Sequence record: LR756502.1
Reading direction: 5' to 3' (one strand)
DNA length: 64,000 nt
Shown here: piece after piece, positions 1 to 64,000 of the stretch
Position numbering within the stretch: the stretch's first letter is position 1
Layout: each line of letters begins with the position of its first letter
Position numbers and translations under genes: made by a program
Notes under the pieces: generated by a model
Seen by the model: the letters and a program-made list of their open reading frames with translations, nothing else
The model's database searches: none
What the model was told of the DNA's origin: nothing

Positions 1-63
1 AGGTTCTAGACTTCTGACCTAGCATTACAGACGTTCCCTCCATTTTATTTATATTTAAAGAAA

Positions 64-456
64 ATGACACAGAAAGAGAAAATAGAAAAAGACTACATTG
101 TTGCTTTCAAGGCAAAGAACACTGTAGCAAAAAACCTTTTATCAGTAGTAAAGGGAGAAATTCAAAATACAGAAAAGAATGTTGGACAAACATCACTTTC
201 AGATGAGGATGTAAATAAAATATTATCAAAGATATCTAAAAGTCTGAAAGAAACTAATGATGAAGAGTCTAAACAGCAATTAATAATTGTGGATGGATAT
301 CTTCCTACTCAAATGTCTAAAGAGGAAATTACAAAGAAAGTATCCGAAATTGTAAATTCTGGCATCACTAATATTGGTGGCATAATGAAGGAGTTTGCAT
401 CATTGCCAGCCGACAAGAAGATGGTGTCTGAGGCTATTAAAGAAATTGTAAAATAA
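64..456 (+). CDS. GatB/YqeY domain protein (stand-alone tRNA-binding)
   Basis: A.K.K...NLLSVVKGEIQN.EK, LSDEDV.KIL.K..K, YLPTQMS.EEI...V and MKEF pattern typical of YqeY. Confidence 0.8.
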   Translation: MTQKEKIEKDYIVAFKAKNTVAKNLLSVVKGEIQNTEKNVGQTSLSDEDVNKILSKISKSLKETNDEESKQQLIIVDGYLPTQMSKEEITKKVSEIVNSGITNIGGIMKEFASLPADKKMVSEAIKEIVK

Positions 457-470
457 AAAAGAAAAATAGA

Positions 471-689
471 ATGGAAAAAAAACCACTTAAGAATTTTGGA
501 ATGATTACCGAAAAGGATTTCCTTGGTAAGACACTAGAAGAAGCAACTGAAAAAGCAGTTAATGACGGATACTCAACAAGAGTAACGGAGAGAGATGGTG
601 ATTCATTTATATTAACAATGGATATTAGAGTGGATAGAATGAATTTCAGAATTAATAAAAATATAGTAATCGGTGTTTATGTTGGTTAA
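471..689 (+). CDS. Small protein resembling peptidase inhibitor I78 family
   Basis: C-terminal LTMDIRVDRMNFRI...GVYVG resembles the TMDYRPDRLN motif. Confidence 0.5.
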   Translation: MEKKPLKNFGMITEKDFLGKTLEEATEKAVNDGYSTRVTERDGDSFILTMDIRVDRMNFRINKNIVIGVYVG

Positions 690-913
690 TAATAAGATAC
701 CAAATTTCTGGAAAATATATCAATCATTAATAGATGAGTGGGTAGCTGATAATAGAGAAATCACTTGTAATGAGGACTATGAAGTAGCTATTTTATATAC
801 ATTGGAAAGAGTATATGAAATGACAAAAAAAGGAGAAATTTAAAATAAATTTGGTGGAATTAAAACTTTACCATATATTTGTACTAATAATAAAAAAAGG
901 GACTTAAAAAGTT

Positions 914-922
914 TAATATATA
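914..922 (+). promoter_or_regulatory. Putative phage promoter TAATATATA (representative copy)
   Basis: Same 9-mer a short distance before starts at 3096, 11492, 17625, 27987, 29141, 46450, 53018, and on the minus strand before 10995, 15899, 24258, 40486. Confidence 0.7.
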
Positions 923-929
923 AGAAATA

Positions 930-1087
930 ATGAGAACAATTAACAAACATAAACATTTTAGTAAATTGAATAAGTGGTTTAGTAACCATCGATTCGAAGC
1001 TAAAGCGTTTTGCTAAATTGTTAATAAACATAAAGGCATAAACTTACTTGAACTCTCGAATTGAAAAATTCGAGAGTTTTTTATTTT
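930..1087 (+). promoter_or_regulatory. Attenuator 1: leader MRTINKHKHFSKLNKWFSNHRFEAKAFC (930-1016) + terminator (1051-1087)
   Basis: His x3, Phe x4, Trp, Lys x5; CGATTCGA (990-997) can pair with terminator arm TCGAATTG (1056-1063); followed by His/Phe/Trp/Lys tRNAs and trpS. Confidence 0.8.
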
Positions 1088-1096
1088 AAATTATAT

Positions 1097-1170
1097 GGTG
1101 GTTATCGTCCAAAGGAAGGATGTGTCCCTGTGAAGGACAAGATGTGGTATCGAGATCCATTAACCACCCA
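1097..1170 (+). tRNA. tRNA-His(GUG), encoded G-1
   Basis: GGTGGTTA/TAACCACC acceptor, TGTCC-CTGTGAA-GGACA. Confidence 0.85.
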
Positions 1171-1173
1171 AAA

Positions 1174-1246
1174 GGATCCTAAGCTAACTTGGTAGAAGCG
1201 TATGCCTGAAGAGCATGAGGATTTGGTTCGAAACCAAAAGGATCCA
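1174..1246 (+). tRNA. tRNA-Phe(GAA)
   Basis: GGATCCT/AGGATCC, TATGC-CTGAAGA-GCATG. Confidence 0.85.
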
Positions 1247-1256
1247 CAAAAAATAT

Positions 1257-1333
1257 GGTGATTGTAGCTCAATTGGTAGAGCGCTTGACTGTGAGTCAAG
1301 AGGTAGTGGGATCGAATCCCACCTTTCACCCCA
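1257..1333 (+). tRNA. tRNA-His(GUG)
   Basis: CTTGA-CTGTGAG-TCAAG, encoded CCA. Confidence 0.85.
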
Positions 1334-1335
1334 AT

Positions 1336-1407
1336 GGAGGATTAGCTGAGATGGTTTAGCGTCTGGTTGAAGACCAGAAGACCTCGGTTCGATTCCGGGA
1401 TTCTCCA
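1336..1407 (+). tRNA. tRNA-Phe(GAA)
   Basis: TCTGG-TTGAAGA-CCAGA, GGAGGAT/ATTCTCC. Confidence 0.85.
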
Positions 1408-1416
1408 CAAAAATAT

Positions 1417-1497
1417 ACACTCGCTCATTGGCGTGACCAGTCGGTTCCCCGATAAAGCGTAAGCGTGGTTAAGAGTTCGAATCTCTTCGGGTGTTCA
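1417..1497 (+). ncRNA. tRNA-like RNA with no assignable anticodon
   Basis: ACACTCG/CGGGTGT acceptor and AAGAG-TTCGAAT-CTCTT T-arm, but middle arm GTCGG-TTCC-CCGAT has a 4-nt loop. Confidence 0.55.
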
Positions 1498-1500
1498 AAT

Positions 1501-1571
1501 ACGTGATACTGGCAAGGTGTCGGTCAGGTCTCCAAAACCTCGATGGGTGGGTTCAATTCCTACATCACGTG
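1501..1571 (+). tRNA. tRNA-Trp(CCA)
   Basis: ACGTGAT/ATCACGT, AGGT-CTCCAAA-ACCT. Confidence 0.85.
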
Positions 1572-1589
1572 CTAAAAGAAAGAAAAGAA

Positions 1590-1647
1590 ATGAAAACAAA
1601 ACGAAAATATAAAAGATAACTGCTCACTGGATTTTCCATGGGCAGTA
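1590..1647 (+). promoter_or_regulatory. Lys-rich mini-ORF MKTKRKYKR (1590-1619) + hairpin, directly before three tRNA-Lys
   Basis: AAA at codons 2,4,6,8; hairpin ACTGCTCA..TGGA-TTT-TCCA..TGGGCAGT, no U-tract. Confidence 0.45.
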
Positions 1648-1660
1648 TAATATAACACAA

Positions 1661-1746
1661 GTGTCCGTGAGTGAATGGTTGAAACTACCAGTCTTTTAAA
1701 CTGGCTACCGAAAGGTACAATGTGGGTTCGAATCCCACCGGGCACA
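1661..1746 (+). tRNA. tRNA with Lys(UUU) anticodon and long variable arm
   Basis: CCAGT-CTTTTAA-ACTGG; V-arm TACC-GAAA-GGTA; A73. Confidence 0.85.
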
Positions 1747-1758
1747 CAAACATACAAT

Positions 1759-1847
1759 GTTTCTGTCGCTCAGCGGTCGAGAGCATCGGTCTTTTAAACC
1801 GAAGGATTTATATCCCATCGTGAGTTCAAATCTCACCAGGAACACCA
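1759..1847 (+). tRNA. tRNA with Lys(UUU) anticodon and long variable arm
   Basis: TCGGT-CTTTTAA-ACCGA; V-arm GGAT-TTAT-ATCC; encoded CCA. Confidence 0.85.
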
Positions 1848-1848
1848 A

Positions 1849-1929
1849 GGATCTGTCGCTTAGCGGCTATAGCAACTGGCTCTTAACCAGTCGAGAAATC
1901 AACCGTGGGTTCGAGTCCCACCAGATCCA
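1849..1929 (+). tRNA. tRNA-Lys(CUU) with 13-nt variable region
   Basis: ACTGG-CTCTTAA-CCAGT; variable CGAGAAATCAACC. Confidence 0.85.
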
Positions 1930-1933
1930 CAAA

Positions 1934-2260
1934 ATGATACTATACAGACCAGTAAACGGAAAGGAATTGGATTTGATAATCGAAAGTGGATATACAAAAT
2001 TCCCACCAAGATTACCAGAGCAACCAATCTTTTATCCAGTATTAAATAAAGAATATGCAATACAAATAACTAAGGAGTGGAACATTCCAGCCTATGGAGT
2101 TGGATATGTAACTGAATTTGATGTAGATGATACTTATATCAGTCAGTTTACAACTAAAAATGTAGGTGGTGAAATTCATAATGAACTATGGATACCATCT
2201 GAAAGATTGGAGGAGTTTAATAATAAAATTATAGGAAAAATTAGAATTATACAGATATGA
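1934..2260 (+). CDS. Conserved protein of the LYRPV..FPPRLPEQPIFYPV family (often labelled ADP-ribosylation/crystallin J1)
   Basis: True start is ATG 1934, after the tRNAs; motif recognised from memory. Confidence 0.55.
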   Translation: MILYRPVNGKELDLIIESGYTKFPPRLPEQPIFYPVLNKEYAIQITKEWNIPAYGVGYVTEFDVDDTYISQFTTKNVGGEIHNELWIPSERLEEFNNKIIGKIRIIQI

Positions 2261-2976
2261 AATATCTCATAGGGATCCAGCCAACTGGAAGAATACATAT
2301 TGGTAACTATTTAGGTTGCTTAAAGAAAGGACTCGATTTACAGAATCAAGGACATGAAGTTACATTTTTAATTGCTAACTACCATTCACTAACAACTGAT
2401 AGTTATACTGATGAAACTGAAAAGGAATTAGTTAGACTTGGATGTAAGAACATTAAAAGACAGACTCCTGAATATACTGAGTTGTTTTTCAAACTATGTT
2501 GCAAGATAAATTTAGCAACATTACAGAAGATGCCTCAATTCAAGGATAAGAAAGGGACAGTTGATTTTGATATGGGTATTTTATTATATCCTGTTCTAAT
2601 GACAGCTGATATTATGATGAATGATCCAGATGTTGTTATAGTTGGTAAAGACCAAGTTCCACATTTAGATTTATGTAATGATATTTCTAAAAGAGTTGGT
2701 GGTAAAGAATATAAGTATGAATTTGGTGATGTTGATAAGATAATGTCACTTAGTGATCCTACTAAGAAAATGTCTAAATCATTAGGTGAGAAACATGTTC
2801 TTTATCTATTTGATGAGGATTATAAAAAGAAAATTAGAAGTGCCAATGCGAATGAAGAGGGTTTAGAAAATCTTAAGAAACTTGGAAGAAGTCTCGGAGT
2901 CGATATTGATAAGTGTGTATTGAATGTTGAGTTGAAAGATGCAATTGCTCAGAAGATGGAAGAAATTTTCATTTAG
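2257..2976 (+). CDS. trpS: Tryptophanyl-tRNA synthetase, shortened (239 aa)
   Basis: GIQPTG..HIGNY, YPVLMTADI, VGKDQ.PHL, KMSKS. Confidence 0.9.
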   Translation: MKYLIGIQPTGRIHIGNYLGCLKKGLDLQNQGHEVTFLIANYHSLTTDSYTDETEKELVRLGCKNIKRQTPEYTELFFKLCCKINLATLQKMPQFKDKKGTVDFDMGILLYPVLMTADIMMNDPDVVIVGKDQVPHLDLCNDISKRVGGKEYKYEFGDVDKIMSLSDPTKKMSKSLGEKHVLYLFDEDYKKKIRSANANEEGLENLKKLGRSLGVDIDKCVLNVELKDAIAQKMEEIFI

Positions 2977-3108
2977 AAACCTATTTATGATGGTAGAATA
3001 GAAGAGCATGAATTATCTGAGTGTTGGAAGAAAAAGAATGGTAGATGGAATTTTGAATGCAAGTACTAAAAATCAGAAAAAACAGATTTTAGACTTAATA
3101 TATAAGTT

Positions 3109-3369
3109 ATGAAAAACGTATTTAATTTTGCAGACTTTGTTAACGAGGAACTAAAAAAACTCCCAACTACTTATAACTTCAAGAGTGAATCTGAAGATAA
3201 AAAACATGATAAACTAGCTTCTAAAAAGAAGGAAGGTCATATCTGGAAAAAGACTGTTAGTAAACACGGTAAAGAATCTAAGACTGAGAATTTTTCTTGT
3301 GAGTGTGGATATAAGAAGAAGGTTGAAAATGATGAGAATAAGAATGTTACAATTACTTATTCAAAATAA
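3109..3369 (+). CDS. Hypothetical protein with N-terminal tag variant (MKNVFNFADFVNEE)
   Basis: ORF behind TAATATATA. Confidence 0.6.
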   Translation: MKNVFNFADFVNEELKKLPTTYNFKSESEDKKHDKLASKKKEGHIWKKTVSKHGKESKTENFSCECGYKKKVENDENKNVTITYSK

Positions 3370-3393
3370 TTAGGATAAAATAAAAACAATTAG

Positions 3394-3401
3394 TATATTT
3401 G
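3394..3401 (+). promoter_or_regulatory. Bacteroidota sigma-A -7 element TAnnTTTG (representative copy)
   Basis: Also at 5603, 16798, 20897, 36526, 49897, 54202, 58860, 61975 and others, often with TTTG about 20 nt upstream. Confidence 0.8.
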
Positions 3402-3419
3402 TAATATAAATAAGAAGAA

Positions 3420-3555
3420 ATGAAAACAACTATTAAAAATACAAGTTCACGTAGTCGCTCGAGTAAATCGGGTGAGGTTCGACTGTATTCATAATAGTTA
3501 GTATAAACATATTGTGTAAACCCTCGAACTTAACCGTTTGAGGGTTTTTTGTTTT
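3420..3555 (+). promoter_or_regulatory. Attenuator 2: leader MKTTIKNTSSRSRSSKSGEVRLYS (3420-3494) + terminator (3518-3555)
   Basis: Ser x7, Arg x3; GGTTCGA (3476-3482) pairs with TCGAACT (3524-3530); followed by Arg/Ser tRNAs. Confidence 0.8.
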
Positions 3556-3560
3556 AAAAT

Positions 3561-3632
3561 GGCTTCATCGTCCAATGGATAGGACACTCCGCTACGAACG
3601 GAGAAATTTGGGTTCGAGTCCCTATGAGACTA
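3561..3632 (+). tRNA. tRNA-Arg(ACG)
   Basis: CTCCG-CTACGAA-CGGAG. Confidence 0.85.
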
Positions 3633-3708
3633 CAAATGAATATCACAGGAGAGTGTATTAAGTTGCAACCCGCGTAAATTGTGAAGGACAATCTGTGATA
3701 TTCAAATT

Positions 3709-3792
3709 GGAAGAGTAATTAAGCTGGCGCTTGACCTAGTCTTGAAAACTAGCGGTACCTACGGGTATGGGGATCGATACCTCACTCTTCCA
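3709..3792 (+). tRNA. tRNA-Ser(UGA)
   Basis: CTAGT-CTTGAAA-ACTAG, V-arm. Confidence 0.85.
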
Positions 3793-3797
3793 CAAAT

Positions 3798-3884
3798 GGA
3801 AGGTTGGCAGAGTCCGGCTTATTGCACCAGTCTTGAAAACTGGAGGTCCTTCGGGATCCGTGAGTTCGAATCTCACATCTTCCT
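3798..3884 (+). tRNA. tRNA-Ser(UGA)
   Basis: CCAGT-CTTGAAA-ACTGG, V-arm. Confidence 0.9.
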
Positions 3885-3889
3885 CTAAT

Positions 3890-3975
3890 GGAGATCAATC
3901 TACTCTGGTGAGTAGCGGCGTTTGCTAAACGTTCGGCACGTTCAATCGTGTGGGGTTCAATTCCTCTGGTCTCCT
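3890..3975 (+). tRNA. tRNA-Ser(GCU)
   Basis: GGCGT-TTGCTAA-ACGTT, V-arm. Confidence 0.85.
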
Positions 3976-4030
3976 CAATCATTAGTGGGGAAAGGACATC
4001 TTTAAGGGGTGAGGTGGGTTCCCTTAAATT

Positions 4031-4115
4031 GGAAGATAAGCTAATCGGGTGATTAGCCACGCTTGGAAAGCGTTGGGTACGTTCAATCGTATGGGCTTCG
4101 ATGCTCTATCTTCCT
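4031..4115 (+). tRNA. tRNA-Ser(GGA)
   Basis: ACGC-TTGGAAA-GCGT, V-arm. Confidence 0.85.
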
Positions 4116-4120
4116 CATAA

Positions 4121-4192
4121 GGATCCATCGTATAATGGATATTACTACCGTCTTCGAAACGGTAAATCGCAGTCCGACTCTGCGTGGGTCCT
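4121..4192 (+). tRNA. tRNA-Arg(UCG)
   Basis: ACCGT-CTTCGAA-ACGGT. Confidence 0.85.
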
Positions 4193-4225
4193 CTTTTAAA
4201 TTATTTTTAGTATATTTGTATTTAA

Positions 4226-4528
4226 ATGGAAAATATTGTAATAGGCATATGTCCTATTTGTGAAAGAGAAATGTGGAAAGATAAGTTTGTCAATAGACAT
4301 CACTTTCTTCCAAAATCGAAAGGTGGGAGAGAAACAGAGTGGCTTCATAAAATTTGTCATAGGAAAATTCATTCTATTTTTACAAACACAGAGTTAGCAA
4401 AAGAGTATAATAACCCGGAGGTTGTAAGGGCTCATCCAGAGATTGATAGATTTATTAAATGGATATCTAAAAAGGATCCAGATTTCTATGATGGAAATAC
4501 AACACATAATAAAAAAGGAAGACTATGA
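4226..4528 (+). CDS. HNH endonuclease family protein
   Basis: CPIC..NRHHFLPKSKGG..LHKICHRKIH. Confidence 0.8.
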   Translation: MENIVIGICPICEREMWKDKFVNRHHFLPKSKGGRETEWLHKICHRKIHSIFTNTELAKEYNNPEVVRAHPEIDRFIKWISKKDPDFYDGNTTHNKKGRL

Positions 4529-4854
4529 TAGTTATACTAAAAATGAAAATTACATGGAATGGATGGTCACAGCCATATTTAGCATCAGAGTCATATGCTG
4601 TTGATGCTACTGAAGTTGTTTGGATATATGAGAATTTGGATGAGGCGAGTAAGGGAAATTTAGAGTTTATGAATAGATTATCAAAAGGACCAATGGAACA
4701 AAGAGGATATAAGAAAATGAGAAGGGGTAAAAACACTGAGCAATATGCTATTGACTTATCATTTAATGGTGTAAAGGACAACATCTATTTGATAATTGAG
4801 GAAAAAATTAGACCAATGGTTAGAGAAAATAGATTAAATAACATTTTAAAATAA
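4525..4854 (+). CDS. Hypothetical protein with C-terminal tag (VRENRLNNILK)
   Basis: ORF track; shared C-terminal motif. Confidence 0.6.
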   Translation: MIVILKMKITWNGWSQPYLASESYAVDATEVVWIYENLDEASKGNLEFMNRLSKGPMEQRGYKKMRRGKNTEQYAIDLSFNGVKDNIYLIIEEKIRPMVRENRLNNILK

Positions 4855-5259
4855 TAAAGACATGGAATCAATTTATGCAAGATATAGAACAGGTAACCAA
4901 TCATTTTCAATGACATTGGAGTTGATACAAGAATTAATATCAGCAAGAAGTTGTAGAAAAGTTTGGGTACAAGGGTGTAACTCAGGTAGATCTACACTAG
5001 TTTTCACTATATTTGGTGAGGGTCTATATACTTGGCCTTTACCAGACTATAGAATAGAGACTGTATCATTTGGTAGTTTTAGACAATATAGACCAATACC
5101 TGTAAGTGATAGACCAGAAGACACTGCTCTATATGAGACGGAGATTAGACTAATTGAAGAACTGATTGCGAGACTAGGCACAGGTCCACTAAGTGGAGTT
5201 ATTTCCTAATTTGGAAATTATCCTTATATTTGTTTTATACTAAAAAATAATTACTTACT

Positions 5260-5595
5260 ATGAGTATTAAAAAATTTGAAAATTTTGAAGATGAATTTGA
5301 TGGAGAAGGAGTTGATAAAAGTGAGATTACTATGAAGGTTGCTGATACATCTACTTCACAAGAAGAATGGCAACAATATATGGCTCAGGATGGAGTTACA
5401 CTTCTTGTCTCAGCTTGGTATACAAATGCACAATATATGGTTGATTCTGAATTGTCTTTTATTTATCCAGAGTTGGAAGAAATAGAAGGATTGTATGACC
5501 TACAAGAAGGGTGTATGGAATATTCAGGACCCTTAACTGCCCAACAAATGGTTGATGAATTAATTAGATTAGGATTTAATGCGGTAATTGAATAA
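5260..5595 (+). CDS. Acidic hypothetical protein with N-terminal tag (MSIKKFENFE)
   Basis: ORF track; shared N-terminal motif. Confidence 0.6.
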   Translation: MSIKKFENFEDEFDGEGVDKSEITMKVADTSTSQEEWQQYMAQDGVTLLVSAWYTNAQYMVDSELSFIYPELEEIEGLYDLQEGCMEYSGPLTAQQMVDELIRLGFNAVIE

Positions 5596-5657
5596 TTATC
5601 CGTATATTTGTAAAACAGAAATTAAACTATTTAATAATATAATATATAATAATCGAA

Positions 5658-5765
5658 ATGAAAACTTTGCACACATATAAAAACGTGATTGACTGGATGT
5701 AAATATCCCGGCTACATAATTATATGTATTCCCAGTCAATAAAAATTGACTGGGATTTTTATTTT
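5658..5765 (+). promoter_or_regulatory. Attenuator 3: leader MKTLHTYKNVIDWM (5658-5702) + terminator (5729-5765)
   Basis: ATTGACTGG (5688-5696) is the exact complement of terminator arm CCAGTCAAT (5732-5740); operon contains RNA ligases and HisRS core. Confidence 0.65.
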
Positions 5766-5789
5766 AAAAAAATATAAAAATGTAAAGTT

Positions 5790-5987
5790 ATGAAAACTAA
5801 AGATATAGCTTGGTATGACCAGAAGTTGGAGAGTATCAAGAAAAGAAAAAGAAAGGTCTACCTTATTGATGATTCTAAAACTAGAAAGAGAATTAAGGCA
5901 GATCTTAAAAGAGAACAGCGTGGTGCTAAGCGAAGCGTTCGTAACTCTCTAAAAGAGTGGATTAAAAAAGAAATTAATACAGATTAA
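5790..5987 (+). CDS. Small very basic hypothetical protein
   Basis: Lys/Arg-rich 65 aa ORF. Confidence 0.6.
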   Translation: MKTKDIAWYDQKLESIKKRKRKVYLIDDSKTRKRIKADLKREQRGAKRSVRNSLKEWIKKEINTD

Positions 5988-5988
5988 G

Positions 5989-6186
5989 ATGGCAACACAT
6001 ACAAATACACTAACCTCACATCATGGTGAGAGTAGAACATCTAGAGCAGATAAAATGTCTGGTTGGATATCAGAATATAAAAGAATATTTGGTAAATCGG
6101 GAACATCGATGAAAACTGCCAAGACAATAAGTAATAGGAAAAGAAGAATGTTCTTAAAGAACAAAAAAAATTGGACAAAATTATGA
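5989..6186 (+). CDS. Small basic hypothetical protein
   Basis: 65 aa ORF, overlaps next gene. Confidence 0.55.
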   Translation: MATHTNTLTSHHGESRTSRADKMSGWISEYKRIFGKSGTSMKTAKTISNRKRRMFLKNKKNWTKL

Positions 6187-6836
6187 AATCATACCCGAGT
6201 ATAGACTATTTTGATAAAGGACTGTTTGGTGATACTGTTTGGGTATTCGACAAATTGGATGGATCAAATCTTAGAATGGAGTGGAACCGTAAGAGAGGGT
6301 GGTATAAATTTGGAACAAAGTCTGTAATGATTGATGTTAGTAATCCAGATTTTGGAGAAGCTATTCCTATATTTATGGAGAAATATTCCGATGATTTAGA
6401 GAGAGTATTTAAGAAAGAATATTCCAATGTTGAAAGCATTGTTGTTTTCTGTGAGTTTGTTGGAGACAACTCATTCGCTGGTCAGCATCTTGCTTCAGAT
6501 AAGAAGGATGTAGTTCTTTTTGATGTTAATCTTTATAAGAAAGGATTTATACATCCAAAAGATTTCCTCGATAACTTCGGACATCTCCATATACCCAAGT
6601 TGGTATATAAAGGAGAATATAATGACGACCTTATCAAAGATGTTAGAGATAATATCTGGGGTCTAAAAGAAGGTGTAATATGTAAAGGAGTTAGAAAAAC
6701 AAAAGGTGACCACATAGTCTGGATGACTAAGATTAAAACCATCGAATGGTTAAATAAAGTAAAAGAAAAATATGGAGAGAAGGCTCTCCTTGAAGAATTA
6801 AACAATAATAAAAAACTATTAAATTATGGAAATTAA
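6171..6836 (+). CDS. RNA ligase-like nucleotidyltransferase (Rnl2-type core)
   Basis: Motif I KLDGSN, CEFVG, LFDV, EGVICK, KIK. Confidence 0.75.
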   Translation: MDKIMKSYPSIDYFDKGLFGDTVWVFDKLDGSNLRMEWNRKRGWYKFGTKSVMIDVSNPDFGEAIPIFMEKYSDDLERVFKKEYSNVESIVVFCEFVGDNSFAGQHLASDKKDVVLFDVNLYKKGFIHPKDFLDNFGHLHIPKLVYKGEYNDDLIKDVRDNIWGLKEGVICKGVRKTKGDHIVWMTKIKTIEWLNKVKEKYGEKALLEELNNNKKLLNYGN

Positions 6837-7458
6837 ATTAGAATCAACGTATAAAGGAACTCGAATATTATTCGCTGAATCAGCTAAAAGAAAAAGAGAT
6901 ATATTAAATAAGATGATTGAAGTTCTTGAGTCCTATGGGTATCAGGAAATTATGATTCCTATTATTCAAAAACAAGAAACATTCCAATCAAAGGTGGGTG
7001 CTGAAAATCAAAACATGATGTTTAACTTCAAAGATAGAGGTGATCGTGATTTATGTTTATCCCCAGAGTATACCGCAATCGTTCAACAACTTGCTAAAGA
7101 GAAATTCAAATTCACAAACAATGTGAAGATGTTTTATATCGGTGAGTGTTTTAGAGGAGAAAATACACAAGCTGGAAGATGGAGACAATTTACTCAGTTT
7201 GGTGTTGAGATTATAAACCCAACAAAGGACTATTCTGATGAGATGGTTGAAATTGCTGGAAAACTAATTGAGTTAGTTACAAAAAATTATGAGACAAACC
7301 TAGATGCAACTCGTGGACTTGACTACTATAAAGGTGGTAAAGGATTTGAAATAGCTTGTCCAGAATTAGGTTCATCAAAGCAAGTTTGTGGCGGTGGTAC
7401 TTATGAAGGTGGTTTGGGATTCGCAGTGGGTGTTGATAGACTACTATTATGCAAATAA
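6826..7458 (+). CDS. hisS: Histidyl-tRNA synthetase catalytic core only (210 aa)
   Basis: LSPEYTA, motif 2 FRGENTQAGRWRQFTQFGVE, GLDYY, motif 3 GFAVGVDRL; no anticodon-binding domain. Confidence 0.8.
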   Translation: MEIKLESTYKGTRILFAESAKRKRDILNKMIEVLESYGYQEIMIPIIQKQETFQSKVGAENQNMMFNFKDRGDRDLCLSPEYTAIVQQLAKEKFKFTNNVKMFYIGECFRGENTQAGRWRQFTQFGVEIINPTKDYSDEMVEIAGKLIELVTKNYETNLDATRGLDYYKGGKGFEIACPELGSSKQVCGGGTYEGGLGFAVGVDRLLLCK

Positions 7459-7721
7459 GAGAAATAAAAATATCACTCCAGCAAAAGGACGGATATCTCT
7501 ACTTCAGAACTGGATCAGATCCAGTTGAAGTTGAAGTGAAGATAGAATTTGGCACTGCTAAAAATCTGAGGGATTTTTTACATAGTGGTGAAAAACTATG
7601 CAGTGTAGATAAAAATCTTGTGAAGATAATAAAAATTAATAAAATGAGACATACCTCTGTTGAGGCAACAATACAAAAAATTACTCTAAGAGAGTATAAT
7701 TTAGAAAGGTTACTATTATGA
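7449..7721 (+). CDS. Hypothetical protein with C-terminal tag (LREYNLERLLL)
   Basis: ORF track. Confidence 0.55.
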   Translation: MQIREIKISLQQKDGYLYFRTGSDPVEVEVKIEFGTAKNLRDFLHSGEKLCSVDKNLVKIIKINKMRHTSVEATIQKITLREYNLERLLL

Positions 7722-8431
7722 ACACAAAGAAAAGATTAAAGAATTTAAGAAATATCGCACCTGACTATCCGAGGATACCTCATTTAGACAAGTCTATATC
7801 AAATATGACACATGATGATATTCAACTTGAGTTACCGATTCAATTCCCATTTACTTGTTGGGTACAGGAGAAGATAGATGGCGCAAACATTGGTGTCTCT
7901 TGGACAAGCGGTCCACTTATTAGAAATAGAAACAACATTCTTAAAAAGGGATATATTGAGAAGGAAACTCCAGCTAAACTTCAGTTTAGACCGGCTTGGA
8001 ATTGGATACATGAGCATGGAAAAGAGATTAGAGATATCTCCAAAGAGATTATGTCACCTATAACAATATATGGTGAGTGGATGATAGCTAAGCATTCAAT
8101 TGAATATAATAAGCTAAGTGATTGGTTTATTGCATATGATATTTATTCTGCTGAGGATGGAAGATTCTTCGCTCCTGATATTGTTGATAGTATCTTATCA
8201 AAAACAAGTATTAAATATATCAAACCAAGTAAAGTCACCTTTGATAATATTGACGAAATTGTTGAGTACTCTGAGAGAAAATCAGAATATAGAGATGGCG
8301 TTAGAGAGGGTATTGTTATTAAGGTATCAGATGGTAGATTCGTTGGTCAATCATTTAAGGTGGTAAATAGACACTTTGTTCGTAGAGAGGACTTCAATAC
8401 CATTGATATAATTAAGAATAAATTATCCTAG
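7718..8431 (+). CDS. Second RNA ligase-like protein
   Basis: YPRIPHL, QEKIDGANIG, IYGEW, FIAYDI, EGIVIK, FKVV. Confidence 0.75.
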   Translation: MNTKKRLKNLRNIAPDYPRIPHLDKSISNMTHDDIQLELPIQFPFTCWVQEKIDGANIGVSWTSGPLIRNRNNILKKGYIEKETPAKLQFRPAWNWIHEHGKEIRDISKEIMSPITIYGEWMIAKHSIEYNKLSDWFIAYDIYSAEDGRFFAPDIVDSILSKTSIKYIKPSKVTFDNIDEIVEYSERKSEYRDGVREGIVIKVSDGRFVGQSFKVVNRHFVRREDFNTIDIIKNKLS

Positions 8432-8463
8432 AAATTTGGTTTTAATACATTATTTTACTATAT

Positions 8464-8820
8464 TTGTGTATGATATTTGATAAAGACTTTAAGAAGAATT
8501 TTAAGATAGAAGGACGTTATCGTCCAGTTACATTCACTTCGGTTGTTGATGGTAGAAAATATGCGGTCTCTGGTAGTAGCTGGATTCACATACCAGATGA
8601 TATGACATATGAGGAGATATTGAATGGATATACTGAGATTACTATTAGTAAGAAAAACTCTGGTGATTTATATAAAGAAGTAATATCGTCAAAGGGTAAG
8701 ACCAAGTACAAAGTTGCTTTCAGATCCGGATCTTGGAGTTGTAGTTGTTCTGGTTTTTCTTTTAGAAGAAAGTGTACTCATATTGATGGAGTTAAAAACG
8801 ATTTAAAAAAATTATTCTAA
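8464..8820 (+). CDS. SWIM zinc-finger protein
   Basis: CSCSGFSFRRKCTH. Confidence 0.7.
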   Translation: MCMIFDKDFKKNFKIEGRYRPVTFTSVVDGRKYAVSGSSWIHIPDDMTYEEILNGYTEITISKKNSGDLYKEVISSKGKTKYKVAFRSGSWSCSCSGFSFRRKCTHIDGVKNDLKKLF

Positions 8821-9227
8821 TGGGACATTGTATAGATGTTTATCTGATTAATAAATCAGAGTTGAGAAATGGTAAAATTGACTCAGTTATATCAGTTAAT
8901 GATATCGCCGGAGATAATAATATTATTTGGACTGAGTTAAAAGAGGGAATTCTAGCTACCCCGTACATTAAAAATGTAAGAGAGTGGGGAAAGGGAAAGA
9001 CAATTGCTAAGATATCTACTGACTATTTTGGTGGTCCTGGTCACCAAACGGCTAAGCTATTCATTGATAATAATAAGGTGTATGATGCTAGTGATGAATT
9101 TGAATATAAAGAGGCTCCAATAAATGGTGTGTTGAAGATGATTGGTGTTATTGCTAAACCTGGTTCAGATGAATTTGATACAATTGGTCTCTCTAGATAT
9201 AGAAGTAATAATGATTTCAAAAAATGA
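8820..9227 (+). CDS. Hypothetical protein
   Basis: ORF track, coupled stop/start. Confidence 0.6.
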   Translation: MGHCIDVYLINKSELRNGKIDSVISVNDIAGDNNIIWTELKEGILATPYIKNVREWGKGKTIAKISTDYFGGPGHQTAKLFIDNNKVYDASDEFEYKEAPINGVLKMIGVIAKPGSDEFDTIGLSRYRSNNDFKK

Positions 9228-9763
9228 GAATTCCACCCGCAGCCGATATTGAGCCAATATTAACACTCGATGAAATTGATATAAAGCGTAATAAAGAAGT
9301 TACACTATCAAAAACCGATTGTTCTTTAGTTGCTAATAAAATAAGAGATCATCACGATAAGTATGATTTCTTTAACTCTGTTTTCCCTAAGTGTGCTGGT
9401 CAGCATTTCCTATATGAAAACTTTATTTATAGTCATGATGATGCAAATCACCTTAAAGTTAGCTATCCAAAACTTGGTATCTACCTAAATGCCTACCCTT
9501 GTGACCAAACTATTGAAGTTGAGTGGGTTGATCATCGAAGAACATGGGAATGGAATAGTAGATTCAGTGAGCACTGCTTTGTTGCTGAGCAAACATCTGA
9601 GTTAAAATATCTTCCACTTTGGAGTGACTCGATGATGATATATGGTGTTTGGGATAAAATGCCGGATTGGCGTCAATTAAAACAAGCATATGAGAGAACT
9701 TGGTGGTTTTGGAGAAGTCCGGAGGAGTTGAGAGATATGCAGATTAATAGACTATTAAGATGA
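9224..9763 (+). CDS. Hypothetical protein with C-terminal tag (LRDMQINRLLR)
   Basis: ORF track. Confidence 0.6.
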   Translation: MRIPPAADIEPILTLDEIDIKRNKEVTLSKTDCSLVANKIRDHHDKYDFFNSVFPKCAGQHFLYENFIYSHDDANHLKVSYPKLGIYLNAYPCDQTIEVEWVDHRRTWEWNSRFSEHCFVAEQTSELKYLPLWSDSMMIYGVWDKMPDWRQLKQAYERTWWFWRSPEELRDMQINRLLR

Positions 9764-10026
9764 TGGAAGAAGAAAAATATCACTTAATTATAAAAGAGTA
9801 TAAAAAATATGCTGTATCTATTCAGTCATATGAACTAGCCGCTCATCTAAGAGATATTGAGACAACATTTTTTAATGTATCATTACCAAATGTTCCGACA
9901 ACAATACATAACTATATCGGATTTAATAAGGATCTTTTAATTAATCACTTGAGTCTTTTACCACTAAAAGTAAAAGGATCAGAATTTATAATAAGAGATA
10001 TTAAACTAAGGGAGTTATTGGATTAG
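9760..10026 (+). CDS. Hypothetical protein with C-terminal tag (IRDIKLRELLD)
   Basis: ORF track. Confidence 0.6.
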   Translation: MMEEEKYHLIIKEYKKYAVSIQSYELAAHLRDIETTFFNVSLPNVPTTIHNYIGFNKDLLINHLSLLPLKVKGSEFIIRDIKLRELLD

Positions 10027-10394
10027 TCTTTAATCTGATTGGACCATGGTAGTTTTAAACCATCATCTTTATTTCTAGGAACAAGATGTATATGTAGGTG
10101 GAAGACAGATTGTGTTGCATTTTCTCCTTTACTTGTTATTAGATTAAATTCACCACCAATAGATTTGGCTAGCTCACTAGCTCTAAGCATCGCATTAGCA
10201 GTTATATCTGGGTTATCTGTAAAATCATCAACATGAGCTTTTGGAATGACAAGAATGTGTCCTGGTACAACAGGTCCTAGTGGTATTATTGCTATACAAT
10301 CATCCCATTCTTTTACTATTGTTGACTTTGCATTTCCATTAGCTATACTACAAAATATGCAGTTATTATTTTTACTTTCTGTAAATTTTCTCAT
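10023..10394 (-). CDS. HIT family nucleotide hydrolase
   Basis: CIFCSI, PGHILVIPK.H, QSVFHLHIHLVP. Confidence 0.92.
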   Translation of the reverse strand: MRKFTESKNNNCIFCSIANGNAKSTIVKEWDDCIAIIPLGPVVPGHILVIPKAHVDDFTDNPDITANAMLRASELAKSIGGEFNLITSKGENATQSVFHLHIHLVPRNKDDGLKLPWSNQIKD

Positions 10395-10767
10395 ATATTT
10401 TTAATATTTTAATATTTTGGTAACTTCATATCAGTAGTTATCTCAATTCTGAATCCAAATCCAGTCTCATCATCACTACCATATTTAATTTCTGTGTCAT
10501 ATTGACTACCATGAAATGTAATAGGTTTTGGACCATTCATTTGTTGTTGTCTCCTCAACTTCTCTTCTTTTTCTTTCGCCTCTTGTCTTAATACCATTTC
10601 TTCGAATGTCATCTCTGGTTGGATTGGTTGTTGTGGCTCTTGTCTTGTTGAGAATTGTTGATCAACCCCATACTTACGAAGAATTTCTTCAGCTTCGTAT
10701 CCAGTTACTTCTCTCTCTGATTCAACTTGTTGAGGTTGAACTATTCTAACTGTTGGTCTTTCCATAA

Positions 10768-10995
10768 TTATAGACTTTCTATTTTATCTTTTATCTTCTT
10801 AATTACTGAGAACATTTTACCAAAGTATTCAAATCTTTCCTCCTCAGTCATGTGTTCCCAATTGTCCCACTCATCACCAAAATATTCCTGTTCTGATATA
10901 TTCCATCTCATCTCAGGGAGACTAGATACTAAATCTTTTAACTCATCTATATCATTGCCTGATACGCCTTCATTGAATTTATTCAAATGTTTCAT
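10768..10995 (-). CDS. Hypothetical protein with N-terminal tag (MKHLNKFNE)
   Basis: Shared N-terminal motif; TAATATATA upstream. Confidence 0.65.
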   Translation of the reverse strand: MKHLNKFNEGVSGNDIDELKDLVSSLPEMRWNISEQEYFGDEWDNWEHMTEEERFEYFGKMFSVIKKIKDKIESL

Positions 10996-11005
10996 AATTT
11001 ATATA

Positions 11006-11488
11006 TTAATTTTTTACTATATTAATTCTATTACCACCATAGTAGTCTAGTCTATATCCCGGTATAGGATTTCTCTCCAAATATCTAACATACATACTTG
11101 TTCTCTGTGTTACATATTGCCTTTCTTTCTCCTTTGCTAAACCAACCATTGTTATTTTCTTAACAAATGGTTTTCTTTTAATAAAGTCATTTAGAATCTC
11201 TCCAAATATAGTTTTTAGAATCCTATATGGATTAACATTTACTACTTTAGAGACATCATAGTAATCTTTAGATTCATCATATACAAAGTAGCATACTTCA
11301 TACTCTGTAATTAATTCACCTTTTTTTGGTTTTAAATTCCTAATTCCTTTGAACTCAACGAGGTATTTATTACCTTCATTATCTAAAAATTCATATCTAA
11401 CTTTCTTATTATCATCATTGATCAATTCCCATTGATAGGAATCAACTGATTCAAATAATAAGTCGTATATCGAATTTAAATACTTCAT
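11006..11488 (-). CDS. Hypothetical protein with N-terminal tag variant (MKYLNSIYDLLFES)
   Basis: ORF track. Confidence 0.6.
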   Translation of the reverse strand: MKYLNSIYDLLFESVDSYQWELINDDNKKVRYEFLDNEGNKYLVEFKGIRNLKPKKGELITEYEVCYFVYDESKDYYDVSKVVNVNPYRILKTIFGEILNDFIKRKPFVKKITMVGLAKEKERQYVTQRTSMYVRYLERNPIPGYRLDYYGGNRINIVKN

Positions 11489-11505
11489 ATTTAATATATA
11501 TTAAA

Positions 11506-12339
11506 ATGATTAAACTTAAAACATACGAGGAGTTTAACTGGTCACCGGAAAGTAGCACCATAGCTGGATACGTATTTTCATTACTCGCTGCTAAAATAGG
11601 ATCAAAACTACTTCTAAAAAAGAAGGAAAGAGATAGTGTAAAGAAGATGATGAAAAATTCTATATACACAACATCCTCTAAATGGCTAATATCTGAAACC
11701 GGAGATTTGATAAACATATCTAATATAGATACAAAGAGGGTTTTTACTATTGATAAGAAAAATAGAACGATTGAATATAAGTCGGAAATTTATCCACTAA
11801 AAGCAAAATTAAATAAAAATGATATAACAGAAATAGTTGATAGTGTTTATTTTGCTAAAGATGTCTCTGAGTCAATAGATGATTGTTTCTATGATTTAGT
11901 CGATGAGGGATTTACTGTAACTCTTATATCCCTTAATTTTACTAAAAAAGCCTTTGCTATAAAAATAACACTGAAAGGTGATAGAGAAAGTTGGGGTAGA
12001 GATAGGACTATACCTATTCATCAAATAGGAGTTCAATTAAATGAGACTTTGCAAAAAATAATTGGACAGTATGATGTTGTTGTGGATGATTTACCTGGAG
12101 TAAATGATCTTACTCAGAGATATGGTGTAAGGTCTGTTCCTGATGATGGGTATATAGTTACTGAATATAAAGATGGGGTTATTAAAATTATCCCATTTAA
12201 TAGTGACCGAGATGTTGTTCCTGTATCATCATTAATATCTACTGACATTGATCTAATGGATATGCCTAATATATGGTCAAGTTTTGGTAAAGGTATACCA
12301 CAATTAAAGGCTCTTACAATACCATTTATAAAGAAATGA
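11506..12339 (+). CDS. Hypothetical protein with N-terminal tag (MIKLKTYEEF)
   Basis: ORF track. Confidence 0.65.
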   Translation: MIKLKTYEEFNWSPESSTIAGYVFSLLAAKIGSKLLLKKKERDSVKKMMKNSIYTTSSKWLISETGDLINISNIDTKRVFTIDKKNRTIEYKSEIYPLKAKLNKNDITEIVDSVYFAKDVSESIDDCFYDLVDEGFTVTLISLNFTKKAFAIKITLKGDRESWGRDRTIPIHQIGVQLNETLQKIIGQYDVVVDDLPGVNDLTQRYGVRSVPDDGYIVTEYKDGVIKIIPFNSDRDVVPVSSLISTDIDLMDMPNIWSSFGKGIPQLKALTIPFIKK

Positions 12340-12761
12340 AATATATAAAGACATTTGAAAATAATAAGCCCACGAAACAGTTGATTATAGATCAGTTGAA
12401 TTCTATAGTTGATGATGCTTTTGCTACTATAGAAGATGATGGATTTGAGATGGAACAAGGGCATAAGGGAACTAGAAATTGGGATATTGTTAGGGTATAT
12501 ACTAGACTTAATATAAAAGGTATTAATAGACTTCATTTTGTTGGCGAAGTTACTGGTGAGCATTGGAAAATGGCCACCTTTATTCCTTGTAAAATTAAAT
12601 ATGAAACATGTTTTAACTTAAACCCGGAGATGTATGATGATATTATAAAAGATGTTGAAAATGCTATGATTATGATATCTGGATTATCTGGGTTGAGTTT
12701 CAGCTTTAGCTTTACTAATTTCTATGGACAAGACAAAATTATATTTCAATTAAGAGTATGA
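12336..12761 (+). CDS. Hypothetical protein with N-terminal tag (MKYIKTFEN)
   Basis: ORF track. Confidence 0.65.
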   Translation: MKYIKTFENNKPTKQLIIDQLNSIVDDAFATIEDDGFEMEQGHKGTRNWDIVRVYTRLNIKGINRLHFVGEVTGEHWKMATFIPCKIKYETCFNLNPEMYDDIIKDVENAMIMISGLSGLSFSFSFTNFYGQDKIIFQLRV

Positions 12762-13222
12762 TGTATATAAAAACATATGAGAATTTCGATAATATTTTAT
12801 ATAGTATTGTTGGTGGATCAAAAGAGAACTTTGAGTTCTTGTCAAATTTTGATGCAATTCCTAGTATTGAATCATACCTAAGTAGCCCAAGAATTAAAAT
12901 TGTTGAAGCTAGATTAAATGATGAATTAATAGCATGTTCTATGTTTGTATTGAAGGAGAACTCAGTTCATCTTAATTATACCTTTGTTATTGATTCATAT
13001 AGAAACAAAGGAGTTAACCAAGGTCTAAAGAAAACTCTTGTGGATTGGTGTTCAAAAAACGGATATGCGAAAATTACTTGTAATGTAAGAGAGAGTAATA
13101 TACCATCTCTATCATCCTTGATTAAGTCTGGATTTAATATTAATACCAACTATAATGATTTGAAATACCCAGATGGAGAAAAGAAAATACCACTTTACTA
13201 TGAAGTATCTAAGAACATATGA
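12758..13222 (+). CDS. GNAT acetyltransferase with N-terminal tag (MMYIKTYENF)
   Basis: TFVIDSYRNKGVNQGL, NVRESNIPSLSSLIKSGF. Confidence 0.8.
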   Translation: MMYIKTYENFDNILYSIVGGSKENFEFLSNFDAIPSIESYLSSPRIKIVEARLNDELIACSMFVLKENSVHLNYTFVIDSYRNKGVNQGLKKTLVDWCSKNGYAKITCNVRESNIPSLSSLIKSGFNINTNYNDLKYPDGEKKIPLYYEVSKNI

Positions 13223-13769
13223 GGGATTTGATCACCTATCAGAGAGAGGTATTGATCCGAAGAGAACTTATTTTGTGCATGATGAAGAGTCTAATAATAC
13301 TTATTTCTTTCTATATAATCTAAGTGGTATTTGTGTTGGTTATCAGAAATATAATCCTGATAATGAGAAGGCTGGTGGTCTTGGTTGGATGGGTAGATAT
13401 TTTACAAAGGCTAATAAAGAAGCAACTGGTCATACTAAAATAGCTGTATATGGTCTGGAGACATATCAATTAGATAAAGACTATTTCTTTGTCGCAGAGG
13501 GTATATTTGATATAATTAAAGTTCATAATACTGGAGAGCCAGGAATTGCAAACCTTGGTTGCTCTCTATCTAATCAAGCTAAGAATTGGTATATGAGTCT
13601 GTCTCAAAAGAAAATTGTTATACAAGATAGAGATGATGCTGGTACCGAACTTGGATCAATTGGTGATTATATTTATACCGTTCCTGAACCATATAAGGAT
13701 CTTGGTGAAATGCCACAGTCTGAAGTAAATGAATTTATTAGAAATATTAAGAGTGAACTAGGAATTTAA
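13200..13769 (+). CDS. Toprim/primase-like protein with N-terminal tag (MKYLRTYEGF)
   Basis: FVAEGIFD, IQDRDDAG, YKDLGE; likely start ATG 13200. Confidence 0.65.
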   Translation: MKYLRTYEGFDHLSERGIDPKRTYFVHDEESNNTYFFLYNLSGICVGYQKYNPDNEKAGGLGWMGRYFTKANKEATGHTKIAVYGLETYQLDKDYFFVAEGIFDIIKVHNTGEPGIANLGCSLSNQAKNWYMSLSQKKIVIQDRDDAGTELGSIGDYIYTVPEPYKDLGEMPQSEVNEFIRNIKSELGI

Positions 13770-15899
13770 TTTCTTAAACTCTTCAAATCCTTTTAGATGT
13801 TCCAGCTTACTTATATCAATTTTGAACTTTTTTAATAATTTAGGTGGAAGTATAAGCTTAGCAGCAGCTACCGCTATATCAAAGTCATTATACTCTGTTG
13901 CTATGTACTCACAAAGTCCTTTGTTTAATGCACCTTTATTCAGAAGACCTATTAGTCTACTTTTATATTCCTGTTCTAAATTATTCTTCTGTATATAAGC
14001 GATTGAATCTTCTGCTAGAGCATTGGTGCTATGAATAAAGTCAAAGTCATTTTCTATTATCCATTTAACTATTCTATCATCTAGTAGTCCATGTTGCCAT
14101 GAAATTAATTTATAGTGTTTTGAAATATCTAATATTCCTTTAGATACTAGTAATTCTATAAATTCCTCTGCTGTCCCGCCTTTGCATTTAATGAAATCAT
14201 ATTTATTATCCAAGAAAAATTTAGATATTGATACGATAAAGTCATCCTCCGAGTCCGAATTGTTTGGTGAGATGTTTTTATCATCTAGTATATCAAATAG
14301 ATCAATACCGATCCAATCTTTATCAAATGAGCAAATATCTAACAATCTAAATCCGATAACATTTTCAATGTCTATTTTTAGTTTAATATTTTTTTCTTTG
14401 AGTATATTTTTAAAATATTTAAAGAATTCCTCATCCTTGAAACTTTCATAGGAAAAGGAGTAGTCCTCCTCATCATCGAAATTTTCCTGACATTCTATAA
14501 AATCTCCAAGTAACTTCGATAGAGAAGCTACTGGGTTTTTAAGAGATAGACATCTATTTACTTTCTCGGAATATAGCTCCTTAATTTTGAACTCTATACC
14601 CCAAAGGTCATTTTTATCATAATCATATAATGTGTAGAAAGCGTCTAGTATGTTTTTGAACTCTATTTTTAGAGATTCGGTTCCTACTTTTGTACTTTTC
14701 CTTCTATTACTAGGTCCAGTATAATGTGTTATTCCATTAATTATATCCTTCGCTGTATCTTGGCAGTCGTCATCATCTTCCCAGTGAGCGGCATGAATTT
14801 TTTTATCAACACCCATTGTAATACCCATTACTGACTGTTCATCTACTAATGGAGTTTTCCCTTTGACAAACAATACTAATTGTATTCTCTTCTCCTCTGT
14901 TACATAATCATTGAACGTATCTTCATCATCCACTATACACCAATAAGAACTTCCGAATTTTTTAATTCCCTCATAGTTAACTGCGATGATTAAATATCTC
15001 TCATCATCGTAGATGAATTTTATATATGGTGTTTCTATTACAGTTGGTCCTGATAGATAATGTCTATTATTTCCTGAATCTCGGTTTATTATAATTTTTG
15101 GGCTTGATAAAGATATCTTTTTAATATCTTCAATAGATGCCATATTTAGTAACTTGCTAATATCCTCAGTTAATCTATCACATGCGTCATCATCATAGTC
15201 GCTATATCTACCCGATTTCTTGGATAGAAAATCAATGATAATATCTTTCTTATCTTTATGTAAGGCTAAAAATGATGTGAATTTTGACCAAGGAGAATCA
15301 CCATCACCTCTACCAGTACCATCACACTTTCCACATTTTACTTGACCATCATCACAAGATGTACATTTATGTAATCCATTTCCATTACACTTTGTACACT
15401 CAATATCCTTTTTTTTGGCTTTATCCCATGTGTCGCCATTTCCATCACAAGCTTTACACTCAATTTCACCATCCCCAGTACATGTGATACACTCATCATT
15501 ACCTGATCCATAACATTGACTACATTCTTCTGATCCAGATTCTTTTAACTCTTCTCTAGTTCTTGATGGAATAGCACCAATCATTTGATTAACCGCCGCC
15601 TCGGAATCTCCTCTAATAATCGAGTCGATTATTTCCTCGGGAGATTTGTATTCATCTATTTGTTTTGGTAAGCTAGTTCCTTTAATTCTTTTAAATAGAT
15701 TTTCCAATTGTGTATATGGGACCTTATCTTTGAACATCCACTCAGTAAACTTACCAAGATATCCTGAATTTCTATTTAATAAAGCTCTTAATTTAACAAA
15801 ATCTTTATTGGTCTCAGGAATACTAAGTACCTTAAGAACACTTCTAGCCTTTTGTAGGTTCTCGTTTATTAGAGTGAAATTGGAATATTTTGGTATCAT
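13758..15899 (-). CDS. Large protein with DnaJ-like CxxCxGxG zinc-finger repeats
   Basis: CSQCYGSG, CITCTGDG, CKACDGNG, CTKCNGNG, CGKCDGTG; no J-domain HPD motif seen. Confidence 0.65.
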   Translation of the reverse strand: MIPKYSNFTLINENLQKARSVLKVLSIPETNKDFVKLRALLNRNSGYLGKFTEWMFKDKVPYTQLENLFKRIKGTSLPKQIDEYKSPEEIIDSIIRGDSEAAVNQMIGAIPSRTREELKESGSEECSQCYGSGNDECITCTGDGEIECKACDGNGDTWDKAKKKDIECTKCNGNGLHKCTSCDDGQVKCGKCDGTGRGDGDSPWSKFTSFLALHKDKKDIIIDFLSKKSGRYSDYDDDACDRLTEDISKLLNMASIEDIKKISLSSPKIIINRDSGNNRHYLSGPTVIETPYIKFIYDDERYLIIAVNYEGIKKFGSSYWCIVDDEDTFNDYVTEEKRIQLVLFVKGKTPLVDEQSVMGITMGVDKKIHAAHWEDDDDCQDTAKDIINGITHYTGPSNRRKSTKVGTESLKIEFKNILDAFYTLYDYDKNDLWGIEFKIKELYSEKVNRCLSLKNPVASLSKLLGDFIECQENFDDEEDYSFSYESFKDEEFFKYFKNILKEKNIKLKIDIENVIGFRLLDICSFDKDWIGIDLFDILDDKNISPNNSDSEDDFIVSISKFFLDNKYDFIKCKGGTAEEFIELLVSKGILDISKHYKLISWQHGLLDDRIVKWIIENDFDFIHSTNALAEDSIAYIQKNNLEQEYKSRLIGLLNKGALNKGLCEYIATEYNDFDIAVAAAKLILPPKLLKKFKIDISKLEHLKGFEEFKKLNS

Positions 15900-15932
15900 G
15901 ATAACTATATATTAAAGTTTAAGGATAAAAAA

Positions 15933-16487
15933 CTATATATGTTTCCATCTTCTTCTATTTACTATATTCGCTACTGTTTGCTTTGCTATTCCATATTTCT
16001 TTACCAGCTTTCCATATGAGTAACCGCTTTCTCTTAATGATCTTAGCTCTCTTACTTGATCTTCTGTAAGCTTTGATTTTCCGTTTTTTTCTCCCGGACA
16101 TTTTTGTATACCATTTCCTTCTTTTATTCTCTTGTACATTATCTCTCTTAGCTTAGCCTTGGTTTCCTCGCTGTGTTTTTTACCACTCCAACAATCTCCC
16201 CCTTCTCCACCATTTGTTCCATTATAAAGTTTAAATCCCCAAGATTTTATTTGTGATATCCAGAATTTTTCCCAATAGTCCTCTTCTCCTTTATTGACTA
16301 TATCTATAATGGAGATAGTGATATCTTCTCCATTGGATAGTATTTTATTTATTTTTTTTTCTTTATGTGTCCTTTTTAGTATGCACTCCTTTTTATGTTT
16401 ATTTAGTCTTGTAGATAGGCTTATTGTCTTACCTACATAGAATAGGGTGTTATTGTGCTCAAGTGTGTATATGTAATATTTTTCCAT
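15933..16487 (-). CDS. GIY-YIG homing endonuclease with NUMOD3 and C-terminal HTH
   Basis: YYIYTL..FYVGKT, GKKHSEETKAKL, GEKNGKSKLTEDQV. Confidence 0.85.
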   Translation of the reverse strand: MEKYYIYTLEHNNTLFYVGKTISLSTRLNKHKKECILKRTHKEKKINKILSNGEDITISIIDIVNKGEEDYWEKFWISQIKSWGFKLYNGTNGGEGGDCWSGKKHSEETKAKLREIMYKRIKEGNGIQKCPGEKNGKSKLTEDQVRELRSLRESGYSYGKLVKKYGIAKQTVANIVNRRRWKHI

Positions 16488-16570
16488 AGTTTATATATTA
16501 TTCTCACGAGCTTACCTTTTTTTCATGAAAAAGTAAAACAAAGAAGAATTTTATAATATATACTTTATAT

Positions 16571-16675
16571 TGCGGGGTAGGGAAGTGGTCATCCCGAGAC
16601 GCTCGTTTTTGATTCTTAAATGATGAAGAAGTGAGATAACGTTTAGATCGTTGGTTCGAATCCAACCCATCGCTA
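16571..16675 (+). tRNA. Initiator-Met-like tRNA interrupted by a 31-nt insert in the anticodon loop
   Basis: AGACG-CTC[31 nt]ATAA-CGTTT; intact D- and T-arms; U1:U72 mismatch. Confidence 0.65.
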
Positions 16676-16834
16676 CAAGAAGGAAGTATTGAAACCCATT
16701 AAAAAGAGAATATACAGACGGGGATCTTTTGAAATTCAGTACTTCTGAAGAATTATAAAAAGTTTACAAAAAATTTGGTGAGGTTAAAAAGTCACCTTAT
16801 CTTTGTAAAAGAAAATTAGAAATAAAAGATATAT

Positions 16835-16909
16835 TGCGGAGGGGTGAAACGGAATTCATGTAAGTCTCATAAACTTTTTCGATAATTGGTTCGACTCCAA
16901 TCTCCGCTA
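16835..16909 (+). tRNA. tRNA-Met(CAU), initiator-like (1:72 mismatch)
   Basis: AAGT-CTCATAA-ACTT, TGCGGAG/CTCCGCT. Confidence 0.8.
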
Positions 16910-16947
16910 CAAAAGAATAAAAACAAAATATTAATAAATTAGAAATA

Positions 16948-17100
16948 ATGAATAGATTTACTAACATAGAAACAATAGGGTACACAGGGTATGAGGGCGC
17001 GTATAGCGAACTTTTAGTCAGACCTTTGTCTATGTTATAATGTAAAATATTATACAATTTGATAAAATCCAGTCTGATTAATTTCAGACTGGATTTTTTG
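16948..17100 (+). promoter_or_regulatory. Attenuator 4: leader MNRFTNIETIGYTGYEGAYSELLVRPLSML (16948-17040) + terminator (17064-17100)
   Basis: Tyr x3, Glu x3; TAGTCAGAC (17015-17023) pairs with GTCTGATTA (17072-17080); followed by Glu/Tyr tRNAs. Confidence 0.8.
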
Positions 17101-17160
17101 TGTTTAAAGTTCTTTGAAGATTGAAATTTGGGAGTATAACGTTCCCACCAAAACCAATAT

Positions 17161-17245
17161 GCTACGGTATGCAAATTGGACTAAGCGCCCAGACTTTCAA
17201 TCTGGTCACGAAAGTGGATTGCGGGTTCGAATCCCGTCCGTAGTA
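17161..17245 (+). tRNA. tRNA with Glu(UUC) anticodon, Leu-like body and variable arm
   Basis: CCAGA-CTTTCAA-TCTGG; V-arm CAC-GAAA-GTG. Confidence 0.8.
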
Positions 17246-17259
17246 CAAATATAAAGCAC

Positions 17260-17343
17260 GGGAGTGCGCCAACGTTGGAGAGTTGGGCTAGTCTGTAAAA
17301 CTAGTGGCTTATGCCTGAGTGAGTTCGATTCTCACCACTCCCA
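17260..17343 (+). tRNA. tRNA-Tyr(GUA)
   Basis: CTAGT-CTGTAAA-ACTAG, V-arm. Confidence 0.85.
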
Positions 17344-17354
17344 CAAAGACAGAA

Positions 17355-17426
17355 GGTCCTGTCGACTAAAGGTTAGGTCAACACCCTTTCAAGGTGTAGA
17401 TACGGGTTCGATCCCCGTCAGGATCA
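17355..17426 (+). tRNA. tRNA-Glu(UUC)
   Basis: ACACC-CTTTCAA-GGTGT. Confidence 0.9.
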
Positions 17427-17431
17427 CAAAT

Positions 17432-17513
17432 GGGTCGTTAGCAAAGCGGCAAAGTCGAGGGACTGTAAATCCCTTCCCTTCGGGGTTCGTAGGTTCGAGT
17501 CCTACACGGCCCA
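17432..17513 (+). tRNA. tRNA-Tyr(GUA)
   Basis: AGGGA-CTGTAAA-TCCCT, V-arm. Confidence 0.9.
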
Positions 17514-17522
17514 CTAAAATAT

Positions 17523-17596
17523 GTTCCTATCGACTACGTTGGTTAGGTCACCTGCTTCTCAGGCAGGAGAACTCGGATCGTCACCGAGTGGGAATA
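17523..17596 (+). tRNA. tRNA-Glu(CUC)
   Basis: CCTGC-TTCTCAG-GCAGG. Confidence 0.85.
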
Positions 17597-17655
17597 CAAA
17601 AAATAAAAAGAGAGATTAAACTTTTAATATATACAATTATATAAAACAAGAAACT

Positions 17656-17797
17656 ATGAAAAATTTACATAACATATCAGTTGGAGTTATAGCGATAGGC
17701 GCGGGGAGCGTTTGTCTGTGGCTGAACTATGTTTCGTAAATAGTAAAATATTTATCATAAACTAACCCAGTCACAAAATGACTGGGTTTTTTATTTA
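17656..17797 (+). promoter_or_regulatory. Attenuator 5: leader MKNLHNISVGVIAIGAGSVCLWLNYVS (17656-17739) + terminator (17764-17797)
   Basis: Ile ATA x3, Gly x3, Ala x2; TGTGGCTG (17717-17724) pairs with CAGTCACA (17768-17775); followed by Ile(UAU)/Gly/Ala tRNAs. Confidence 0.8.
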
Positions 17798-17798
17798 T

Positions 17799-17871
17799 GG
17801 TCTATTAGCTCAATGGTCAGAGCAGGACGCTTATATCGTCAAGGTTACAGGTTCGAGTCCTGTATAGACTA
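17799..17871 (+). tRNA. tRNA-Ile(UAU)
   Basis: GACG-CTTATAT-CGTC. Confidence 0.85.
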
Positions 17872-17925
17872 CAAATGTCGGGTAAGGGAACTCACGGTGG
17901 GAGCACCGCCCCCTCGGCTCCAATA

Positions 17926-17947
17926 ATGAAGGAAAACATTAAACCCG
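17926..17947 (+). repeat. 22-bp direct repeat ATGAAGGAAAACATTAAACCCG (second copy 18801-18822)
   Basis: Exact copies bracket two tRNA-Gly and the GIY-YIG gene. Confidence 0.85.
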
Positions 17948-17966
17948 TCCAGCCAGACGTAAAATC

Positions 17967-18037
17967 GCAAAATGTAGCTTAGTGATAAAGCACCTCACTT
18001 CCAATGAGGGGATGGAGTTTGATTCTCACATTTTGCT
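17967..18037 (+). tRNA. tRNA-Gly(UCC)
   Basis: CCTCA-CTTCCAA-TGAGG. Confidence 0.8.
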
Positions 18038-18042
18038 CAATA

Positions 18043-18115
18043 GCAGTAGTGGTGTTAATGGTTAGCACAGGAGATTTCCACTCTTCTGGTGTCGGTTCGA
18101 ATCCGGTCTACTGCA
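18043..18115 (+). tRNA. tRNA-Gly(UCC)
   Basis: GGAGA-TTTCCAC-TCTTC. Confidence 0.85.
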
Positions 18116-18177
18116 CAAAAGAAAAAATTGTGGGTGATGGGACTTCAACTATTTTAATATATAAAAATAAAATAGTT

Positions 18178-18804
18178 ATGTATCATACAATTTATAAAAT
18201 AACAAATATACTAAATGATAAAATTTATATAGGCAAACACTCAACAGAAAATTTAGACGATAGTTATATGGGGTCTGGTTCTTATATTAGAAGATCCATA
18301 AAAAAATATGGAGTTGAGAATTTTAAGAAAGAGATTTTGTTTATATTTGATAGCTCAGAAGAGGCATATAAAAAAGAAATAGAAATTGTTAATGAAGACT
18401 TTGTATTAAGAACAGACACTTATAATATTATAACTGGAGGTGATTCATTTGAGGCAATTAACTCTAATGAAGAACTTAGAAAGGAAAAAAATAAAAGGGC
18501 AGCAGTATCAATGAATAGAATTAATTGGACAAATCCTGAGTTTATAAAAAGAAACCATGATAGAATGTCTGAACAAAATAAGAGATTATTTAATGAGGGA
18601 ATACTTAAAGCACCTGATTGGACAGGTAGAAAACACAAGGATGAAACCAAAATTAAACAAAGTATTTCAGCTAAAAAAAGAATTAGAGAGAAAAATAAAC
18701 ATTGTTGGGTATATCATTACGTAGATGGTAATAAAAAAATAAAAATATCCGAAATAGATACATATCTAATCAATGGATGGATAAAGGGAAGAATAATGAA
18801 ATGA
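18178..18804 (+). CDS. GIY-YIG (Seg-like) homing endonuclease inside the tRNA array
   Basis: IYKITN..KIYIGKHST..YMGSG; NUMOD3-like GRKHKDETK; true start ATG 18178. Confidence 0.9.
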   Translation: MYHTIYKITNILNDKIYIGKHSTENLDDSYMGSGSYIRRSIKKYGVENFKKEILFIFDSSEEAYKKEIEIVNEDFVLRTDTYNIITGGDSFEAINSNEELRKEKNKRAAVSMNRINWTNPEFIKRNHDRMSEQNKRLFNEGILKAPDWTGRKHKDETKIKQSISAKKRIREKNKHCWVYHYVDGNKKIKISEIDTYLINGWIKGRIMK

Positions 18805-18821
18805 AGGAAAACATTAAACCC

Positions 18822-18893
18822 GCGAAAGTAGCACAGCGGTAGTGCGATACCTTGCCAAGGTATAGGTCGTGGGTTCAATCCCCATCTTTCGCT
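18822..18893 (+). tRNA. tRNA-Gly(GCC)
   Basis: ATACC-TTGCCAA-GGTAT. Confidence 0.9.
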
Positions 18894-18898
18894 CAAAA

Positions 18899-18970
18899 GC
18901 AGTATTGGTGTTTAATGGTAGCATATCTGGTTCCATCCAGTAGGCGTCGGTTCGAATCCGGCACACTGCT
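18899..18970 (+). tRNA. tRNA-Gly-like with 6-nt anticodon loop
   Basis: CTGG-TTCCAT-CCAG; Gly-type GCAGTAT acceptor, U73. Confidence 0.6.
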
Positions 18971-18978
18971 CAAATTAT

Positions 18979-19058
18979 TGGCGAGTACCAGTGCATCCTT
19001 ATAAGATGCATACCTGTAGCGGTCGTTGAAAACGTGGGTTCAAATCCCACCTCGCCAA
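18979..19058 (+). tRNA. D-armless tRNA-like RNA, Ile(UAU) anticodon
   Basis: TGGCGAG/CTCGCCA; TGCATC-CTTATAA-GATGCA only 6 nt after the acceptor; long variable region; normal T-arm. Confidence 0.7.
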
Positions 19059-19068
19059 CAAAATTAAT

Positions 19069-19143
19069 GGGGGCGCATGTTCCAAGGCTTAGGCGAATGA
19101 CACTTGCAATGTCGTTGGGGGATTTCGATTATCCTCGCTTCCA
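19069..19143 (+). tRNA. tRNA-Ala(UGC)
   Basis: G3:U70, GACA-CTTGCAA-TGTC. Confidence 0.85.
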
Positions 19144-19152
19144 CTAAAATAT

Positions 19153-19226
19153 GGGGCTATGGTGACAACTGGCTAACACGCGGCATTTGCAATGCTGAGA
19201 TCTCGGATCATTCCCGGGTAGCTCCA
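19153..19226 (+). tRNA. tRNA-Ala(UGC)
   Basis: G3:U70, CGGCA-TTTGCAA-TGCTG. Confidence 0.85.
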
Positions 19227-19544
19227 CAAAAAATAATAAACACTATGAAAGTAGATAAAAAGAGGAGAAAGTTACAAGAAAGACTTGAGTTTTTGGAGAA
19301 TGAAATGATTGTAAATTTAACAAAGAAAACTTCTAATACGAAGGAAATCGATGTTCCTACTTACAACAGAAAGATCCAAGAACTTAGAGTAGAACTTTCA
19401 AAACTAAAATAAGAAAGAAAGAGGAAAACAGGCTATGGACGCAGGTCAGTAAAACAAAAAATTGAAAGAATCGAAAGTAGAAAAATCGAAATTGGTTCTA
19501 AACACAGAAGAAAATTAAAAAGATATTCGGATAATTTTAATCGA

Positions 19545-20015
19545 ATGTTCCTATTCTTCTTTAGCTCCAATAGAAGAGGAGTTATAACCTTTTGTGGGAC
19601 ACATACAGATGTTATATTTGATCCGAATGGACCAGATTGTAAAGAGTGTTTTAGATTATTTGAGGATGGGTTTTATAAAAATAAGCCAATAACATCGAGG
19701 CATCCGAATATTGTAAAATCTGTGTTGATTGGTAAGAAGGGTTGGGGTCTTTGGGTACAGGAATGGACAGATGGGATAGTTGATTGGACGTTCACTAAAG
19801 AGGAGATACTTGGTAATTTTGAAAATAATAAAATTGAAATACCTGACTCATTCTTAAAGGAATTTGAGAATGTGTTGGATAAGAAGAAAAGAAAAAGAAA
19901 TTTAAGAGATTGGGGATTTGAAAACTTTACTCCTATTAATTACGTAGAAGTAAAGGAGGTCATAATTGACCCAAAAGAAATAGAAATGTTACATTCAGGA
20001 GGAATGTGGGTATGA
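19545..20015 (+). CDS. Hypothetical protein
   Basis: ORF track. Confidence 0.55.
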   Translation: MFLFFFSSNRRGVITFCGTHTDVIFDPNGPDCKECFRLFEDGFYKNKPITSRHPNIVKSVLIGKKGWGLWVQEWTDGIVDWTFTKEEILGNFENNKIEIPDSFLKEFENVLDKKKRKRNLRDWGFENFTPINYVEVKEVIIDPKEIEMLHSGGMWV

Positions 20016-20221
20016 TAGGTATGACGATATTTAAGAACATAAAAGATGGTAAGCTATATACACTTTACAACGCAAGTAAGGATGTAAACTTGTATATCGC
20101 AATGCCTTATAGACATAAAGGTGTGCCAATAATGTGTTGTGTTGTATCTGAATTTATTCCAATATCAATGTCTGATATAAAAACCTCTGGGTTTATGTAA
20201 ATTAACTAATAGAAGTCAAAA

Positions 20222-20593
20222 TCATTCCCACCTCTCTAATTTTTTTATTATTCTAATTTTAATCGAATATACTCGATCGAAATTAGAATAGTTTGATTCT
20301 GGGTAGAAATTTATCTTCATTCCTATAAATCTTTCCAGACTATCCTTTATTCCTTTTAAGTAATCATGTATATCCCTTTGTTCTGACCAAGTAAGGTTTT
20401 CGATATTTATACCACAATATTTTTGAAGAATTGCGTATTCCGCCCAGTATTTATATTGTGGTTTCTCATTCGTTAATCCTTTATATCTTACTATATCATA
20501 CTTATCAAAAATGTCTTGGATATAGTCAATCATATTATCAAGTGAATTTGAATCTAATATCTCAAATAATTTAAATTCTTTAAGATATTTCAT
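20222..20593 (-). CDS. Hypothetical protein with N-terminal tag (MKYLKEFKLFE)
   Basis: Shared N-terminal motif. Confidence 0.6.
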   Translation of the reverse strand: MKYLKEFKLFEILDSNSLDNMIDYIQDIFDKYDIVRYKGLTNEKPQYKYWAEYAILQKYCGINIENLTWSEQRDIHDYLKGIKDSLERFIGMKINFYPESNYSNFDRVYSIKIRIIKKLERWE

Positions 20594-20886
20594 TATTCTG
20601 AAAAGAAATTTGTTATGACTTTAGCTCCTACTCCTAAAACGTTTAATGAAAAAATAATCCAAATTGTATAATTATCTGGTATAGGTGCTCCCATCATAAT
20701 AGCTGATAATCCACTTGTTCCAACGAGTACGGAGTCCCCTATCTTCCTCCATTTTATTGGAGTGGGTGCTGTGTATTTCTCAGTTAGAGTTTTTACTTTC
20801 AAAGGCTTATTACCTCCGGGGAGTAGTGGATTTGGTGACATAAAGGTTATAATTTGTTTCTGTATATATTTTTTCCATAAAGTCAA
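20593..20886 (-). CDS. Small membrane protein (holin-like topology, unassigned)
   Basis: Two hydrophobic segments near the C-terminus. Confidence 0.4.
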   Translation of the reverse strand: MTLWKKYIQKQIITFMSPNPLLPGGNKPLKVKTLTEKYTAPTPIKWRKIGDSVLVGTSGLSAIMMGAPIPDNYTIWIIFSLNVLGVGAKVITNFFSE

Positions 20887-20908
20887 TTTATTTTTCTATA
20901 TTTGTAAA

Positions 20909-21316
20909 ATGTTAACAAAAAGCGTTGAGTATGCAATAAAGTCTCTAATACTTATTAAGTGTCAGGATTCCCATATTAGTGTTGATCAAATCAGTAAAAA
21001 ACTGAGTACTCCGAAAAACTTCACATCTAAAATTTTACAACTTTTAGTAAAAAGAGAATATATTATATCCCAAAAAGGACCAGGTGGTGGATTTATTCCT
21101 AATGACTATACTCGCACTATAAAAGATCTTATAACTGACGTTGATGGTGAGTTTAAATATGATAGATGTGTTTTGGGTTTATCTGCTTGTTCTGACTCAA
21201 ACCCTTGTCCACTACACGATTACTTTAAGCCAATAAAATCAAAAATACTTGATGAATTTATGGAAGTATCAATCGAAGAAATTTGCAAAAATCCAAATAA
21301 AGTACTTAAACTTTAA
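20909..21316 (+). CDS. Rrf2 family transcriptional regulator
   Basis: YAIKSL..KILQLLVK..SQKGPGGGF, CVLGL..CSDSNPCPLH; start ATG 20909 after TAnnTTTG. Confidence 0.88.
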   Translation: MLTKSVEYAIKSLILIKCQDSHISVDQISKKLSTPKNFTSKILQLLVKREYIISQKGPGGGFIPNDYTRTIKDLITDVDGEFKYDRCVLGLSACSDSNPCPLHDYFKPIKSKILDEFMEVSIEEICKNPNKVLKL

Positions 21317-21385
21317 TATTTTTTATTATATATAAAAAGGGATATAGACATCGTTTTATATCTTAAAAAAATATAATAAAAATTT

Positions 21386-23899
21386 ATGATAGATGAGAAA
21401 ATTTCTAATTTTAAAATTGACACAAAGTTTGTAGATGAGTTCAGTAAAGAGATATATGAGCAAACATACAGATACGGACTAGAAGACATAAATCAAACAC
21501 AATTAAGAGTAGCTAAAGACTTAGCTTCTATCGAAAAAGACCCAGATTATTGGACCCAGGAATTTCTTTGGGCCTTGGAAGATTTCAAATTCTCACCTGG
21601 AGGTCGAATAACATCAAATGCTGGTACTGGATTAAAAGGAACAACCTACATAAACTGCTTTGTTGATGGTTTTATGGGGGAAGATCAAGACTCAATGGAG
21701 GGAATCCTTGATGCTCTTAGAAGACAGGCTCTTATTTTAAAATCAGAAGGTGGTTATGGATTTTGTGCTGATGTGATGAGGCCTAGAGGATCATTTATTA
21801 ATGGCATTGGGAATGAGTCACCAGGATCTGTTAGAATGTTGGATATGTGGGACACTCAATCTGGTGTAATAACAGAGGGAAGTGGTAATAAGACTAAGAA
21901 GGAAAAGGGAAAGATAAAGATACGCAAAGGTGCTCAAATGGTAACAATGTCTTGTTGGCATCCTGATATCGAAGAGTATATAACCGCAAAACAAACACCT
22001 GGCCGCTTAACAAAATTTAATATGTCTGTTCTTATAACTGATGAGTTAATGGATGCTGTTAAAAATAATAAACCATGGGTATTGGAGTTTCCTGACTATG
22101 ACTTACATCCATCAGAGTATAAATCTAACTGGGATGGTAATATTAAAAAATGGAAAGCTCTCGGATATGCAACATCAATATTTAAGACATATGATAATGC
22201 AAATCAGTTATGGGATATAATAATGACATCAACATACAATAGAAATGAACCAGGAGTTCTTTTTGTTGATACGATGAATAGGCTAAACAACCTTTACTAT
22301 ACCGAATATATTACTGCGACAAACCCATGTGGTGAACAAATACTTCCAATTGGTGGGGTTTGCTTACTTGGGTCTATTAACCTTACACAATTTGTTGATT
22401 TTGAAAATAGAAATTGGGATTATGATAAACTAAAGAAGCTTATACCGATAGCTATAAGATTTATGGACAATGTAAATGATAAGACAAATGTGCCTTTGCC
22501 ATCACAGAAGGAATCTCTAGTTAATAAAAGGAGAATTGGTCTTGGTTTACTTGGATATGGGTCTGCTCTAATGATGATGAAGATGAGATATGGATCTAAA
22601 GAGGCTCTTGATCTTACAGAAACACTTATGGAGTTTTTGGCAAACCAGTCCTACCAGTCGTCTGCACTTCTAGCTTCTGAGAAGGGGTCATTTAAACTAT
22701 TTGATAAGGATAAATACCTGGATAGTAAATTTATAGAACAAGCTTTGACCGAAGAAACTAAAAGTATGATTAGAAAGTATGGTCTAAGAAACTCACACTT
22801 ATTATCTATACAACCAACTGGTAATTCATCCGTATTTGCTAATAATGTTAGTGGTGGATTAGAACCTCTATTTATGCCAAAATATATTAGAACTACAATT
22901 ATGCCATATGCTCCTGATGGATTGGATAAACCAAGAAATATTGATTGGGATAATAAAACATTTGAATCCGACTCAATCTGGACCTGGATAAAAGAAGGTG
23001 ATGAGAATTTGATGAGAACTGAGTTTGGTGGATATGTTTGGAAGTTTGATAAATCTAGGGGTTTATTAAGAGAGAATGTTGTTATGGACTATGCTGTTAG
23101 ATTTTTGGAATCAAAGGATCAATGGGATCCAAAGGCTGACTGGGCAGCTACAACAACCGAATTGAGTATTGATGAGCATATTAATACTATGGCAATTATG
23201 TCAAAGTATATTGATTCTGCTATGTCAAAGACTGTTAATTTACCAAACGATTACCCATACGAAGACTTCAAAAAACTATACATCGATATGTATAACACTG
23301 GAACTATAAAGGGTGGCACAACATATAGATCTGGAACAATGACTGTTGTTCTTTCGGAGAAGTCAAGTGATGCTGATGATGTGAAGATAGTTAAGACAAA
23401 TGCTCCAAAGAGACCAAAGTCTTTGAGTTGTGATATTAATCACTTGACCGTACAAGGTGATAGATGGATAGTTATTGTTGGATTACTTGGTAAGGACCCT
23501 TATGAGATATTTGCATTTAGAAAGAAAAACATTAATCTATCTGATAAGATAAAGGATGGTAAGCTAACAAAGGTAAAGAGTGGAAAGTATAACCTTGAGC
23601 TTGATGGGTTTACATTGGAGGATTTGAAGGAACATTTTGAATCTGATGAGCAAGAAGCATTGACAAGAATGATATCAACTTCTCTTAGACACGGTGCTGA
23701 TATTAATTTCATATATGATCAATTGCAAAAGTCAGAAGGAACAATAGTTTCGTTCTCAAAGGCTATATCTAGAACTCTTAAGATATATCTGAAAGAGGGA
23801 TCTGTTGGTTCTTGTGACAACTGTGGTTCACCTGACGGGTTGGTGATGCAAGAAGGATGTTTTAAGTGTAAGGATTGCGGGTACTCAAAATGTTCTTAG
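21386..23899 (+). CDS. nrdJ: Class II (B12-dependent) ribonucleotide reductase
   Basis: PGGRI, INCFV, TNPCGEQ, CLLGSINL, QPTGNSS, SKTVN; C-terminal CxxC..CxxC; no beta subunit nearby. Confidence 0.88.
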   Translation: MIDEKISNFKIDTKFVDEFSKEIYEQTYRYGLEDINQTQLRVAKDLASIEKDPDYWTQEFLWALEDFKFSPGGRITSNAGTGLKGTTYINCFVDGFMGEDQDSMEGILDALRRQALILKSEGGYGFCADVMRPRGSFINGIGNESPGSVRMLDMWDTQSGVITEGSGNKTKKEKGKIKIRKGAQMVTMSCWHPDIEEYITAKQTPGRLTKFNMSVLITDELMDAVKNNKPWVLEFPDYDLHPSEYKSNWDGNIKKWKALGYATSIFKTYDNANQLWDIIMTSTYNRNEPGVLFVDTMNRLNNLYYTEYITATNPCGEQILPIGGVCLLGSINLTQFVDFENRNWDYDKLKKLIPIAIRFMDNVNDKTNVPLPSQKESLVNKRRIGLGLLGYGSALMMMKMRYGSKEALDLTETLMEFLANQSYQSSALLASEKGSFKLFDKDKYLDSKFIEQALTEETKSMIRKYGLRNSHLLSIQPTGNSSVFANNVSGGLEPLFMPKYIRTTIMPYAPDGLDKPRNIDWDNKTFESDSIWTWIKEGDENLMRTEFGGYVWKFDKSRGLLRENVVMDYAVRFLESKDQWDPKADWAATTTELSIDEHINTMAIMSKYIDSAMSKTVNLPNDYPYEDFKKLYIDMYNTGTIKGGTTYRSGTMTVVLSEKSSDADDVKIVKTNAPKRPKSLSCDINHLTVQGDRWIVIVGLLGKDPYEIFAFRKKNINLSDKIKDGKLTKVKSGKYNLELDGFTLEDLKEHFESDEQEALTRMISTSLRHGADINFIYDQLQKSEGTIVSFSKAISRTLKIYLKEGSVGSCDNCGSPDGLVMQEGCFKCKDCGYSKCS

Positions 23900-24258
23900 A
23901 AAACAATATTGTACTTTATATCAAATGATCTATCTCTTAGATGTACATTTAGCTTTAGATTTTTAATAAAATCGGGCTTTACAATAAATGTATTCTTCTT
24001 AGTTAGCTTTAGGTAGTTGTTAATAAACATATCTGGATTATCAACCTTTTTTGATAAGTCCATTTTTAACACATCAATACCTTTTGGATCTTTATTATAG
24101 TTAGCAATGGTATCAACTATTGCTAACTTTTTTTGATCATCTTTTATTTCCTGTGCCTGAACCTTACTTATACCCAGACCTAGTAAGGCTGAAAGAAGTA
24201 GTGTTTTAATATATCCCACTTCTTCATTTACGAAGTCATTATATTTTTTTATTATCAT
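23896..24258 (-). CDS. Hypothetical protein with N-terminal tag (MIIKKYNDFVNEE) and hydrophobic segment
   Basis: ORF track. Confidence 0.55.
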   Translation of the reverse strand: MIIKKYNDFVNEEVGYIKTLLLSALLGLGISKVQAQEIKDDQKKLAIVDTIANYNKDPKGIDVLKMDLSKKVDNPDMFINNYLKLTKKNTFIVKPDFIKNLKLNVHLRDRSFDIKYNIVF

Positions 24259-24288
24259 AATGTATATATTAATTTTTTTTGTATATTT

Positions 24289-24885
24289 GTGAATATGATG
24301 ATTAGAGTTTTAGATAAGATTCCTAAAGGTGATTTTGGATTGGCTTGTTCAGGTGGTGTGGACTCAATGGCTATTCTTGACTTCCTGCTAAAGGGTGGAT
24401 ATAACCCACAAGTTATTTATTTTAACCACAATACAAAGCATGGTGATGAAGCTGAAAAGTTTATCACCGATTATTGTTTGCATAATAGATTAAAACTAAC
24501 TATTGGTCGTACTGACCTTAAACCTACTTCAAATAAAGAAAAGATTTGGAGTGATGCTCGATATGAGTTTTTTTCTAAATTTGAATTTCCTATTATCACT
24601 TGTCATCACTTAGATGATTGTGTTGAAACATATATATTTACTATGTTGCGTGGGTTTCAATCAGTTATTCCATACACAAAGGGGAATGTAATTAGACCAT
24701 TCTTATTGAATGAGAAACATGTATTTTCTAGTTGGTGTAATGATAAGGGAGTTCCATTCATTGAGGATGAGTCCAATTCAAGTGTAGATTATTCAAGAAA
24801 TAGAATCAGACATAATATTGTCCCGGAAGCTTTGAAGGTTAATCCAGGATTAAAGACGGTTGTTAAAAAAATGCTTATGAAATGA
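24289..24885 (+). CDS. tilS: tRNA(Ile)-lysidine synthetase, catalytic domain only
   Basis: ACSGGVDSM, HHLDDCVET, IRPFL, YSRNRIRH. Confidence 0.88.
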   Translation: MNMMIRVLDKIPKGDFGLACSGGVDSMAILDFLLKGGYNPQVIYFNHNTKHGDEAEKFITDYCLHNRLKLTIGRTDLKPTSNKEKIWSDARYEFFSKFEFPIITCHHLDDCVETYIFTMLRGFQSVIPYTKGNVIRPFLLNEKHVFSSWCNDKGVPFIEDESNSSVDYSRNRIRHNIVPEALKVNPGLKTVVKKMLMK

Positions 24886-25268
24886 GAATCTATAGAATTA
24901 CTTGTCCCGTGCTCCGACACGGGTCACCACATTCATTTGATTCTGATGATGATATTGAGTACGAATACTTGACTGATAAACTAGATTTGAATCTTATAAA
25001 TATAAAATTGAGGCTTAAATATCACGGAACTTTGCAATGTCGCTCTTCCGATATAAAAAGGATTAATATGGTTGGTGGTTCGGTTATTTATCATGCACCG
25101 TCAATATACTTTGATAAATTTGTCTATATTATTGACTCTGATTATGATAGTAATAGTAAAAGTTCAAATGATTATGTTGATAGAGTTGGTAATAGGAATG
25201 ATATTGAGTTATATGAAAGTCTTAGAATAAGACTAAGAGATGTAAAAATTAATGAAGTATTAAAATGA
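24882..25268 (+). CDS. Hypothetical protein with C-terminal tag (LRDVKINEVLK)
   Basis: ORF track. Confidence 0.6.
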   Translation: MRIYRITCPVLRHGSPHSFDSDDDIEYEYLTDKLDLNLINIKLRLKYHGTLQCRSSDIKRINMVGGSVIYHAPSIYFDKFVYIIDSDYDSNSKSSNDYVDRVGNRNDIELYESLRIRLRDVKINEVLK

Positions 25269-25861
25269 GTAGTTATTACGAAAAGTTTTTGAAACCCTGT
25301 CCTGTTTGTGATGGCTCTATTACGGATGATTCCTATGATAGGGGAATTAGATTTGGTTGTAAGTCTTGTGGATATACTAAGTCATATCCTGGATTGATTC
25401 AAAGTAAAGTAAGTTCAGTTCCTATGCCGATGGTTGATGGTGATGGAATGCCGATAGATCCAAAAGATGTTAAGCATCAGGAATACTATCACCAAAATGC
25501 TAATGATTTTGCTGTTGCTGAATTTAACAAGTGGGTTGATGATAGAAATTCTTGTATAGCTAGAAATTCTAAGATAGAGGATGTATTGAAAAAATCATAT
25601 GTTCTAAACGTTATTATTAATGGATTGACTATTTCAGTTGTTGGTATTTTCGATAATATGGAAGACCTTAATAAGGCTATCGATAAATGGGAATCTGTTA
25701 AAGAGATTAACTTTGAATTCTATTTCAATGAGTTGGAGTTTAACAAGGATGACTTATCTATGAATCCGGAAAGACACTTCACAAGATCGGAAATGGAAGA
25801 CATTCCCAAGGATATTATAAGAGATACTAAATTGAACAATATACTAAGTGAGAAAATTTAA
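25265..25861 (+). CDS. Zn-ribbon protein with internal and C-terminal tags (ARNSKIEDVLK; IRDTKLNNIL)
   Basis: CPVC..CKSC; probable fusion of two tagged modules. Confidence 0.6.
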   Translation: MSSYYEKFLKPCPVCDGSITDDSYDRGIRFGCKSCGYTKSYPGLIQSKVSSVPMPMVDGDGMPIDPKDVKHQEYYHQNANDFAVAEFNKWVDDRNSCIARNSKIEDVLKKSYVLNVIINGLTISVVGIFDNMEDLNKAIDKWESVKEINFEFYFNELEFNKDDLSMNPERHFTRSEMEDIPKDIIRDTKLNNILSEKI

Positions 25862-26246
25862 AACAATTTGTCATAATAATCAATATAAGGATTGTGGTGT
25901 AACTCCTGAACAAAGGGATAGGGAAAGCGGAGGATTTTTAATAGCTGATTCTCGACCAACAAACTCCGGTACATTGATGCAGTTTAAAATGGGTAGAACA
26001 GCTACAACAATCGGAATATCATCAGAAAAAATACCACTTGAAGTTGGAAAAGAATATGACGTTGCTTATGATGGTAGTGGGTACTCAATAGTTGACACTG
26101 AAGGATCTCTTATCTATTTAATGACGGAAGATGAAAAAATGATTTCACTTTATAGTGAGGAAAGTATTATGGGTATTAGATTTAGTGACTTTTTTTATAC
26201 AGAGGAACAACTAAGGGATAATAAAATTAATAAAATATTGGATTAA
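25848..26246 (+). CDS. Hypothetical protein with C-terminal tag (LRDNKINKILD)
   Basis: ORF track. Confidence 0.6.
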   Translation: MRKFKTICHNNQYKDCGVTPEQRDRESGGFLIADSRPTNSGTLMQFKMGRTATTIGISSEKIPLEVGKEYDVAYDGSGYSIVDTEGSLIYLMTEDEKMISLYSEESIMGIRFSDFFYTEEQLRDNKINKILD

Positions 26247-26474
26247 TCAAATCGAAATGAATTATAAAGAAGTACCACATGAAAGAATAATCACTGAGAG
26301 GTCTAGTGATGAATTACGTAAGATGATAGAATACGGACACTTAAGAGAGAAGAAGATTGCAGAAGATATTATTCCGGAATTAGATCAAGTTACTGATATA
26401 CTCTCGGTTATGTCTGATGGTGATCTATCACATGTACTAAACCATATATCTAGGGAGGTTAGACGCAAAAGAAA

Positions 26475-26699
26475 ATGATAGTTGTGTGTATTAACAATCA
26501 TAATGATGGTAACTATCTAACCGTTGGTCGTAAATATGATGCTTCTTTAACTGCACATCCAAGCGCGAAACTTAATTCTGATAAATTATATTATCTTTTG
26601 GTAAATGATCATGGAAGGAAATCATTTTATGATATAAATGATTTTAAGTCAATTGATTTGATTAGAGATGAGTATATTAATAGTATTTTAGTAGATTGA
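26475..26699 (+). CDS. Hypothetical protein with C-terminal tag (IRDEYINSIL)
   Basis: ORF track. Confidence 0.55.
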   Translation: MIVVCINNHNDGNYLTVGRKYDASLTAHPSAKLNSDKLYYLLVNDHGRKSFYDINDFKSIDLIRDEYINSILVD

Positions 26700-27133
26700 A
26701 AGAAATACCTTAGTTTTAAATCTAATTAGTCTTAGTAATAATACGATTGATATTCTTCCTCTTCTTTCTTTTCTCCACTTTCTATATTTTCTAAACTTTC
26801 TCTCCTTAAAGGCCTGGACAACCTCATATTCTTCGTGTTTAATTAGATTACTCATAAATACATTTAGAAGTCTAGTTCTTCCAGCATAATTGAAATTACC
26901 GTCATGAACTCTCTTATCATATAATAGGAATAGAGCCTCTATCTTCTTATTTATTGCCTCGTCTTTGTGAAACCTCTTACTTTTATATTTTGTTATACTA
27001 AACATAGGCTATTTTATTTTATTTATACGTTATATAATCCAAACAAGTTATCACCTATTATTATGCGGTAGATTTTAGATATAAGCGGTATAAACCTCGT
27101 ATTATATATTAAAAATATAATATATAAATCATT

Positions 27134-27784
27134 ATGAGAAGAGTTAAATCATTTAGAAGTTTCAAGCATAGAAAGTCCCCTAAGGGTAAAGACCTTTCAA
27201 TATTTGTTAGATTTGGTGGACTTGATCTCAAAACACAAAGAGGATATGGTAGTGATACTTTCCATGCTCCTCCAGCTCCACGTGGGTTCTATGCATTTCC
27301 AAAAGTTGCTCAAGAGATGTTTTTAGTTGGATCACTTGATAAATTTCAACCCGGTATTATATCAAAATCTCCTGAGTATCCAAAACACAAAGAAGTTATA
27401 AATGATAAAGGTAAAAAAACACTTTCTCCGGAAGATATGGAGAAGTGGGAGAAGGAGAGAGATGCATTTGATTGGGATAAGTATAGTGAAGATAGAAAGA
27501 AAAGATATACAGAGATAAGAAAAGAGTTTAGGAAAACCACTGGGAATATATGGCATCACCTCGGTGAGTTTTGTAAAACTACCGATGTAATTGATAGACA
27601 TGGTAGTTGGGTAAAAACATCAATTGCTGATTGGCAGAAAGCATTTTCAAAATCATCTTTAACTAATAGATATGGTGAGGATTGGGGTGGTGGTAGAGGT
27701 GAAAAATCAATAAACTCAACTAGGGGAATAAGTGGATGTTACTCAAAGGACCACTATGAGGTATTTTTTGATGAGAAGGTTTAG
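27134..27784 (+). CDS. Hypothetical protein
   Basis: ORF behind TAATATATA. Confidence 0.6.
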   Translation: MRRVKSFRSFKHRKSPKGKDLSIFVRFGGLDLKTQRGYGSDTFHAPPAPRGFYAFPKVAQEMFLVGSLDKFQPGIISKSPEYPKHKEVINDKGKKTLSPEDMEKWEKERDAFDWDKYSEDRKKRYTEIRKEFRKTTGNIWHHLGEFCKTTDVIDRHGSWVKTSIADWQKAFSKSSLTNRYGEDWGGGRGEKSINSTRGISGCYSKDHYEVFFDEKV

Positions 27785-27818
27785 TGATAATATATACAAA
27801 TAAATAAATGTATATACA

Positions 27819-27989
27819 ATGGCAAAAGACAAAATGTTCTCACTTAGAGTACCTGAAAAGCTTTTAGAAGATTATAGAAAGTTCTGTGAGGAGCATTCAA
27901 TTAATATATCCAAAAGACTAAGAAGATTTATGGAGAAGGATATAGAGAAATGGAATGAAGCTAAACAAAAAAACCCTAACAGGAATTAA
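27819..27989 (+). CDS. Ribbon-helix-helix DNA-binding protein (56 aa, not in ORF track)
   Basis: MAKDKMFSLRVPEKLLEDYRKFCEEHSINISKRLRRFMEKDI, CopG/Arc-like pattern. Confidence 0.65.
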   Translation: MAKDKMFSLRVPEKLLEDYRKFCEEHSINISKRLRRFMEKDIEKWNEAKQKNPNRN

Positions 27990-27999
27990 TATATAAACT

Positions 28000-28521
28000 A
28001 TGAAACATATAAAGAAATTTGATAGCTATTCAATAAATGAGGAGTTTGATAGATATGATCTTGGTAAGTTAGTGATGACCTCTAAAAGTATATTTTCTGT
28101 TGCTATTGATTTGTTTTTACTTAAGTGGAGTAAAATACCAGGTACACTTAGAAAGGTTGGTAAATTTAATAAACTTATGAATGTGCTTAGACACATAATA
28201 AATTTGTCTAACTTGGGTGCAAATAGTTTATCTAAAAAAGAATTGATAGATTTGCTTAAATCAAAGGTTGGTCATGGTGTTGTTAATTACTCTCATATAA
28301 CAAGTGGTCCGGATGTTAATGATTTAAGCATGGCATATACTATACTATCTTATGATGGTGATTTGGGTAAAGACATTAAAGATTCAATTGAATTTATAGA
28401 AAGTTTAGACCCTGATAAAAAGATTAAGTTAAAAGACGTTGGTGAGATTTTGAATATCTTTAACAAGATGATAGATAATAGAAGGTATTATCAGTCTGTT
28501 ATGTTGATTGAAGACTTATAA
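28000..28521 (+). CDS. Hypothetical protein with N-terminal tag (MKHIKKFDSYSINEE)
   Basis: ORF track. Confidence 0.6.
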   Translation: MKHIKKFDSYSINEEFDRYDLGKLVMTSKSIFSVAIDLFLLKWSKIPGTLRKVGKFNKLMNVLRHIINLSNLGANSLSKKELIDLLKSKVGHGVVNYSHITSGPDVNDLSMAYTILSYDGDLGKDIKDSIEFIESLDPDKKIKLKDVGEILNIFNKMIDNRRYYQSVMLIEDL

Positions 28522-28583
28522 GATATGGAAAAAAACCACTATAAAAAGTTAATATATAACTTATAAAAAAATATTACATTTAA

Positions 28584-29066
28584 ATGAAAAAACTTAGATT
28601 TATAAAAGAATATCAACAATTCAGAGAAAACTTTGGAGAAGAAGGTATGAATGATGTATTCAATGATGATCAAGTATCTGACGTAGAACAAGGTGAATCA
28701 CCTGAGTCTCAAGAAGAAGTGACTGAATCGGGTTGCCAAGATGCATTATCTGATGCTATTGATAATTTAGACGCTGCATTACAAGGTTGTATGGGTGTTG
28801 AATCAGAAGAATCAGAAGAAGAATATTCCGAGATGGAAAACGAATCTCTTGAAGAAGAAACTGAAACTGAAGAGAATGAATCTCCAGAAGGTCATGATGA
28901 ACGCGAAATGGAAATTTATGGTCGCATGAAGGAACTTTCTGACGAATTAAAAGGATTGATGGCTGAACTAAGAGGTGAAGAATCTCATGAAGAGCATGAA
29001 GAAGGTCAAGGTGAAGTTCAAGAAGAAGGTCAAGATGATGACGAGTTTGAAGATAAAGATGAATAA
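28584..29066 (+). CDS. Extremely Glu-rich protein with N-terminal tag variant
   Basis: Long E-rich low-complexity tracts. Confidence 0.65.
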   Translation: MKKLRFIKEYQQFRENFGEEGMNDVFNDDQVSDVEQGESPESQEEVTESGCQDALSDAIDNLDAALQGCMGVESEESEEEYSEMENESLEEETETEENESPEGHDEREMEIYGRMKELSDELKGLMAELRGEESHEEHEEGQGEVQEEGQDDDEFEDKDE

Positions 29067-29157
29067 TTTTACAAAAATTTGGTAGATATAAAACTTTATC
29101 ATATATTTGTATACAAGATTAAAGAAGAATAACAAAATTTTAATATATAATACTATA

Positions 29158-29327
29158 ATGAAAACAATGAATTTAAATATGAATCTAAACACACTGACAG
29201 TGGTGAATAATACGTTATGTATTAGACCTTGTGAGGGTTTTGATCTATTTAATGATTTGTAGTATGGCATAAACATTAATAAAGGATAATCAAAACCCTC
29301 AGTCAAAAACTGAGGGTTTTTTGTTTT
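29158..29327 (+). promoter_or_regulatory. Attenuator 6: leader MKTMNLNMNLNTLTVVNNTLCIRPCEGFDLFNDL (29158-29262) + terminator (29292-29327)
   Basis: Asn x7, Leu x6, Thr x4, Val x2; TGAGGGTTTTGAT (29232-29244) is the exact complement of ATCAAAACCCTCA (29289-29301). Confidence 0.85.
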
Positions 29328-29344
29328 AAATAAAATTTAATAAA

Positions 29345-29548
29345 ATGGAACCGGAATTAGAAGAATTAATTATAAGAGAAGAAATGATTGAAGAAATGAA
29401 AAAACTTTTTACAAAGGGACAAACAAACCCAAGTGCAATAACCTCTTTGATGTATATGAAAGGATTCAAGGGTAGATTTATGGAGATTAGAAAAATTGCA
29501 GAATACCAGTATAAGGTTTATACTATGGAAATAAAAAGAAAACAGTAA
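29345..29548 (+). CDS. Hypothetical protein, first gene after attenuator 6
   Basis: ORF track. Confidence 0.55.
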   Translation: MEPELEELIIREEMIEEMKKLFTKGQTNPSAITSLMYMKGFKGRFMEIRKIAEYQYKVYTMEIKRKQ

Positions 29549-29554
29549 AAATAC

Positions 29555-29633
29555 GGATAAGTAGCTATTAACTGGATAGAGCTACTCGTTGTTAGCGAGA
29601 GGGTTGTGGGTTCGAATCCTACCTTATCCGCCA
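29555..29633 (+). tRNA. tRNA-Asn(GUU)
   Basis: CTCG-TTGTTAG-CGAG, G73, encoded CCA. Confidence 0.85.
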
Positions 29634-29643
29634 GAAAGAATAA

Positions 29644-29715
29644 GGGGTAATAGCTCAGCGGGAGAGCAAGTGACTGTTAATCACTAGGTCGTAGGTTCAA
29701 TCCCTACTTACCCCT
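29644..29715 (+). tRNA. tRNA-Asn(GUU)
   Basis: AGTGA-CTGTTAA-TCACT. Confidence 0.9.
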
Positions 29716-29724
29716 CAAATAAAA

Positions 29725-29803
29725 CGGTACATACCGAGCCACACTGATAATGTGGATATTCGTAGCGGTGTTGTAAACGTGGGTTCAAATCCCTCTGTAC
29801 CGA
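29725..29803 (+). tRNA. D-armless tRNA-like RNA, Ile(GAU) anticodon
   Basis: CGGTACA/TGTACCG; CCACA-CTGATAA-TGTGG; variable region CGTAGCGGTGTTGTAAAC. Confidence 0.7.
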
Positions 29804-29808
29804 CAAAT

Positions 29809-29887
29809 GCCCTTGTAGTCGAGTCAGTTTTCTAAACTGTTAATCGTAATGGAAAGGAAGATGCAGGTTCGAATCCTGTCTAGGGTA
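29809..29887 (+). tRNA. D-armless tRNA-like RNA, Arg(UCU) anticodon
   Basis: CAGT-TTTCTAA-ACTG; variable region with CGTAATGG; normal T-arm. Confidence 0.6.
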
Positions 29888-29894
29888 CATAAAT

Positions 29895-29977
29895 GCTCCC
29901 GTGGTGGAACGGCAGACACGCCAGATTTAGGATCTGGTATCCGAAAGGATGTGAGAGTTCGAGTCTCTCCGGGAGTA
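29895..29977 (+). tRNA. tRNA-Leu(UAG)
   Basis: CCAGA-TTTAGGA-TCTGG, V-arm. Confidence 0.9.
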
Positions 29978-29985
29978 CAAAATAT

Positions 29986-30025
29986 TACTGAGTTGCCGTA
30001 GTGGCCTAACGGTCCATCAGTAGCA
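29986..30025 (+). pseudogene. tRNA fragment: acceptor stem + D-arm only
   Basis: TACTGA/TCAGTA encloses GCCG-TAGTGGCCTAA-CGGT; no anticodon or T-arm. Confidence 0.5.
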
Positions 30026-30030
30026 AAAAT

Positions 30031-30103
30031 GCCCCTGTAGCTTAATCGGGAAAGCGCTGTTTTTACATGACAGATAGAGTCGGATCGTAACCGGCCAGGG
30101 GTA
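30031..30103 (+). tRNA. tRNA-Val(UAC)
   Basis: CTGTT-TTTACAT-GACAG. Confidence 0.85.
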
Positions 30104-30110
30104 CAAAAAT

Positions 30111-30184
30111 TGTCACTTAGCTCAAATGGTCAGAGCGCGAACCTGATAAGTTCGAGGTACTGGGATCGTTACCCAGAGTGACAA
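30111..30184 (+). tRNA. tRNA-Ile(GAU)
   Basis: CGAAC-CTGATAA-GTTCG. Confidence 0.9.
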
Positions 30185-30191
30185 CATAAAT

Positions 30192-30274
30192 GGTACCGTG
30201 GCCGAGCGGAGTCGTAAGACGAGAGGCAGTGATCTGCAAAATCACTCACACTGGTTCAATCCCAGTCGGTACCT
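30192..30274 (+). tRNA. tRNA-Cys(GCA) with extra hairpin in the D-loop
   Basis: GTGAT-CTGCAAA-ATCAC, U73; GTC-GTAA-GAC inside the D-loop. Confidence 0.8.
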
Positions 30275-30292
30275 CAAGTGTTTAAATAAAAC

Positions 30293-30364
30293 GCTTCTTA
30301 AGCATTAATGGTGATGCACTAGTCTTGTAAACTAGAGAAATCGGATCGTTACCGGTAAGAAGCT
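30293..30364 (+). tRNA. tRNA-Thr(UGU)
   Basis: CTAGT-CTTGTAA-ACTAG. Confidence 0.9.
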
Positions 30365-30370
30365 CAAAAT

Positions 30371-30442
30371 TGGAGATTAGCTTAATGGGAAAGCGTTACC
30401 TTGACATGGTAGAGAGAGTGGGATCGTTACCCACATTTCCAA
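30371..30442 (+). tRNA. tRNA-Val(GAC)
   Basis: TTACC-TTGACAT-GGTAG. Confidence 0.85.
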
Positions 30443-30462
30443 CAAATAATGGATGGTGACTG

Positions 30463-30536
30463 AGAGAGTTACTTCGTGATTGGTACACAATTTGACTCAA
30501 AATCAAACTTACGGGGTTCAAATCCCCACACTCTTT
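30463..30536 (+). pseudogene. Degenerate Leu(CAA) tRNA-like gene, no V-arm
   Basis: TTTGA-CTCAAAA-TCAAA and T-arm present; acceptor and D-arm imperfect. Confidence 0.5.
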
Positions 30537-30557
30537 CGAAACTTTCCTCCATTACTT

Positions 30558-30637
30558 GCCAATGTGGCTCAGCGGCGACAGCACCGCTTTTGTAAAGCGG
30601 AACACAAACAGCGGGGGTTCGAGTCCCTCCATTGGCT
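30558..30637 (+). tRNA. tRNA-Thr(UGU) with 12-nt unpaired variable loop
   Basis: CCGCT-TTTGTAA-AGCGG. Confidence 0.85.
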
Positions 30638-30642
30638 CAAAT

Positions 30643-30715
30643 GCCTTTATGACGTAATTGGTAGTCGTATGCGCCTTAGAAGCGTAGTGTCTCGGTTCGA
30701 GTCCGAGTAGAGGTA
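30643..30715 (+). tRNA. tRNA-Leu(UAG) lacking the variable arm
   Basis: TGCGC-CTTAGAA-GCGTA then only GTGT before the T-arm. Confidence 0.8.
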
Positions 30716-30725
30716 CAAAATTAAT

Positions 30726-30800
30726 GCCCCGGTGACGTAATAGAGTTAGTCGTATCCGGCTTAAAATCGGAGTGCATGGGTTCGAGTCCCATCTGGGGTA
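30726..30800 (+). tRNA. tRNA-Leu(UAA) lacking the variable arm
   Basis: TCCGG-CTTAAAA-TCGGA then only GTGC before the T-arm. Confidence 0.8.
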
Positions 30801-30815
30801 CAAATGGTGTTAATT

Positions 30816-30899
30816 GCATCAGTGGCGGAATGGTATACGCGAGGGTCTTAAAAACCCTTGGTCATTATGATCGTGTGGGTTCGAGTCCCATCTGGTGTA
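30816..30899 (+). tRNA. tRNA-Leu(UAA)
   Basis: AGGGT-CTTAAAA-ACCCT, V-arm. Confidence 0.9.
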
Positions 30900-30959
30900 C
30901 AAAATGATAGACGTTTTGGAAATTACTCTTTTTTGTTTTCCATAATTTATATATAGATT

Positions 30960-31394
30960 ATGGTAAAATATGACAAAGAGGAATTTATAAGTGTTTGTGA
31001 GGACAGTCCTACAATGGCTAGAGCGGCTTCTAAATTAGGTATTCATTTTAATACCTTTAGAAGGATAGCTGTTAAGTTGAATTGTTATAGAACAAATCAG
31101 TCCGGAAAGGGTTTAACTAAAAAGAGCGATAGAGGAACACCTTTGTCAGAAATTCTTGAGGGAAAACATCCACAATTTCAATCATTTAAATTGAAAAATA
31201 AATTGATAAAGGAAGGAATAAAAGAGAATAGATGTGAGGTTTGTAATATAAGTGAATGGAATGGGAAAGTGATAAATTGTGAACTAGACCATATAGATGG
31301 TAATAGCAGAAATCACAGATTGGAAAATCTAAGAATACTGTGTCCAAATTGTCACTCACAAACTGATACATTTAGAGCAAAGAATATAAAATAA
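30960..31394 (+). CDS. HNH endonuclease inside the tRNA array
   Basis: CEVC..ELDHIDGNSRNHRLENLRILCPNCH. Confidence 0.9.
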   Translation: MVKYDKEEFISVCEDSPTMARAASKLGIHFNTFRRIAVKLNCYRTNQSGKGLTKKSDRGTPLSEILEGKHPQFQSFKLKNKLIKEGIKENRCEVCNISEWNGKVINCELDHIDGNSRNHRLENLRILCPNCHSQTDTFRAKNIK

Positions 31395-31610
31395 ATGGAG
31401 TATCTATGTGATAATGCAAGACATCTAGTTTGTAAACCTTATTCAATTGAGAATCTACATAAGATGGCCGAGGAACTAAACATTAAGAGATGTTGGTTTC
31501 ATAAGAATCATTATGATATTCCAAAAAGAAGAATAGATGAAATTACAATTAAGTGTAAACTAATTTCATCTAAAGAGATAGTAGATATTATAAATATTGA
31601 TATAGCTTAA
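31395..31610 (+). CDS. Small conserved protein (DUF4031-like)
   Basis: HLV..SIENLHKMAEEL.IKR.WF..HYDIP. Confidence 0.55.
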   Translation: MEYLCDNARHLVCKPYSIENLHKMAEELNIKRCWFHKNHYDIPKRRIDEITIKCKLISSKEIVDIINIDIA

Positions 31611-31667
31611 TGATAGAGCGGCGGCCTTATATGCCGTTAGTCCAGTGTTTGATTCCTGGTATCGATA
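31596..31667 (+). tRNA. tRNA-Ile(UAU)
   Basis: GCGGC-CTTATAT-GCCGT; overlaps the end of the upstream ORF. Confidence 0.75.
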
Positions 31668-31672
31668 CAAAA

Positions 31673-31745
31673 GCAGTAGTCGTATAAGCGGTTATTACAC
31701 GCCCTTGGTAAGGGTGAGACTCCAGTTCGATTCTGGACTTCTGCT
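31673..31745 (+). tRNA. tRNA-Thr(GGU)
   Basis: CGCCC-TTGGTAA-GGGTG. Confidence 0.9.
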
Positions 31746-31750
31746 CAAAT

Positions 31751-31832
31751 GCACAGATGGCGTAACAGGTAGCCGCGCTGGTCTAAGAAGCCAGTATTGA
31801 GAAATGTAGGGGTTCGATTCCCCTTCTGTGTA
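31751..31832 (+). tRNA. tRNA-Leu(AAG)
   Basis: CTGGT-CTAAGAA-GCCAG, V-arm; A34. Confidence 0.8.
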
Positions 31833-31843
31833 CTAAAATAAAT

Positions 31844-31913
31844 GCCGTGGCTTAGTGGAAAAGATCCAGCTCTCATAAGGCCGGTTAAGTGAGTTCGAAC
31901 CTCATACACGGTA
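31844..31913 (+). tRNA. CAU-anticodon tRNA (Met or lysidine-Ile), partly degenerate
   Basis: CTCATAA loop, T-arm intact, acceptor/D junction short. Confidence 0.55.
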
Positions 31914-31933
31914 CTAAGGCAGGGAAGATACTG

Positions 31934-32016
31934 GCTGGAATGGTGGAATGGTATACACACTGAGCTCAAACCTCAGTATCTAATAGATGATGAGGGTTCG
32001 AGTCCCTCTTTCAGTA
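31934..32016 (+). tRNA. tRNA-Leu(CAA)
   Basis: CTGAG-CTCAAAC-CTCAG, V-arm. Confidence 0.9.
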
Positions 32017-32081
32017 CTAAATATTTGTATATGTTAGAATTAAAAACTAATCCTTATATTTGTAAAATAAAATTTAATAAA

Positions 32082-32426
32082 ATGGAAAAGAACGAAGTAA
32101 AGAAGTATTTATATAGAAACAAAGAGTTGATGGCTAAGTTTAGTCACTATGTCTCAGGTAATTTATACTACACCGTGCAATTAGAAGATGGTGTTTATCA
32201 ATTCCCTATTTCGACAGTCGATAAAGTAAATACTCCACTTTTTAGATTAGATGGAAAGACACAAGCAAGTCCAAGTATCTCTATGTCTTATACAAGAGTA
32301 ATTGAGGAATATTCAACTCTTTCATCTGACTTGGGTACAACCGATTTTAGTGCTGAAATTAAAGCCAGCTTCTTAAATAGGTGGATCGATAAGGCAATTG
32401 ATAAGGGAGAGTTTATCAAGTTATAA
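32082..32426 (+). CDS. Hypothetical protein
   Basis: Start ATG 32082 after TAnnTTTG promoter. Confidence 0.55.
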   Translation: MEKNEVKKYLYRNKELMAKFSHYVSGNLYYTVQLEDGVYQFPISTVDKVNTPLFRLDGKTQASPSISMSYTRVIEEYSTLSSDLGTTDFSAEIKASFLNRWIDKAIDKGEFIKL

Positions 32427-32431
32427 AAAAT

Positions 32432-32504
32432 GACACCGTAGTTAAACTGAACATAACAAATTCCTCCTAAGAATTAGTTCCGGGTTTGAGTCCCAGCGGA
32501 GTCA
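32432..32504 (+). tRNA. tRNA-Arg(CCU)
   Basis: AATTC-CTCCTAA-GAATT. Confidence 0.8.
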
Positions 32505-33070
32505 CAAAATAAATTAGGCAGATTGAAAAATTATGCAAAATGAATCAGTTTTTAATGAACACTTTAATCTTATTTAATATGAGTTATCTTACAAAGCAAG
32601 AGAAACAGATGGTCGAACAAATGAAACAGACCACTAAGAGTGAGTATTATTATGATAATCCTTCTGCTGCTATTGATGATATTGAATATCTTTTAAGTAT
32701 CGTTAGACGACTTGATGATAAACTAACTGACTTAACTGAGGAATTATAATGACAGATTCACAAAAGAAACTAATTGAAGACTATATTGATAAGTATGGTG
32801 GGGTAAATCTTATAGAACTTGAAAAGACCAATATGGTTCAACTTCAACTTGACTTTAATATGGTTAGAATGGAAGGAATATCCTTCTACTGGTTAGAAAA
32901 GTTCTCAAAGGAATTTTTTGAAATCAGTGTTGGTGTAGCTGATAAGACTAATGAAAAGTATGGAGCTTTTATTACAATGTTTACAATTGATATTTATGAT
33001 AGTAATTAAAATTATATTAACCTTTATAGTAATATTCTCCTTATATTTATAGGATTAAAGATAACCCTAT

Positions 33071-33433
33071 ATGATATACGAATTCTTTACAGATAAGACG
33101 AGTGCTCCACTTACTAACTACTTCAGTAAGTTTATGCCTACAGTGAAATTACTTGACTACACCATCTTAGACTATCACACACTTGATCATAAAGAGTGTA
33201 ATGTGAAGAGATTCATTTTTGGGTTTGAGGGAAACTCATTCAAACTTTACCTGTCACCAAGTGACACTATGTGTATATCATCTGATAATAAGATGCCATT
33301 AAGTGGTGAATTCCATTTATTTTGTAATGTTGAGCATTCTGCAGGAACATCAAGTAATAACAAGAAAATGATGGATATGAAATCATATCTAGTATCATTT
33401 ATAAGAGAACAAAAAATAAATCAAATTTTATGA
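33071..33433 (+). CDS. Hypothetical protein with C-terminal tag (IREQKINQIL)
   Basis: ORF track. Confidence 0.6.
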   Translation: MIYEFFTDKTSAPLTNYFSKFMPTVKLLDYTILDYHTLDHKECNVKRFIFGFEGNSFKLYLSPSDTMCISSDNKMPLSGEFHLFCNVEHSAGTSSNNKKMMDMKSYLVSFIREQKINQIL

Positions 33434-33639
33434 CACCAACCGAAATATTAGGATATGCTTCAATGGCATTGGTACTTATATCAATGCTTATGAAGAATAT
33501 GAAAACTCTAAGAATATTAAATAGTATTTCCTGTGCTATGTTTGTTGTGTATGGGTTTGCTCTTAATGCCTATCCTATTATAATAATGAATATTTTAGTT
33601 ATATTTATTAATGTTTATCGACTAAGAAAAGGAGAATAG
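33430..33639 (+). CDS. Small inner-membrane protein (YgjV-like, common in Bacteroidota)
   Basis: Three hydrophobic helices, LRILNSI.CAMFVVYG..NAYPII.MN. Confidence 0.6.
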   Translation: MTPTEILGYASMALVLISMLMKNMKTLRILNSISCAMFVVYGFALNAYPIIIMNILVIFINVYRLRKGE

Positions 33640-33640
33640 A

Positions 33641-34111
33641 TTAGTTTGGGTTATAATCATCACTCTTATCAAGGAACTTGAAGTCACTAACACTTAGTTT
33701 CATACCATTAAATTTGTTTAGAAAGTTTACAAATTCGGATAGTGACTTATTATCTAAAGCGAATACTGTATTACTTGGATCAAATTTTGAGTGATATGAT
33801 GTATATTGACCAACCGTTACTTTATTTGGGGATTCTATACTAAACTCAGATGCTACCAAATCACCATATGTTATATCAATATCTAGTTTAATTGATCCGT
33901 TGTTTGAGAAATATATATCGAACTCTAATGTGTTTGGATATCCAACTTCTTTATTAGAGTAAGTTATTTGGACCATATCCGCGTTTATCATAATATTGCC
34001 CTTCTTAAAAATATGTTCCCCATCTTTTATTAATGTTATCTCTTCAGGTAGAAAGCTTTCCCAGCTTTTATCATAAATACTACTTTCATTGAATTTTCTT
34101 AGATACTTCAT
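33641..34111 (-). CDS. Hypothetical protein with N-terminal tag (MKYLRKFNES)
   Basis: Shared N-terminal motif. Confidence 0.65.
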   Translation of the reverse strand: MKYLRKFNESSIYDKSWESFLPEEITLIKDGEHIFKKGNIMINADMVQITYSNKEVGYPNTLEFDIYFSNNGSIKLDIDITYGDLVASEFSIESPNKVTVGQYTSYHSKFDPSNTVFALDNKSLSEFVNFLNKFNGMKLSVSDFKFLDKSDDYNPN

Positions 34112-34163
34112 ACTCTATATATTATATTTTTTATTTTCAATATTTTTTTATATATTTGTAAGA

Positions 34164-34499
34164 ATGTATGAAAAGGACACTAATGAATTGGAGAATATTA
34201 GAACAGATGAGTTGATTGGTTCTAATCCAAGTATAGATGGTATATACGACTTTGAATTTAATCTTGTGTGTTCTGATGTGGAAAGATCCGATTATGTCAA
34301 AAGATTTGCCAATTGGATGTTTGCATGTGATGAGTGTAAGAAGAATTTCAGAAAAGAACATCAATTATCCTATCATAACGAATTCATTTCTGGTACATCT
34401 TGGGACACCACCAAATCCCGTATCAGTTGGTTAGATTACTACAAAGAAGCTTTATTAAGAGATATAAGAGATATTAGATTAAAAAAATTAATAAAATAA
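34164..34499 (+). CDS. Hypothetical protein with C-terminal tag (IRDIRLKKLIK)
   Basis: Start ATG 34164 after TAnnTTTG. Confidence 0.55.
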   Translation: MYEKDTNELENIRTDELIGSNPSIDGIYDFEFNLVCSDVERSDYVKRFANWMFACDECKKNFRKEHQLSYHNEFISGTSWDTTKSRISWLDYYKEALLRDIRDIRLKKLIK

Positions 34500-35215
34500 T
34501 GTATTTATTTGGATCAAGTCTTATTAAGAAATTGTTTTCTGATTTCAGAGAACCAAAAGATATTGATTGGATTACAAATGATCCAAATCAAATGAAGAAG
34601 TCTATTATTGGTAAGGAAGAATTCTACTGTATTCCATTTACACCAAGTAGAGAAATGACACCAGATGAGATCTATACTGTTAAGGTATCACATGCAATCT
34701 ATGATATTCATTGGAGGAAAACGATGAGTGATATTAGATTTTTACAAATTAAAGGATGTAAAGTGATACCATCATTCTTATCTGAGTTAAGGGAACACTG
34801 GATTAAGATACATGGTCAGCAAAAGAGAACTAACTTTGAGGTTGATCCAGGAGAATTTTTTGATGATAGAGTTGAAAGAAGATTTCATCATGATGATTTA
34901 CATAAGATGATTAATCCTAATCCAACATATTTAAATATGGTTGATGGTGTTACTCCTAATCCTGATAAATTTAGTAGTTTATCAGATGATGATAGAAAGG
35001 AAGTTTTATTTGAGGAGGCCTTTGTTATTTCTATTGAGAGGTTTCAATCTACTCCTAATAGACTATCTTATCAAATGGCTCAGCAGTTATTGGTCACTAA
35101 ACTACATCCTGTTTGGATATCAGATATAATAATTAAAAACTGGAATAAATATTACTGGAACTGTTCAAATTCAAAATTTTATAATAACTATAATAACTAT
35201 AATAACCTAAAATAA
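34499..35215 (+). CDS. Nucleotidyltransferase-like phage protein
   Basis: N-terminal FGS...DIDW (Pol beta-type GS..DxD); HHDDLH. Confidence 0.55.
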   Translation: MYLFGSSLIKKLFSDFREPKDIDWITNDPNQMKKSIIGKEEFYCIPFTPSREMTPDEIYTVKVSHAIYDIHWRKTMSDIRFLQIKGCKVIPSFLSELREHWIKIHGQQKRTNFEVDPGEFFDDRVERRFHHDDLHKMINPNPTYLNMVDGVTPNPDKFSSLSDDDRKEVLFEEAFVISIERFQSTPNRLSYQMAQQLLVTKLHPVWISDIIIKNWNKYYWNCSNSKFYNNYNNYNNLK

Positions 35216-35571
35216 TGGAATTTACAAGAGACGAATTGTTAGAGAGAGTTAGATTAAATGACTGTAAATATTTCTATGATATTTATAATGATAATTGGAG
35301 CTCCAGCAGAAAAAATGCCAATGATGTTAAATCTATTTATAGCCAAAATCTTGGTGATGGTAATGAATATACTATTTGTCTAAGCTTCATGAAGCTAGAC
35401 TTACTTGTTCTTCTAGAGGGAACTTACTCATCTTGGGACTCACCGGAGTGGGATAGTGTTTCATTTGCCGAACCATTTGAGTTTAAGGAGATAAGATATA
35501 AACCAGTTACTTTAGAGTACTTGCGTGATAAAAAGATAGAAACTGTTCTTAAACCAGATACCAAATTATAA
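35215..35571 (+). CDS. Hypothetical protein with C-terminal tag (LRDKKIETVL)
   Basis: ORF track. Confidence 0.6.
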   Translation: MEFTRDELLERVRLNDCKYFYDIYNDNWSSSRKNANDVKSIYSQNLGDGNEYTICLSFMKLDLLVLLEGTYSSWDSPEWDSVSFAEPFEFKEIRYKPVTLEYLRDKKIETVLKPDTKL

Positions 35572-35575
35572 AGAA

Positions 35576-36013
35576 ATGTATATAGTTGAGAGACCTATTG
35601 AATTAATATTAATTTTGGTAATGATTAGTCTTTGTGTATTTATGTTTTTGCGCACTAAGGTAATAAAGTCCAATCTTAAGAAGATGCTTAGCTTTTATGA
35701 AATAAAGCCTGGTAATAAGGCAATACTGCCAAATTACTCACTTACATATACGGATAATGCTGGTAAAAAAATCAATTTTTGTGTAACTTACGAATTGGAA
35801 GTAGTAGAAATATCTGATGATAGAGTTAAGGTTAAAGTTCTTGATATATCATCACAATCTGCACATGGTAATGATCCATCACAAAGGGCATCCATAATAG
35901 ATATTGTACATAATAACTGGATAAAAAAAGTCAATATTGAACTTATAACTACTATGAGCCTAAATGAGATTAGAGATAAGAAACTTGATGCGATTTTGGA
36001 TGAAAGATTCTAG
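35576..36013 (+). CDS. Membrane-anchored protein with C-terminal tag (IRDKKLDAIL)
   Basis: N-terminal TM helix. Confidence 0.6.
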   Translation: MYIVERPIELILILVMISLCVFMFLRTKVIKSNLKKMLSFYEIKPGNKAILPNYSLTYTDNAGKKINFCVTYELEVVEISDDRVKVKVLDISSQSAHGNDPSQRASIIDIVHNNWIKKVNIELITTMSLNEIRDKKLDAILDERF

Positions 36014-36141
36014 AAAAATAACAGTGGATTTTTTACTTGGATACTATATGTGATACAGATCCACCTCATCCTTGTAGGGGTCAGGTCCTTCAACTCTATC
36101 CAGGTTTTCTAAAGTAAAAGAAAAAATAGAAGATATAATAA

Positions 36142-36501
36142 ATGAACCCCCAACTAAATAATATTGTAAATACTCCTCCTACTGGATTGGCTACTGGATC
36201 ATTAAGCTTTTCATCAACCCCGGTTGGTAAGATAGGTTGGAAGGAAATGGGTTGGAAGATAGGTGATGAGATTACCTGTCTACACAACATTCAAAGAGAT
36301 AGACCAAGTGAGGATTTCTGGGTAGATAGATTAACAATTGGTAAGAAGTATAAGATAGATGATCTTGAATGGAGATTTTTTGATAGAGTTTGTGTAGTTT
36401 CTGACTATAATAATCGAGCAGAGTTTGTCCCGGTAGAATTTTTCTTCGATACTATTGCTGAGAAGAGAGAAAAGACGATAGAAGATATACTTAAAAAATA
36501 G
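36142..36501 (+). CDS. Hypothetical protein with C-terminal tag (KREKTIEDIL)
   Basis: ORF track. Confidence 0.55.
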   Translation: MNPQLNNIVNTPPTGLATGSLSFSSTPVGKIGWKEMGWKIGDEITCLHNIQRDRPSEDFWVDRLTIGKKYKIDDLEWRFFDRVCVVSDYNNRAEFVPVEFFFDTIAEKREKTIEDILKK

Positions 36502-36565
36502 TTTGTAAAACTGATATATTCTCCGTATATTTGTATTTCTAATAACCACTAAAAATCAAAAAAAT

Positions 36566-38038
36566 ATGAATATCGTAACAAGAATAGCGCCTTCACCGAC
36601 AGGATCCTTCGCCCATATTGGGAACGTAAGAACTCTATTGTATAATTACTTTCTAGCTAAGCGTCACGGAGGTAAATTCCTTGTGCGTCTAGAAGATACT
36701 GACCGTGATCGATATACACCTTCGTTCCTTAACTATTTTAAGGACATGTGTGATTGGTTAGGAATAGTTCCTGATGCTTCTTACTGGAGCCCAGATACAT
36801 CTATTGGAACCTTTGTTCAATCAACAACTGACTATTCTACTAAGATTAATTTCTTACTTGATAATGGGTTTGCTTATTATGCTTTCGATTCTAAAGACGA
36901 TTTGGATAAGGCACATAAGTCAATTGCTAATTTCAAATATGATTCCACTACTCGTTTGAGTATGAAGAACTCTCTAACTATGTCTAAGGACGATGTTGCT
37001 AACGCAATTGTAACAACTCCTTATGTTATTCGTTTTATGGTGTCTCCAAATATCGATATAACTGTTAATGATGCAATCCTTGGTGATATCAAAATCAGTT
37101 CAAATACTATCGATGATAAAGTTTTAATGAAGTCCAACGGGGTTCCATCATATACATTGGCTAATGTTTGTGACGATCACGATATGGGGATTACTCACGT
37201 GCTTCGTGGTAACGAGTGGGTACCTTCCACACCTTGTCATATTCTACTTTACAAGGCGTTTGGTTGGGATGTTCCTACATTTGCTCACTTACCATTGATT
37301 ATGAATCCAGATGGTAAAGGCAAACTATCTAAGAGAACTGCTGCTAAGTATGGTATTCCAATTGCCCCATTAGGTTATACTGATGGTGATGGTATCTATG
37401 TAAATGGTTGGAAAGACCTTGGGTACGATCCAAAAGCTTTCATAAACGCTTTATCCTTAATTGGTTGGAATCCTGGACATGATGTTGAAATTATGTCAAT
37501 GGGTGATATGATTAAAAACTTCTCACTTGACCGTGTTCATAAGGCCGGTGCTCGTTTTGATATGGATAAGGCTAAATGGATTAACTCTCAATATATTAAG
37601 AATACACCAAACTCTTGTTTGCTTCCTTATATTGATGTTAAAGATGATAGGTACTCTGATGATAAGTTAGATATGATTATATCTTTAGCTAAAGATAGAT
37701 CTGACTTCAAATACGATTTGAATAAAATTGTAGATTTATTCTTCAATGATCCAATCATTAAAGACTATTCAAAGATTGATGATAACTATACAAGAGTTAT
37801 GTCAACATTCAACTATAAGATTGACTCAGTTGACTTTAGTGATGTTAATTTAATTAAAGATAGTATATCAAAAATCTGTGACGATTTAGGTGTTAAGATG
37901 GGTAAAGTAATGCCTGGATTAAGAATGGCTTTGGTTGGTGGAATTGCTGGTCCTGACTTAATGACAACAATGTTAATTCTTGGTAAAGACCAAGTTAAAG
38001 ATAGAATTATCAAATCTGGTAAAAGAGTAACTGTGTAA
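36566..38038 (+). CDS. gltX: Glutamyl-tRNA synthetase
   Basis: RIAPSPTG..HIGN, RLEDTD, DDHDM.ITHVLRG.EW, KLSKR, anticodon-binding helical domain. Confidence 0.95.
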   Translation: MNIVTRIAPSPTGSFAHIGNVRTLLYNYFLAKRHGGKFLVRLEDTDRDRYTPSFLNYFKDMCDWLGIVPDASYWSPDTSIGTFVQSTTDYSTKINFLLDNGFAYYAFDSKDDLDKAHKSIANFKYDSTTRLSMKNSLTMSKDDVANAIVTTPYVIRFMVSPNIDITVNDAILGDIKISSNTIDDKVLMKSNGVPSYTLANVCDDHDMGITHVLRGNEWVPSTPCHILLYKAFGWDVPTFAHLPLIMNPDGKGKLSKRTAAKYGIPIAPLGYTDGDGIYVNGWKDLGYDPKAFINALSLIGWNPGHDVEIMSMGDMIKNFSLDRVHKAGARFDMDKAKWINSQYIKNTPNSCLLPYIDVKDDRYSDDKLDMIISLAKDRSDFKYDLNKIVDLFFNDPIIKDYSKIDDNYTRVMSTFNYKIDSVDFSDVNLIKDSISKICDDLGVKMGKVMPGLRMALVGGIAGPDLMTTMLILGKDQVKDRIIKSGKRVTV

Positions 38039-38046
38039 ATGTTTAA

Positions 38047-38082
38047 CTAAAAGAAGACCTCTTAATTGAGGTCTTCTTTTTT
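38047..38082. terminator. Bidirectional intrinsic terminator
   Basis: AAAAGAAGACCTC-TTAATT-GAGGTCTTCTTTT between convergent genes. Confidence 0.85.
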
Positions 38083-38215
38083 CTTATGATATGGGCAATG
38101 TTTGCAGTCACAAATACAGCAGAATCCCCTTTCTAATAGGTATTTTTCAGTCCAAACCCTGAACTTTCTTCCATCTTTTTCCGTCCAATAGAAATCTTCT
38201 CCTTCTTTTAATTCT

Positions 38216-40486
38216 TTATTCATTTCCTAGTGGGATATTCGGTAAATAAATTCTTGTAGTAGCATTGTCAGCAAATACCATATATTTGGAATCATCTCTA
38301 ATTATATACTGATTTAGTATCTTATTATGATTGTCCTTAGGTATGATGTCAATAAATAGTCTAACATTTGTTAGTTTCATATCTGATCCTAATATCTCAC
38401 CATAGATATTTTCTAATTCAAATTCAATTGGTTCCATATCTTGTTCATTCTCATAAACAGACCTTAGTATAGTTGATGTTAAACTTGCAGCATCATCTTC
38501 AAAGTCAACATCTCTTTTGTAGATATATTGGTTTATTTTTCTTTGTCTTTGGTCTATATTAACTACATAACAATACCATGTCTCTTCTTCCAATCCAATT
38601 GTATTTGATATTGTAGCTCCTGTTAAATTGAAGTTATATGTTGTTGAGTTTAGATCAATTGATATATTATCATTTGATAGATTTATTTTCCATCCTAGAT
38701 TATTAACTGTGTCATAGTAATTAAAGAAGTTATAAGACTCATCAACTACATAATTGTTCATATTAAACCAAATAGTGAATCCAATATTATCTGATACCTT
38801 AATAACTGAGTCAAGATTTTTATACTTTACCGCTGATGTTTGATAATCAACTGATGATAAGTCATAGTATGACTTAGATATAACAGTAGAACTATTTTCA
38901 AGTAGAAACTTTTCTATTGAAGACTTGTACTCCAGTCTTATTGGATCTTTTGTTAATGGTTTGAATTGGTCTTTATTAGCAACTGCCGCTTTATCTTGAG
39001 CATTTTCAATTCCAAATAACTCATCAATTGTTGAGTTGCTTGTAAGTTGCTTGATTTTGTCTTGTATCTGTTGACTTCCAGCTTGAACATTTGCTTTCTG
39101 AGTGTATTTTTTCAATATCAATTTATAATAAATTGCTGTATTGTTAAATCCTCTGAACTGTTGAGTATGATCAACTTGATACATTCTATTAACATCACAG
39201 AACCAAAGAAAGTCTTCCTTACCAGGTCTTCTGTGTGGTCCAAATACTTGTTTGAAATTATCTTTTGTTATGTGTACTTCCATTGTTTCAAATAGATTTA
39301 GATCAAACTGATTCATCGTTATCTGACTATCTGGAAAGTTATTTCCTTCAACAGATACCTTTATTTCTTCCGAACAAACCACATTGAATAGTTGAAACTC
39401 ATGTAATGTTGAGTCTTGTCCTTTCCTATCAGGATCTGTTAGGAAGTATTCAACTTTAAATCCAAATACCTGTTGAGCATCACTACTTAGTTTATTTAAA
39501 AGATTAATTGCTGCAGTTTGTTGGTATGGGTTAAATAACTTAGACTTCTCATCCGCGGTCATTGGTCCAGTCCTATTAGTTGTATCACAACCAATTCCAC
39601 CAACACTGCCATTTGTATTTACTGCTGGTACCGGATTTCCGTTTTTATCTAAAATTGGATTCCCATTAGAATCAATAGCATTTCCTCCACTTCCAACCAA
39701 ATTTGATTTACAGCACTCTCTAATACCAAATAAGTTAGTTTTATAGTAATCTAATGTTACATTTTGAAAATCTCCAATTAAATTAACATCATATATTTTA
39801 ACTGATGATGATGCATTATTTGTTATTGAATACTCTATTTGAAAGAACCTAATTGGATTTATTCTTACAGTCGTAATGTTTTCCTTAGTAAATGGCTCCC
39901 AGTTAGACCAGCTTCTACCAGTATCCTGTGAAAATCTGTACTTTATATCAACATCACTTATGTCTACTTTAGATATAACCTCAATATCAGATATACTGAA
40001 GACTTTATATATGTATGGTGCCTTAAGTATTATACTCTGTCCAGGGTTTAGATTTATTGTAGACTCACCATCGGTCTCATTTCTTTCGATAGATCCATCC
40101 AAACTATATTCAAGTATTCGAATTGATCCAATTGGTGATGATCCAGCCCTTACCCACTTAACATCTATGAAAAGAGGGTCTTTTGTATTTATTAATGGGA
40201 AGTCTGTTATGTTTGTATTTAAGTCTAACCAAGAGGTCCATGCGTGTGTGTCTCTTGATATTCTGTAATATGTCTTTAGATATCTATTATCTGTTGTGCC
40301 AAGTGTATCATACGTAAATTTATTAAATGAGCTAATATCATTTAGATTGGTGAAACTCAATATAAACTCTTCATCTATTGTATATAAATAGGGTGTTTGG
40401 TCTGATGATGCTGTTGCTGCGTTTATATCATACTTATCTGATATCTGGACAGTTCCATTAGATTTGTTATAAATAGTATCATACAT
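38216..40486 (-). CDS. Large probable virion protein (neck/head-completion-like central part)
   Basis: Behind TAATATATA; central QVFGFKVEYF..F..VFG..RPGKEDFLWF..MYQV recalls T4 gp14-like proteins; beta-rich C-terminus. Confidence 0.4.
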   Translation of the reverse strand: MYDTIYNKSNGTVQISDKYDINAATASSDQTPYLYTIDEEFILSFTNLNDISSFNKFTYDTLGTTDNRYLKTYYRISRDTHAWTSWLDLNTNITDFPLINTKDPLFIDVKWVRAGSSPIGSIRILEYSLDGSIERNETDGESTINLNPGQSIILKAPYIYKVFSISDIEVISKVDISDVDIKYRFSQDTGRSWSNWEPFTKENITTVRINPIRFFQIEYSITNNASSSVKIYDVNLIGDFQNVTLDYYKTNLFGIRECCKSNLVGSGGNAIDSNGNPILDKNGNPVPAVNTNGSVGGIGCDTTNRTGPMTADEKSKLFNPYQQTAAINLLNKLSSDAQQVFGFKVEYFLTDPDRKGQDSTLHEFQLFNVVCSEEIKVSVEGNNFPDSQITMNQFDLNLFETMEVHITKDNFKQVFGPHRRPGKEDFLWFCDVNRMYQVDHTQQFRGFNNTAIYYKLILKKYTQKANVQAGSQQIQDKIKQLTSNSTIDELFGIENAQDKAAVANKDQFKPLTKDPIRLEYKSSIEKFLLENSSTVISKSYYDLSSVDYQTSAVKYKNLDSVIKVSDNIGFTIWFNMNNYVVDESYNFFNYYDTVNNLGWKINLSNDNISIDLNSTTYNFNLTGATISNTIGLEEETWYCYVVNIDQRQRKINQYIYKRDVDFEDDAASLTSTILRSVYENEQDMEPIEFELENIYGEILGSDMKLTNVRLFIDIIPKDNHNKILNQYIIRDDSKYMVFADNATTRIYLPNIPLGNE

Positions 40487-40579
40487 AATAGTTATATATT
40501 AATTTATTCATTGCTTAATTTATCTTAAATAATTTGTTTTTCGTCAAAAAAGGCGTATATTTGTTTAAATACCCTCAAA

Positions 40580-41782
40580 ATGAACATAAAAGACAGATTT
40601 ATTCAACTTACAAGTAGGACTTATCCACATGGGGTTGAGAAAGAACTATTTCACCTATTACCTAGTGAACTCCAAGCTGATGAATTTGGTAACTTATTCA
40701 TTCAGATAGGGGAGAGTGACGTTATGTTTACTTCTCACTTGGATACAGCAACATCTGTATTAACTCACATTAATCATGAGTTTGATGGAGATATTATTAA
40801 AACAGATGGTACCACAATTTTGGGTGCTGATGATAAGGCTGGTGTGGCTGTAATGATTCATATGATTGAACATAACATACCAGGATTATACTATTTCTTC
40901 TTGGGTGAAGAAGTTGGTTGTGTTGGGTCTAAGAAATTAAGAGATAAACATACAACTGAGAAAATTGAAGGAATAAATAAGGTTATCTCATTTGATCGTA
41001 GAGGTACTAACTCTGTTATTACATTTCAAGCAAGTTCTCGTTGTTGCTCTGATAAGTTCGGAGATGCCTTATCTGCTGAATTAAACAAACACGAAGCAAC
41101 ATTTACATATAAAAATGACCCTACTGGTATTTATACTGACTCTGCTCAATTTACTAAGATATATGCAGAGTGTACTAATATCTCTGTAGGATATCAAAAT
41201 GAACATACATTTACTGAACTTCAAGATATTGAGCACTTAGATAAGTTGGCACAAGCTTGTTTGAAGGTTGATTGGAATAGCCTTCCTGTCGAAAGAGATA
41301 TGACTAAGACTGAGTATAGTAGTTATGGTGGTTGTGGATATGGAAGTTGGGACTGGGATGATGAGTGGGCTTATAGTGGATATGGTGTTGGTGGTGGTTA
41401 TAAGAGAACATACAGTACTCCTATTATAACAACTGATAAAGAGTGGTTTCATGATAATAAATATAACTATGTTTCTCACTTTGAAGTAGAAAGATCAACA
41501 AAGAAGATTCTTTCGGTTGATATATGTGAAAGTAGAATTTTATTTGAACAACAAATTATCTCTGACTTATTAAGCACATTAGAAATAAACTTTGAATCAA
41601 TTAAATGGGATGGATTTAAATTACTGGTTACATATGATAGTAATGTACATGGTAATGGACATATCACAAACTGTGACCGTAATGATCTTATAGAATATCT
41701 TCCAGAGTTAGATTATCAAGGACTTGAAGATATTGGTGGTATTAAAGAAGAAGAATTTTTAGATAAAGATATCTATGACTAA
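40580..41782 (+). CDS. M28/M20-family metallopeptidase
   Basis: SHLDT, LGADDKAG, GEEVG, SFDR, EH. Confidence 0.8.
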   Translation: MNIKDRFIQLTSRTYPHGVEKELFHLLPSELQADEFGNLFIQIGESDVMFTSHLDTATSVLTHINHEFDGDIIKTDGTTILGADDKAGVAVMIHMIEHNIPGLYYFFLGEEVGCVGSKKLRDKHTTEKIEGINKVISFDRRGTNSVITFQASSRCCSDKFGDALSAELNKHEATFTYKNDPTGIYTDSAQFTKIYAECTNISVGYQNEHTFTELQDIEHLDKLAQACLKVDWNSLPVERDMTKTEYSSYGGCGYGSWDWDDEWAYSGYGVGGGYKRTYSTPIITTDKEWFHDNKYNYVSHFEVERSTKKILSVDICESRILFEQQIISDLLSTLEINFESIKWDGFKLLVTYDSNVHGNGHITNCDRNDLIEYLPELDYQGLEDIGGIKEEEFLDKDIYD

Positions 41783-42299
41783 AATAAATAAAGTATTGGT
41801 ACCTAAGAGTGGTACTTATAAGTGTGTTGTATTAAGTGATGGTGTGAACTATGTATTCCGTGCTGATAATGGTGGCTTTCATTTTGAGGTCACTAAGGCA
41901 GTTAAAACCAAAGAACCATTACTTGAGAACTATCATGTTTGTGGTGGTGGTAGAGTTAGTATAAACTCTACTAGTATAAGAGTATATGGTTACTCTGTAG
42001 ACTTTGGTAATATGGATAAGGGAGTTGTTGAAACTCTTCTATCAGAATATGCGAAGGATAATAATGTATCATTTATAAATGATACTGGTAAAGGATATTA
42101 GATAATATGGGAGCTAAATTCACAGAACAAGACTTGATTGATGCTTGTAAATACGGGTACGATTACCATAAAACTTCTCAGTTTCCTGAAAAAGAATTTG
42201 AAGAGGAAGCTATAAACAACTTCAAACAGGTTTTGGCAGGTAAAGAGGCTGACAAGATGTTAAAAGCTCTTAAATCGAAGAAAAACAAAATATAAAGAT

Positions 42300-42779
42300 A
42301 TGAAAACAATCGTGTTATATCCAGGATCTTTTAGTCCATTTCATATTGGTCATCTTAACATTGTTAGGAAGGCTGAGAAAATATTTGGCAAAGGTAGTGT
42401 AATTGTTGCTATTGGTATAAACCCTGATAAAATAGATTATGATAAAAGGGACCAATATGTTGATAAAATGGAAATAGAGGCTATTAGATTATCAAGATCA
42501 ATTGGTATTGATGTTATTGTGTATCCTACTTTCTTGCATCAATTGGTTGAGAAGTATGAATCAACTGATAACAATGTTGTTGTTATAAGAGGTCTTAGAA
42601 ATGGTACTGATCTTGATTATGAAGTCAATCAGTTGAGGTTTGTTACTGATTTTAAGAAAGATGTAAATGTTGTTTATATAACTTGTGACCAAGAATTTGA
42701 ACACATATCATCTTCAGCTATTCGTAAGATTCAAGATTTTGGTGGGTATGATAGTGTTAAAAATTATATAGTTGAATAA
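42300..42779 (+). CDS. coaD: Phosphopantetheine adenylyltransferase-like
   Basis: YPGSF.PFHIGH, IRGLRN.TDLDYE, ISSSAIR. Confidence 0.8.
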   Translation: MKTIVLYPGSFSPFHIGHLNIVRKAEKIFGKGSVIVAIGINPDKIDYDKRDQYVDKMEIEAIRLSRSIGIDVIVYPTFLHQLVEKYESTDNNVVVIRGLRNGTDLDYEVNQLRFVTDFKKDVNVVYITCDQEFEHISSSAIRKIQDFGGYDSVKNYIVE

Positions 42780-43254
42780 CGAGGAAGTACATATTATAAA
42801 AATTGGGGAAATAAATGTTGAACCATTCCACTATATAATGGTCGATGAAGATACAGATATTAGAAAGTATTATGTGGATATTTTAAGAGATCACTTACAT
42901 AATAATCTTAGAGATGATCAACTGAAAATTTGGCTACAACATAAGTTTAATGGGGATCGACATACGATTAGATTAGATAGAGATGTTAAAATAATGAAAA
43001 CATCGGGTATAATTAGACAACCTACTTTATCAAGGTATAATACATTTATTGGAATTAGTCAAGAACCTCTTATAGGAATACCTGATGATGTTCCTATTGT
43101 TGGTAGTAAATTTACAATTAACAATTTTTCTTGGGGAACATCAATAGTAAACTATAATATCGATAACATTATTATAATAACAAAAAACTCCGTTTATGCA
43201 ATACATAATAAATCACATTTCAGAGATACACAATTGAAATTGATAGGGATATAA
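42772..43254 (+). CDS. Hypothetical protein with C-terminal tag (FRDTQLKLIGI)
   Basis: ORF track. Confidence 0.55.
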   Translation: MNNEEVHIIKIGEINVEPFHYIMVDEDTDIRKYYVDILRDHLHNNLRDDQLKIWLQHKFNGDRHTIRLDRDVKIMKTSGIIRQPTLSRYNTFIGISQEPLIGIPDDVPIVGSKFTINNFSWGTSIVNYNIDNIIIITKNSVYAIHNKSHFRDTQLKLIGI

Positions 43255-43346
43255 AGAAATTAAATAAATAATACAACTTTATGAAAGTCATGAAGTATAA
43301 CAATTGGCGATAATGCCGAAATAAAAATAAATAAATAAAGAATACA

Positions 43347-43571
43347 ATGAAAACAGGAACAGTAAAATTTTACAACGAAGCAAAAGGATTTGGTTTTATC
43401 ACTGATGAAACAGGAACAGACATTTTTGTACATGTAACAGGATTAATCGATGAAATTCGTGAGCACGATTCAGTTACATTTGAAGTAACAGAAGGAAAAA
43501 AAGGACCTAACGCAACTAACGTAAAAGTTAGCTCTTTAATGTTTTTGTTGGCGAAGACCAAACTTGGGTAA
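43347..43571 (+). CDS. Cold-shock domain protein
   Basis: GTVKFYNEAKGFGFI, DIFVH, GKKGPNATNV. Confidence 0.92.
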   Translation: MKTGTVKFYNEAKGFGFITDETGTDIFVHVTGLIDEIREHDSVTFEVTEGKKGPNATNVKVSSLMFLLAKTKLG

Positions 43572-43687
43572 ATATAAAGTTAAGACTATTAAATAAATCC
43601 CTTGGTTTAATGCCAAGGGATTTTTTTTAGCCGAAATTATAAATTTTAAAATGATATATAAAATAAGTAAAAATAAAATTAAATAAA

Positions 43688-46384
43688 ATGTTAAAAAGAA
43701 TATTTCTAAGTTGTGCAATCCTCCTCTTGTCTTTGTATACAAAGGCTCAAATGGTAGGAACCGACGCATATATACAAGGTACTAGCGTTGAAATTGGTAT
43801 TAATGGATTAGGTGGATATGAGGGAGTTAACCAAACTACATCACCACCTCCAGCGGGATATCATGCTCGTGGTACATTTCTACCATTTGGATTTATTGCA
43901 AATCCCCAGGTAAATTCTTGGGCTACTTATGATGGTGACTTTTTTACTCCTGGTAGTCCAGAGAATGGTTGGGGATTCCAAATTGGGTCAACAACCGGAT
44001 CCGCTAACTCTAGAGGTAATAATTGTGCTGGTTTGCAACAAATTAATGGTAGTTTTACAAACTGGTCTCATAACTTCAACTGTTATAATGCTACATGGGA
44101 AGGAGATTACACTTCGGCAACAGACATTCACTTTACTATAAGTTATGATCTTGTTCAGACTGATTTATTTTACACAACAACTGTTTCTATAACAAATAAT
44201 ACTACTGCTACTATTCCAGATTTATATTACTATAGAAATGTTGACCCTGATAATAATGAGGAGATAAGTGGTACCTTTACAACAACACAAACAATAGTAA
44301 GTCAACCAGCTTCTGGTTGTAACCTAGCACACGTTCAGGCCACATCACCAACACCTTGGAACTCGTATCTTGGGTTTGCTGCTATTGGTGCTAATTGGAG
44401 AGCAGACTATGGTGGATTTAGTAATAGAGCCGCTGCTGATTTATGGACTGGTCTTGGATTTACACAAACTGTTGGTGCCACAAATACCGCAGATGAGGGA
44501 ATATCACTAGCATATAGAATACAAAATCTTGCTCCAGGTGCTACAGAAACATTTAAATTTGTGGTTATTTTAGACCCATCATCAGCTACGGCAGCAATTA
44601 ACAACCTACTTTACTTATCATATCCAGGTTCATTAACAGCTCCGCCATCTGTTTGTACACCTTATGCCGATACAATTAGAACATGTGGTGGACCAGTTCC
44701 TATTAACATTGCCGGACCTATTGTTGGTGATTTTAGCTGGACGTGGACACCAACTACTGGTTTAACACCAATTACTGGACCATCTGTTAGTGCTAACCCT
44801 AGTGTAACAACAACATATACCGCAGTTGGTACACCTTTAAGCGCTTGTGTAACACCGGTTTCACTAACATTTGTTGTTTTAATAACTCCGGGTGGTGGAA
44901 CCGCACCTTATATAACACCAGTTGCTCCAGTATGTATCACGACACCACCTTTTAATTTTGTGGCTGATACTCTTGGTGGAGTATGGAGTGGAACAGGAAT
45001 TAGTCCTACAGGAACCTTTAATCCCGCAACTGCTGGAGCTGGTACGTATTTAATAACATATACGACAACCAATACTTGTAATCCTATAGATACAACATAT
45101 ATTACAGTAAGTGGTTCAGACCCTACAATAACTACACATATTCCTGTTTGTGCAGGTTCCTCACCTTATACTTTAACTGCCGCATCTACTGGTGGTGTAT
45201 GGAGTGGTGGTGGAATTAGTCCTACAGGAGTTTTTACACCTAGTACTGCCGGTACTTTTGTTATAACATACACACTTTCAGGGTTGTGTGCAGCAACAGA
45301 TACCGTAACATTAGTTGTAAACCCAACCGTACCACCGATAACAGGTATTTCATACATCACACCTGTATGTATAAGTGGTACTAACCCAACACCAATACCT
45401 GTATCAGGATTCACTGTCGGTGGTGTATATAGTTCAACACCAGGATTATCTTTGAATACTGGAACTGGAGTTGTAAATTTAGCGGGTAGTACACCTGGTA
45501 CATATACAATAACATATTCTTATGCAGCAACTGTTTGTGGACCGGCAGGTTCAAGTAGTACAACTTTAGTTATAACTCCACTAATAGTGCCAGTTTTAGG
45601 ATTCTCATATAATAGTGTTTGTGTTGATGGTGTTGATCCATCCCCTATCACAGTTGCTGGATTTACAACCGGTGGTGTTTACTCATGTCCTGGTTTATCA
45701 ATAAACCCAGCAACTGGAGTAATAGACTTATCATCTAGTTCACCTGGTACATATACTGTTACATATACTGTTACAGGATCATCTGTTCTATGTACCTCTG
45801 GTGGTACTAGTACATCTACTATAACTATTAAACCACTTCCGGTTATAATTATATCTTCTGATCAAACAATATTTCTTGGTCAAAGTACGCTTATATTTGC
45901 TAGTGGTGGAACAATATATAATTGGAGTCCCTCACAAGGGTTGAATACAACTACTAATGATAGTGCTATTGCTTCACCAGTTGTAACAACAACATATTGT
46001 GTTGGTGTTTCTAGTTTAGGTTGTATTGATACAATGTGTGTTAAAGTTAATGTTGAAATTCCTTGTCCAAGTAATAGAAATATGGGAGTACCAAATGCAT
46101 TTACTCCAAATGGTGATGGTAATAATGATCAACTATGTTTAGATGGTTGGGATGATTGTATCTCAAACTTTGAAATAAGAATATTTGACCGTTGGGGTGA
46201 GAAAGTATTTGAATCTAAAAATCCTGGCTTTTGTTGGGATGGTGTGTATAAGGGTAAGCCTTTAGATCCAGCTGTCTTTGTTTACTACATTACTGCATCA
46301 TATAATGTTGATGGTGTTTTACCAACATCACAGACAAGTACTACTAAGGTTAATAAAACAGGAAATATCTCATTGATTAGATAA
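43688..46384 (+). CDS. Secreted Thr/Gly/Pro-rich surface protein with T9SS type B (gliding-motility-associated) C-terminal domain
   Basis: Signal peptide; repeated Ig/PKD-like units (GGVWSG.GI...G.F.P); VPNAFTPNGDG.ND..IFDRWGEKVFES..WDG.YKG. Confidence 0.88.
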   Translation: MLKRIFLSCAILLLSLYTKAQMVGTDAYIQGTSVEIGINGLGGYEGVNQTTSPPPAGYHARGTFLPFGFIANPQVNSWATYDGDFFTPGSPENGWGFQIGSTTGSANSRGNNCAGLQQINGSFTNWSHNFNCYNATWEGDYTSATDIHFTISYDLVQTDLFYTTTVSITNNTTATIPDLYYYRNVDPDNNEEISGTFTTTQTIVSQPASGCNLAHVQATSPTPWNSYLGFAAIGANWRADYGGFSNRAAADLWTGLGFTQTVGATNTADEGISLAYRIQNLAPGATETFKFVVILDPSSATAAINNLLYLSYPGSLTAPPSVCTPYADTIRTCGGPVPINIAGPIVGDFSWTWTPTTGLTPITGPSVSANPSVTTTYTAVGTPLSACVTPVSLTFVVLITPGGGTAPYITPVAPVCITTPPFNFVADTLGGVWSGTGISPTGTFNPATAGAGTYLITYTTTNTCNPIDTTYITVSGSDPTITTHIPVCAGSSPYTLTAASTGGVWSGGGISPTGVFTPSTAGTFVITYTLSGLCAATDTVTLVVNPTVPPITGISYITPVCISGTNPTPIPVSGFTVGGVYSSTPGLSLNTGTGVVNLAGSTPGTYTITYSYAATVCGPAGSSSTTLVITPLIVPVLGFSYNSVCVDGVDPSPITVAGFTTGGVYSCPGLSINPATGVIDLSSSSPGTYTVTYTVTGSSVLCTSGGTSTSTITIKPLPVIIISSDQTIFLGQSTLIFASGGTIYNWSPSQGLNTTTNDSAIASPVVTTTYCVGVSSLGCIDTMCVKVNVEIPCPSNRNMGVPNAFTPNGDGNNDQLCLDGWDDCISNFEIRIFDRWGEKVFESKNPGFCWDGVYKGKPLDPAVFVYYITASYNVDGVLPTSQTSTTKVNKTGNISLIR

Positions 46385-46410
46385 ATCTACTAATTTTACT
46401 TATATTTAAA

Positions 46411-46564
46411 CCCTCGGATAAAAATTCGAGGGTTTTTGTTTAAAAGAATTAATATATAACCTATGAGACACATGAAAAAATTTAATGCCCTCGGATAAAA
46501 ATTCGAGGGTTTTTGTTTAAAAGAATTAATATATAACCTATGAGACACATGAAAAAATTTAATG
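46411..46564 (+). repeat. Perfect 77-bp tandem duplication (terminator + TAATATATA + MRHMKKFN start)
   Basis: 46411-46487 identical to 46488-46564. Confidence 0.9.
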
Positions 46565-47028
46565 AAAATGAAGTGAACTTTAGTGGGTATGAGCCGACTG
46601 TAGTTTATTATGGTTTTTTTAATGGTGGTGATGGGTCAGTTTTTCTTAGATGGTATTTAGATCCTGATATGGCTTCTGATGAAGAGGAATCACAATCTGA
46701 AGGTTGGGGAGAGGATTGTACTGGATCAGTGGAGACATTTGTTGGATCTGATATACATAAAGATGCCGTTAAGAATGACTTAAAGATTAAGAATGATCCT
46801 AGTAGAGCTATCATTGAAGAGATGTCAAACATTACTGATGTTCAAGAGATTGAAGATTGGGTAGATAAATATGTAGAATCTTCCTATGATAAGAATAAGG
46901 ATGGTGTTAATCAAATAAGAAATAAAAGGATAGAGTCTAAATATAATTTATCTAGATTAATAGATAAAATTAAATCTCCTAGTGTAAAGGGTAACTGGAG
47001 AACAGTAATTAGAAATACAAGTAACTAA
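46540..47028 (+). CDS. N-terminal-tag protein (MRHMKKFNE)
   Basis: First gene of tagged array. Confidence 0.65.
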   Translation: MRHMKKFNENEVNFSGYEPTVVYYGFFNGGDGSVFLRWYLDPDMASDEEESQSEGWGEDCTGSVETFVGSDIHKDAVKNDLKIKNDPSRAIIEEMSNITDVQEIEDWVDKYVESSYDKNKDGVNQIRNKRIESKYNLSRLIDKIKSPSVKGNWRTVIRNTSN

Positions 47029-47460
47029 ATGAAACACTTAAAGAAATATAACGAATCAACAAGCCATCCAGCACCATATACTTGGGATGAGCTTATTTAT
47101 AGAATAGACTCAGGTGAATGTAAATTACCACCAAGTAAATATAGTCCAATGGATGAAGTTAAATCTGATGTAATTGAATCTATTAAGGAATATCTAAAGA
47201 TGAATTCAAAAAGATTTCCGGATATGAATACTGAGCCAATTGAGGATCCAAAAAGAATTATAGATGGTATAGCTGAAGTTGGTGGAAATTTTGTTGCAGT
47301 ATTTGATGATGATTTAGCACCGATTGCACTAATAACTGAATATGATATGATGAACCCTTTCGTGTTTGGTACTGTTGTTATTGTACCAGGTCGTGATTCA
47401 ATTACTTGTTATGATAAATCAACAGGTGAATTTAAAAGAGAACGTAGAAAAAGAGTATAG
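47029..47460 (+). CDS. N-terminal-tag protein (MKHLKKYNES)
   Basis: Shared motif. Confidence 0.65.
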   Translation: MKHLKKYNESTSHPAPYTWDELIYRIDSGECKLPPSKYSPMDEVKSDVIESIKEYLKMNSKRFPDMNTEPIEDPKRIIDGIAEVGGNFVAVFDDDLAPIALITEYDMMNPFVFGTVVIVPGRDSITCYDKSTGEFKRERRKRV

Positions 47461-47467
47461 ATAAATT

Positions 47468-47953
47468 ATGAAACACTTAAAAAAATATAACGAGTCTGTA
47501 TCTGGTTCTAGAGAAGAATTAGTTAGGGATATAAATGCTATGTTTAAGTTTCATAGCAACTATATCTGTGGAATAGAATTCGATCTAAATAATATCGATG
47601 AGATAAATGATGAAATAGATGAGAATTTAATACCATCTAAATTTAGAGATGCTGCTGGATTCACAGCAGAAGAGAACTGTGAGAGAAGAAAGCAAGAAAT
47701 TAAAAGTCTATTCCTTAAATATAAAGGATGGATATTTGATAATAAAGAATCCTTGGGTGATAGTAAACACGATGGTGATTGGCATGAGTTCACGATTGAG
47801 ATAACTGACCCAGAAGGTAATATCTATATTGGTAGAGGTGATACTTGTCCAGCTGAGTCTCCACAAATCAATGAGATATCTGATAATGATGAAGAGAGAG
47901 ATAAAGCATATAAGAAGTATCTTAAGCTAAAAAAGAAATGGAATTTCAACTAA
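47468..47953 (+). CDS. N-terminal-tag protein (MKHLKKYNES)
   Basis: Shared motif. Confidence 0.65.
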   Translation: MKHLKKYNESVSGSREELVRDINAMFKFHSNYICGIEFDLNNIDEINDEIDENLIPSKFRDAAGFTAEENCERRKQEIKSLFLKYKGWIFDNKESLGDSKHDGDWHEFTIEITDPEGNIYIGRGDTCPAESPQINEISDNDEERDKAYKKYLKLKKKWNFN

Positions 47954-47954
47954 T

Positions 47955-48308
47955 ATGAAACACTTAAAGAAATTTAACGAAAATAAAATGGATGGACTGC
48001 AATTTACAATTGATGACTTTGAAGATGTGATGCAACTTCAATGGGAGAAATACAAAGGACTTGAAAAGTTATACAAAATAGTTGATATTGAAGTAGAAGA
48101 TACTGATATAGGTAAAGGCATAATAAATGCTAATGCTATTATAGAAAGACTATCTGATGGTAGATTTTTCAAATTTGAATACTCTCATGATGAGGGAAGA
48201 AATCCATTGAGTATAGGAGGATTGGCAAATCCAAGAACTATGATAGGAGTAGAAGTATATCCACATACAGTTACAAAGGTTGTATATAAAACAAAACCAA
48301 AAAGGTAA
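47955..48308 (+). CDS. N-terminal-tag protein (MKHLKKFNE)
   Basis: Shared motif. Confidence 0.65.
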   Translation: MKHLKKFNENKMDGLQFTIDDFEDVMQLQWEKYKGLEKLYKIVDIEVEDTDIGKGIINANAIIERLSDGRFFKFEYSHDEGRNPLSIGGLANPRTMIGVEVYPHTVTKVVYKTKPKR

Positions 48309-48310
48309 AT

Positions 48311-48487
48311 ATGAAATACTTAAAGAAAATTAACGAAGGTAATGATACTTACTTTGAGTATGATGTAAATGATACATCTACTTATAAAGGTCGAGATGTT
48401 GGTAAAATGATAAAAGACGTCTTAGATGCACTGAACATTGACTATACTAAGGATGATAATGAAGTCTTATTTTGGGTATCTTGGTAA
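48311..48487 (+). CDS. N-terminal-tag protein (MKYLKKINEG, 58 aa, not in ORF track)
   Basis: Read manually; shared motif. Confidence 0.6.
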   Translation: MKYLKKINEGNDTYFEYDVNDTSTYKGRDVGKMIKDVLDALNIDYTKDDNEVLFWVSW

Positions 48488-48526
48488 AATTGCTTAAATA
48501 TGTAAATCGATAAAAAATAAAATATT

Positions 48527-48874
48527 ATGAAACACTTAAAGAAAATTAACGAATCTAGTAATTATAAAAAACAAAATGACCTATTTATAAATACTAGAGT
48601 TATTGATGTTAGTAATATTAGAGATACTAATATCAGAGATATTATTTATAAATATGCTGAGAATAGAGTTCGTTCAAATAATTCATACTTTAAATACTAT
48701 GTTTGTGATACCGCTAAACACATATCCGAGGTTAAGGATATTAACAATATAATAAGATTTCCTAACCATAATCCTGATTATGTTTATGAAAGAGGAGATG
48801 ATCCTATAAGTGATTTCCTACTGGATAATGGTGCTAAACTATCAGAATCACTTATATTCTTAATAAATTGGTAA
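48527..48874 (+). CDS. N-terminal-tag protein (MKHLKKINES)
   Basis: Shared motif. Confidence 0.65.
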   Translation: MKHLKKINESSNYKKQNDLFINTRVIDVSNIRDTNIRDIIYKYAENRVRSNNSYFKYYVCDTAKHISEVKDINNIIRFPNHNPDYVYERGDDPISDFLLDNGAKLSESLIFLINW

Positions 48875-48876
48875 CT

Positions 48877-49437
48877 ATGAAACATCTAAAATCATATAAC
48901 GAGTCCGTTCAAGATGAAGAAGATGAGAAAGGTGACCGTATAGAAGTGCATCTTACCGTTCCTGTTTTCTCTGGTACTCCACTTAATCGTAAATGGACGA
49001 CATTTTTTTCATGCAGAAGGTCTAAGACTAATGATAGAGGACAATATGAAACAGTTGGTGGTTATGATGAACTCGAATTAAGATATTTTGATATTGTTTG
49101 GGAGAAATATGAAGGCAAAGAGATGCCTAATCGAGATATGAAGGGTGGTAGATTTAGTGGACTACTTGGTTATAAGGGTCCATGTAGACCAGAGTTTGAA
49201 GTATATCCTAAAGAGTTAATAGATGCTTTGTCTTATTTTGAAAATAGTTCATTTGTTACTGAATTTGAAAAAGGATTAAAGAAGAGATACTTTTCAAAAA
49301 GTAGTGGTGAGATAGACCCATTTCCTGATAAAGAAGAAATATCTAAAATGTCTCTGGAGTTTCAAAGTGAAGAAGATGCTTTTGATTGGTTAAATGATTT
49401 AGAATATCTTATTATTACCAACAAAATAGACTCATAA
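48877..49437 (+). CDS. N-terminal-tag protein (MKHLKSYNES)
   Basis: Start moved to the tagged Met. Confidence 0.65.
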   Translation: MKHLKSYNESVQDEEDEKGDRIEVHLTVPVFSGTPLNRKWTTFFSCRRSKTNDRGQYETVGGYDELELRYFDIVWEKYEGKEMPNRDMKGGRFSGLLGYKGPCRPEFEVYPKELIDALSYFENSSFVTEFEKGLKKRYFSKSSGEIDPFPDKEEISKMSLEFQSEEDAFDWLNDLEYLIITNKIDS

Positions 49438-49440
49438 AAT

Positions 49441-49860
49441 ATGAAACACTTAAGAAGATTTAATGAAAGTCTAGAAGGTAATCTAGAAGAGATAAATGAT
49501 ATATTTACAGTTGAAGTTGCTGATCATTTTAATTTAGTTAGAATATCATATGACGAATATAATGGTCAGGCTGAGGGTGGTGGACCACTTGAAAGAAATA
49601 AATCAACAGATCCATCAATTTATTACATTGAAGACTACTTTAGTCGGCCTGAACTAGATCCGGTAGGATTTGTAAGAATAGAAATGGCTATAAGTAATGA
49701 CAATGCTGAATTATTTAAATTAAAATATTTATCACTATTTGAGGAAAGATTATCAAAAATAGGATTTAAAATGAGTGTAAAGTATTATTACGGTAAGGTA
49801 AGTGGTAGAATATTCAGACGAAATTTTACCGAGGTAACTATGATAATAGAAGCACTATAA
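49441..49860 (+). CDS. N-terminal-tag protein (MKHLRRFNES)
   Basis: Shared motif. Confidence 0.65.
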   Translation: MKHLRRFNESLEGNLEEINDIFTVEVADHFNLVRISYDEYNGQAEGGGPLERNKSTDPSIYYIEDYFSRPELDPVGFVRIEMAISNDNAELFKLKYLSLFEERLSKIGFKMSVKYYYGKVSGRIFRRNFTEVTMIIEAL

Positions 49861-49957
49861 AATTAAAATTAATTTGGTAAATTGAAAACTTCTTCCTATA
49901 TTTGTAATAGAATTAAAAATAACAAAAACACGCTTTAAAAAGCTGATATATACTAAA

Positions 49958-50119
49958 ATGAAAAACTTAATCTTAAATATCGCAATTCAAGTACAACGTC
50001 AAGTTGTTGTCGATCAGGATCAACCGGATACGACTGAGGCTAATTGCGATTTTATAAGAGAGTAAAATAATACTTGAATTATACAAACCCAGTTAGTCTA
50101 TGATTAACTGGGTTTTTTT
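49958..50119 (+). promoter_or_regulatory. Attenuator 7: leader MKNLILNIAIQVQRQVVVDQDQPDTTEANCDL (49958-50056) + terminator (50085-50119)
   Basis: Asp x4, Gln x5, Pro; GGCTAATTG (50038-50046) pairs with CAGTTAGTC (50090-50098); followed by Pro/Asp tRNAs. Confidence 0.75.
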
Positions 50120-50130
50120 ATTGCTTAAAA

Positions 50131-50203
50131 CGCGAAGTGACTGAGGTTTAAGCGAGAGTGGTCTGGAGCCATTTTTTAGTCAGTTCGATTCTGACCTTCG
50201 CGA
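50131..50203 (+). tRNA. Atypical tRNA-Pro(UGG), C33/A37
   Basis: C1:G72, A73; AGTGG-TCTGGAG-CCATT. Confidence 0.65.
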
Positions 50204-50211
50204 CAAAATTA

Positions 50212-50286
50212 CGGAAATTGGGCTAATTGGTAAGCCGCTTCATTTGGGATGAAGACATCGTGTGGGTTCAAGTCCCGCATTTCCGA
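50212..50286 (+). tRNA. tRNA-Pro(UGG)
   Basis: CTTCA-TTTGGGA-TGAAG. Confidence 0.9.
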
Positions 50287-50291
50287 CAAAT

Positions 50292-50366
50292 GGCTCGTGG
50301 TACTGCACGGTGTGGTAACCTGTTTGTCAAACAGGATACAGATGGGATCATTACCCATACGAGTCA
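50292..50366 (+). tRNA. tRNA-Asp(GUC)
   Basis: CCTGT-TTGTCAA-ACAGG; unusual D-arm, A73. Confidence 0.8.
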
Positions 50367-50371
50367 CAAAA

Positions 50372-50443
50372 GGTCTATTAGTGAAATGGCTATCATCCCA
50401 CACTGTCACTGTGGAGTAGACGGATCGAAACCGTCATAGACCG
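50372..50443 (+). tRNA. tRNA-Asp(GUC)
   Basis: CCACA-CTGTCAC-TGTGG, G73. Confidence 0.9.
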
Positions 50444-50508
50444 CAAGAGATTAATTTGGAATCTTAAACCTTGCAAAAGCGAGGACTGGTAATATTTTAA
50501 TCTCATAT

Positions 50509-50583
50509 GGTTCGTGGAACTGCACGGTGTGGTTACTTGATTGTCAATCAGGACACAGACGGGATCGTTACCCGTACGAATCA
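50509..50583 (+). tRNA. tRNA-Asp(GUC), paralogue of 50292
   Basis: CTTGA-TTGTCAA-TCAGG. Confidence 0.8.
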
Positions 50584-50588
50584 CAAAA

Positions 50589-50662
50589 CGAGAAGTGACT
50601 AAGGCTTTAAGCACGGGTGATCAGGAGTCATCTGTTAGTGGGTTCAATTCCAACCTTCTCGA
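50589..50662 (+). tRNA. Atypical tRNA-Pro(AGG), C33/A37
   Basis: C1:G72, A73; GGTGA-TCAGGAG-TCATC. Confidence 0.65.
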
Positions 50663-50670
50663 CAAATATA

Positions 50671-50744
50671 AAGATGTTGATCGTCTAATGAAAGGTTCCC
50701 CTACGGAGGGGAGGGTTTGGGTTTGATTCCCAAGAGACGTTTTT
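50671..50744 (+). pseudogene. Degenerate tRNA-Arg(ACG)
   Basis: TCCC-CTACGGA-GGGA and T-arm; weak acceptor. Confidence 0.5.
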
Positions 50745-50752
50745 ATGTTAAC

Positions 50753-50822
50753 GGTGCTGTCGTCTAATGATAGGATGCTCCCATTGGAGGGAGTGATGTA
50801 GGTTTGATTCCTAACTGTACCG
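50753..50822 (+). pseudogene. tRNA-like gene with 6-nt anticodon loop (ATTGGA)
   Basis: CTCCC-ATTGGA-GGGAG; D- and T-arms present. Confidence 0.5.
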
Positions 50823-50833
50823 CAAAAATAATA

Positions 50834-50902
50834 CGAGATGTAGCCTATTGGCATGAGGCACTAGTTTTGTGAACTAGACGAAGCAGGTTCCTGTCATCTC
50901 GA
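50834..50902 (+). pseudogene. Pro-type body with UGU anticodon and deleted T-loop
   Basis: CGAGATG/CATCTCG; CTAGT-TTTGTGA-ACTAG; GCAGG-TT-CCTGT. Confidence 0.55.
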
Positions 50903-50936
50903 CAAGAGAGAAACAAAATATTAATAAATAGAAATT

Positions 50937-51052
50937 ATGACAACTTCATTTCAGCAACAACAGCAACAACAAATTAATCGAACAGATTGATGTGGAATGA
51001 TATTGTTTAAATATTACACCCGTTAGTCTGAGGAGATTAACGGGTTTTTTAT
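50937..51052 (+). promoter_or_regulatory. Attenuator 8: poly-Gln leader MTTSFQQQQQQQINRTD (50937-50990) + terminator (51018-51052)
   Basis: 7 consecutive CAG/CAA codons; CAGATTGATG (50983-50992) pairs with CGTTAGTCTG (51021-51030); followed by 4 tRNA-Gln and glnS. Confidence 0.9.
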
Positions 51053-51123
51053 TGTCCGATAGTGTAGAGGTAACACAAGGGTCTTTGGTCCCCTTATCAC
51101 TGGTTCGATCCCAGTTCGGATAA
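51053..51123 (+). tRNA. tRNA-Gln(UUG)
   Basis: U1:A72; CTTTGGT loop. Confidence 0.85.
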
Positions 51124-51130
51124 CAAATAT

Positions 51131-51214
51131 TGCGGAATCCCATAATGGCATTGGTCCTGACTTTGAATCAGGTGGAATGAAAATTCTGTGTAGGTTCGAA
51201 TCCTACTTCCGCAT
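51131..51214 (+). tRNA. tRNA-Gln(UUG) with long variable arm
   Basis: CCTGA-CTTTGAA-TCAGG; V-arm GGAAT-GAAA-ATTCT. Confidence 0.85.
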
Positions 51215-51219
51215 CAAAT

Positions 51220-51292
51220 TCCTCTTTGGTCTAATGGCTAATGACGTGTCCCTTTGACGGATAAGGTGGTGGTTCGATTCCATCAAGAGGAA
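51220..51292 (+). tRNA. tRNA-Gln(UUG)
   Basis: TGTCC-CTTTGAC-GGATA. Confidence 0.85.
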
Positions 51293-51297
51293 CAAAA

Positions 51298-51369
51298 TGT
51301 CTTATAATATAATGGTTAGTATAACCGCCTCTGAAGCGGTTTGTCTTGGTTCGAGTCCAGGTGAGACAA
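51298..51369 (+). tRNA. tRNA-Gln(CUG)
   Basis: ACCGC-CTCTGAA-GCGGT. Confidence 0.9.
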
Positions 51370-51397
51370 CTAAAAATTAATTTAAACTAAAACAATT

Positions 51398-52999
51398 ATG
51401 AATTTCATTGAAGATAAAATAATAGAGAAAAATAACTTAGATAAACTAAAGTTAAGATTTCCACCAGAAAACTCAGGTTATATCCACCTGGGTCATGCCA
51501 AATCTATCTGTCTTAATTTTGGACTAGCATTAAAATATAACAGACCTTGTAATTTAAGGTTTGATGATACTAACCCATCCAATGAATCTGACGATTTCAC
51601 AAGATCAATAATTGAAGATATCAAATGGTTAGGATTCACACCATCTGAGACTCTATATACCTCTGATTATTTCTCTGAACTATACAACTATGCAATCATC
51701 CTAATTAGAAAAGGATTAGCTTACGTTGATGATTCAACATCAGAAGAAATTGCCTTATTAAAAGGAACACCAACATCTGTTGGTAAAGATTCTCCATATA
51801 AATCAAGAACTATCGAAGAGAACTTAGACTTATTCAATAGAATGAAATTAGGTGAATTCACAGAGGGTTCTAAAACACTTAGAGCAAACATTGATATGAC
51901 TTCATCTAATATGATATTGAGAGATCCTATCATATATAGAATGATTAATAAGACACACCACAATGTTGGTGATGCTTGGAAGATATATCCAATGTATGAT
52001 TTTGCACATCCATTGTCTGACTATATTGAAGGTATAACTGACTCTTTGTGTACTATGGAATTTGAGGTACATTTGCCTTTATATATGTGGGTATTGAAAA
52101 ATTGTGATTTAAAAAATTCTTTACCGGAAGAAACTGAGTTTGCTCGATTGAACATTGATTTTACAATAATGAGTAAGAGAAAACTAAAGAGATTAGTTGA
52201 AGAAGGATTTGTTTCTGGATGGGATGATCCAAGAATGCCTACTATCTCTGGATTAAGAAGAAGAGGATTTACACCAAAAAGTATTAGAGATTTTTGTGAA
52301 GAAATTTCTGTAACAAGAAGTAACTCTATAATTAGTCATAAAGTATTAGAAGAGTGTTTAAGAACAGATTTGAATAAGTCAGCTAATAGAATGATGGGTG
52401 TTATTGACCCTGTTAAATTGACTATTACTAATTGGGTTGGTGGTACTGAATGGGTTGAAATAGAGAATAACCCAGAAGATCCAAACGCTGGAACTAGATT
52501 GGTTCCTTTTACTGGAGTGTTGTGGATTGAGATAGAAGACTTTAGATTAGAAGCTGATAAGAAATTTCACAGATTAAAGTTGAATGAAGAAGTTAGATTA
52601 AAAGGTGGATACGTTGTTAAAGCAACCGATGTTGTTATGAATGGTGATGTTATATCTGAGATAAAATGTACATTCGATCCTAACTCTAAATCTGGAATGG
52701 TTTTAGATAGAAAGGTAAAAGGAGTAATTCACTGGGTATCTGTTGAACACGCTGTTAACTTAGATGTTAATGAGTATGATACTTTATTTACTGAATCTAA
52801 TCCTGATGATTTAGAAGATTTTACAACTTGTATTAATCCTAATTCTTTAATTGTGAATACAAAGGCTATGTTTGAACCACATATAATGGCACTTGAAGTT
52901 GGTGTTCCGGTTCAAATGATGAGAAAAGGATATTATTGTCTTGACAAGGATGGTGTTTTTAACAAGACCGTTTCATTGAAAGAAGGTTGGAAAGGATAA
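51398..52999 (+). CDS. glnS: Glutaminyl-tRNA synthetase
   Basis: RFPPENSGYIHLGHAK, LRFDDTNP, YPMYDFAH, SKRKL, GWDDPRMPTI.GLRRRG, VKGVIHWVS. Confidence 0.95.
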   Translation: MNFIEDKIIEKNNLDKLKLRFPPENSGYIHLGHAKSICLNFGLALKYNRPCNLRFDDTNPSNESDDFTRSIIEDIKWLGFTPSETLYTSDYFSELYNYAIILIRKGLAYVDDSTSEEIALLKGTPTSVGKDSPYKSRTIEENLDLFNRMKLGEFTEGSKTLRANIDMTSSNMILRDPIIYRMINKTHHNVGDAWKIYPMYDFAHPLSDYIEGITDSLCTMEFEVHLPLYMWVLKNCDLKNSLPEETEFARLNIDFTIMSKRKLKRLVEEGFVSGWDDPRMPTISGLRRRGFTPKSIRDFCEEISVTRSNSIISHKVLEECLRTDLNKSANRMMGVIDPVKLTITNWVGGTEWVEIENNPEDPNAGTRLVPFTGVLWIEIEDFRLEADKKFHRLKLNEEVRLKGGYVVKATDVVMNGDVISEIKCTFDPNSKSGMVLDRKVKGVIHWVSVEHAVNLDVNEYDTLFTESNPDDLEDFTTCINPNSLIVNTKAMFEPHIMALEVGVPVQMMRKGYYCLDKDGVFNKTVSLKEGWKG

Positions 53000-53030
53000 T
53001 TTTCCAACCTTTCTTTTTAATATATAACCT

Positions 53031-53552
53031 ATGAAACATTTAAAAATATTTGAAGATTTTGAATATAAATCAATAACACCTGATGAGTTAAAAGGCTTGG
53101 TTGTTAAAAGAATATATCATAGTAGTAACGGATCATCTATTGTTGAGACAGATAAAGGTATATTTGATGTTGGTTGCATGGGTGGTGCTATGATATCATT
53201 TGAAGGCAGTTTAAGTATTGAAGAGGTTGTAAATAGAACAATAATTGACGTTTTGATGGAAGAAGGATCGATAACTCTAGTATTTAGTGATGGTGAAATT
53301 TCTTTTGTAGATGATACTGGTGGTGAAGGAGTTTCAGCTGATTGGGTAAATGAATCTAATGATTCAAAAATTGAGGACATTGAATTAAAAATTAAAGATG
53401 CTGCTTATAGTTTGAAGACATTTGGGACTATGAATAAACAAGGAGCTTTTATAAATGGTGCTAAATGGGCTATTCACAATTTAACAGATGAAGAGATAAA
53501 ATATATGAGAGAGAGCTCAGATTCGGAAGATCATAGTTTCTTTGGACTTTAG
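53031..53552 (+). CDS. N-terminal-tag protein (MKHLKIFEDF)
   Basis: Behind TAATATATA. Confidence 0.65.
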   Translation: MKHLKIFEDFEYKSITPDELKGLVVKRIYHSSNGSSIVETDKGIFDVGCMGGAMISFEGSLSIEEVVNRTIIDVLMEEGSITLVFSDGEISFVDDTGGEGVSADWVNESNDSKIEDIELKIKDAAYSLKTFGTMNKQGAFINGAKWAIHNLTDEEIKYMRESSDSEDHSFFGL

Positions 53553-53567
53553 AAAATAAATTAGTAT

Positions 53568-53885
53568 ATGAAACATTTAAAAAAATTTAATGAGTCTGAA
53601 ACTTGGTCAAGTGGTATTTCACTTGATGATGTAATTGAGTTTATTCATCCTTCAAATCCTATGGATTCACAAGAGTACTATTATTATATATGGGCTGATG
53701 ATGAGGTTTACTATGAATTTGCAAAATTGAAGGTACGTGATTATATGGATGTGATTAATCGTACAGTTTTCAAAGAAGAATCAAATACAGCTAAAAAGTT
53801 TGGTTATGATTTTATTATGACTAATCAAGAAGAGATATTAGATAAGTGTGAGGAATATTTAATATCTGATGGAGTTAGAAAATAA
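53568..53885 (+). CDS. N-terminal-tag protein (MKHLKKFNES)
   Basis: Shared motif. Confidence 0.65.
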   Translation: MKHLKKFNESETWSSGISLDDVIEFIHPSNPMDSQEYYYYIWADDEVYYEFAKLKVRDYMDVINRTVFKEESNTAKKFGYDFIMTNQEEILDKCEEYLISDGVRK

Positions 53886-53894
53886 AATTAGTAT

Positions 53895-54161
53895 ATGAAA
53901 AATATTAAAACATTTGAATTATTTAGTGATTGGTTTAAGTCTAAGGAACAAAATGCTCGTGAGGAGATGTTTGGTACAAAAAACTTAGAAAAAAAATCAG
54001 AAGATGTTCAGAAACTAATAGATGAGATAATACTAAACCAAGGTACTAGTTTAGATCACAGAAATGATAGATTTAAAGTGTATAGTGACGTAGAGTTATC
54101 AAATATGTCCGATGATGAAATTACTAGTATTTGGCAGCAAATAACTGGGAATAGGTATTAG
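53895..54161 (+). CDS. N-terminal-tag protein (MKNIKTFELF)
   Basis: Shared motif. Confidence 0.6.
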   Translation: MKNIKTFELFSDWFKSKEQNAREEMFGTKNLEKKSEDVQKLIDEIILNQGTSLDHRNDRFKVYSDVELSNMSDDEITSIWQQITGNRY

Positions 54162-54213
54162 AAAAAAAATAAATAAATTAGAACAAATCAAAAAATTTAT
54201 ATATATTTGTAGA

Positions 54214-54338
54214 ATGAGAAAGATAATTAAATTAAAAGATGATCGTTATTTATGGACTGACTGCCTCGCAGATTAGTGATAGATAACTATTACCTATAAT
54301 CTTCAAACCCAGTCAGAAATGACTGGGTTTTTTATTTT
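54214..54338 (+). promoter_or_regulatory. Attenuator 9: leader MRKIIKLKDDRYLWTDCLAD (54214-54276) + terminator (54305-54338)
   Basis: Asp x4; CTGACTG (54257-54263) pairs with CAGTCAG (54310-54316); directly before aspS. Confidence 0.8.
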
Positions 54339-54362
54339 AAACAAAAATTAAAAAAATATATT

Positions 54363-55640
54363 ATGAAAAGAATAAACGTAAATCAATTAGAAAACTTTAT
54401 CGGTCAAACTGTACTGGTAAAAGGATGGGTATCTCAATTTAGAGAACTTAAAAAAATGTCTTTCCTTATTTTAAGAGAAAGAACTGGATATTGTCAAATC
54501 ATTATCCCAAAAGAAATTAGTGAATCACTTTCACCTGAGTCTGTTGTCGAGGTTATCGGAACAGTTAAAGTAGAAAGTCAATCTCGTTATGGTGGTTATG
54601 AAATTGTAGCTGAGTCAGTTAAAGTAACATCAGTTGCCCAACTACTTCCTTTTCCTATAAACAGAGAAGAAGGTATTCCCGCTTTCAACACATTAAACAT
54701 ATTTAGACCTTTAACATTAAGAAAGGAAAAAGAAAGATGTATATTCAAAATTCAATCTGAGATTATCTGGGCTTATAGAGAATATTTAAGAAGTCAAGGG
54801 TTTACTGAAATACAATCTACTAAAATGTCTGCAGCTGGATTAGAAGGTGGATCAGAAATGTTTGAGATAGAATACTTTGGTCAAAAAATGTATTTAACTC
54901 AATCACCACAGTTTTATAAACAAATGATGGTTGGTGTTTATGAAAGAGTATTTGAAGTTGGTAAAGTTTACCGTGCTGAAGGTTCTAACTCCAACAAACA
55001 CTTAACCGAGTTTGTTGGTTTTGAATTCGAAATGGGATTCATTGAATCTGTTGAAGAAGTTATGCAAATGGAAGAAAATGTATTTGAGTATATCTTTACT
55101 CACTTAACATCTGTTTGTGAGAAAGAATTGGGATATTTAGAAGTAGAACTTAAATTTAATCCTATTCCAAGAGTAACTTACGCTGAGGTGATTGAGATTA
55201 TAAAAAATGAATATGGAATTACTTATGAGAAAGTAGGATTAAATACTGAAGCTGAAAGATTAATTTCTGAGTATATCTTTAGTAAGACTGGTTCTGAATT
55301 TGTTTTCATTACAAAATATCCACTTTCAGAAAGACCGTTCTATGCAATGCCTTCTGTTGAAGAAGGATGTTCAGAGACATTTGAATTGTTATATAAGGGA
55401 ATGGAGATTACTTCTGGTGGTCAACGTATTCATAACTATGAAGAATTAGTAAAATCAATTGAGTCTAAGGGATTAAACCCAGAAGCTTTTGAAAGTTACT
55501 TAATGGCTTTTAAGTTTGGAATGCCAACACATGGTGGTATGGGTATTGGATTAGAAAGAGTTGTTAAACAGATGTTAAATTTATCATCAGCTGAAGAAGC
55601 TTCTTTAATTCCAAGAACAAAAGAGAAGTGGATACACTAA
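54363..55640 (+). CDS. aspS: Aspartyl-tRNA synthetase, short archaeal/non-discriminating type
   Basis: OB-fold N-terminus, LTQSPQFYKQ, YRAE..HLTEF, EITSGGQRIH, PTHGGMGIGLER; no GAD insertion. AsnRS not fully excluded. Confidence 0.85.
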   Translation: MKRINVNQLENFIGQTVLVKGWVSQFRELKKMSFLILRERTGYCQIIIPKEISESLSPESVVEVIGTVKVESQSRYGGYEIVAESVKVTSVAQLLPFPINREEGIPAFNTLNIFRPLTLRKEKERCIFKIQSEIIWAYREYLRSQGFTEIQSTKMSAAGLEGGSEMFEIEYFGQKMYLTQSPQFYKQMMVGVYERVFEVGKVYRAEGSNSNKHLTEFVGFEFEMGFIESVEEVMQMEENVFEYIFTHLTSVCEKELGYLEVELKFNPIPRVTYAEVIEIIKNEYGITYEKVGLNTEAERLISEYIFSKTGSEFVFITKYPLSERPFYAMPSVEEGCSETFELLYKGMEITSGGQRIHNYEELVKSIESKGLNPEAFESYLMAFKFGMPTHGGMGIGLERVVKQMLNLSSAEEASLIPRTKEKWIH

Positions 55641-55878
55641 TAATATATAAAAGTAAAATACTTATGAATAAAATTATGAAGGTCGCTAGTATTTCGTTTG
55701 CTTGGAGTATACTAATCGGTATATTACTCTTGTGTTTTAATAGTTACATATTTGAAAGAACAGATATTGCAATTATTGTTGGAGTTGGTAGTGTTTTTAT
55801 TGGTATGTTATCTTATGTGCTTGGATTTCTATCATTGTATTTGTATAGGATATCAAAGATAAGGTCAAGGAAAATTGA

Positions 55879-56259
55879 TTAGTGTTGATGATCCAGTACT
55901 TCTATTAGTGTTGATTCACGCCTTTCGTCTAGAGTTTTAATGTTCTCAATGAAGATGTAATTAAACTCAATTATATCATTAAACTCAGTTCTTATTGTGC
56001 TAAAGTATTCAAATGATTCCGCCATCTTGACGTTATCAAAATGAAGACCACTTAATATCATAAAGTTTATTGATTTATAGTTTCCGGTGCCATTGACTTT
56101 ATCATCTGATTGACTAACAAATAATTCTGATGAGTATGTAATTTTAATAGTATTTCCTTGTGTAATATGTACATGTAAAATTTTGCTAAATTTTGGACAT
56201 CTTAATGTTGTTAATCCATAGTAGTTAATGGGTATTGATGATGTATTTATGTAGCTCAT
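55879..56259 (-). CDS. Hypothetical protein with C-terminal tag variant (RRESTLIEVLD)
   Basis: ORF track. Confidence 0.5.
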   Translation of the reverse strand: MSYINTSSIPINYYGLTTLRCPKFSKILHVHITQGNTIKITYSSELFVSQSDDKVNGTGNYKSINFMILSGLHFDNVKMAESFEYFSTIRTEFNDIIEFNYIFIENIKTLDERRESTLIEVLDHQH

Positions 56260-56904
56260 TCAGAAAATATGTATTTATATTTATTATATATATCTTTATA
56301 TAGATAAGTTTAGGTATAATATATCTTGTGAAAATATTTTTTATAAAAATATCCCTTTGTTTATATGATACTTGAGTGGTGGTGAGGATGTCAAATTGGA
56401 TATTTTTTGTTATATTTGTAAAAATAGTTATATTTGTATGTTAAATTGTTTATATAGAATAAAATTTGGTAAACTATCCTCTGAGTTAAACGAAGAGTAT
56501 GATAGACTCTCTGATTATGAAAAGGAAAAAATATCAGATATTGATGCTGAAAGTTTCTTCGATTGTGATGATGAGAGTTCTGGTAGTTACTTTTGTTATA
56601 TAATTACTGATCCTATGGAGATGAAATCTTACTTATCTATATTAGATTCCAATTTAATAAGAGTTAAGTGTGATAACTTATCAAATGACATAATTAGCAA
56701 TAGAATAAATTTAGAAAAAGAATTAAAATCTCAGGTTAGTGCATTAAATTCAGTGAAGTATAGTTTCTTCATTGATGATGTAAAGGACTGGATATATAGA
56801 AACCTATCAATTGATACTGTTCTTGATAGGATATCAGAATCCGGTATGGATTCACTAACAGATGTAGAACTATTATTTTTAACCAATCTTAATAATTAAA
56901 ACCA

Positions 56905-57330
56905 ATGAATATTTACTTAGACGACTTGAGAGTTCCAAGTATGTCTCATAATAAGGACAAGGGACTTGGATATGCTTACTCATTTGAGTCTAAGTGGGTA
57001 ATTGTACGCGACTACTTTGAATTTGTTGAATTGATTAATAGTGATTTTGATAAAATAAATTTGATATCATTTGATCATGATTTAGCTTGCTTCAAAAAGT
57101 CACACGGTATTCGTGAGGAGTTTACTGGTAAAAGTGCGGTAGATTATTTAATAAACTTTTGTTTAGATAATAATAAAAAGTTTCCAGACTGGTATGTTCA
57201 TACTGATAATACCTCTGGAAGAGGAAATATTATTGGAGCAATACTTAACTATATGAAAGTTATAGAAGGGTATGATACTACCAATTTTAGATATTATAAT
57301 AGTGGTATATTTAATAATAAAATAATATAA
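56905..57330 (+). CDS. Cyclic-phosphate-processing receiver-like protein
   Basis: IYLDDLR.P, WVIVR, ISFDHDL, TG..A..L, VHTDN. Confidence 0.7.
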   Translation: MNIYLDDLRVPSMSHNKDKGLGYAYSFESKWVIVRDYFEFVELINSDFDKINLISFDHDLACFKKSHGIREEFTGKSAVDYLINFCLDNNKKFPDWYVHTDNTSGRGNIIGAILNYMKVIEGYDTTNFRYYNSGIFNNKII

Positions 57331-57652
57331 TGGCTAATTTTATAACATTACATATGGTTGGTAAAATATTTGATACCGTTAGGGTTAAGCAAAGAGCTCT
57401 AGGTCATGATGGATTCCTATATTTTAATGAGGTAATTGGTGCTGGTAAAATAAGAATTAATCGAATAAACTCTTATTTTCCTTATGAAAAAGAACAGATA
57501 GTGCCAACAAGTCTTAACTCTCTTAGAGGAGATGCCTTGATGGAGATATATGATAAGTTAAACTCTAATGAGTTTTATGTATATAAGAAGATAGATGGTA
57601 GGGATTGTAAAATGAGATTGAAATTTATACCAAGAATACCAAAATAATAATT

Positions 57653-58402
57653 ATGTTTGAGTTGGGTGATGTTGATTTTAAATATTCTGGTGTTGAGTAT
57701 GACTACCGGACCGAAAACTCTTGCGTTGAAAGTGGGTGTGATTCTATTTGTAGGTGTGGTGTTATAGTTGATGAGTGTGTTATTGGTGTAGATGTTTCTA
57801 TTCTATCTAATGAGATATATAATATGTATTTTGATAATTCAAAGTTAACTAAGAGAAATAATACAATAAATTCAATTCTTTATGGGACTGGTGAGGAGTT
57901 AGACAGATACTGTATTGATCGTATACTTAGAAGTCACAAGGTTTGGTTATCACATAATTGGGATATAGTGGTTGAAGGTGGTTATTATGGTCAGGAAATT
58001 GGTCATGTGAGACTTGAATCCAGAGTATCTAGTAAAATACAGGATGATATCAACGAAGTAATATCAATAAATACAAATGCTGGTAAAGTTGAGTTTGTTC
58101 TTAACCTTGAGTATGGATACATACTTCCTGAACTAGATGGATGTAATTATGAAATAGTTGATATTGATGTTAATAGTATTATCTTTGGTAGTATTGGTCA
58201 ATATAAAAAGGTACAAAGTGAGAAACTTGAACATTATATTGATATAAAATATAGTGGGCCAAGAGGTGTTGTGAAGAAAGACGGTGATAAATATAAGATA
58301 ATAGATGGGTATCACAGAATATATGCTGCTGGATTGACTAATAAAAATAAAGTTGGTGTAAATTTGATTAGAGTAATACTTGTTAAAGATGAAATTTTAT
58401 AG
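57653..58402 (+). CDS. Protein with C-terminal ParB/Srx-like motif
   Basis: YKIIDGYHRIYAA. Confidence 0.55.
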   Translation: MFELGDVDFKYSGVEYDYRTENSCVESGCDSICRCGVIVDECVIGVDVSILSNEIYNMYFDNSKLTKRNNTINSILYGTGEELDRYCIDRILRSHKVWLSHNWDIVVEGGYYGQEIGHVRLESRVSSKIQDDINEVISINTNAGKVEFVLNLEYGYILPELDGCNYEIVDIDVNSIIFGSIGQYKKVQSEKLEHYIDIKYSGPRGVVKKDGDKYKIIDGYHRIYAAGLTNKNKVGVNLIRVILVKDEIL

Positions 58403-58853
58403 CCACGGAAGTACAATTGGAGTTACCCTTTCTGGTTGGTTAGGTGTTCTAATATTGGTATATATAACTCTTGAGTGTTTGAGTATATTTATCTCTCACA
58501 CAACATTATTTCGTAGGACTTATCTATATTTTAAGCTAAGGAAGAAAGTTTCTAAAATTTTACCAGTTTGGTGGGAATTAGAATATGTTAGTTTTATTGC
58601 AATATCTAGAGCGAGCAGTCACACTGATAGGTATGTAGTTTATTTAAAAATTGTATCTAAAATATCACCATGTTGGATGGATAAAAAATCTTGGACAAAT
58701 GCCTTTATTTTTGTTGATAAAAATGGAAATATTGTAAACAAGTATGAGTTATTAAGAAGAACTGAGTTAGGTGACAGGGTAAATCAGGTAACTGATGAAA
58801 TGATAAATCAGTATGTTAGAGATAAATCACTAACTGATTTAGGAATCAAATAA
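58389..58853 (+). CDS. Membrane protein with C-terminal tag (VRDKSLTDLGIK)
   Basis: N-terminal TM helix. Confidence 0.55.
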   Translation: MKFYSHGSTIGVTLSGWLGVLILVYITLECLSIFISHTTLFRRTYLYFKLRKKVSKILPVWWELEYVSFIAISRASSHTDRYVVYLKIVSKISPCWMDKKSWTNAFIFVDKNGNIVNKYELLRRTELGDRVNQVTDEMINQYVRDKSLTDLGIK

Positions 58854-58894
58854 ATTCCGTATCTTTGTAAAGATTGTAATTTAATAAATACAAT

Positions 58895-59491
58895 ATGAAA
58901 ATAAAAAAATTTAATCAATTTAATTCATCTGAATGGATAGGACCTCTTGAGATTCTTGATATAAAAGATGATATGGTTTATACCAACTTTGGTACATTTA
59001 CCAATAAATCAGGTTCTAGATTAACTAAGGGGTATTCATACTTATTAAGGATTATCGATGATGAAGTTGTTGAAACTGGAATGAGTTGTGTTGACTTAGT
59101 TATCCTTGTTAGAAATGGTAGTGGATATAAAATACTATCTATCAAGAGAGGTCATCCACCATTCGTGGGTATGTGGGCCAACCCAGGTGGTAACATTGAT
59201 GAGGGTGAAAAGCCGGTTGATGCTGCTGTGAGAGAACTAGTAGAAGAAACTGGACTGAAACTTGATAAAAGTGAGTTACATTATGTTGGTATGTTTGATA
59301 AACCATTCAGAGATCCACGAAATAAAAATTGCGTATCCTATGCTTTTAGAGTTATATTGGATGATTATCCAGATGTAACGGCTGGTGATGATGCTACAGA
59401 ATGTACTTGGAATGATGTTGATTCAGATGGAAGTATTAAAGTAGAAATGGCATTTGATCACGCTGAAATAATAAAAAAATCAATTCAATGA
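58895..59491 (+). CDS. Nudix hydrolase with N-terminal tag (MKIKKFNQF)
   Basis: GGNIDEGEKPVDAAVRELVEETGL; RDPR; AGDDA; MAFDH. Confidence 0.9.
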   Translation: MKIKKFNQFNSSEWIGPLEILDIKDDMVYTNFGTFTNKSGSRLTKGYSYLLRIIDDEVVETGMSCVDLVILVRNGSGYKILSIKRGHPPFVGMWANPGGNIDEGEKPVDAAVRELVEETGLKLDKSELHYVGMFDKPFRDPRNKNCVSYAFRVILDDYPDVTAGDDATECTWNDVDSDGSIKVEMAFDHAEIIKKSIQ

Positions 59492-59719
59492 AGAAAGGGT
59501 TAGATGAGTTTTTTATGAAACTATCTAGGAAAAAACTACTTCAGTTAGACAAAGAGTTTACTCAGAATAAGTTAGATGGTGCTATTAAAATTATAAGTCA
59601 GGTTATATCTAGTAGATATGGGGTTGATCAAGAATATGCTTTGTATCTAATACAAACTAATCTTCAAAGAATATTAAGCATTAAGCTTAAACCAAAATTA
59701 AAATTAAAAAAGAATAAAA

Positions 59720-60211
59720 ATGAACTTAAAGAATCTTAAAGAGCCATTTGTTATTGTGTTAATTGGTCCACCTCTTAGTGGTAAAACAACATGGATAAGA
59801 AAGAACTTTGCTGAAGGAGATGTTGAACTTATTAGTAGGGATCAAATAGTACTTGATGTCTATGGTAGTGATAACTATGATGAGGCATTCAGTCGAGTTA
59901 ATCAAAAGCAAGTTGATAGAGAACTACAAAGTGCTCTTGTTGATGCTTCAAAGAATAAAAAGAATACAATAATTGATATGACACACATGACTTCTAAAAG
60001 AAGATCACATAATCTATCCTATTTTGGTGAAGAATATTATAAACTAGCTGTTATATTTCCTATTTTATCTGATGATGAATATTCAAAAAGAAATAATAAG
60101 AGAGCTGCTGAGGAGAATAAAAATTTACCAATGCATATTATAAAGAGGATGATATCACAATATCAGACTATAAGACCAGAAGAAGGATTTAATAAAGTAA
60201 TATCACTATAA
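59720..60211 (+). CDS. P-loop kinase (AAA_33 / polynucleotide kinase-like)
   Basis: GPPLSGKTTW, ISRDQI, IIDMT. Confidence 0.75.
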   Translation: MNLKNLKEPFVIVLIGPPLSGKTTWIRKNFAEGDVELISRDQIVLDVYGSDNYDEAFSRVNQKQVDRELQSALVDASKNKKNTIIDMTHMTSKRRSHNLSYFGEEYYKLAVIFPILSDDEYSKRNNKRAAEENKNLPMHIIKRMISQYQTIRPEEGFNKVISL

Positions 60212-61039
60212 CTAAACATGAACGATAAAATAATGGCAACAATATCAAAATTTAACAATCAAAAAATGCCCAGTGCGGCTCGTATAGATATGAATAAAGA
60301 AGAAAGAACAGTTTTAATAAACAGTATTAGAGATGCTATCACTGCGTCCGGTAAGAAATTTGAAGAGATTGGTAAGGATTCATTTTACCAATTTTTTGAA
60401 AAACAAAAAGTACAACCGAAAATGTGGGACTCAATCTATAGTGAGCTCTCCTCGTTATACAAAAGTAACAGTAAACTAATGAGTGGGTCAGTTAGTATGG
60501 ATGACACTATGAGTAAAATAATGGATCAGCCTCCAGTTGACTATTACTCATCATCACAAAATGATGTAAAACAAAGAACTCCTAGAAAAAACATATTTGG
60601 ATCAATATCAAAAATTGGTTAATATGAGCATCTACTTATATTTGGTTTTTTGATAAAAAAGGCTTATATTTGTGTATATGAAAGACTATACATCAACATA
60701 TCTTATTGGAAGTGACTCTTTAATCGTAATTGATAAAAGCGACTTTTTTAAGTCAACTTGGTGGAATGAATGCGTTCGTGAGAAAGGTGGATCATTTGCT
60801 GAGTTTGATCAGTGTATGACATTTTTATCCAATGGATTTGAGATAGTTGTTGAATTTGAATTTGTAGTTAGTGCTGATTATATCTATGATAGTGGTGATT
60901 ACTTTACACCACCATCATCAAGTTTAGATATAATTGATGTTGATATTGAAATCAATTGTATTACAATTGATGGTTATGATGTTGAGTTGGGCGCTGATGT
61001 TGTTAGTATGTTTACGAAATTGGTAGATATTAATCTATA

Positions 61040-61828
61040 ATGGATATAAAGGATAAAGTTTTTGTAATAACTGGATCTACACAGGGTATTGGTCGTGAGT
61101 TAGGTAGACAGGTATTACTGAGAGGTGGTAAGGTTGTATTCAATAGTAGAAGTGAGAATAAGAAACTATTGATATCCGAACTAGGAAATATTGATAACAC
61201 TTTATTTGTCGCATCTGATGTCACTAAGAGTAATGAGGCTAGTGAGTTAATATCAAAGTCAATTGATAAATTTGGTCGCATTGATGTTCTTGTTACTAAT
61301 GCTGGTATGTCAAGTTTTGGTGAACTTTCGGAGAGCTCACCATCTGTAATACAAGATATAATTAATAGTAATATAATTGGTACTTTGTTACCAACTCATT
61401 TCTCTATACCACATTTAATTAAGTCTAATGGTAAAGTTTTATTTATTTCATCACTTGCCGCATTTCATGGACTACCAAACTATTCTTTGTATTCTTGTTC
61501 GAAGATGGCATTGACTGGAGTTCAACAAAGTCTATCTAAAGAATTAAAATCAAAGGTATTTGTTGGTATAGCTTATGTTGGTTTTACAAAGAATGATGAT
61601 TCTAAAAAGACATATGCTCCTGATGGCACTCTTGAATCAGTACCAAGTAGAGATAAGTTTAATGTAGTAACTCAAGAGGAAACTGCGTTACTTCTACTTA
61701 AACAAATAGTGGATTGTAAAAAGTCAGTTGTTCATTCTCCAATAGGTAAACTTACATCTTTTATGAGTAGGTTATTCCCATCACTGGTTCATAGACTAAT
61801 ATCAAACAACTATAAAAAAAATAGTTAG
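61040..61828 (+). CDS. Short-chain dehydrogenase/reductase
   Basis: TGSTQGIG, NAG, YSCSK. Confidence 0.92.
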   Translation: MDIKDKVFVITGSTQGIGRELGRQVLLRGGKVVFNSRSENKKLLISELGNIDNTLFVASDVTKSNEASELISKSIDKFGRIDVLVTNAGMSSFGELSESSPSVIQDIINSNIIGTLLPTHFSIPHLIKSNGKVLFISSLAAFHGLPNYSLYSCSKMALTGVQQSLSKELKSKVFVGIAYVGFTKNDDSKKTYAPDGTLESVPSRDKFNVVTQEETALLLLKQIVDCKKSVVHSPIGKLTSFMSRLFPSLVHRLISNNYKKNS

Positions 61829-62038
61829 AATCAACTGTTTGGACAATTTAATATTATTTTTAAATAATTTTTGGCATTTCAATAAACTTTACTATCTTTG
61901 TGTATATAAATAATCTGTTAACGAAGTCAGATAAAAAACTTCAACAAAAATTTGGTAGATTGAAATATCTTTCTTATCTTTGTAAAAGAAATCAGAAATG
62001 ATTTTACATTTTACATTATTTTTATTAAAATAATACAT

Positions 62039-62154
62039 GGCCTTTTCGTCTAGTGGTTCTTCCTTGTGAAGATACATTGATAGTCTTTGACTTCCAGTGT
62101 AAGGACGGGTGTCTTTTCAGACACAGAACAGCGGTTCGACCCCGTTAAAGGCTA
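62039..62154 (+). tRNA. tRNA-Glu-type gene with 43-nt D-loop insert and 8-nt anticodon loop
   Basis: Same body as 63101; insert 62059-62101; GTGT-CTTTTCAG-ACAC. Confidence 0.7.
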
Positions 62155-62159
62155 CAATT

Positions 62160-63098
62160 AAAAAGTCTACCCCTTCGTCCTCGATGGGTAATATCCAAAT
62201 AAAGACGCAAATAGGATGTTTCAGACTTTGTACCAAGCTTCGACTTCGGTTGTTGTGTAGGTAGGGCGGCTTATAGTCCTTAAATAAACCTCGAAAGGGG
62301 GATAAAGTGAGTATCATTGCTAAATGATATTTGCGGTTTGAACTGAAAGGTTTGAGCTCGAGTAAGCAAGCGAAATACCACAAAATCTGTAGTAATGAGG
62401 GTAACTCCGTAGTGAAACGATTTTGTGATTGGGTGAACGTAGGTCACTTGATTGACTTCGGAAGAAGAACAGGAATAATTCGTAGGAATTTTGTGAGAAA
62501 TATCGGCTTAACCGGCTAGTATGATTGCGAGTTCTAATTCAAGAGATGTCTTAAAGTTGAAAGACAATTCTTCTACCAGGTGGTGCTGTTGAAGAACATT
62601 AATCTGACTACCAAGTTGGTAGGTATCATCGCAAGGTGGTATCGTGATGAAGAAATCTTAAAGAATTGTGATGGAGGCATCACACAGAGTAGTTCAGTAT
62701 TTTGTCTGTCAAAAACGGATGAAGCTGAGAGGAGACCACTACTTTGACTTAATCTACAAGCACAAAAAATTTACTTATGATGTAAAAACTATAACTAAAT
62801 CAAAAGTGTTTCCTAGTTATCAATGAAAATTGACTACTTAGCCGTGAGTTGTTCACGGTCACATTAAGCCCGAAAGGCGGATGTGATTTCAGAGAAAAGC
62901 TTATAGAGGGTCGAACCTCTAATCAGTTCGCAAGACTGAATAAGTGGAGTAAATGGAGAATAGTTGATAACTTAAGGAGTGGTTGGTCTAACTAACCGTC
63001 ATTGACAAGTTACTACTCAAAAGGTAGTGGATAGATTTGGGAATAAATAATCCAAACAGAGGCTTGTTGTTTTAGGATGTAATCTCAGTCCTTTTTTT
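62160..63098 (+). ncRNA. Large (~0.9 kb) structured ncRNA, GOLLD/ROOL-class candidate
   Basis: No credible ORF, higher GC, many hairpins (CCTC-GAAA-GGGG, GAG-GGTAA-CTC, TATCATC-GCAA-GGTGGTA, GTGATG/CATCAC, CCGTGA/TCACGG, AGAGG/CCTCT), flanked by tRNAs, ends in U-tract. Family not verified. Confidence 0.7.
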
Positions 63099-63100
63099 AT

Positions 63101-63173
63101 GGCCTTTTCGTCTAGTGGTTAGGACGAATATCTTTTCAGATATTAAACAGCGGTTCGAATCCGTTAAAGGCTA
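63101..63173 (+). tRNA. tRNA-Glu-type gene with 8-nt anticodon loop
   Basis: GGCCTTT/AAAGGCT; AATAT-CTTTTCAG-ATATT. Confidence 0.75.
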
Positions 63174-63177
63174 CAAC

Positions 63178-63208
63178 AACCCACCGATCTGGTGGGTTTT
63201 TTTATTTT
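63178..63208 (+). terminator. Intrinsic terminator
   Basis: AACCCACC-GATCT-GGTGGGTT followed by T-tract. Confidence 0.85.
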
Positions 63209-63265
63209 TAAATAAATCCAATAAAGTCTAAACTTTTATTTATATTTGTATATTAATTTCATAAA

Positions 63266-63733
63266 ATGACAGATATAATTACATCATCAAAGGAGATGGA
63301 AATTCTTCTATTCTCTCTTCCAAAAGTTATAATAGCTACTATCTGTGGTGCTATAATTGGTTATGATCGTGAGATGAAAAATAAGGTAGCTGGTATAAGA
63401 ACAAATATTTTAATTTGTGTTGGTGCTACTATATTTACTATTGTATCTGTTGTGTTAGCACAACTTAACCATTCAGACCCAACACGAATACTATCAACTA
63501 TTGTTACTGGAATAGGATTTCTTGGAGGTGGTGCTATAATGAAAACAGATGATAAGATTGTAGGTATGACTACCGCCGCGTTTATTTGGGTAGTTAGTGC
63601 AATTGGTATACTTTGTGGTATTGGATCTACAATAACCCCTATTCTATTGACCATTGGATTAATAGTGGTTTCGAAGATATTTGAAAGAGTTGAAAAGCAA
63701 ATGAAAGAAAATAACAATCTAAAAAAAGACTAA
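63266..63733 (+). CDS. MgtC/SapB family membrane protein
   Basis: GAIIGYDRE..KVAGIRT, DPTRI...IVTGIGFLGGG, GMTTAA.IW. Confidence 0.92.
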   Translation: MTDIITSSKEMEILLFSLPKVIIATICGAIIGYDREMKNKVAGIRTNILICVGATIFTIVSVVLAQLNHSDPTRILSTIVTGIGFLGGGAIMKTDDKIVGMTTAAFIWVVSAIGILCGIGSTITPILLTIGLIVVSKIFERVEKQMKENNNLKKD

Positions 63734-63736
63734 AAT

Positions 63737-64000
63737 ATGCATCTTGAAATTGAGAGAAAGTTCCTTTTGAAGGCAATGCCTGATAATCATCCTGATGAAA
63801 TAGTTCAAATTGAGCAGTGGTATTGGAAAAACAAAGATGGTATCTGGGAAAGAGCTAGAACTTGGTTCTCTGATGTTAATGGTGATAAATGGATACATAC
63901 AATTAAAAAAAGTGTATCAAAGGGTGTGAATATTGAGGATGAACGTGACTTGACTAAAGAGGAATTTGATAAATTTGTTAAGATATGTCAGTCTCCGAAA
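63737..64000 (+). CDS. CYTH-domain protein (partial, runs off window)
   Basis: MHLEIERKFLLK (ExExK motif), IEQWY. Confidence 0.75.
   Translation, partial: MHLEIERKFLLKAMPDNHPDEIVQIEQWYWKNKDGIWERARTWFSDVNGDKWIHTIKKSVSKGVNIEDERDLTKEEFDKFVKICQSPK

Follow-up and report, generated by a model that had tools for sequence, protein, structure and literature searches.

The analysed window, a 64,000-nt stretch of LR756502.1 (a 642-kb “huge phage” with Flavobacteria-like hosts), contains nine elements of common layout, in which a short leader ORF is followed by an intrinsic terminator and then by tRNA or aminoacyl-tRNA synthetase (aaRS) genes (Table 1). A first-pass annotation, made from the sequence alone, had placed nine such leaders of 14–34 codons here; all (9/9) were present as ATG ORFs with the starts it gave, each with its terminator and cargo; leader 7 (49958-50065), however, has 35 codons. 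Across the nine elements, 22–36 nt separate the leader ORF from a hairpin of −12 to −16 kcal/mol that is followed by a run of 5–7 T, and the cargo begins 2–61 nt after the terminator; each element folds as an upstream hairpin plus terminator (whole-element z between −3.7 and −6.8). Most leaders have AAA, AGA or ACA as their second codon, and the sequence ahead of them is A-rich, as in real genes.

Promoters were assessed against the host-type Bacteroidota consensus TAnnTTTG. Only 6/9 leaders have such a promoter of their own, and the earlier claim of a promoter at every leader held in part and was an overstatement, since leaders 4, 5 and 8 (starting at 16948, 17656 and 50937) are internal to tRNA operons and have no host-type promoter of their own; leader 5 has a TTAATATATA box upstream despite its intra-operon position. 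An extended motif, AAATTTGGTnGA..TATnTTTGTA, is common to the boxes at 874, 16798, 29102, 49897 and 61975. The promoter-motif scan returned no TAnnTTTG box between terminator and cargo in any of the nine elements, and the first box after cargo 3 is at 8459. The tRNA-Met(CAT) gene is transcribed ahead of the first gate of the attenuator 4/5 operon and is therefore ungated. The box at 54202-54209 is a possible promoter of leader 9, of uncertain role; with only 4 nt between them, the mRNA would have almost no 5′ leader, or none at all.

On the + strand of the window, 9 of the 14 strong terminators carry a leader-type ORF. Neither a leader-ORF attenuator element nor a tRNA was found in the 100 kb of this genome that flank the window, where seven strong terminators (counting both strands) gave one chance ORF–terminator combination, and none on the + strand. 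An attenuator element was likewise absent from all 64 Flavobacteriia-type (host-type) glnS loci examined. Within cargo 1, a mini-ORF and hairpin lie directly 5′ of the three tRNA-Lys genes and might, on weak evidence, be a tenth, weaker attenuator overlooked in the first-pass annotation; one relative (L021) has a full Lys leader and terminator before its Lys tRNAs.

Table 1 Features of the nine elements (region 2, antiterminator strand; z, whole element)
Feature	Coordinates	Strand	Details
Promoter −7 box, attenuator 1	874-881	+	TATATTTG; TTTG ~20 nt upstream; TAnnTTTG consensus
Leader ORF 1, His/Phe/Lys/Trp	930-1016	+	MRTINKHKHFSKLNKWFSNHRFEAKAFC; 28 codons; region 2, 988-998
Terminator 1	1053-1082	+	10-bp stem, T6; z = −6.8
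Cargo 1, first part	1098-2976	+	tRNA His (1098-1168, GTG read by eye), Phe, His, Phe, one unassigned, Trp, Lys x3
Cargo 1 ORFs	within 1098-2976	+	108-aa ORF; TrpRS-like ORF 2257-2976
Possible tenth element	1590-1646	+	mini-ORF 1590-1619 (MKTKRKYKR); hairpin 1619-1646, no U-tract
Promoter −7 box, attenuator 2	3394-3401	+	TAnnTTTG scan
Leader ORF 2, Ser/Arg	3420-3494	+	MKTTIKNTSSRSRSSKSGEVRLYS; 24 codons; region 2, 3474-3483
Terminator 2	3521-3550	+	z = −5.5
Cargo 2	3561-4193	+	tRNA Arg(ACG), Ser(TGA) x2, Ser(GCT), Ser(GGA), Arg(TCG)
Promoter −7 box, attenuator 3	5603-5610	+	TAnnTTTG scan
Leader ORF 3, one His codon	5658-5702	+	MKTLHTYKNVIDWM; 14 codons; region 2, 5687-5697, 10 bp complementary to terminator 5′ arm
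Terminator 3	5730-5760	+	z = −4.9
Cargo 3, first part	5790-8431	+	two 65-aa ORFs; RNA ligase 6183-6836
Cargo 3, rest		+	HisRS-like 210-aa ORF 6826-7458; 90-aa ORF; RNA ligase 7718-8431
Promoter −7 box, attenuators 4 and 5	16798-16805	+	TAnnTTTG scan
tRNA-Met(CAT)	16838-16910	+	
Leader ORF 4, Glu/Tyr	16948-17040	+	MNRFTNIETIGYTGYEGAYSELLVRPLSML; 30 codons; region 2, 17014-17024
Terminator 4	17068-17099	+	z = −6.5
Cargo 4	17161-17597	+	tRNA Glu, Tyr, Glu, Tyr, Glu
Leader ORF 5, Ile/Gly/Ala	17656-17739	+	MKNLHNISVGVIAIGAGSVCLWLNYVS; 27 codons; region 2, 17716-17725
Terminator 5	17766-17792	+	z = −4.7
Cargo 5, first part	17799-19227	+	tRNA Ile(TAT), Gly(TCC) x2, GIY-YIG ORF, Gly(GCC)
Cargo 5, rest		+	Gly-like tRNA with 6-nt loop, tRNA-like element, Ala(TGC) x2
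Promoter −7 box, attenuator 6	29102-29109	+	TAnnTTTG scan
Leader ORF 6, Asn/Leu/Thr/Val plus Cys, Ile, Arg, Met	29158-29262	+	MKTMNLNMNLNTLTVVNNTLCIRPCEGFDLFNDL; 34 codons; region 2, 29224-29238
Terminator 6	29296-29322	+	z = −3.7
Cargo 6, first part	29345-32017	+	67-aa ORF; tRNA Asn x2, Arg(TCT), Leu, Val, Ile(GAT)
Cargo 6, middle		+	probable Cys(GCA), Thr, Val, Leu(CAA), Thr, Leu x3
Cargo 6, end		+	HNH ORF, Ile(TAT), Thr(GGT), Leu(AAG), Met, Leu(CAA)
Promoter −7 box, attenuators 7 and 8	49897-49904	+	TAnnTTTG scan
Leader ORF 7, Asp/Pro, five Gln codons	49958-50065	+	MKNLILNIAIQVQRQVVVDQDQPDTTEANCDFIRE; region 2, 50036-50049
Terminator 7	50088-50119	+	z = −5.4
Cargo 7	50131-50902	+	tRNA Pro x2, Asp x3, Pro(AGG), three atypical tRNAs
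Leader ORF 8, seven consecutive Gln	50937-50990	+	MTTSFQQQQQQQINRTD; 17 codons; region 2, 50982-50996, spans stop codon
Terminator 8	51019-51050	+	z = −5.6
Cargo 8	51053-52999	+	tRNA Gln(TTG) x3, Gln(CTG), GlnRS 51398-52999
Promoter-like box	54202-54209	+	overlaps TATATATA motif
Leader ORF 9, four Asp	54214-54276	+	MRKIIKLKDDRYLWTDCLAD; 20 codons; region 2, 54256-54264
Terminator 9	54308-54333	+	z = −5.2
Cargo 9	54363-55640	+	non-discriminating (archaeal-type) AspRS

Leader codons and downstream cargo

A shuffled leader–cluster comparison, suggested in the first-pass annotation, placed the true leader–cargo pairing best of 5040 permutations, in support of the composition match asserted there. 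Per-leader binomial tests on the codons decoded by cargo tRNAs gave the lowest P-value for leader 8 (3e-8), with 13/27 codons decoded for leader 1 (P = 5e-5), 10/23 for leader 2 (P = 7e-6) and 25/33 for leader 6 (P = 7e-5). The Asp/Pro leader of the window (leader 7) is not enriched when taken alone (5/34, P = 0.32), whereas its relatives are; seven of these carry NPQPQ..DQDP, and Gln is enriched across the family (25/243 vs 2.2%, P = 4e-10). Glu and Tyr make up 24% in leaders of the leader 4 type (background 10%, P = 3e-6), relatives of which read SYESYYEEG, SYYEGYEYE, SYEAYYYEEG and GYEAYEY. Leader 3, the one outside the eight matches of the annotation, is not without cargo: a HisRS-like gene and two RNA ligases belong to its operon. 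LHTYK is retained in three relatives (L019, L025 and L132), and others carry His-rich leaders before the same HisRS-like gene (HHH.H in L122 and HFHFHF in L020, where a PheS-like, or PheS-related, gene is also present). The GlnRS of cargo 8 matches TIGR00440 (618 bits) and the AspRS of cargo 9 matches NF003483 (469 bits, cut-off 353).

The codon–anticodon match is shown at the level of single codons. With Arg(ACG/TCG/GCG) in the cargo, Arg was encoded by CGN every time (11/11), and with Arg(TCT) by AGA (7/7; Fisher, P = 3e-5); the CGT, CGC and CGA of leader 2 fit its own Arg tRNAs (ACG/TCG). Ile codons were ATA in 25/35 cases with cargo Ile(TAT) and ATT in 6/6 with cargo Ile(GAT); the three Ile codons of leader 5, whose cargo has Ile(TAT), are all ATA. 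Across eight phages, leaders of the leader 5 type used GCG for 18/25 Ala codons compared with 3% in the genome; GGC (2.4%) and CGN (15%) are also rare in the phage's own genes. It remains possible that the rare G/C-rich control codons (GCG, GGC) partly reflect RNA structure needs rather than tRNA sensing. Furthermore, homologous leaders are not independent of one another, and the very small P-values obtained from pooled counts therefore overstate the evidence; family-level signs and covariation form a safer basis.

Further homologues of the attenuators were supplied by freshwater metagenome contigs. All homologues retain the layout, together with ATG, frame and stop codon, and >20 contigs show co-variation of leader and cargo; both the conserved leader composition and the covariation that the annotation had proposed seeking in related phages were thus found. 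Replacement cargoes include Ser, Arg and Trp tRNAs behind a Ser/Arg/Trp leader (L022), IleRS behind IIII and AsnRS plus an ArgRS-like gene behind NNRNR (both LR745206), and a ValRS-like gene behind VVVV (L005), while Val codons were gained together with a Val tRNA in L124. Composition and RNA pairing are conserved, and peptide sequence is poorly conserved beyond control residues and region 2 codons. HKHFSK.NKWF of leader 1 is kept in L018 and L020, relatives of leader 6 occur in L025 and L136, and in eight of eight leader 8 homologues the CAA/CAG run is read in the ATG frame as Gln, not Asn/Thr.

Antiterminator pairing and predicted folds

In 9/9 window elements, 7–12 nt in the 3′ part of the leader (region 2) are complementary to the 5′ arm of the terminator (region 3), so that the 7–13 nt noted earlier held, and the pairing is cognate-specific. 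Among 43 attenuators from the window, a sister phage and IMG/VR contigs, which were used for all structure tests, the cognate region 2:region 3 duplex was stronger than non-cognate ones in 42 (mean z −1.8), with a negative sign in all 16 families; for leader 3 it reaches −13.5 kcal/mol (z = −4.5). Covariation of the two regions is shown by compensatory changes within families (GGTTCGA/TCGAACT vs GATTCGA/TCGAATC; AGATTGA/TCAATCT vs GGTTCCGG/CCTGGAAC) and by the homologue of leader 9 in L013 (MTIKRIKLADDCLTCLTVTD), in which region 2 and terminator covary.

The proposed folding with and without a ribosome was run in three states (no ribosome, footprint on the control codons, footprint on the stop codon), and in these model predictions the fold depends on ribosome position. 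Mean antiterminator gain was −3.4 kcal/mol without a ribosome, −8.3 on control codons and −2.2 on the stop codon, the stalled state beating the stop state by >2 kcal/mol in 38/43 attenuators. Control codons were enriched at permissive A-site positions (OR 4.1, P = 3e-25); the predicted permissive zone spans codons H8–W16 in leader 1 and peaks on the DD pair in leader 9, and the Asp/Pro codons of leader 7 lie at its edge. Several elements are predicted to form the antiterminator even without any ribosome, so untranslated transcripts need not terminate.

An attenuation model and its alternatives

Very likely, these elements attenuate transcription in the classical ribosome-mediated (leader-peptide) manner ahead of phage tRNA arrays and aaRS genes, a reading that rests on sequence and comparison without transcript, ribosome or reporter data, the phage being uncultured. 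The first-pass annotation had offered the same interpretation, and every part of it testable in sequence was borne out. Briefly, transcription would start at a host-type promoter or arrive from an upstream tRNA cluster (the transcribing RNA polymerase is not established), and the short leader would be translated. With control-codon tRNAs plentiful and charged, the ribosome would pass over region 2 to the stop codon, and the terminator hairpin (3:4) would form and halt RNA polymerase before the cargo. With such a tRNA scarce, the ribosome would stall on the control codons, covering region 1 and leaving region 2 free to pair with region 3, and read-through would yield the very tRNAs and synthetase that serve these codons. 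Since the control codons are read by tRNAs of the cargo, every unit would regulate the supply of a few isoacceptors by negative feedback. A read-through response to charged-tRNA supply in infected cells is inferred, read-through itself being untested, and so is the cause of any shortage, which may lie in the decay of host tRNAs or their cleavage by defence nucleases, in the demand that AT-rich phage mRNAs create, or in a limited amino-acid supply. Single elements have weak points, namely the lone His codon of leader 3, the putatively leaderless mRNA of leader 9 and the composition of the window's Asp/Pro leader.

The best-surviving alternative keeps the attenuation and takes the signal to be ordinary supply and demand or amino-acid limitation, anticodon nucleases being uninvolved; the loops would then hold each phage tRNA or synthetase at the level that AT-rich phage mRNAs need. 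The feedback topology follows directly from cargo tRNAs reading the control codons, co-regulation of synthetases with tRNAs is sensible for charging capacity, and the window has no recognisable anti-nuclease factor except RNA ligases. Against it, the control codons GCG, GGC and CGN are rare in phage genes, so phage codon demand alone cannot explain the choice of many of them; one gate (leader 3) has two RNA ligases behind it; and published work shows phage tRNAs able to counter tRNA-cleaving defences (PMC10264068, PMC11555353, PMC11464382). We consider this alternative a serious one, at somewhat less than even odds. The anticodon-nuclease trigger proposed by the annotation itself remains an inference, its sole link being those two ligase genes.

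A translation-independent RNA switch, in which uncharged tRNA pairs with leader codon runs in the manner of a T-box specifier and stabilises the antiterminator, is very improbable. Codon runs complementary to cargo anticodons are present, and, as T-boxes are not known in Bacteroidota, an analogue is conceivable; however, at a threshold as lax as E ≤ 0.5 the elements matched neither a T-box nor any other Rfam family, no conserved tRNA-acceptor-binding motif was seen, ATG, frame and stop are conserved with gene-like A-rich upstream regions and second codons, and the fold depends on ribosome position. Equally hard to sustain is the view that the leaders encode functional micropeptides, or that terminated leader transcripts are small RNAs, with the cargo link secondary: some bacteria do have terminated attenuator RNAs that work in trans (rnTrpL/peTrpL, PMC7968998), but what is conserved here is composition and RNA pairing, not peptide sequence. 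Chance ORFs ahead of ordinary terminators or insulators that part upstream genes from tRNA arrays are all but excluded: ATGs abound in AT-rich DNA and terminators before tRNA genes are not unusual per se, but the comparative data contradict this reading (composition conserved despite sequence divergence, leader–cargo co-variation), as do the 1/5040 permutation result, the lack of promoters after the terminators and the empty + strand of the flanks.

Leader-peptide attenuation thus remains the preferred reading. It resembles the classical bacterial systems in principle and differs in its cargo of phage tRNA and aaRS genes; the annotation knew of no earlier description for phage tRNA arrays, and none of attenuators gating such cargo was found in the literature searched. 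If it is correct, each phage tRNA/aaRS group would be expressed only when ribosomes lack exactly those tRNAs.

Layout of the leader–terminator units and their cargo

The first-pass annotation had proposed nine amino-acid-specific ribosome attenuators gating phage tRNA and aminoacyl-tRNA synthetase (aaRS) genes, each with its own promoter. All nine leader ORFs were recovered (14–35 codons; named here by their start), and the promoter claim held in part, with a host-type promoter of its own found at six leaders. Past every leader stop codon, at a distance of 22–36 nt, lies a hairpin of −12 to −16 kcal/mol followed by a run of 5–7 T, and a further 2–61 nt separate this run from the cargo. No TAnnTTTG promoter box was found in any of the nine terminator–cargo gaps, and a phage-specific promoter of unknown sequence is not excluded; as far as this search reaches, an intrinsic terminator stands between leader and cargo without a subsequent promoter. 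Sequence analysis likewise supports that the regulated genes are preceded by a small ORF, complete from start to stop codon and in a translatable context: sequences upstream are A-rich, codon 2 is AAA, AGA or ACA in 37 of the 43 leaders analyzed, matching genuine genes in the window, and the reading frame is conserved among homologues.

Such leader–terminator units account for 9 of the 14 strong plus-strand terminators of the window, the remainder being ordinary gene ends (e.g., after GluRS, a Csp-like ORF and an 898-aa gene). As control DNA we used the 50 kb on each side of the window in LR756502.1 itself; these flanks hold no tRNA genes, seven strong terminators (both strands summed) and one chance ORF–terminator pair, on the minus strand. 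Compared to dinucleotide shuffles, the nine elements fold with z-scores of −3.7 to −6.8, and the predicted ground state of all nine is the terminator plus an upstream hairpin that contains the control codons and region 2 (the antiterminator strand in the 3′ part of the leader).

Leaders 16948 and 50937 are preceded by tRNA genes and have no host-type box, and are therefore read as second gates inside an operon. The only box upstream of leader 17656 is TTAATATATA, a motif present at 17 sites in the window versus 1.6 expected, mostly 5–25 nt before ATG starts on either strand and including three leaders; it may be a phage-specific promoter or initiation signal. A tRNA-Met gene lies between a promoter and the first gate of its operon and is therefore ungated.

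Cargo genes comprise ~60 tRNA genes, all on the plus strand and grouped by amino acid, as called by ARAGORN (default and ps90), Rfam hits and manual reading; calls at very low ARAGORN thresholds were mostly noise and were discarded.

Positions of leaders, cargo and neighbouring features in the window
Feature	Position	Strand	Description
Leader 930	930	+	Cargo: tRNA His, Phe, His, Phe, Trp, Lys x3; TrpRS-like ORF
Leader 3420	3420	+	Cargo: tRNA Arg(ACG), Ser(TGA) x2, Ser(GCT), Ser(GGA), Arg(TCG)
Leader 5658	5658	+	Cargo: two RNA ligases, HisRS-like ORF
Leader 16948	16948	+	Cargo: tRNA Glu, Tyr, Glu, Tyr, Glu
Leader 17656	17656	+	Cargo: tRNA Ile(TAT), Gly x3-4, Ala x2
Leader 29158	29158	+	Cargo: tRNA Asn x2, Arg(TCT), Leu, Val, Ile(GAT), probable Cys, Thr, Val, Leu, more tRNAs
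Leader 49958	49958	+	Cargo: tRNA Pro, Pro, Asp x3, Pro
Leader 50937	50937	+	Cargo: tRNA Gln x4, GlnRS
Leader 54214	54214	+	Cargo: non-discriminating AspRS (NCBIfam 469 bits vs cut-off 353)
TrpRS-like ORF	2257-2976		239 aa, truncated; HIGN and KMSKS motifs present, anticodon-binding part missing
HisRS-like ORF	6826-7458		210 aa, truncated catalytic fragment, kept in relatives
RNA ligase family ORFs	6183-6836, 7718-8431		In the operon behind leader 5658
Homing-endonuclease-like ORFs	4226-4528, 18121-18804, 30960-31394		HNH, GIY-YIG and HNH, respectively; in or beside tRNA arrays
Promoter	16798		Upstream of tRNA-Met
tRNA-Met	16838-16910	+	Before the first gate
TTAATATATA sites (examples)	913, 3095, 11491, 17624, 27986, 29140, 46526, 53017	+	Motif count
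TTAATATATA sites (examples)	15906, 24263, 40493	-	Motif count
CHU_C-domain protein	43688-46384		898 aa; CHU_C/type IX secretion sorting domain
Identical terminator hairpins	46411-46432, 46488-46509		77 nt apart, past the CHU_C-domain gene
Promoter-like box	61975		Upstream of the GOLLD/tRNA region
GOLLD RNA and tRNA	62685-63174		Rfam RF02032, 275 bits, full length; atypical tRNA 10 nt on
tRNA-like genes, 6-nt anticodon loop	18899-18971, 50753-50823, 62082-62155, 63101-63174	+	E.g., TTCCAT, ATTGGA
Long tRNAs (Lys, Glu, Gln, Thr)	1661-1747, 1759-1847, 17161-17246, 51131-51215, 30558-30638	+	81-89 nt, extra-long variable regions
tRNA-like elements	18978-19062, 29725-29800		Apparently without D-arm; loops CTTATAA, CTGATAA; common block GTAGCGGTnnTTGnAAACGTGGGTTCAAATCCC
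Rfam tRNA hit	16572-16674		103 nt, large insertion, anticodon unreadable
tRNA-like sequence	1409-1500		Between tRNA-Phe and tRNA-Trp, anticodon unreadable
Structured spacer	17873-17966		G+C-rich, possible Gly-rich mini-ORF MSGKGTHGGSTAPSAPI just before tRNA-Gly; no terminator
Structured spacer	3634-3708		12-bp long-range hairpin between tRNA-Arg and tRNA-Ser; no terminator

Several cargo genes and their neighbours are atypical. Charging of tRNA has not been established for either truncated synthetase-like ORF; the RNA ligases are consistent with tRNA repair, and the GIY-YIG ORF is similar to Seg-like endonucleases from Vibrio phages. The tRNA following GOLLD was given a 2-nt "tt" anticodon by ARAGORN, i.e., a 6-nt loop, and a second such tRNA lies ~600 nt upstream; of the four tRNA-like genes with this loop, two resemble tRNAs for the amino acid of their own cluster (Gly; Pro or Gln). 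Variable regions as long as those of the Lys, Glu, Gln and Thr tRNAs are unusual outside class II. The elements apparently lacking a D-arm were not called by any tRNA finder at normal thresholds; a 33-nt stretch is identical in LR745206, the sister phage genome.

Codon content, pairing and predicted folding of the leaders

We scored each leader–cluster pair by the fraction of leader codons decoded by the cluster's anticodons minus genome background. The first-pass annotation had held that leader composition matches the downstream cargo and had suggested a comparison with shuffled pairs; this match held, the true assignment being the single best of 5040 permutations (7 leaders x 7 clusters). 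Cargo tRNAs decode 13 of 27 codons in leader 930, 10 of 23 in leader 3420, 25 of 33 in leader 29158 and 7 of 16 in leader 50937 (P-values 7e-5 to 3e-8). Leaders 17656 (P = 0.02) and 16948 (P = 0.07) showed weaker enrichment, and the window copy of leader 49958 showed none (P = 0.32). At the family level, cargo codons made up 35% of Gln leaders (background 2.2%), 42% of Ile/Gly/Ala leaders (19%) and 24% of Glu/Tyr leaders (10%). Control codons are contiguous and mid-leader in each case; the clustering of cargo-related codons expected of an attenuator is present, though weakly for leaders 49958 and 5658 in their window copies.

Codon choice also followed the cargo anticodons. Arg codons were CGN in 11/11 cases with Arg(ACG/TCG/GCG) cargo and AGA in 7/7 with Arg(TCT) cargo (P = 3e-5, Fisher test), AGA being 77% of Arg codons in phage genes. 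Ile was encoded by ATA in 25 of 35 cases in Ile/Gly/Ala leaders, with Ile(TAT) as cargo, and by ATT in 6/6 in Asn/Leu leaders, with Ile(GAT) as cargo. Ala codons of the Ile/Gly/Ala leaders were GCA or GCG, which the cargo tRNA-Ala(TGC) reads, in 24 of 25 cases, GCG alone making up 18 of the 25 versus 3% genome-wide. Because homologous leaders were pooled, these counts are not independent.

To describe pairing, we denote the 5′ arm of the terminator as region 3, so that 2:3 is the antiterminator and 3:4 the terminator. Because MAFFT aligned the Gln family with its terminator arms out of register, pairing was judged by comparing cognate with non-cognate duplex energies: for 43 attenuators in 16 families, the leader 3′ part plus spacer was hybridized in silico with every terminator's 5′ arm. 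The cognate duplex was stronger than those with unrelated arms in 42 of 43 attenuators (mean z −1.8), a preference seen in every one of the 16 families, and 2:3 duplexes of 7–12 bp are present in all nine window elements. Furthermore, region 2 and the terminator arm change together inside families. The Ser/Arg pair is GGTTCGA:TCGAACT in the window, GATTCGA:TCGAATC in LR745206 and GAACCAGG:CCTGGTTC in contig L022; the Gln pair is AGATTGA:TCAATCT or TTAGTCT in most phages and GGTTCCGG:CCTGGAAC in contig L006; the aspS pair is CTGACTG:CAGTCAG versus GTCTAACTG:CAGTTAGAC; and the His/Phe/Lys/Trp family has three differing pairs located at the same leader codons. By cognate duplex energies and compensatory changes, an antiterminator pairing that excludes the terminator is supported.

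Ribosome positions were modelled by imposing a 30-nt footprint on each transcript, which was folded as far as the terminator loop. The mean energy gain from engaging the terminator 5′ arm was −3.4 kcal/mol without a ribosome, −8.3 kcal/mol with the A site on control codons and −2.2 kcal/mol with the ribosome at the stop codon, and the stalled state was better than the stop state by >2 kcal/mol in 38 of 43 attenuators. The footprint check proposed in the first-pass annotation, that the antiterminator be favoured by a ribosome on the control codons and not by one on the stop codon, thus held. Scanning the A site along each leader placed the permissive zone on the control codons (in the window, HFSKLNKW, SSRSR, the Gln run and the DD pair), which were enriched at permissive positions (odds ratio 4.1); the exception was the window Asp/Pro leader, whose permissive zone covers a Gln-rich stretch upstream of DQDQPD. 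A protector 1:2 pairing overlapping the control codons was also obtained, in silico only, and the modelled folds are predicted to follow the classical 1:2, 2:3 and 3:4 logic.

Gln codons are strongly enriched in the Asp/Pro leader family (25/243, or 10%, versus 2.2% background; P = 4e-10), the Gln gate lies downstream of the Asp/Pro gate, and in contig L010 the first cargo of the Asp/Pro gate is tRNA-Gln; for these reasons, the Asp/Pro gate may respond to Gln as well. Sequence evidence thus supports nested gating for this pair, the first gate sensing, besides its own cargo, that of the gate behind it. It was rejected for the Glu/Tyr gate upstream of the Ile/Gly/Ala gate, as Ile/Gly/Ala codons there are at background (20% versus 19%).

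Relatives and reach of the system

The window corresponds to bases 372001–436000 of LR756502.1 (100% identity), the 642,428-bp genome of an uncultured phage that is among the four largest of Al-Shayeb et al. 2020, was placed in the "Mahaphage" clade and is predicted to infect Bacteroidetes (PMC7162821). The window has a G+C content of 33%, many genes with a strong upstream match to the promoter consensus of Bacteroidota (TTTG ... TAnnTTTG), a CHU_C/type IX secretion sorting domain protein, and a GlnRS whose nearest cellular sequences are from Flavobacterium, Chryseobacterium and relatives (51–54% identity).

Homologous units were found in LR745206 (634,780 bp), 15 IMG/VR contigs and ~10 freshwater metagenome contigs. 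Among these, nucleotide and peptide sequences have diverged, composition and layout are retained, and the leader changes along with the cargo. An IMG/VR search by anchor proteins beside the Glu/Tyr, Ile/Gly/Ala and Asn/Leu clusters gave no relatives, its one match being too distant for use; homologues of these families came from LR745206 and a terminator-sequence scan of metagenomes. A tRNA-Thr anticodon-arm pattern was discarded, matching mostly unrelated giant-virus or other contigs; its sole true relative, L113, begins past the leader.

Leaders and cargo in related phages (L numbers denote contigs)
Source	Leader	Cargo
Gln leaders	MTTTQQIQQQQINQTD, MNNLVQQVQQQQINLMIDWTRIG, MVNITINIQQQQQQQTLNKGSGIALS, others	tRNA-Gln arrays; CAA/CAG run always in Gln frame
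Asp/Pro leaders	..NPQPQ..DQDP..	
Glu/Tyr leaders	..SYYEGYEYE..	
Ile/Gly/Ala leaders	..IAIIGGGAGAG..	
L124	Ile/Gly/Ala leader with added Val codons	Added tRNA-Val
L022	MKVLTTYRWSWRSSSSSSRNSEPGHILS	Ser, Ser, Arg(TCT) x2, Trp x2
L021	MKTVNKNKKNKRVSLIR	Lys tRNAs
LR745206	MNFNTIIIIRYSIPWSIPIG	IleRS
LR745206	MKTMTINNRNRLTDII	AsnRS, then ArgRS-like ORF
L005	MKHINSNNVVVVNRNPVC	ValRS-like ORF
L020	MKTLNINTHFHFHFENLELGVH	HisRS-like and PheS-related ORFs
L122	MKNITNIITHHHSVHLG	HisRS-like ORF

Since relatives carry His-rich leaders before the HisRS-like gene that is also among the cargo of leader 5658, this leader, with one His codon, is assigned to the His-type family; its window copy has a degenerate control region and its own specificity is unresolved. 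Contig L020 (IMGVR_UViG_3300049793_000366) also encodes, within its His/Lys/Trp/Phe cluster, a tRNA at 3235–3306 with the ARAGORN anticodon TTA, a possible ochre suppressor.

The elements are absent from distant phage GlnRS/AspRS relatives (L009, L011, L014–L017), and the system is therefore restricted to one huge-phage subclade. Acquisition from a host together with the synthetase gene was ruled out, as none of 64 Flavobacteriia-type glnS loci has a leader plus terminator upstream; the elements were therefore not simply acquired along with the gene.

Known attenuators and the physiological reading

No element (0/9) matched the Rfam leader families (His_leader, Leu_leader, Thr_leader, Trp_leader and others), T-box or riboswitch families at the gathering score or E<=0.5; judged by sequence alone, the elements resemble the leader families in working and are not homologous members. 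With the classical proteobacterial attenuators (trpL, hisL, leuL, thrL, ilvL, pheL) and the general attenuation model (PMC1183508) they share a short control-codon-rich leader, 1:2/2:3/3:4 pairing and an intrinsic terminator. Classical attenuators, however, gate biosynthetic enzymes, whereas the phage cargo is tRNA genes and synthetases; most phage leaders would sense two to eight amino acids together; control codons follow the cargo anticodons, giving a feedback loop on tRNA itself; and the elements occur in a phage, successively within one operon, without sequence or Rfam relationship. Synthetase genes under leader-peptide attenuation are known from pheM-pheST in E. coli, and a His leader peptide precedes hisS paralogues or hisZ in bacilli (Naville & Gautheret 2010, PMC2965389). 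The Asp–AspRS and Gln–GlnRS units of the window and the Ile, Asn/Arg, Val and His/Phe units of relatives are of this type, an aaRS(-like) gene gated by a cognate-codon-rich leader, but form a set in one phage genome with tRNA genes mostly as first or sole cargo. T-box riboswitches offer a functional analogy, sensing a specific tRNA state and antiterminating translation-supply genes, but bind tRNA directly, without ribosome or ORF.

Phage tRNA arrays have been discussed as supplements or counter-defence (PMC10264068, PMC11555353, PMC11464382), and the huge-phage source paper mentions tRNAs, as many as 15 synthetases and the ligation of tRNAs that have been cleaved (PMC7162821). Large phage tRNA sets with RNA ligases nearby are the common feature; the relevant parts of these papers describe no per-amino-acid transcriptional gating, and neither "attenuat" nor "leader" occurs in PMC7162821, which released this genome. 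Among open-access papers and bioRxiv only, we found no report of tRNA genes or phage tRNA arrays under leader-peptide control. The mechanism, itself an inference, would be classical; the novelty lies in the cargo, the closed codon–anticodon feedback, the multi-amino-acid leaders and the phage setting, as well as ~ten units in one genome with near-complete coverage of the code.

The evidence is wholly computational: response to tRNA supply, leader translation, terminator efficiency and the polymerase are inferred or undetermined. Since the cargo tRNAs decode the control codons, the units should, by inference, close as tRNAs accumulate and reopen upon their loss. Depletion might arise from cleavage of host tRNA by defence nucleases, from host tRNA decay in a long infection, or from demand. 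Simple codon demand is disfavoured because the preferred control codons are rare in the phage's own genes; rare control codons, reminiscent of the leu leader, could alternatively reflect sensitivity tuning or RNA-structure needs. The anticodon-nuclease trigger suggested in the first-pass annotation remains an inference, one consistent with the pair of RNA ligases downstream of gate 5658 and with published phage tRNA roles.

A bolder reading joins these elements: phage tRNAs would repress their own synthesis through leader decoding, and ~ten independent isoacceptor sensors spanning nearly all amino acids would fire selectively upon destruction of particular tRNAs by the host or the phage (e.g., through anticodon-nuclease defence), replacing the lost species together with the matching synthetase or RNA-repair enzymes. 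As a joint claim, we judge it slightly more apt to fail than to hold. If true, it would be the first ribosome-mediated attenuation of tRNA genes within the literature searched, and a built-in damage sensor in the phage–host contest over tRNAs.

The elements would be compact natural sensors of single tRNA pools, usable as reporters of tRNA depletion or charging, and the leader–cargo rule offers a route to the specificity of odd tRNAs and truncated synthetase-like genes in these phages. Leader-peptide attenuation would extend to tRNA genes, to phages and to Bacteroidota hosts, where such control is little documented. Control of phage tRNA genes has been little studied, and the purpose of large tRNA sets is debated between codon supplementation and counter-defence, a debate that becomes testable by asking which stress opens which gate. 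A codon-specific attenuator set would show a huge phage gauging translation capacity codon by codon and supplying tRNAs and synthetases on demand.

Follow-up and report, generated by a model that had tools for sequence, protein, structure and literature searches.

The stretch analysed here (the window) comprises 64,000 nucleotides of sequence record LR756502.1, from a 642-kb uncultured phage. Near its start lies a 28-codon open reading frame, which is followed by a 13-bp intrinsic terminator and, 18 nt later, by a cluster of tRNA genes for His, Phe, Trp and Lys. The cluster is followed by an open reading frame of unknown function and a truncated trpS-like gene. This arrangement (unit 1) is one of seven analogous units in the window, which together cover all 20 amino acids (Table 1).

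Table 1. Positions of the features of unit 1 and of the six further units in the window.
Positions	Strand	Feature	Details
850-881	+	Bacteroidota sigma-A-type promoter (motif match)	-33 TTTG (850-853), 20-nt spacer, -7 TATATTTG (874-881)
912-922	+	TTTAATATATA box	8 nt before the leader ATG; possibly a second (phage-type) promoter or an initiation context (function inferred)
930-1016	+	Leader ORF L1	MRTINKHKHFSKLNKWFSNHRFEAKAFC; 3 His, 4 Phe, 1 Trp, 5 Lys
956-971	+	Region 1	Codons 10-14, inside the run of regulatory codons; pairs with region 2
990-1005	+	Region 2	Inside the ORF; pairs with region 1 or, as the antiterminator, with the terminator 5' arm
1050-1086	+	Intrinsic terminator	Arms 1050-1062 and 1067-1079, loop GAAA, U-tract; 13 bp, -16.5 kcal/mol (1050-1079)
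1098-1168	+	tRNA-His(GUG)	Rfam tRNA 44.6 bits, anticodon loop CUGUGAA; missed by ARAGORN
1174-1247	+	tRNA-Phe(GAA)	
1258-1333	+	tRNA-His(GUG)	
1336-1408	+	tRNA-Phe(GAA)	
about 1420-1496	+	tRNA-like remnant	Acceptor stem and T-arm intact, D and anticodon region aberrant
1500-1572	+	tRNA-Trp(CCA)	Relaxed ARAGORN; anticodon loop CUCCAAA in the Rfam alignment
1590-1619	+	Mini-ORF MKTKRKYKR	4 Lys in 9 codons
1619-1646	+	Hairpin abutting the mini-ORF stop codon	-14.2 kcal/mol, no U-tract
1661-1747	+	tRNA-Lys(UUU)	The three tRNA-Lys genes (1661-1930) each have a 9-14-nt extra variable arm
1759-1847	+	tRNA-Lys(UUU)	
1849-1930	+	tRNA-Lys(CUU)	
1934-2260	+	orf108	Unknown function; starts 4 nt after the last tRNA-Lys
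2257-2976	+	trpS-like gene	TrpRS catalytic core of 239 aa, about the C-terminal third missing
3420-3547	+	Unit 2: leader MKTTIKNTSSRSRSSKSGEVRLYS plus terminator	Followed by tRNA Arg(ACG), Ser(UGA) x2, Ser(GCU), Ser(GGA), Arg(UCG)
16948-17097	+	Unit 3: leader MNRFTNIETIGYTGYEGAYSELLVRPLSML plus terminator	Followed by tRNA Glu, Tyr, Glu, Tyr, Glu
17656-17788	+	Unit 4: leader MKNLHNISVGVIAIGAGSVCLWLNYVS plus terminator	Followed by tRNA Ile(UAU), Gly x4, Ala x2
29158-29320	+	Unit 5: leader MKTMNLNMNLNTLTVVNNTLCIRPCEGFDLFNDL plus terminator	Antiterminator 13 bp; followed by orf67 and then tRNAs for Asn, Ile, Arg(UCU), Leu, Val, Cys, Thr and Met
49958-50115	+	Unit 6: leader MKNLILNIAIQVQRQVVVDQDQPDTTEANCDFIRE plus terminator	Followed by Pro and Asp tRNAs, then unit 7
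50937-51045	+	Unit 7: leader MTTSFQQQQQQQINRTD plus terminator	Followed by tRNA-Gln x4 and glnS (51398-52999)

An earlier note on this sequence proposed that a leader with this His, Phe, Trp and Lys content integrates four amino-acid signals for the matching tRNAs and trpS, with an antiterminator pairing of 8 bp. We confirm the observation, and the sequence-level predictions of this model hold. The note missed the tRNA-like remnant, the Lys-rich mini-ORF with its hairpin, the truncation of trpS and the six analogous units.

Genes and signals of unit 1

The motif TAnnTTTG (full pattern TTTG-N20-TAnnTTTG) is present 53-66 nt upstream of the ATG in 52 of 53 unit-1 orthologs. It appears to correspond to the promoter consensus of Bacteroides, and the paper describing this genome predicts a Bacteroidetes host. 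The assignment rests on a motif match only. The box in front of the leader ATG is found at -17 to -14 in 47 of 53 orthologs. It also precedes the leaders of units 4 and 5, several ORFs and a tRNA-Met gene. The short distance between the terminator and the first tRNA leaves no room for another promoter.

The stretch 1409-1499 is not a credible tRNA. It has no Rfam hit, and ARAGORN calls a tRNA there only at ps70. The sister genome has a first tRNA-Trp at this place, and we treat the stretch as a remnant.

The Lys tRNAs sit behind an additional conserved mini-ORF and hairpin. The mini-ORF is conserved as MKTK[LMRI]KYK[RQ] between the Trp and Lys tRNAs in at least 15 distinct related loci, and the hairpin structure is conserved with three unrelated stem sequences. 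To understand the hairpin, we tested whether either arm pairs alternatively with the 5' part of the downstream tRNA-Lys or with the upstream 60 nt. Cognate and swapped energies are indistinguishable. The hairpin has no U-tract and is not a canonical terminator.

For orf108 we found no Pfam, NCBIfam, PHROG or PDB match, and it was not found in any fetched relative. The last gene is a class-I Trp/Tyr aaRS (PF00579, 131.7 bits). Its best-scoring family is trpS, far above tyrS, and the KMSKS motif is present. However, it scores 132.7 bits against TIGR00233 (trpS), below the cut-off of 176.75, matching profile positions 7-220 of 328, and a full-length match including the C-terminal anticodon-binding domain was not obtained. 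It aligns to residues 7-233 of the 348-aa TrpRS 2yy5. The gene is linked to the unit only in the closest relatives; among the fetched loci (numbered with L) it is present at 98-99% identity in L019, L023/L050 and L059 only. One related locus (L011) and one unrelated, high-GC locus (L013) carry glnS with no leader or tRNAs. Hence the linkage of glnS is specific to the clade and not universal.

Leader composition and alternative helices

Of the 27 residues after the Met in leader 1, 13 are His, Phe, Trp or Lys, against 16% expected from the long ORFs of the window (binomial p=1e-4). Across the seven leaders and seven clusters the true assignment is the best of 5,040 permutations, both in the window and independently in the 634-kb sister genome. 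The same holds at the codon/anticodon level. All three Arg codons in leader 2 are CGN, which make up 12% of Arg codons in the long ORFs of the phage, and they match tRNA-Arg ACG/UCG. All three Ile codons in leader 4 are AUA, matching tRNA-Ile(UAU). The two Cys codons and one AGA codon of leader 5 match tRNA-Cys(GCA) and tRNA-Arg(UCU), which were found afterwards. However, leaders 3, 4 and 6 are only weakly enriched for their own cluster when taken alone (p = 0.1, 0.095 and 0.3).

The leader is conserved in related huge phages. The core HK[HN]FSK..KWFS occurs in 59 distinct unit-1 orthologs in viral and metagenome contigs, and all with enough downstream DNA are followed by His, Phe, Trp and Lys tRNAs. 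In all fetched loci there are 92 distinct leaders. Where clusters are rearranged, leader composition changes to match. A merged Tyr-Glu-Ile-Gly-Ala cluster goes with the leader ...IEAIGYAYEAG..., Gln tRNAs inside the Pro/Asp cluster go with ...PQIQDQDQP..., and a Leu/Glu/Arg/Ile cluster goes with ...LRQLVLEQLIE.... The leaders are read as codons: conserved Ser columns in unit-2 leaders switch between AGU and UCA/UCG. The unit-1 leader core is absent from 185,579 species representatives of cellular genomes, so there is no sign of a host origin. Among other deposited phages only the two sister genomes match.

To test the RNA structure, we aligned 39 orthologs. The 1:2 helix (columns 27-42 with 66-79) is 95.2% paired, against 37-51% when slid, with 20 double-change cells (2 of 500 shuffles). 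The 2:3 helix, the antiterminator (columns 64-75 with 151-161), is 90.5% paired, with 6 compensatory pairs and 50 cells with compensatory change (0 of 500 shuffles). The 3:4 helix, the terminator, is 93.5% paired with 8 compensatory pairs (0 of 500 shuffles). Slid controls overall are 5-63% paired.

Cognate antiterminator duplexes are more stable than swapped ones (-12.4 against -8.5 kcal/mol, 0 of 20,000). The swap test is also significant for units 2, 3 and 7. It was not significant for unit 5, with only 4 distinct arms, and units 4 and 6 had too few distinct arms. For the 1:2 helix the swap test is only marginal (396 of 20,000), because that helix is mostly conserved.

In the window the 1:2 hairpin has -16.3 kcal/mol. 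The antiterminator of this copy pairs CGAUUCGA(A) with (U)UCGAAUUG over 8-9 bp at -11.0 kcal/mol, in agreement with the earlier note. This is short compared with the terminator, so it can win only kinetically. When folded with no ribosome, the 1:2 helix forms and region 3 stays free. With a ribosome over codons 6-19 the minimum-energy fold switches to 2:3. In units 5 and 7, however, the antiterminator forms even without a ribosome in the equilibrium model, and thus these units may differ in their default state.

Proposed attenuation by the ribosome and alternative explanations

To explain these observations, we propose a ribosome-mediated (leader-peptide) transcription attenuator whose cargo is a tRNA operon. 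We infer that host RNA polymerase starts at the Bacteroidota-type promoter and transcribes the leader. If His, Phe, Trp and Lys codons are decoded promptly, the ribosome clears region 1. Region 1 then pairs with region 2, the terminator forms and transcription stops before the first tRNA. Alternatively, if any of these codons is decoded slowly because its charged tRNA is scarce, the ribosome stalls on or near region 1. Region 2 stays free and pairs with the 5' arm of the terminator as it emerges, and the polymerase reads through into the tRNAs, orf108 and the trpS-like gene. Three of the 13 cognate codons in leader 1 (F22, K25, F27) lie on or after region 2, where stalling would not help. The products are the very tRNAs whose shortage is sensed, so the circuit would be a direct negative feedback on decoding capacity, working as an OR gate over four amino acids. 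Six further units would apply the same logic to the other 16 amino acids. Although all evidence is computational, the phage is uncultivated, and both stalling in vivo and the direction of the response are inferred, we consider this explanation very likely.

Other explanations are possible but unlikely. The units could be translation-coupled terminators that report general translation status, for example ribosome availability early versus late in infection, with an incidental bias in leader composition. An ORF overlapping an antiterminator arm would respond to any slowing of the leader ribosome, and the weak enrichment of leaders 3, 4 and 6 fits this view. It does not fit the best-of-5,040 assignment in two genomes, the choice of rare CGN Arg codons and of AUA Ile codons to match the downstream anticodons, or leaders that follow cluster rearrangements. 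It is even less likely that the hairpins are constitutive, partly leaky terminators or 5' processing and stability elements that set a fixed tRNA dosage behind untranslated chance ORFs. AT-rich DNA does give many short ORFs, and there are no expression data. Yet the ORF is kept open with a conserved ATG in the 59 orthologs while the position of the stop varies, Ser codons switch between codon families at conserved positions, two alternative helices that compete with the terminator co-vary with it, and a promoter motif sits immediately upstream of a unit that otherwise contains no gene.

We regard two further readings as very unlikely. The leader RNA might sense uncharged tRNA directly or bind another ligand or protein without translation, as T-box elements link tRNA status to translation-related genes in other bacteria. 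However, no T-box or other cis-regulatory family reaches threshold in the window, and no T-box hit appears even at E<=1 in 880-1960. The element between the ATG and the terminator is only about 120 nt, is fully accounted for by the ORF and three simple helices, and its conserved feature is codon identity. The small ORFs might also encode functional micropeptides that lie next to terminators by coincidence, since the N-terminal motif MKT/MRT and the core HKHFSKS.KWFS are conserved. Yet the C-terminal halves and the lengths vary freely (28-39 codons) while the RNA pairing is maintained, and seven unrelated peptides each mirror the isotypes of the adjacent tRNAs.

More tentatively, the phage may carry a genome-wide sensor network for decoding capacity. 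At least seven attenuators would together monitor codons for all 20 amino acids, at isoacceptor resolution, and release the matching tRNAs (plus GlnRS and a TrpRS-like enzyme) only when decoding of those codons falters. This would be the first case of tRNA genes under ribosome-mediated attenuation. It could serve as an inducible counter-measure to loss of host tRNAs during infection, whether through host anticodon-nuclease defences, host shut-off or a mismatch in codon usage. This possibility remains unproven, and we hold it to be less likely than not.

Relation to known systems

Phage tRNA genes are usually treated as a fixed supplement to the decoding capacity of the host. If these attenuators work as their anatomy indicates, huge phages regulate tRNA supply on demand, cluster by cluster, and use the ribosome itself as the sensor. 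This would extend a mechanism previously tied to amino-acid biosynthesis and a few aaRS genes to tRNA genes and to viruses. It bears on the question why large phages carry so many tRNAs and when they use them, including possible responses to host defences that deplete tRNAs. The leaders would also be compact, natural sensors for individual isoacceptors, which could be reused as reporters.

Clustered tRNA genes, often interspersed with homing endonucleases, are known from T4, T5, mycobacteriophages and other huge phages, where they are thought to supplement host decoding or to replace depleted host tRNAs. To our knowledge, and within the literature we searched, which cannot prove novelty, no leader-peptide control of such arrays has been described, nor did we find a description of tRNA genes as cargo or of near-complete codon coverage. 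The paper describing this genome does not mention leaders or attenuation.

T-box riboswitches follow the same physiological logic: tRNA charging status controls a terminator/antiterminator choice upstream of genes that restore charged tRNA. A T-box, however, binds uncharged tRNA directly and needs no translation.

The E. coli pheM-pheST attenuator and the His leader peptide upstream of hisS paralogs in bacilli (PMC2965389) also control a component of the translation apparatus for the same amino acid, and units 1 and 7 likewise carry trpS-like and glnS. Those systems control the synthetase only. Here the tRNAs themselves are the main and conserved cargo, and the trpS-like gene is a lineage-specific passenger.

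The E. coli ilvGMEDA (ilvL) and thr leaders mix codons for several amino acids (Ile/Leu/Val; Thr/Ile), so that a shortage of any one relieves termination. Here four amino acids are mixed in unit 1 and about eight in unit 5 (Asn, Leu, Thr, Val, Ile, Met, Cys, Arg). The set is defined by the tRNAs in the operon, not by a shared biosynthetic pathway.

With the E. coli trp operon leader (trpL) and the other classical attenuators (hisL, pheL, thrL, leuL) unit 1 shares a short ORF with clustered regulatory codons, four RNA regions forming mutually exclusive 1:2, 2:3 and 3:4 helices, an intrinsic terminator directly before the regulated genes and, as proposed here, read-out by ribosome position. There is no sequence or covariance-model similarity: no curated Rfam leader family (His_leader, Trp_leader, Thr_leader, Leu_leader, Bacteroid-trp and others) appears in the gathering scan of the window, and the best score is His_leader at 20.6 bits against a gathering score of 49 (E=0.99). 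Region 2 lies well inside the ORF, not just after the stop codon. The element lies in a phage of a predicted Bacteroidota host, and its cargo is tRNA genes rather than amino-acid biosynthesis enzymes.

Unit 1 and the other leader units of the window

LR756502.1 is a 642,428-bp uncultured phage genome, and the window is identical to positions 372001-436000 of this record. The paper that reported the genome places the genomes above 634 kb in the 'Mahaphage' clade with predicted Bacteroidetes hosts, and does not contain the words 'leader' or 'attenuat' (PMC7162821). With default ARAGORN and Rfam we found 44 tRNAs in the window, and about 58 with relaxed settings, all on the + strand. No N stretches occur in the regions used.

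The leader ORF of unit 1 (L1) encodes MRTINKHKHFSKLNKWFSNHRFEAKAFC. It contains 3 His, 4 Phe, 1 Trp and 5 Lys, as the earlier note had stated. This amounts to 13 of 27 residues, compared to 16% expected from the long ORFs of the window (p=1e-4). The leader ORF is followed by a 13-bp hairpin (-16.5 kcal/mol) with a U-tract, and only 18 nt later the tRNA genes begin. The last tRNA-Lys gene is followed by orf108 and then by a TrpRS catalytic core. No other + strand terminator lies between 1079 and 3518. The coordinates of all features are collected in the table.

Features of the window and their coordinates
Feature	Coordinates	Remarks
YqeY-like ORF	64-456	Stand-alone, just upstream of unit 1; Pfam 49.7 bits
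Promoter motif	850-881	Bacteroidota-type
Leader ORF L1	930-1016	Followed by His, Phe, Trp, Lys tRNAs
Terminator hairpin	1050-1062 with 1067-1079	
tRNA-His(GUG)	1098-1168	
tRNA-Phe(GAA)	1174-1247	
tRNA-His(GUG)	1258-1333	
tRNA-Phe(GAA)	1336-1408	
tRNA-like remnant	about 1420-1496	Acceptor stem and T-arm intact, D and anticodon region aberrant
tRNA-Trp(CCA)	1500-1572	
Lys-rich mini-ORF	1590-1619	MKTKRKYKR; with its hairpin 1590-1646
tRNA-Lys(UUU)	1661-1747	
tRNA-Lys(UUU)	1759-1847	
tRNA-Lys(CUU)	1849-1930	
orf108	1934-2260	No recognisable family
trpS-like gene	2257-2976	239 aa; lacks roughly the C-terminal third
Leader L2	3420-3494	Followed by Ser, Arg tRNAs
Met-type tRNA	16572-16674	Insertion of about 30 nt
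Met-type tRNA	16838-16910	
Boxes upstream of leaders 3 and 7	16922-16947 and 50912-50936	ACAAAATATTAATAAAT(T)AGAAAT, nearly identical
Leader L3	16948-17040	Followed by Glu, Tyr tRNAs
Leader L4	17656-17739	Followed by Ile, Gly, Ala tRNAs
Leader L5	29158-29262	Followed by Asn, Leu, Val, Ile, Thr, Met, and also Cys(GCA) and Arg(UCU) tRNAs
Leader L6	49958-50065	Followed by Pro, Asp tRNAs
Leader L7	50937-50990	Followed by tRNA-Gln x4, then glnS
Non-canonical tRNAs	1661-1930; 17161-17246; 29725-29887; 30192-30274; 30558-30638; 51131-51215	
Homing-endonuclease-like ORFs	18178-18804; 30960-31394; 31395-31610; 4226-4528	GIY-YIG and HNH (both below the Pfam thresholds) and a DUF4031 ORF (38 bits)
Odd tRNA-like call	62082-62155	
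GOLLD RNA, tRNA and terminator-like hairpin	62685-63205	GOLLD 275 bits; tRNA at 63101-63174

Unit 1 is one of seven such units. We scanned the window automatically for a strong terminator with a short ORF ending within 50 nt upstream and a tRNA downstream. The scan returns exactly seven units, which together cover all 20 amino acids. When we scored each leader by the log-enrichment of the amino acids of a cluster, the true leader-to-cluster assignment was the single best of 5,040 permutations. The same holds for the seven orthologous units of the 634-kb sister genome LR745206.1, whose leaders differ in sequence.

The result also holds at the codon/anticodon level (1 of 5,040). Leader 2 uses only CGN for Arg, although CGN makes up 12% of Arg codons in the long ORFs of the phage and AGA 76%. 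This matches tRNA-Arg(ACG/UCG). Similarly, leader 4 uses only AUA for Ile, matching tRNA-Ile(UAU). L6 is rich in Gln, and L3 contains Ile, Gly and Ala codons. In both cases these are the amino acids of the next unit downstream in the same array, which fits nested gating, although this point is an inference.

Many of the phage tRNAs have non-canonical shapes. Lys, Glu, Gln and Thr tRNAs carry 9-14-nt extra variable arms, Ile(GAU) and Arg(UCU) have a reduced D-arm and a variable arm of about 20 nt, and Cys(GCA) has a 14-nt D-loop insertion. The tRNA that immediately follows the GOLLD RNA has an irregular anticodon loop, and ARAGORN cannot assign an anticodon to it. The tRNA-like remnant in unit 1 sits where the sister genome has an additional tRNA-Trp. 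The homing-endonuclease-like ORFs lie inside or next to the tRNA clusters.

Leader composition in related genomes

To find relatives we used three routes. Two routes used glnS and a small HNH-like ORF as anchors in IMG/VR, and the third searched viral and metagenome contigs with a pattern of 27 specified bases from the leader core. Together they brought in 95 loci, mostly freshwater, from contigs of up to 518 kb. The pattern route yielded 59 distinct unit-1 sequences. Wherever enough DNA follows, His, Phe, Trp and Lys tRNAs are present, in varying order. Across all loci there are 92 distinct leaders. The unit-1 core is absent from 185,579 cellular species genomes, and among deposited phage genomes it occurs only in the two sisters.

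Leader composition follows cluster content, a comparison that the earlier note had proposed. A merged Tyr-Glu-Ile-Gly-Ala cluster has the leader MKTTHKIEAIGYAYEAG.... Pro/Asp clusters that include Gln tRNAs have ...PQIQDQDQP..., and a Leu/Arg/Met/Glu/Ile cluster has ...TLRQLVLEQLIE....

The genes behind the tRNAs are conserved to different degrees. The trpS-like gene is conserved only in the nearest relatives and orf108 only in this genome. By contrast, the order Gln leader, tRNA-Gln, glnS is conserved across the clade. The phage glnS scores best against a GlnRS/YqeY fusion model but lacks that domain. In the related huge phage L011 (IMGVR_UViG_3300042308_001511), direct repeats of about 33-36 nt (GTGCTCACCTCTCGTTTGAGTGCTTCTTCCACC), spaced about 65-70 nt apart, lie upstream of glnS (L011:4302-4600) in a layout that looks like a CRISPR array.

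The Lys-rich mini-ORF, which has four Lys codons among its nine, is followed at its stop codon by a strong hairpin without a U-tract. It is conserved between the Trp and Lys tRNAs in at least 15 distinct loci, with three unrelated stem sequences, and is absent where Lys tRNAs are interspersed with the others. We found no alternative pairing partner for either arm of the hairpin. The mini-ORF looks like a second, Lys-specific control layer of unknown mechanism.

RNA helices, translation and promoters of the leaders

To understand whether the leader RNA can act as a switch, we analyzed an alignment of 39 unit-1 sequences. All three mutually exclusive helices are supported. In the region 1:2 helix 95.2% of cells are paired, with 20 double-change cells (reached by 2 of 500 shuffles). 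In the region 2:3 helix (antiterminator) 90.5% are paired, with compensatory change in 6 pairs and 50 cells (0 of 500 shuffles). In the region 3:4 helix (terminator) 93.5% are paired, with compensatory change in 8 pairs and 72 cells (0 of 500 shuffles). When the partner columns are slid by 1-3 positions, pairing falls to between 5% and 63%. The same three columns of region 2 co-vary with region 1 on one side and with region 3 on the other, and region 3 co-varies with region 4.

In a swap control over 22 distinct terminator arms, cognate antiterminator duplexes average -12.4 kcal/mol compared to -8.5 for non-cognate pairs (0 of 20,000 permutations). The equivalent test is significant for units 2 (0 of 20,000), 3 (164 of 20,000) and 7 (695 of 20,000). 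In the window itself the antiterminator is 8-9 bp (-11.0 kcal/mol), in agreement with the earlier note, which had given 8 bp. We also folded the nascent RNA up to the terminator loop. Without a ribosome the 1:2 hairpin forms and region 3 stays free. When a ribosome footprint covers codons 6-19, the 2:3 helix forms.

Unit-2 leaders were found by adjacency and not by a leader pattern. They keep Ser at conserved columns while switching between AGU and UCA/UCG, and they keep CGC and CGA at the two conserved Arg columns. This pattern is expected for selection on codon identity, not on RNA sequence. In unit 1 the ATG and the reading frame are kept in all orthologs, while the length of the ORF after region 2 varies from 28 to 39 codons.

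A Bacteroidota-type TTTG-N20-TAnnTTTG motif lies 53-66 nt upstream of the ATG in 52 of 53 orthologs, and a TTTTAATATATA box lies at -17 to -14 in 47 of 53. Leaders 3 and 7 lack both and directly follow tRNA genes, hence they probably act as internal gates. These two leaders share a nearly identical upstream box in place of the promoter motifs seen before leaders 1, 2, 4, 5 and 6. The two Met-type tRNAs upstream of leader 3 have no leader of their own, and the first is preceded by a TTTTATAATATATA box about 12 nt upstream.

Proposed mechanism and comparison with known systems

To explain these observations, we propose a mechanism in which stalling in vivo, the kinetics and the polymerase involved are inferred; all our conclusions are computational. 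The leader is transcribed from the host-type promoter. The leading ribosome then either runs through the His/Lys/Phe/Trp codons or stalls on them. If it runs through, regions 1 and 2 pair behind it, and the 3:4 terminator stops the polymerase before tRNA-His. Alternatively, if the ribosome stalls over region 1, region 2 pairs with region 3 and the polymerase continues into the tRNA genes, orf108 and the trpS-like gene. Because the products are the sensed tRNAs, the loop is self-limiting.

We found no earlier description of such an element in the literature searched, and it matches no curated family. The architecture is that of trpL, hisL and pheL, and the multi-amino-acid logic is that of ilvL and thrL. 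The link to the translation apparatus recalls pheM-pheST and the hisS leader peptides (PMC2965389), and the physiological logic resembles T-boxes. What differs is that the cargo is tRNA genes, that the element is in a phage, and that nearly all codons are covered.

Follow-up and report, generated by a model that had tools for sequence, protein, structure and literature searches.

Lysine, glutamate and glutamine tRNA genes with an extra variable-region hairpin in a 642-kb phage

[quoted passage not shown] The question arose from a 64,000-nucleotide stretch (hereafter the window) of LR756502.1, the 642-kb genome of a Bacteroidota phage. The original prediction listed five such genes with variable regions of 13-17 nt, four of them with clear stems. 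This observation was confirmed, although the list proved incomplete. ARAGORN called all five genes as tRNAs, and Rfam RF00005 scored them at 48-63 bits against a 29-bit threshold. The genes, with orthologues given as numbered comparison loci (for example L002:5294), are as follows.

1661..1747 (+): tRNA-Lys(UUU), 87 nt, with a 17-nt variable arm (C-TACC-GAAA-GGTA-CAAT; 4-bp stem, GAAA loop, 4-nt 3' tail), a 3-bp D stem and A73. Orthologues L002:5294, L083:3516 and L073:5804 have different but complementary stems, and the 15:48 pair covaries.
1759..1847 (+): tRNA-Lys(UUU), 89 nt with an encoded CCA, a 17-nt variable arm (A-GGAT-TTAT-ATCC-CATC; GGAT/ATCC stem, TTAT loop), a class I-type 4-bp D stem and A73. 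Orthologues are L083:3412 (GGGA/TCCC) and L010:12682 (GAC/GTC).
1849..1930 (+): tRNA-Lys(CUU), 82 nt, with a 13-nt variable region that forms at most a 2-bp stem. It looks like a shortened derivative of a UUU lineage; its body is 90-91% identical to L010:12587 and L002:5384 (both UUU, with 15-19 nt arms), and it also matches the 87-nt tRNA-Lys of Caulobacter phage CcrRogue.
17161..17246 (+): tRNA-Glu(UUC), 86 nt, with a 15-nt variable arm (TCAC-GAAA-GTGG-ATT; TCAC/GTGG stem, GAAA loop, 3-nt tail), G1:U72 and A73, lacking the U11-A24 and U13-G22 features of E. coli-type tRNA-Glu. Class I Glu paralogues lie at 17355 and 17523.
51131..51215 (+): tRNA-Gln(UUG), 85 nt, with a 17-nt variable arm (T-GGAAT-GAAA-ATTCT-GT; 5-bp stem, GAAA loop, 2-nt tail, Leu-like geometry). 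U1:A72 is kept, and the gene has U73 whereas its class I neighbours have A73.

Four further genes that had not been listed depart from the class rule.

30558..30638 (+): tRNA-Thr(UGU), 81 nt, with a 12-nt A/C-rich unstructured variable region, an instance of the same phenomenon. It recurs in L062:2686, L090:2661 and L016:3614, with stemmed versions in L085:6146 and L088:1911, and is commoner in loci that hold long Lys, Gln or Glu genes (15/75 against 1/39).
29809..29887 (+): a weak Arg(UCU)-like tRNA with a reduced D arm and a variable region of about 23 nt, supported by 31.9 bits in Rfam, low-threshold ARAGORN and reading of the sequence. It is syntenic with the Arg(UCU) gene L003:56, which has a 23-nt variable region.
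30643..30801 (+): two class I (short variable loop) Leu-anticodon tRNAs, UAG at 30643-30716 and UAA at 30726-30801, the mirror-image class switch. The same family in the relative carries UAA, UAG and CAA, and all 46 class I Leu genes in the viral sample keep A73.

RNAfold alone recovered a cloverleaf plus an extra hairpin for the genes at 1661, 1759 and 51131, and the hairpin for the gene at 17161. The Rfam covariance model placed the extra 9-14 nt as an insertion inside the variable region. The pairing is more than chance. In sets of family members chosen by variable-region length only, every stem pair changes on both sides, 92% (15-nt regions) and 76% (17-nt regions) of cells are paired, and 0 of 500 shuffles reached the observed scores. 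Column-shuffle tests for Lys, Gln and Glu agreed, and the arm's stem covaries about as strongly as the anticodon stem. Because the sequences in these counts are related, the statistics overstate independence. Orthologous lineages have swapped whole stems (TACC/GGTA, GAGA/TCTC, TCC/GGA) on bodies that are about 80% identical.

These genes are not oddities of one genome. Scans of viral contigs found at least 114 long-arm Lys(UUU), at least 70 Gln(UUG) and at least 23 Glu(UUC) genes. Long-arm genes also occur in cultured Caulobacter phages and in bacterial tRNA arrays, including those of Acidobacteria, Bradyrhizobium and others. A condition set in advance against a special role, that such forms would be common in Bacteroidota tRNA sets, was not borne out in a partial genome scan: true cases sat in tRNA arrays, and none was in a Bacteroidota genome. 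We found no published description of these families.

The genes also appear to be needed. The three long-arm genes are the only Lys tRNAs in the 642-kb genome, which otherwise carries tRNAs for most amino acids, and the genome has no class II LysRS and no class IIb synthetase paralogue. AAA is the second commonest codon of the phage, at 48 per 1000 codons. In 87 of 108 viral loci the long-arm gene is the only Lys(UUU) nearby.

The original prediction offered three interpretations, namely nuclease-resistant replacements, orthogonal partners of the phage GluRS and GlnRS, or Leu/Ser-charged mistranslating tRNAs, and this set of readings is only partly supported. We first asked what amino acid the tRNAs are likely to carry. 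Families keep synonymous anticodons, and Lys families use only UUU and CUU. With the arm removed, the Lys genes are closest to each other and then to class I Lys. The discriminator base follows the isotype (Asn and Trp G73, Cys and Gly U73). Long Gln genes keep a weak 1:72 pair in 54 of 58 cases, and long Glu genes keep G1:U72 like class I Glu. The geometry of the Lys arm (0-1 nt on the 5' side, 3-4 nt on the 3' side) differs from that of Ser (1,1) and Leu (0,2). Cognate charging is therefore likely, although three observations temper this inference. E. coli GluRS needs residue 47 to be absent, plus U11-A24 and U13-G22; the gene at 17161 lacks all three, so a standard GluRS may charge it poorly. 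Class IIb synthetases approach tRNA from the variable-loop side, so the arm could hinder LysRS. Finally, the gene at 1661 has A73, A15:U48 and a Leu-like D loop, which are part of the E. coli LeuRS identity set.

Of the three readings, nuclease-resistant replacement fits best but remains an inference. The isotypes with expanded variable regions in the window (Lys UUU/CUU, Glu UUC, Gln UUG, Thr UGU and the Arg UCU-like gene) all have U-rich anticodons (6 of 6, P=1.2e-4), and two samples show odds ratios of about 3. They coincide with the preferred substrates of LshCas13a, which favours Lys UUU, Glu UUC, Gln UUG and Thr UGU. They coincide partly with the targets of the PARIS nuclease AriB, which cuts Lys UUU, Thr UGU and Asn GUU at 40/41 and touches the D loop. 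Candidate tRNA-repair enzymes lie 4-6 kb from the Lys cluster.

6171..8431 (+): two RNA-ligase-domain ORFs (6171-6836 and 7718-8431; PF09414 and phrog_548) flanking a HisRS-like fragment.

Several results weigh against this link. Cas13 cuts an isolated anticodon stem-loop and PrrC reads the anticodon loop, so an arm need not protect against either. In a control sample of phage loci with an ordinary Lys(UUU), long arms still occur (5.5%), mostly in Asn, Met, Ile and Cys, with no U-rich enrichment (OR 1.2, P=0.6), which weakens how general the association is. Locus-level co-occurrence of long Lys and long Thr is not significant.

The leading alternative, which we consider possible but less likely, is that the arms are tolerated baggage. 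In this view, fast-evolving phage tRNAs pick up insertions in the one loop that synthetases, EF-Tu and the ribosome mostly ignore, and the insert must then stay a compact hairpin so that the tRNA still folds, giving covariation without any adaptive role. The roughly 5% background of long variable regions across many isotypes in control loci, without anticodon bias, is consistent with this. So are an unstructured 11-13 nt subtype with no stem signal, the partly decayed look of the arm at 1849, and class I Leu genes, which show that the class rule is loose in phages generally. However, the arms persist across very distant phages and tRNA arrays although deleting them would be easy, and the same architecture recurs on different bodies. 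The long-arm gene is also the sole Lys(UUU) in most loci, and U-rich and U34 enrichment is seen in two samples and in the window.

A second, unlikely alternative is that the arm marks phage tRNAs as 'self' for phage-encoded factors: the phage's own GlnRS or GluRS (an orthogonal pair), its ligase or modification enzymes, or that it spares them from a phage-encoded nuclease that removes host tRNAs. GlnRS and GluRS are encoded in the window.

51398..52999 (+): phage GlnRS (Pfam; NCBIfam TIGR00440, 618 bits), starting 27 nt after the Gln tRNA cluster, an arrangement conserved in L003, L290, L248 and L301.
36566..38038 (+): phage bacterial-type GluRS (TIGR00464, 386 bits).

An orthogonal pair is thus possible for Gln and Glu in this phage clade. 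The relative pairs an AsnRS with a long-arm Asn, a special GluRS would make sense for the gene at 17161, RNA ligases and a PP-loop enzyme are in the window, and the source paper suggests that phage synthetases charge phage tRNA variants. As a general explanation it fails. Lys has three long-arm genes but no class II LysRS anywhere in the genome. GlnRS lies near only 4 of 73 long-Gln loci and GluRS near 0 of 30 long-Glu loci, although many contigs are small. The relative has a GluRS but no long-arm Glu, and no phage tRNA nuclease was identified.

More doubtful still is a decoy role, in which the tRNAs bind host nucleases without being cut and act as competitive inhibitors, rather than or in addition to working in translation. 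The PARIS study raises the possibility that overexpressed viral tRNAs inhibit AriB by competition, and there are several Lys copies, three in the window and in relatives. Against it, intact acceptor stems, isotype-typical identity elements and the encoded CCA at 1759 point to charging, and these are the phage's only Lys tRNAs.

Mistranslation through LeuRS or SerRS is very unlikely: although bacterial LeuRS ignores the anticodon and needs A73 plus the tertiary core, the gene at 1661 has the Leu-like features noted above and some long-Gln bodies are closest to Leu bodies, long Gln in this phage and its relative has U73 or G73 whereas the class I Gln genes have A73, orthologues of 1661 have G15:C48, N73 and 1:72 track the anticodon across isotypes, the arms are shorter (3.5 bp) and differently angled than Ser arms (5 bp, 1/1), and these are the sole Lys tRNAs of a phage in which AAA is 48 per 1000 codons and whose enzymes score well under the standard code.

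Known systems offer partial parallels. Phage T5 tRNA-Lys(UUU), Thr(UGU) and Asn(GUU) variants that neutralise AriB, and mycobacteriophage anticodon-loop variants, are likewise phage-encoded isoacceptors of exactly the tRNAs that defence nucleases cut; they differ from host tRNAs near the cleavage site and supply translation when host copies are destroyed. Those cases escape through point substitutions in the anticodon stem-loop or D loop, whereas here the difference is a whole extra helix in the variable region and resistance is hypothetical. Nematode nev-tRNAs share class II architecture on anticodons (Gly/Ile) that are not Leu, Ser or Tyr, but they are eukaryotic and mischarged with Leu, whereas identity elements here follow the anticodon's amino acid. 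Allo-tRNAs and other irregular tRNAs of Acidobacteria, Clostridia and phages (Mukai et al. 2017) share long variable arms, diverse non-Ser anticodons and occurrence in phages and soil bacteria. Allo-tRNAs, however, are defined by an 8/4 or 9/3 acceptor/T-stem layout and Ser/Ala identity, and the genes here are canonical 7/5. Bacterial class II tRNA-Tyr versus its class I archaeal and eukaryotic counterparts, and the type I tRNA-Leu of Streptomyces coelicolor, show that an isotype can gain or lose the arm in evolution and still be charged by its own synthetase. Those are lineage-wide or housekeeping states, whereas here class I and class II versions of the same isoacceptor sit side by side in one phage cluster.

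Taken together, our analysis establishes the genes themselves, the position of the insertion, the family-wide covariation of the arm's stem, the wide distribution of the families, and the status of the three long-arm Lys genes as the phage's only Lys tRNAs. From sequence alone we infer, as probable, that these are elongator tRNAs for Lys, Glu and Gln (and Thr), charged with the amino acid that the anticodon specifies and serving the A/U-rich phage codons. For Lys this must be done by the host LysRS, because the phage has none; for Gln and Glu it could be the phage's own or the host's enzyme. The role of the arm is a more tentative inference, as is the explanation as a whole. The arm may be kept because it changes the tRNA's shape next to the 3' strand of the anticodon stem and the D arm. 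That would make the phage copies poor substrates for host tRNA-cleaving defences aimed at U-rich-anticodon tRNAs (PARIS-, PrrC/RloC- or Cas13-type), while synthetase, EF-Tu and ribosome would still accept them, as they accept natural class II tRNAs. The nearby RNA ligases would be a second line, repairing what is cut. Such genes, widespread and evolutionarily maintained in phages, may thereby help phage tRNAs escape bacterial tRNA-cutting defences.

The window (positions 372001-436000 of LR756502.1) holds 44 tRNA genes by ARAGORN, and an Rfam search returned 44 tRNA-type matches plus a GOLLD RNA. The original prediction named five Lys, Glu and Gln genes with 13-17 nt variable regions, four of them with clear stems. 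All five are present at their predicted positions and score 48-63 bits against a 29-bit threshold. The genes with expanded variable regions, and two Leu genes with the opposite change, are as follows.

1661, tRNA-Lys(UUU), 17-nt variable region with a stem
1759, tRNA-Lys(UUU), 17-nt variable region with a stem
1849, tRNA-Lys(CUU), 13-nt variable region with at most a 2-bp stem
17161, tRNA-Glu(UUC), 15-nt variable region with a stem
51131, tRNA-Gln(UUG), 17-nt variable region with a stem
30558, tRNA-Thr(UGU), 12-nt unstructured variable region
29809, weak Arg(UCU)-like gene, variable region of about 23 nt
30643-30716 and 30726-30801, tRNA-Leu(UAG) and tRNA-Leu(UAA), long arm lost

The hairpins of 1661, 1759, 17161 and 51131 have stems of 4-5 bp; three are capped by GAAA and one by TTAT. 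Two methods that do not depend on ARAGORN agree. RNAfold recovered a cloverleaf plus an extra hairpin for 1661, 1759 and 51131, and the hairpin for 17161. The Rfam covariance model placed the extra 9-14 nt as an insertion inside the variable region for the four genes whose alignments were inspected, the three Lys genes and Glu 17161. The predicted observation is therefore confirmed, although the list was incomplete, as it lacked the Thr, Arg-like and Leu genes.

Measured against class II tRNA architecture, the four stemmed genes have both the length (10 nt or more) and the stem-loop, and family covariation supports the stem. Lys(CUU) 1849 and Thr(UGU) 30558 satisfy the length criterion only. 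The D arm is mixed: 1661, 17161 and 51131 have 3-bp D stems with 9-12 nt loops, whereas 1759 has a class I-type 4-bp D stem. The anticodons (UUU, CUU, UUC and UUG) break the rule, still stated in recent reviews, that in bacteria this architecture is confined to Leu, Ser, Tyr and Sec acceptors. A 103-nt gene at 16572-16674 (Rfam 35 bits) initially looked like another long-arm tRNA, but Rfam places its roughly 31 extra nucleotides in the anticodon loop, like an intron. A GIY-YIG endonuclease gene lies just upstream on the opposite strand (15933-16487).

LR756502.1 is a 642,428-bp, unannotated genome of an uncultured phage from a French freshwater lake. It belongs to the 'Mahaphage' clade, which is predicted to infect Bacteroidetes, and a type IX secretion CHU_C domain in the ORF at 43688-46384 fits that host. 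The window is a translation island. It encodes a bacterial-type GluRS (36566-38038), a GlnRS (51398-52999) that starts 27 nt after the Gln tRNAs, a non-discriminating-type AspRS, a short TrpRS-like protein, a HisRS-like fragment, a PP-loop enzyme, two RNA ligases and GIY-YIG endonucleases. The PP-loop ATPase (24289-24885; TilS/TtcA-type tRNA-modification family) lies between the ribonucleotide reductase gene and the tRNA clusters. The two RNA-ligase-domain ORFs (6171-8431) flank the HisRS-like piece, a 210-aa catalytic fragment, and no kinase/phosphatase partner was recognised among the neighbouring ORFs. Homing endonucleases are embedded in the tRNA clusters; for example, a GIY-YIG/SegE-like ORF (18004-18804) begins inside the Gly(UCC) tRNA pair (17967-18116) on the same strand.

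The rest of the genome holds only two more tRNA genes, Met CAU and Arg UCU, and no further class IIb synthetase. The gap at 1408-1661, where a class I Lys gene might have been hidden, contains a Trp(CCA) tRNA instead. The three long-arm genes are thus the only Lys tRNAs of the phage, which has no class II LysRS. AAA is its second commonest codon, at 48 per 1000, and Lys makes up 7.7% of residues. About ten tRNAs of the window (at 1258, 17523, 19153, 30031, 30111, 30293, 30371, 50292, 50372 and 50509) have a T loop reading A-T-C-G/A-N-N-N (for example ATCGTTA) instead of TTCGAAT, with A54 replacing the universal T54, often with U58, as if the reverse-Hoogsteen 54:58 pair were swapped. At 62685-63174, a full-length GOLLD RNA (275 bits) is followed 10 nt later by a Glu-like tRNA whose anticodon loop is 6 or 8 nt (CTTTTCAG) rather than 7.

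Long-arm genes of this kind form a family. The 635-kb relative LR745206.1 (locus L003 in our sample) has one class I Lys and three long-arm Lys genes in the syntenic cluster, together with long-arm Gln(UUG), Asn(GUU) and Arg(UCU) genes and three class I Leu genes. It also encodes an AsnRS (L003:2523-3701) next to the cluster that holds the long-arm Asn(GUU) (L003:399-485), whose arm (GAC-GTAAAA-GTC-CACC) is nearly the Lys-type arm; the window has neither. The cultured Caulobacter phage CcrRogue has annotated tRNA-Lys genes of 87 and 90 nt. A pattern that only a long-variable-region Lys(UUU) can satisfy matched at least 119 viral contigs, in which ARAGORN confirmed 114 Lys(UUU) and 14 neighbouring Lys(CUU) genes, giving 108 unique sequences and 58 different stems. 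The usual layout is 0-1 nt, a 3-4 bp stem, a GNRA-type tetraloop and a 3-4 nt tail ending in C, alongside an unstructured A/C-rich subtype of 11-12 nt. Analogous scans gave at least 70 long-arm Gln(UUG) and 23 Glu(UUC) genes, after Ser(UGA) and Leu(CAA) genes caught by the same patterns were removed by ARAGORN classification.

In a genome collection, 32 of 120 loci held true long-arm Lys genes, and nearly all of these sit in dense arrays of 10-34 tRNA genes in Acidobacteria, Bradyrhizobium and other MAGs. None of these 32 loci was in a Bacteroidota genome. The other 88 loci gave no long-arm Lys call and were discarded; many are archaeal, where an intron is the likely cause, and the rest look like chance matches. 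Acidobacterial arrays (Terracidiphilus and related; genome-collection loci L127, L145, L160, L170, L182, L199, L209, L230 and others) of 10-31 genes per 8 kb share a near-identical long-arm Lys(UUU) with the arm GGGAGAAATCCCAAT. In a control sample of phage loci chosen for an ordinary class I Lys(UUU), 5.5% of tRNAs expected to be class I still have variable regions of 10 nt or more, mainly Asn, Met, Ile and Cys. Phage Ile(UAU) tRNAs at L019:4938, L020:6917, L027:8593, L029:8921, L035:3248, L050:11562, L055:4462, L057:2362, L086:1187, L090:4973 and L106:1513 (locus and position in the viral sample) carry a variable arm of about 22 nt whose loop has a conserved CCAGATTAG-like motif, which suggests a sequence-specific partner. 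Half of the Ile(UAU) genes in that sample have it.

The converse change affects Leu. In the window and in the relative (L003:1082, 1349 and 1933), class I Leu-anticodon tRNAs with a 4-nt variable loop (UAG and UAA, with CAA in the relative) sit beside normal class II Leu genes. All 46 such genes in the viral sample keep A73. Class I genes make up 34-48% of Leu genes in the phage loci sampled, with 34% in the control sample.

The arm is under selection. An initial, lenient test for any stem in the Lys arms gave only a modest contrast with shuffled sequences (75% against 48% with 3 bp or more), and was replaced with fixed-register and covariation tests. In alignments of sets chosen only by variable-region length, every pair of the arm's stem shows changes on both sides. 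For variable regions of 15 nt, 92% of cells are paired, with four pair types at each position; for 17 nt, 76% are paired. None of 500 shuffles reaches the observed scores, the signal collapses when the pairing register is slid, and the support is comparable to that of the anticodon stem. Column-shuffle tests agree for Lys at 14, 15 and 17 nt, Gln at 15 nt and Glu at 16 nt, but show no stem for Lys at 11-13 nt. Four orthologous Lys lineages in related huge-phage contigs have bodies about 80-90% identical, yet each has exchanged the whole stem for a different complementary one. In the 1661 lineage, the tertiary 15:48 pair covaries as well, from A:U to G:C.

The amino acid that these tRNAs carry is inferred from sequence. 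With the arm removed and the anticodon masked, long-arm Lys genes are closest to each other (100/111, a figure inflated by selection on a T-arm pattern); outside that group they are closest to class I Lys (33/111) and rarely to Leu, Ser or Tyr. The families do not spread over anticodons of different amino acids: Lys families carry only UUU and CUU, Gln families UUG and CUG, and the only cross-box link is Lys to Asn, with N73 switching to G. Across all long-arm isotypes, the discriminator base follows the anticodon's amino acid (G73 in Asn and Trp, U73 in Cys and Gly, A73 in Ile). Long Gln keeps the Gln-specific weak 1:72 pair in 54/58 genes, and long Glu keeps G1:U72 as class I Glu does. In this phage and its relative, the long-arm Gln has U73 (as in 51131) or G73, while the class I Gln genes have A73, the LeuRS determinant. 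The Lys arms have 0-1 unpaired nt on the 5′ side and 3-4 on the 3′ side, with stems of about 3.5 bp, whereas Ser arms are (1,1) with 5 bp and Leu arms are (0,2).

Lys identity rests on the anticodon and A73, and together with the genome-wide tRNA and synthetase content, cognate charging is the most economical reading. Three points cut the other way. Of the bacterial Leu identity set (A73, A15:U48, G18G19, A20a; for Ser, a long arm plus G73), gene 1661 carries A73 and A15:U48 with a Leu-like D loop, although its orthologues have G15:C48. Gene 17161 lacks the 'augmented D helix' and the missing residue 47 that E. coli GluRS requires. Finally, class IIb synthetases approach tRNA from the variable-loop side.

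Why the arm is kept is likewise a matter of inference; the genes, their distribution and the covariation of the stem are established by the analysis, whereas expression, charging and any resistance to cleavage are not. Of the three readings in the original prediction, nuclease-resistant replacement is plausible and has circumstantial support. The window encodes isoacceptors of tRNAs that defence nucleases target. PARIS AriB cleaves Lys UUU, Thr UGU and Asn GUU between nucleotides 40 and 41 and contacts the D loop; the arm emerges three or four nucleotides after that site, a comparison made without the host's own tRNAs or nucleases. LshCas13a prefers exactly Lys UUU, Glu UUC, Gln UUG and Thr UGU, which is the window's expanded set. 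All six expanded anticodons in the window fall in the 8-of-26 U-rich class (P=1.2e-4). In two samples of unselected neighbours, anticodons with two or more U carry arms about three times more often, and within an isotype U34 isoacceptors carry them about four times more often. Long Thr(UGU) co-occurs with long Lys, Gln or Glu (15/75 against 1/39), although locus-level co-occurrence of long Lys and long Thr is not significant. Two RNA ligases lie close to the Lys cluster, and the paper describing this phage notes that some huge phages carry genes for ligating tRNAs cleaved by host defences. Septu is reported to cleave the variable loop of tRNA-Tyr, so this part of a tRNA is a known defence target, which may also bear on the arm-less Leu genes.

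However, the U-rich bias, which had been expected to hold everywhere, is not universal. The control sample of loci with an ordinary Lys(UUU) shows no such bias, and the claim is limited to the window and to loci that already hold long Lys, Gln or Glu. Arms also occur in Met, Cys and Trp tRNAs, and Cas13 cuts an isolated anticodon stem-loop.

The second reading, orthogonal partners of phage synthetases, cannot be general. A cognate synthetase is encoded for Gln and Glu, but no class II LysRS was found in the genome. Within the roughly 8 kb examined per locus, GlnRS lies near only 4/73 long-Gln loci, all of them relatives of this phage, and GluRS near 0/30 long-Glu loci; the relative has a GluRS without a long-arm Glu. 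Such pairing remains possible for Gln and Glu within this clade. Leu/Ser mistranslation, the third reading, is unlikely given the anticodon sets, the N73 and 1:72 identities and arms that are shorter and differently angled than Ser arms. The original interpretation is thus supported in part.

The nearest functional analogue is the T5 set of Lys, Thr and Asn tRNAs, which defeat PARIS through point substitutions. The nearest structural analogues are the nematode nev-tRNAs, which are mischarged with Leu, and the allo-tRNAs (Mukai et al. 2017), defined by an 8/4 or 9/3 acceptor/T-stem layout; all five genes here are 7/5 by ARAGORN and by the Rfam alignment. For the arm-less Leu genes, a type I tRNA-Leu is known to be leucylated by a bacterial LeuRS in Streptomyces coelicolor. 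In the literature searched, which need not be exhaustive, no description was found of 7/5 long-arm Lys, Glu, Gln, Thr or Asn tRNAs in phages or tRNA arrays.

The confinement of long variable arms to Leu, Ser and Tyr (and Sec) tRNAs is a textbook statement about bacterial translation and underlies how SerRS, LeuRS and TyrRS tell their substrates apart. Hundreds of covarying long-arm Lys, Gln, Glu, Thr and Asn tRNAs, together with arm-less Leu tRNAs, in phage clusters show that this rule is routinely broken in the virosphere. The phenomenon is solid and surprising, even though its mechanism remains an inference. It raises concrete questions about how class II LysRS and GluRS tolerate an arm, offers natural scaffolds for engineered tRNAs, and warns annotators that length or class filters will misjudge phage tRNAs. 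If the arms block tRNA-cleaving defences, this would be a new escape mechanism, structural rather than based on point mutations, against a defence class (PARIS, PrrC/RloC, Cas13, retron/Septu, Schlafen) that is under intense study. A broader possibility, which we regard as tentative, is that phages systematically switch the structural class of their tRNAs, adding a class-II-type arm to class I isoacceptors (Lys, Thr UGU, Gln, Glu, Asn and others) and removing it from Leu, as a general, shape-based way to escape tRNA-targeting immunity while staying chargeable by host synthetases. This would add a new layer to the phage-bacteria arms race and provide a natural source of orthogonal-looking tRNA scaffolds.
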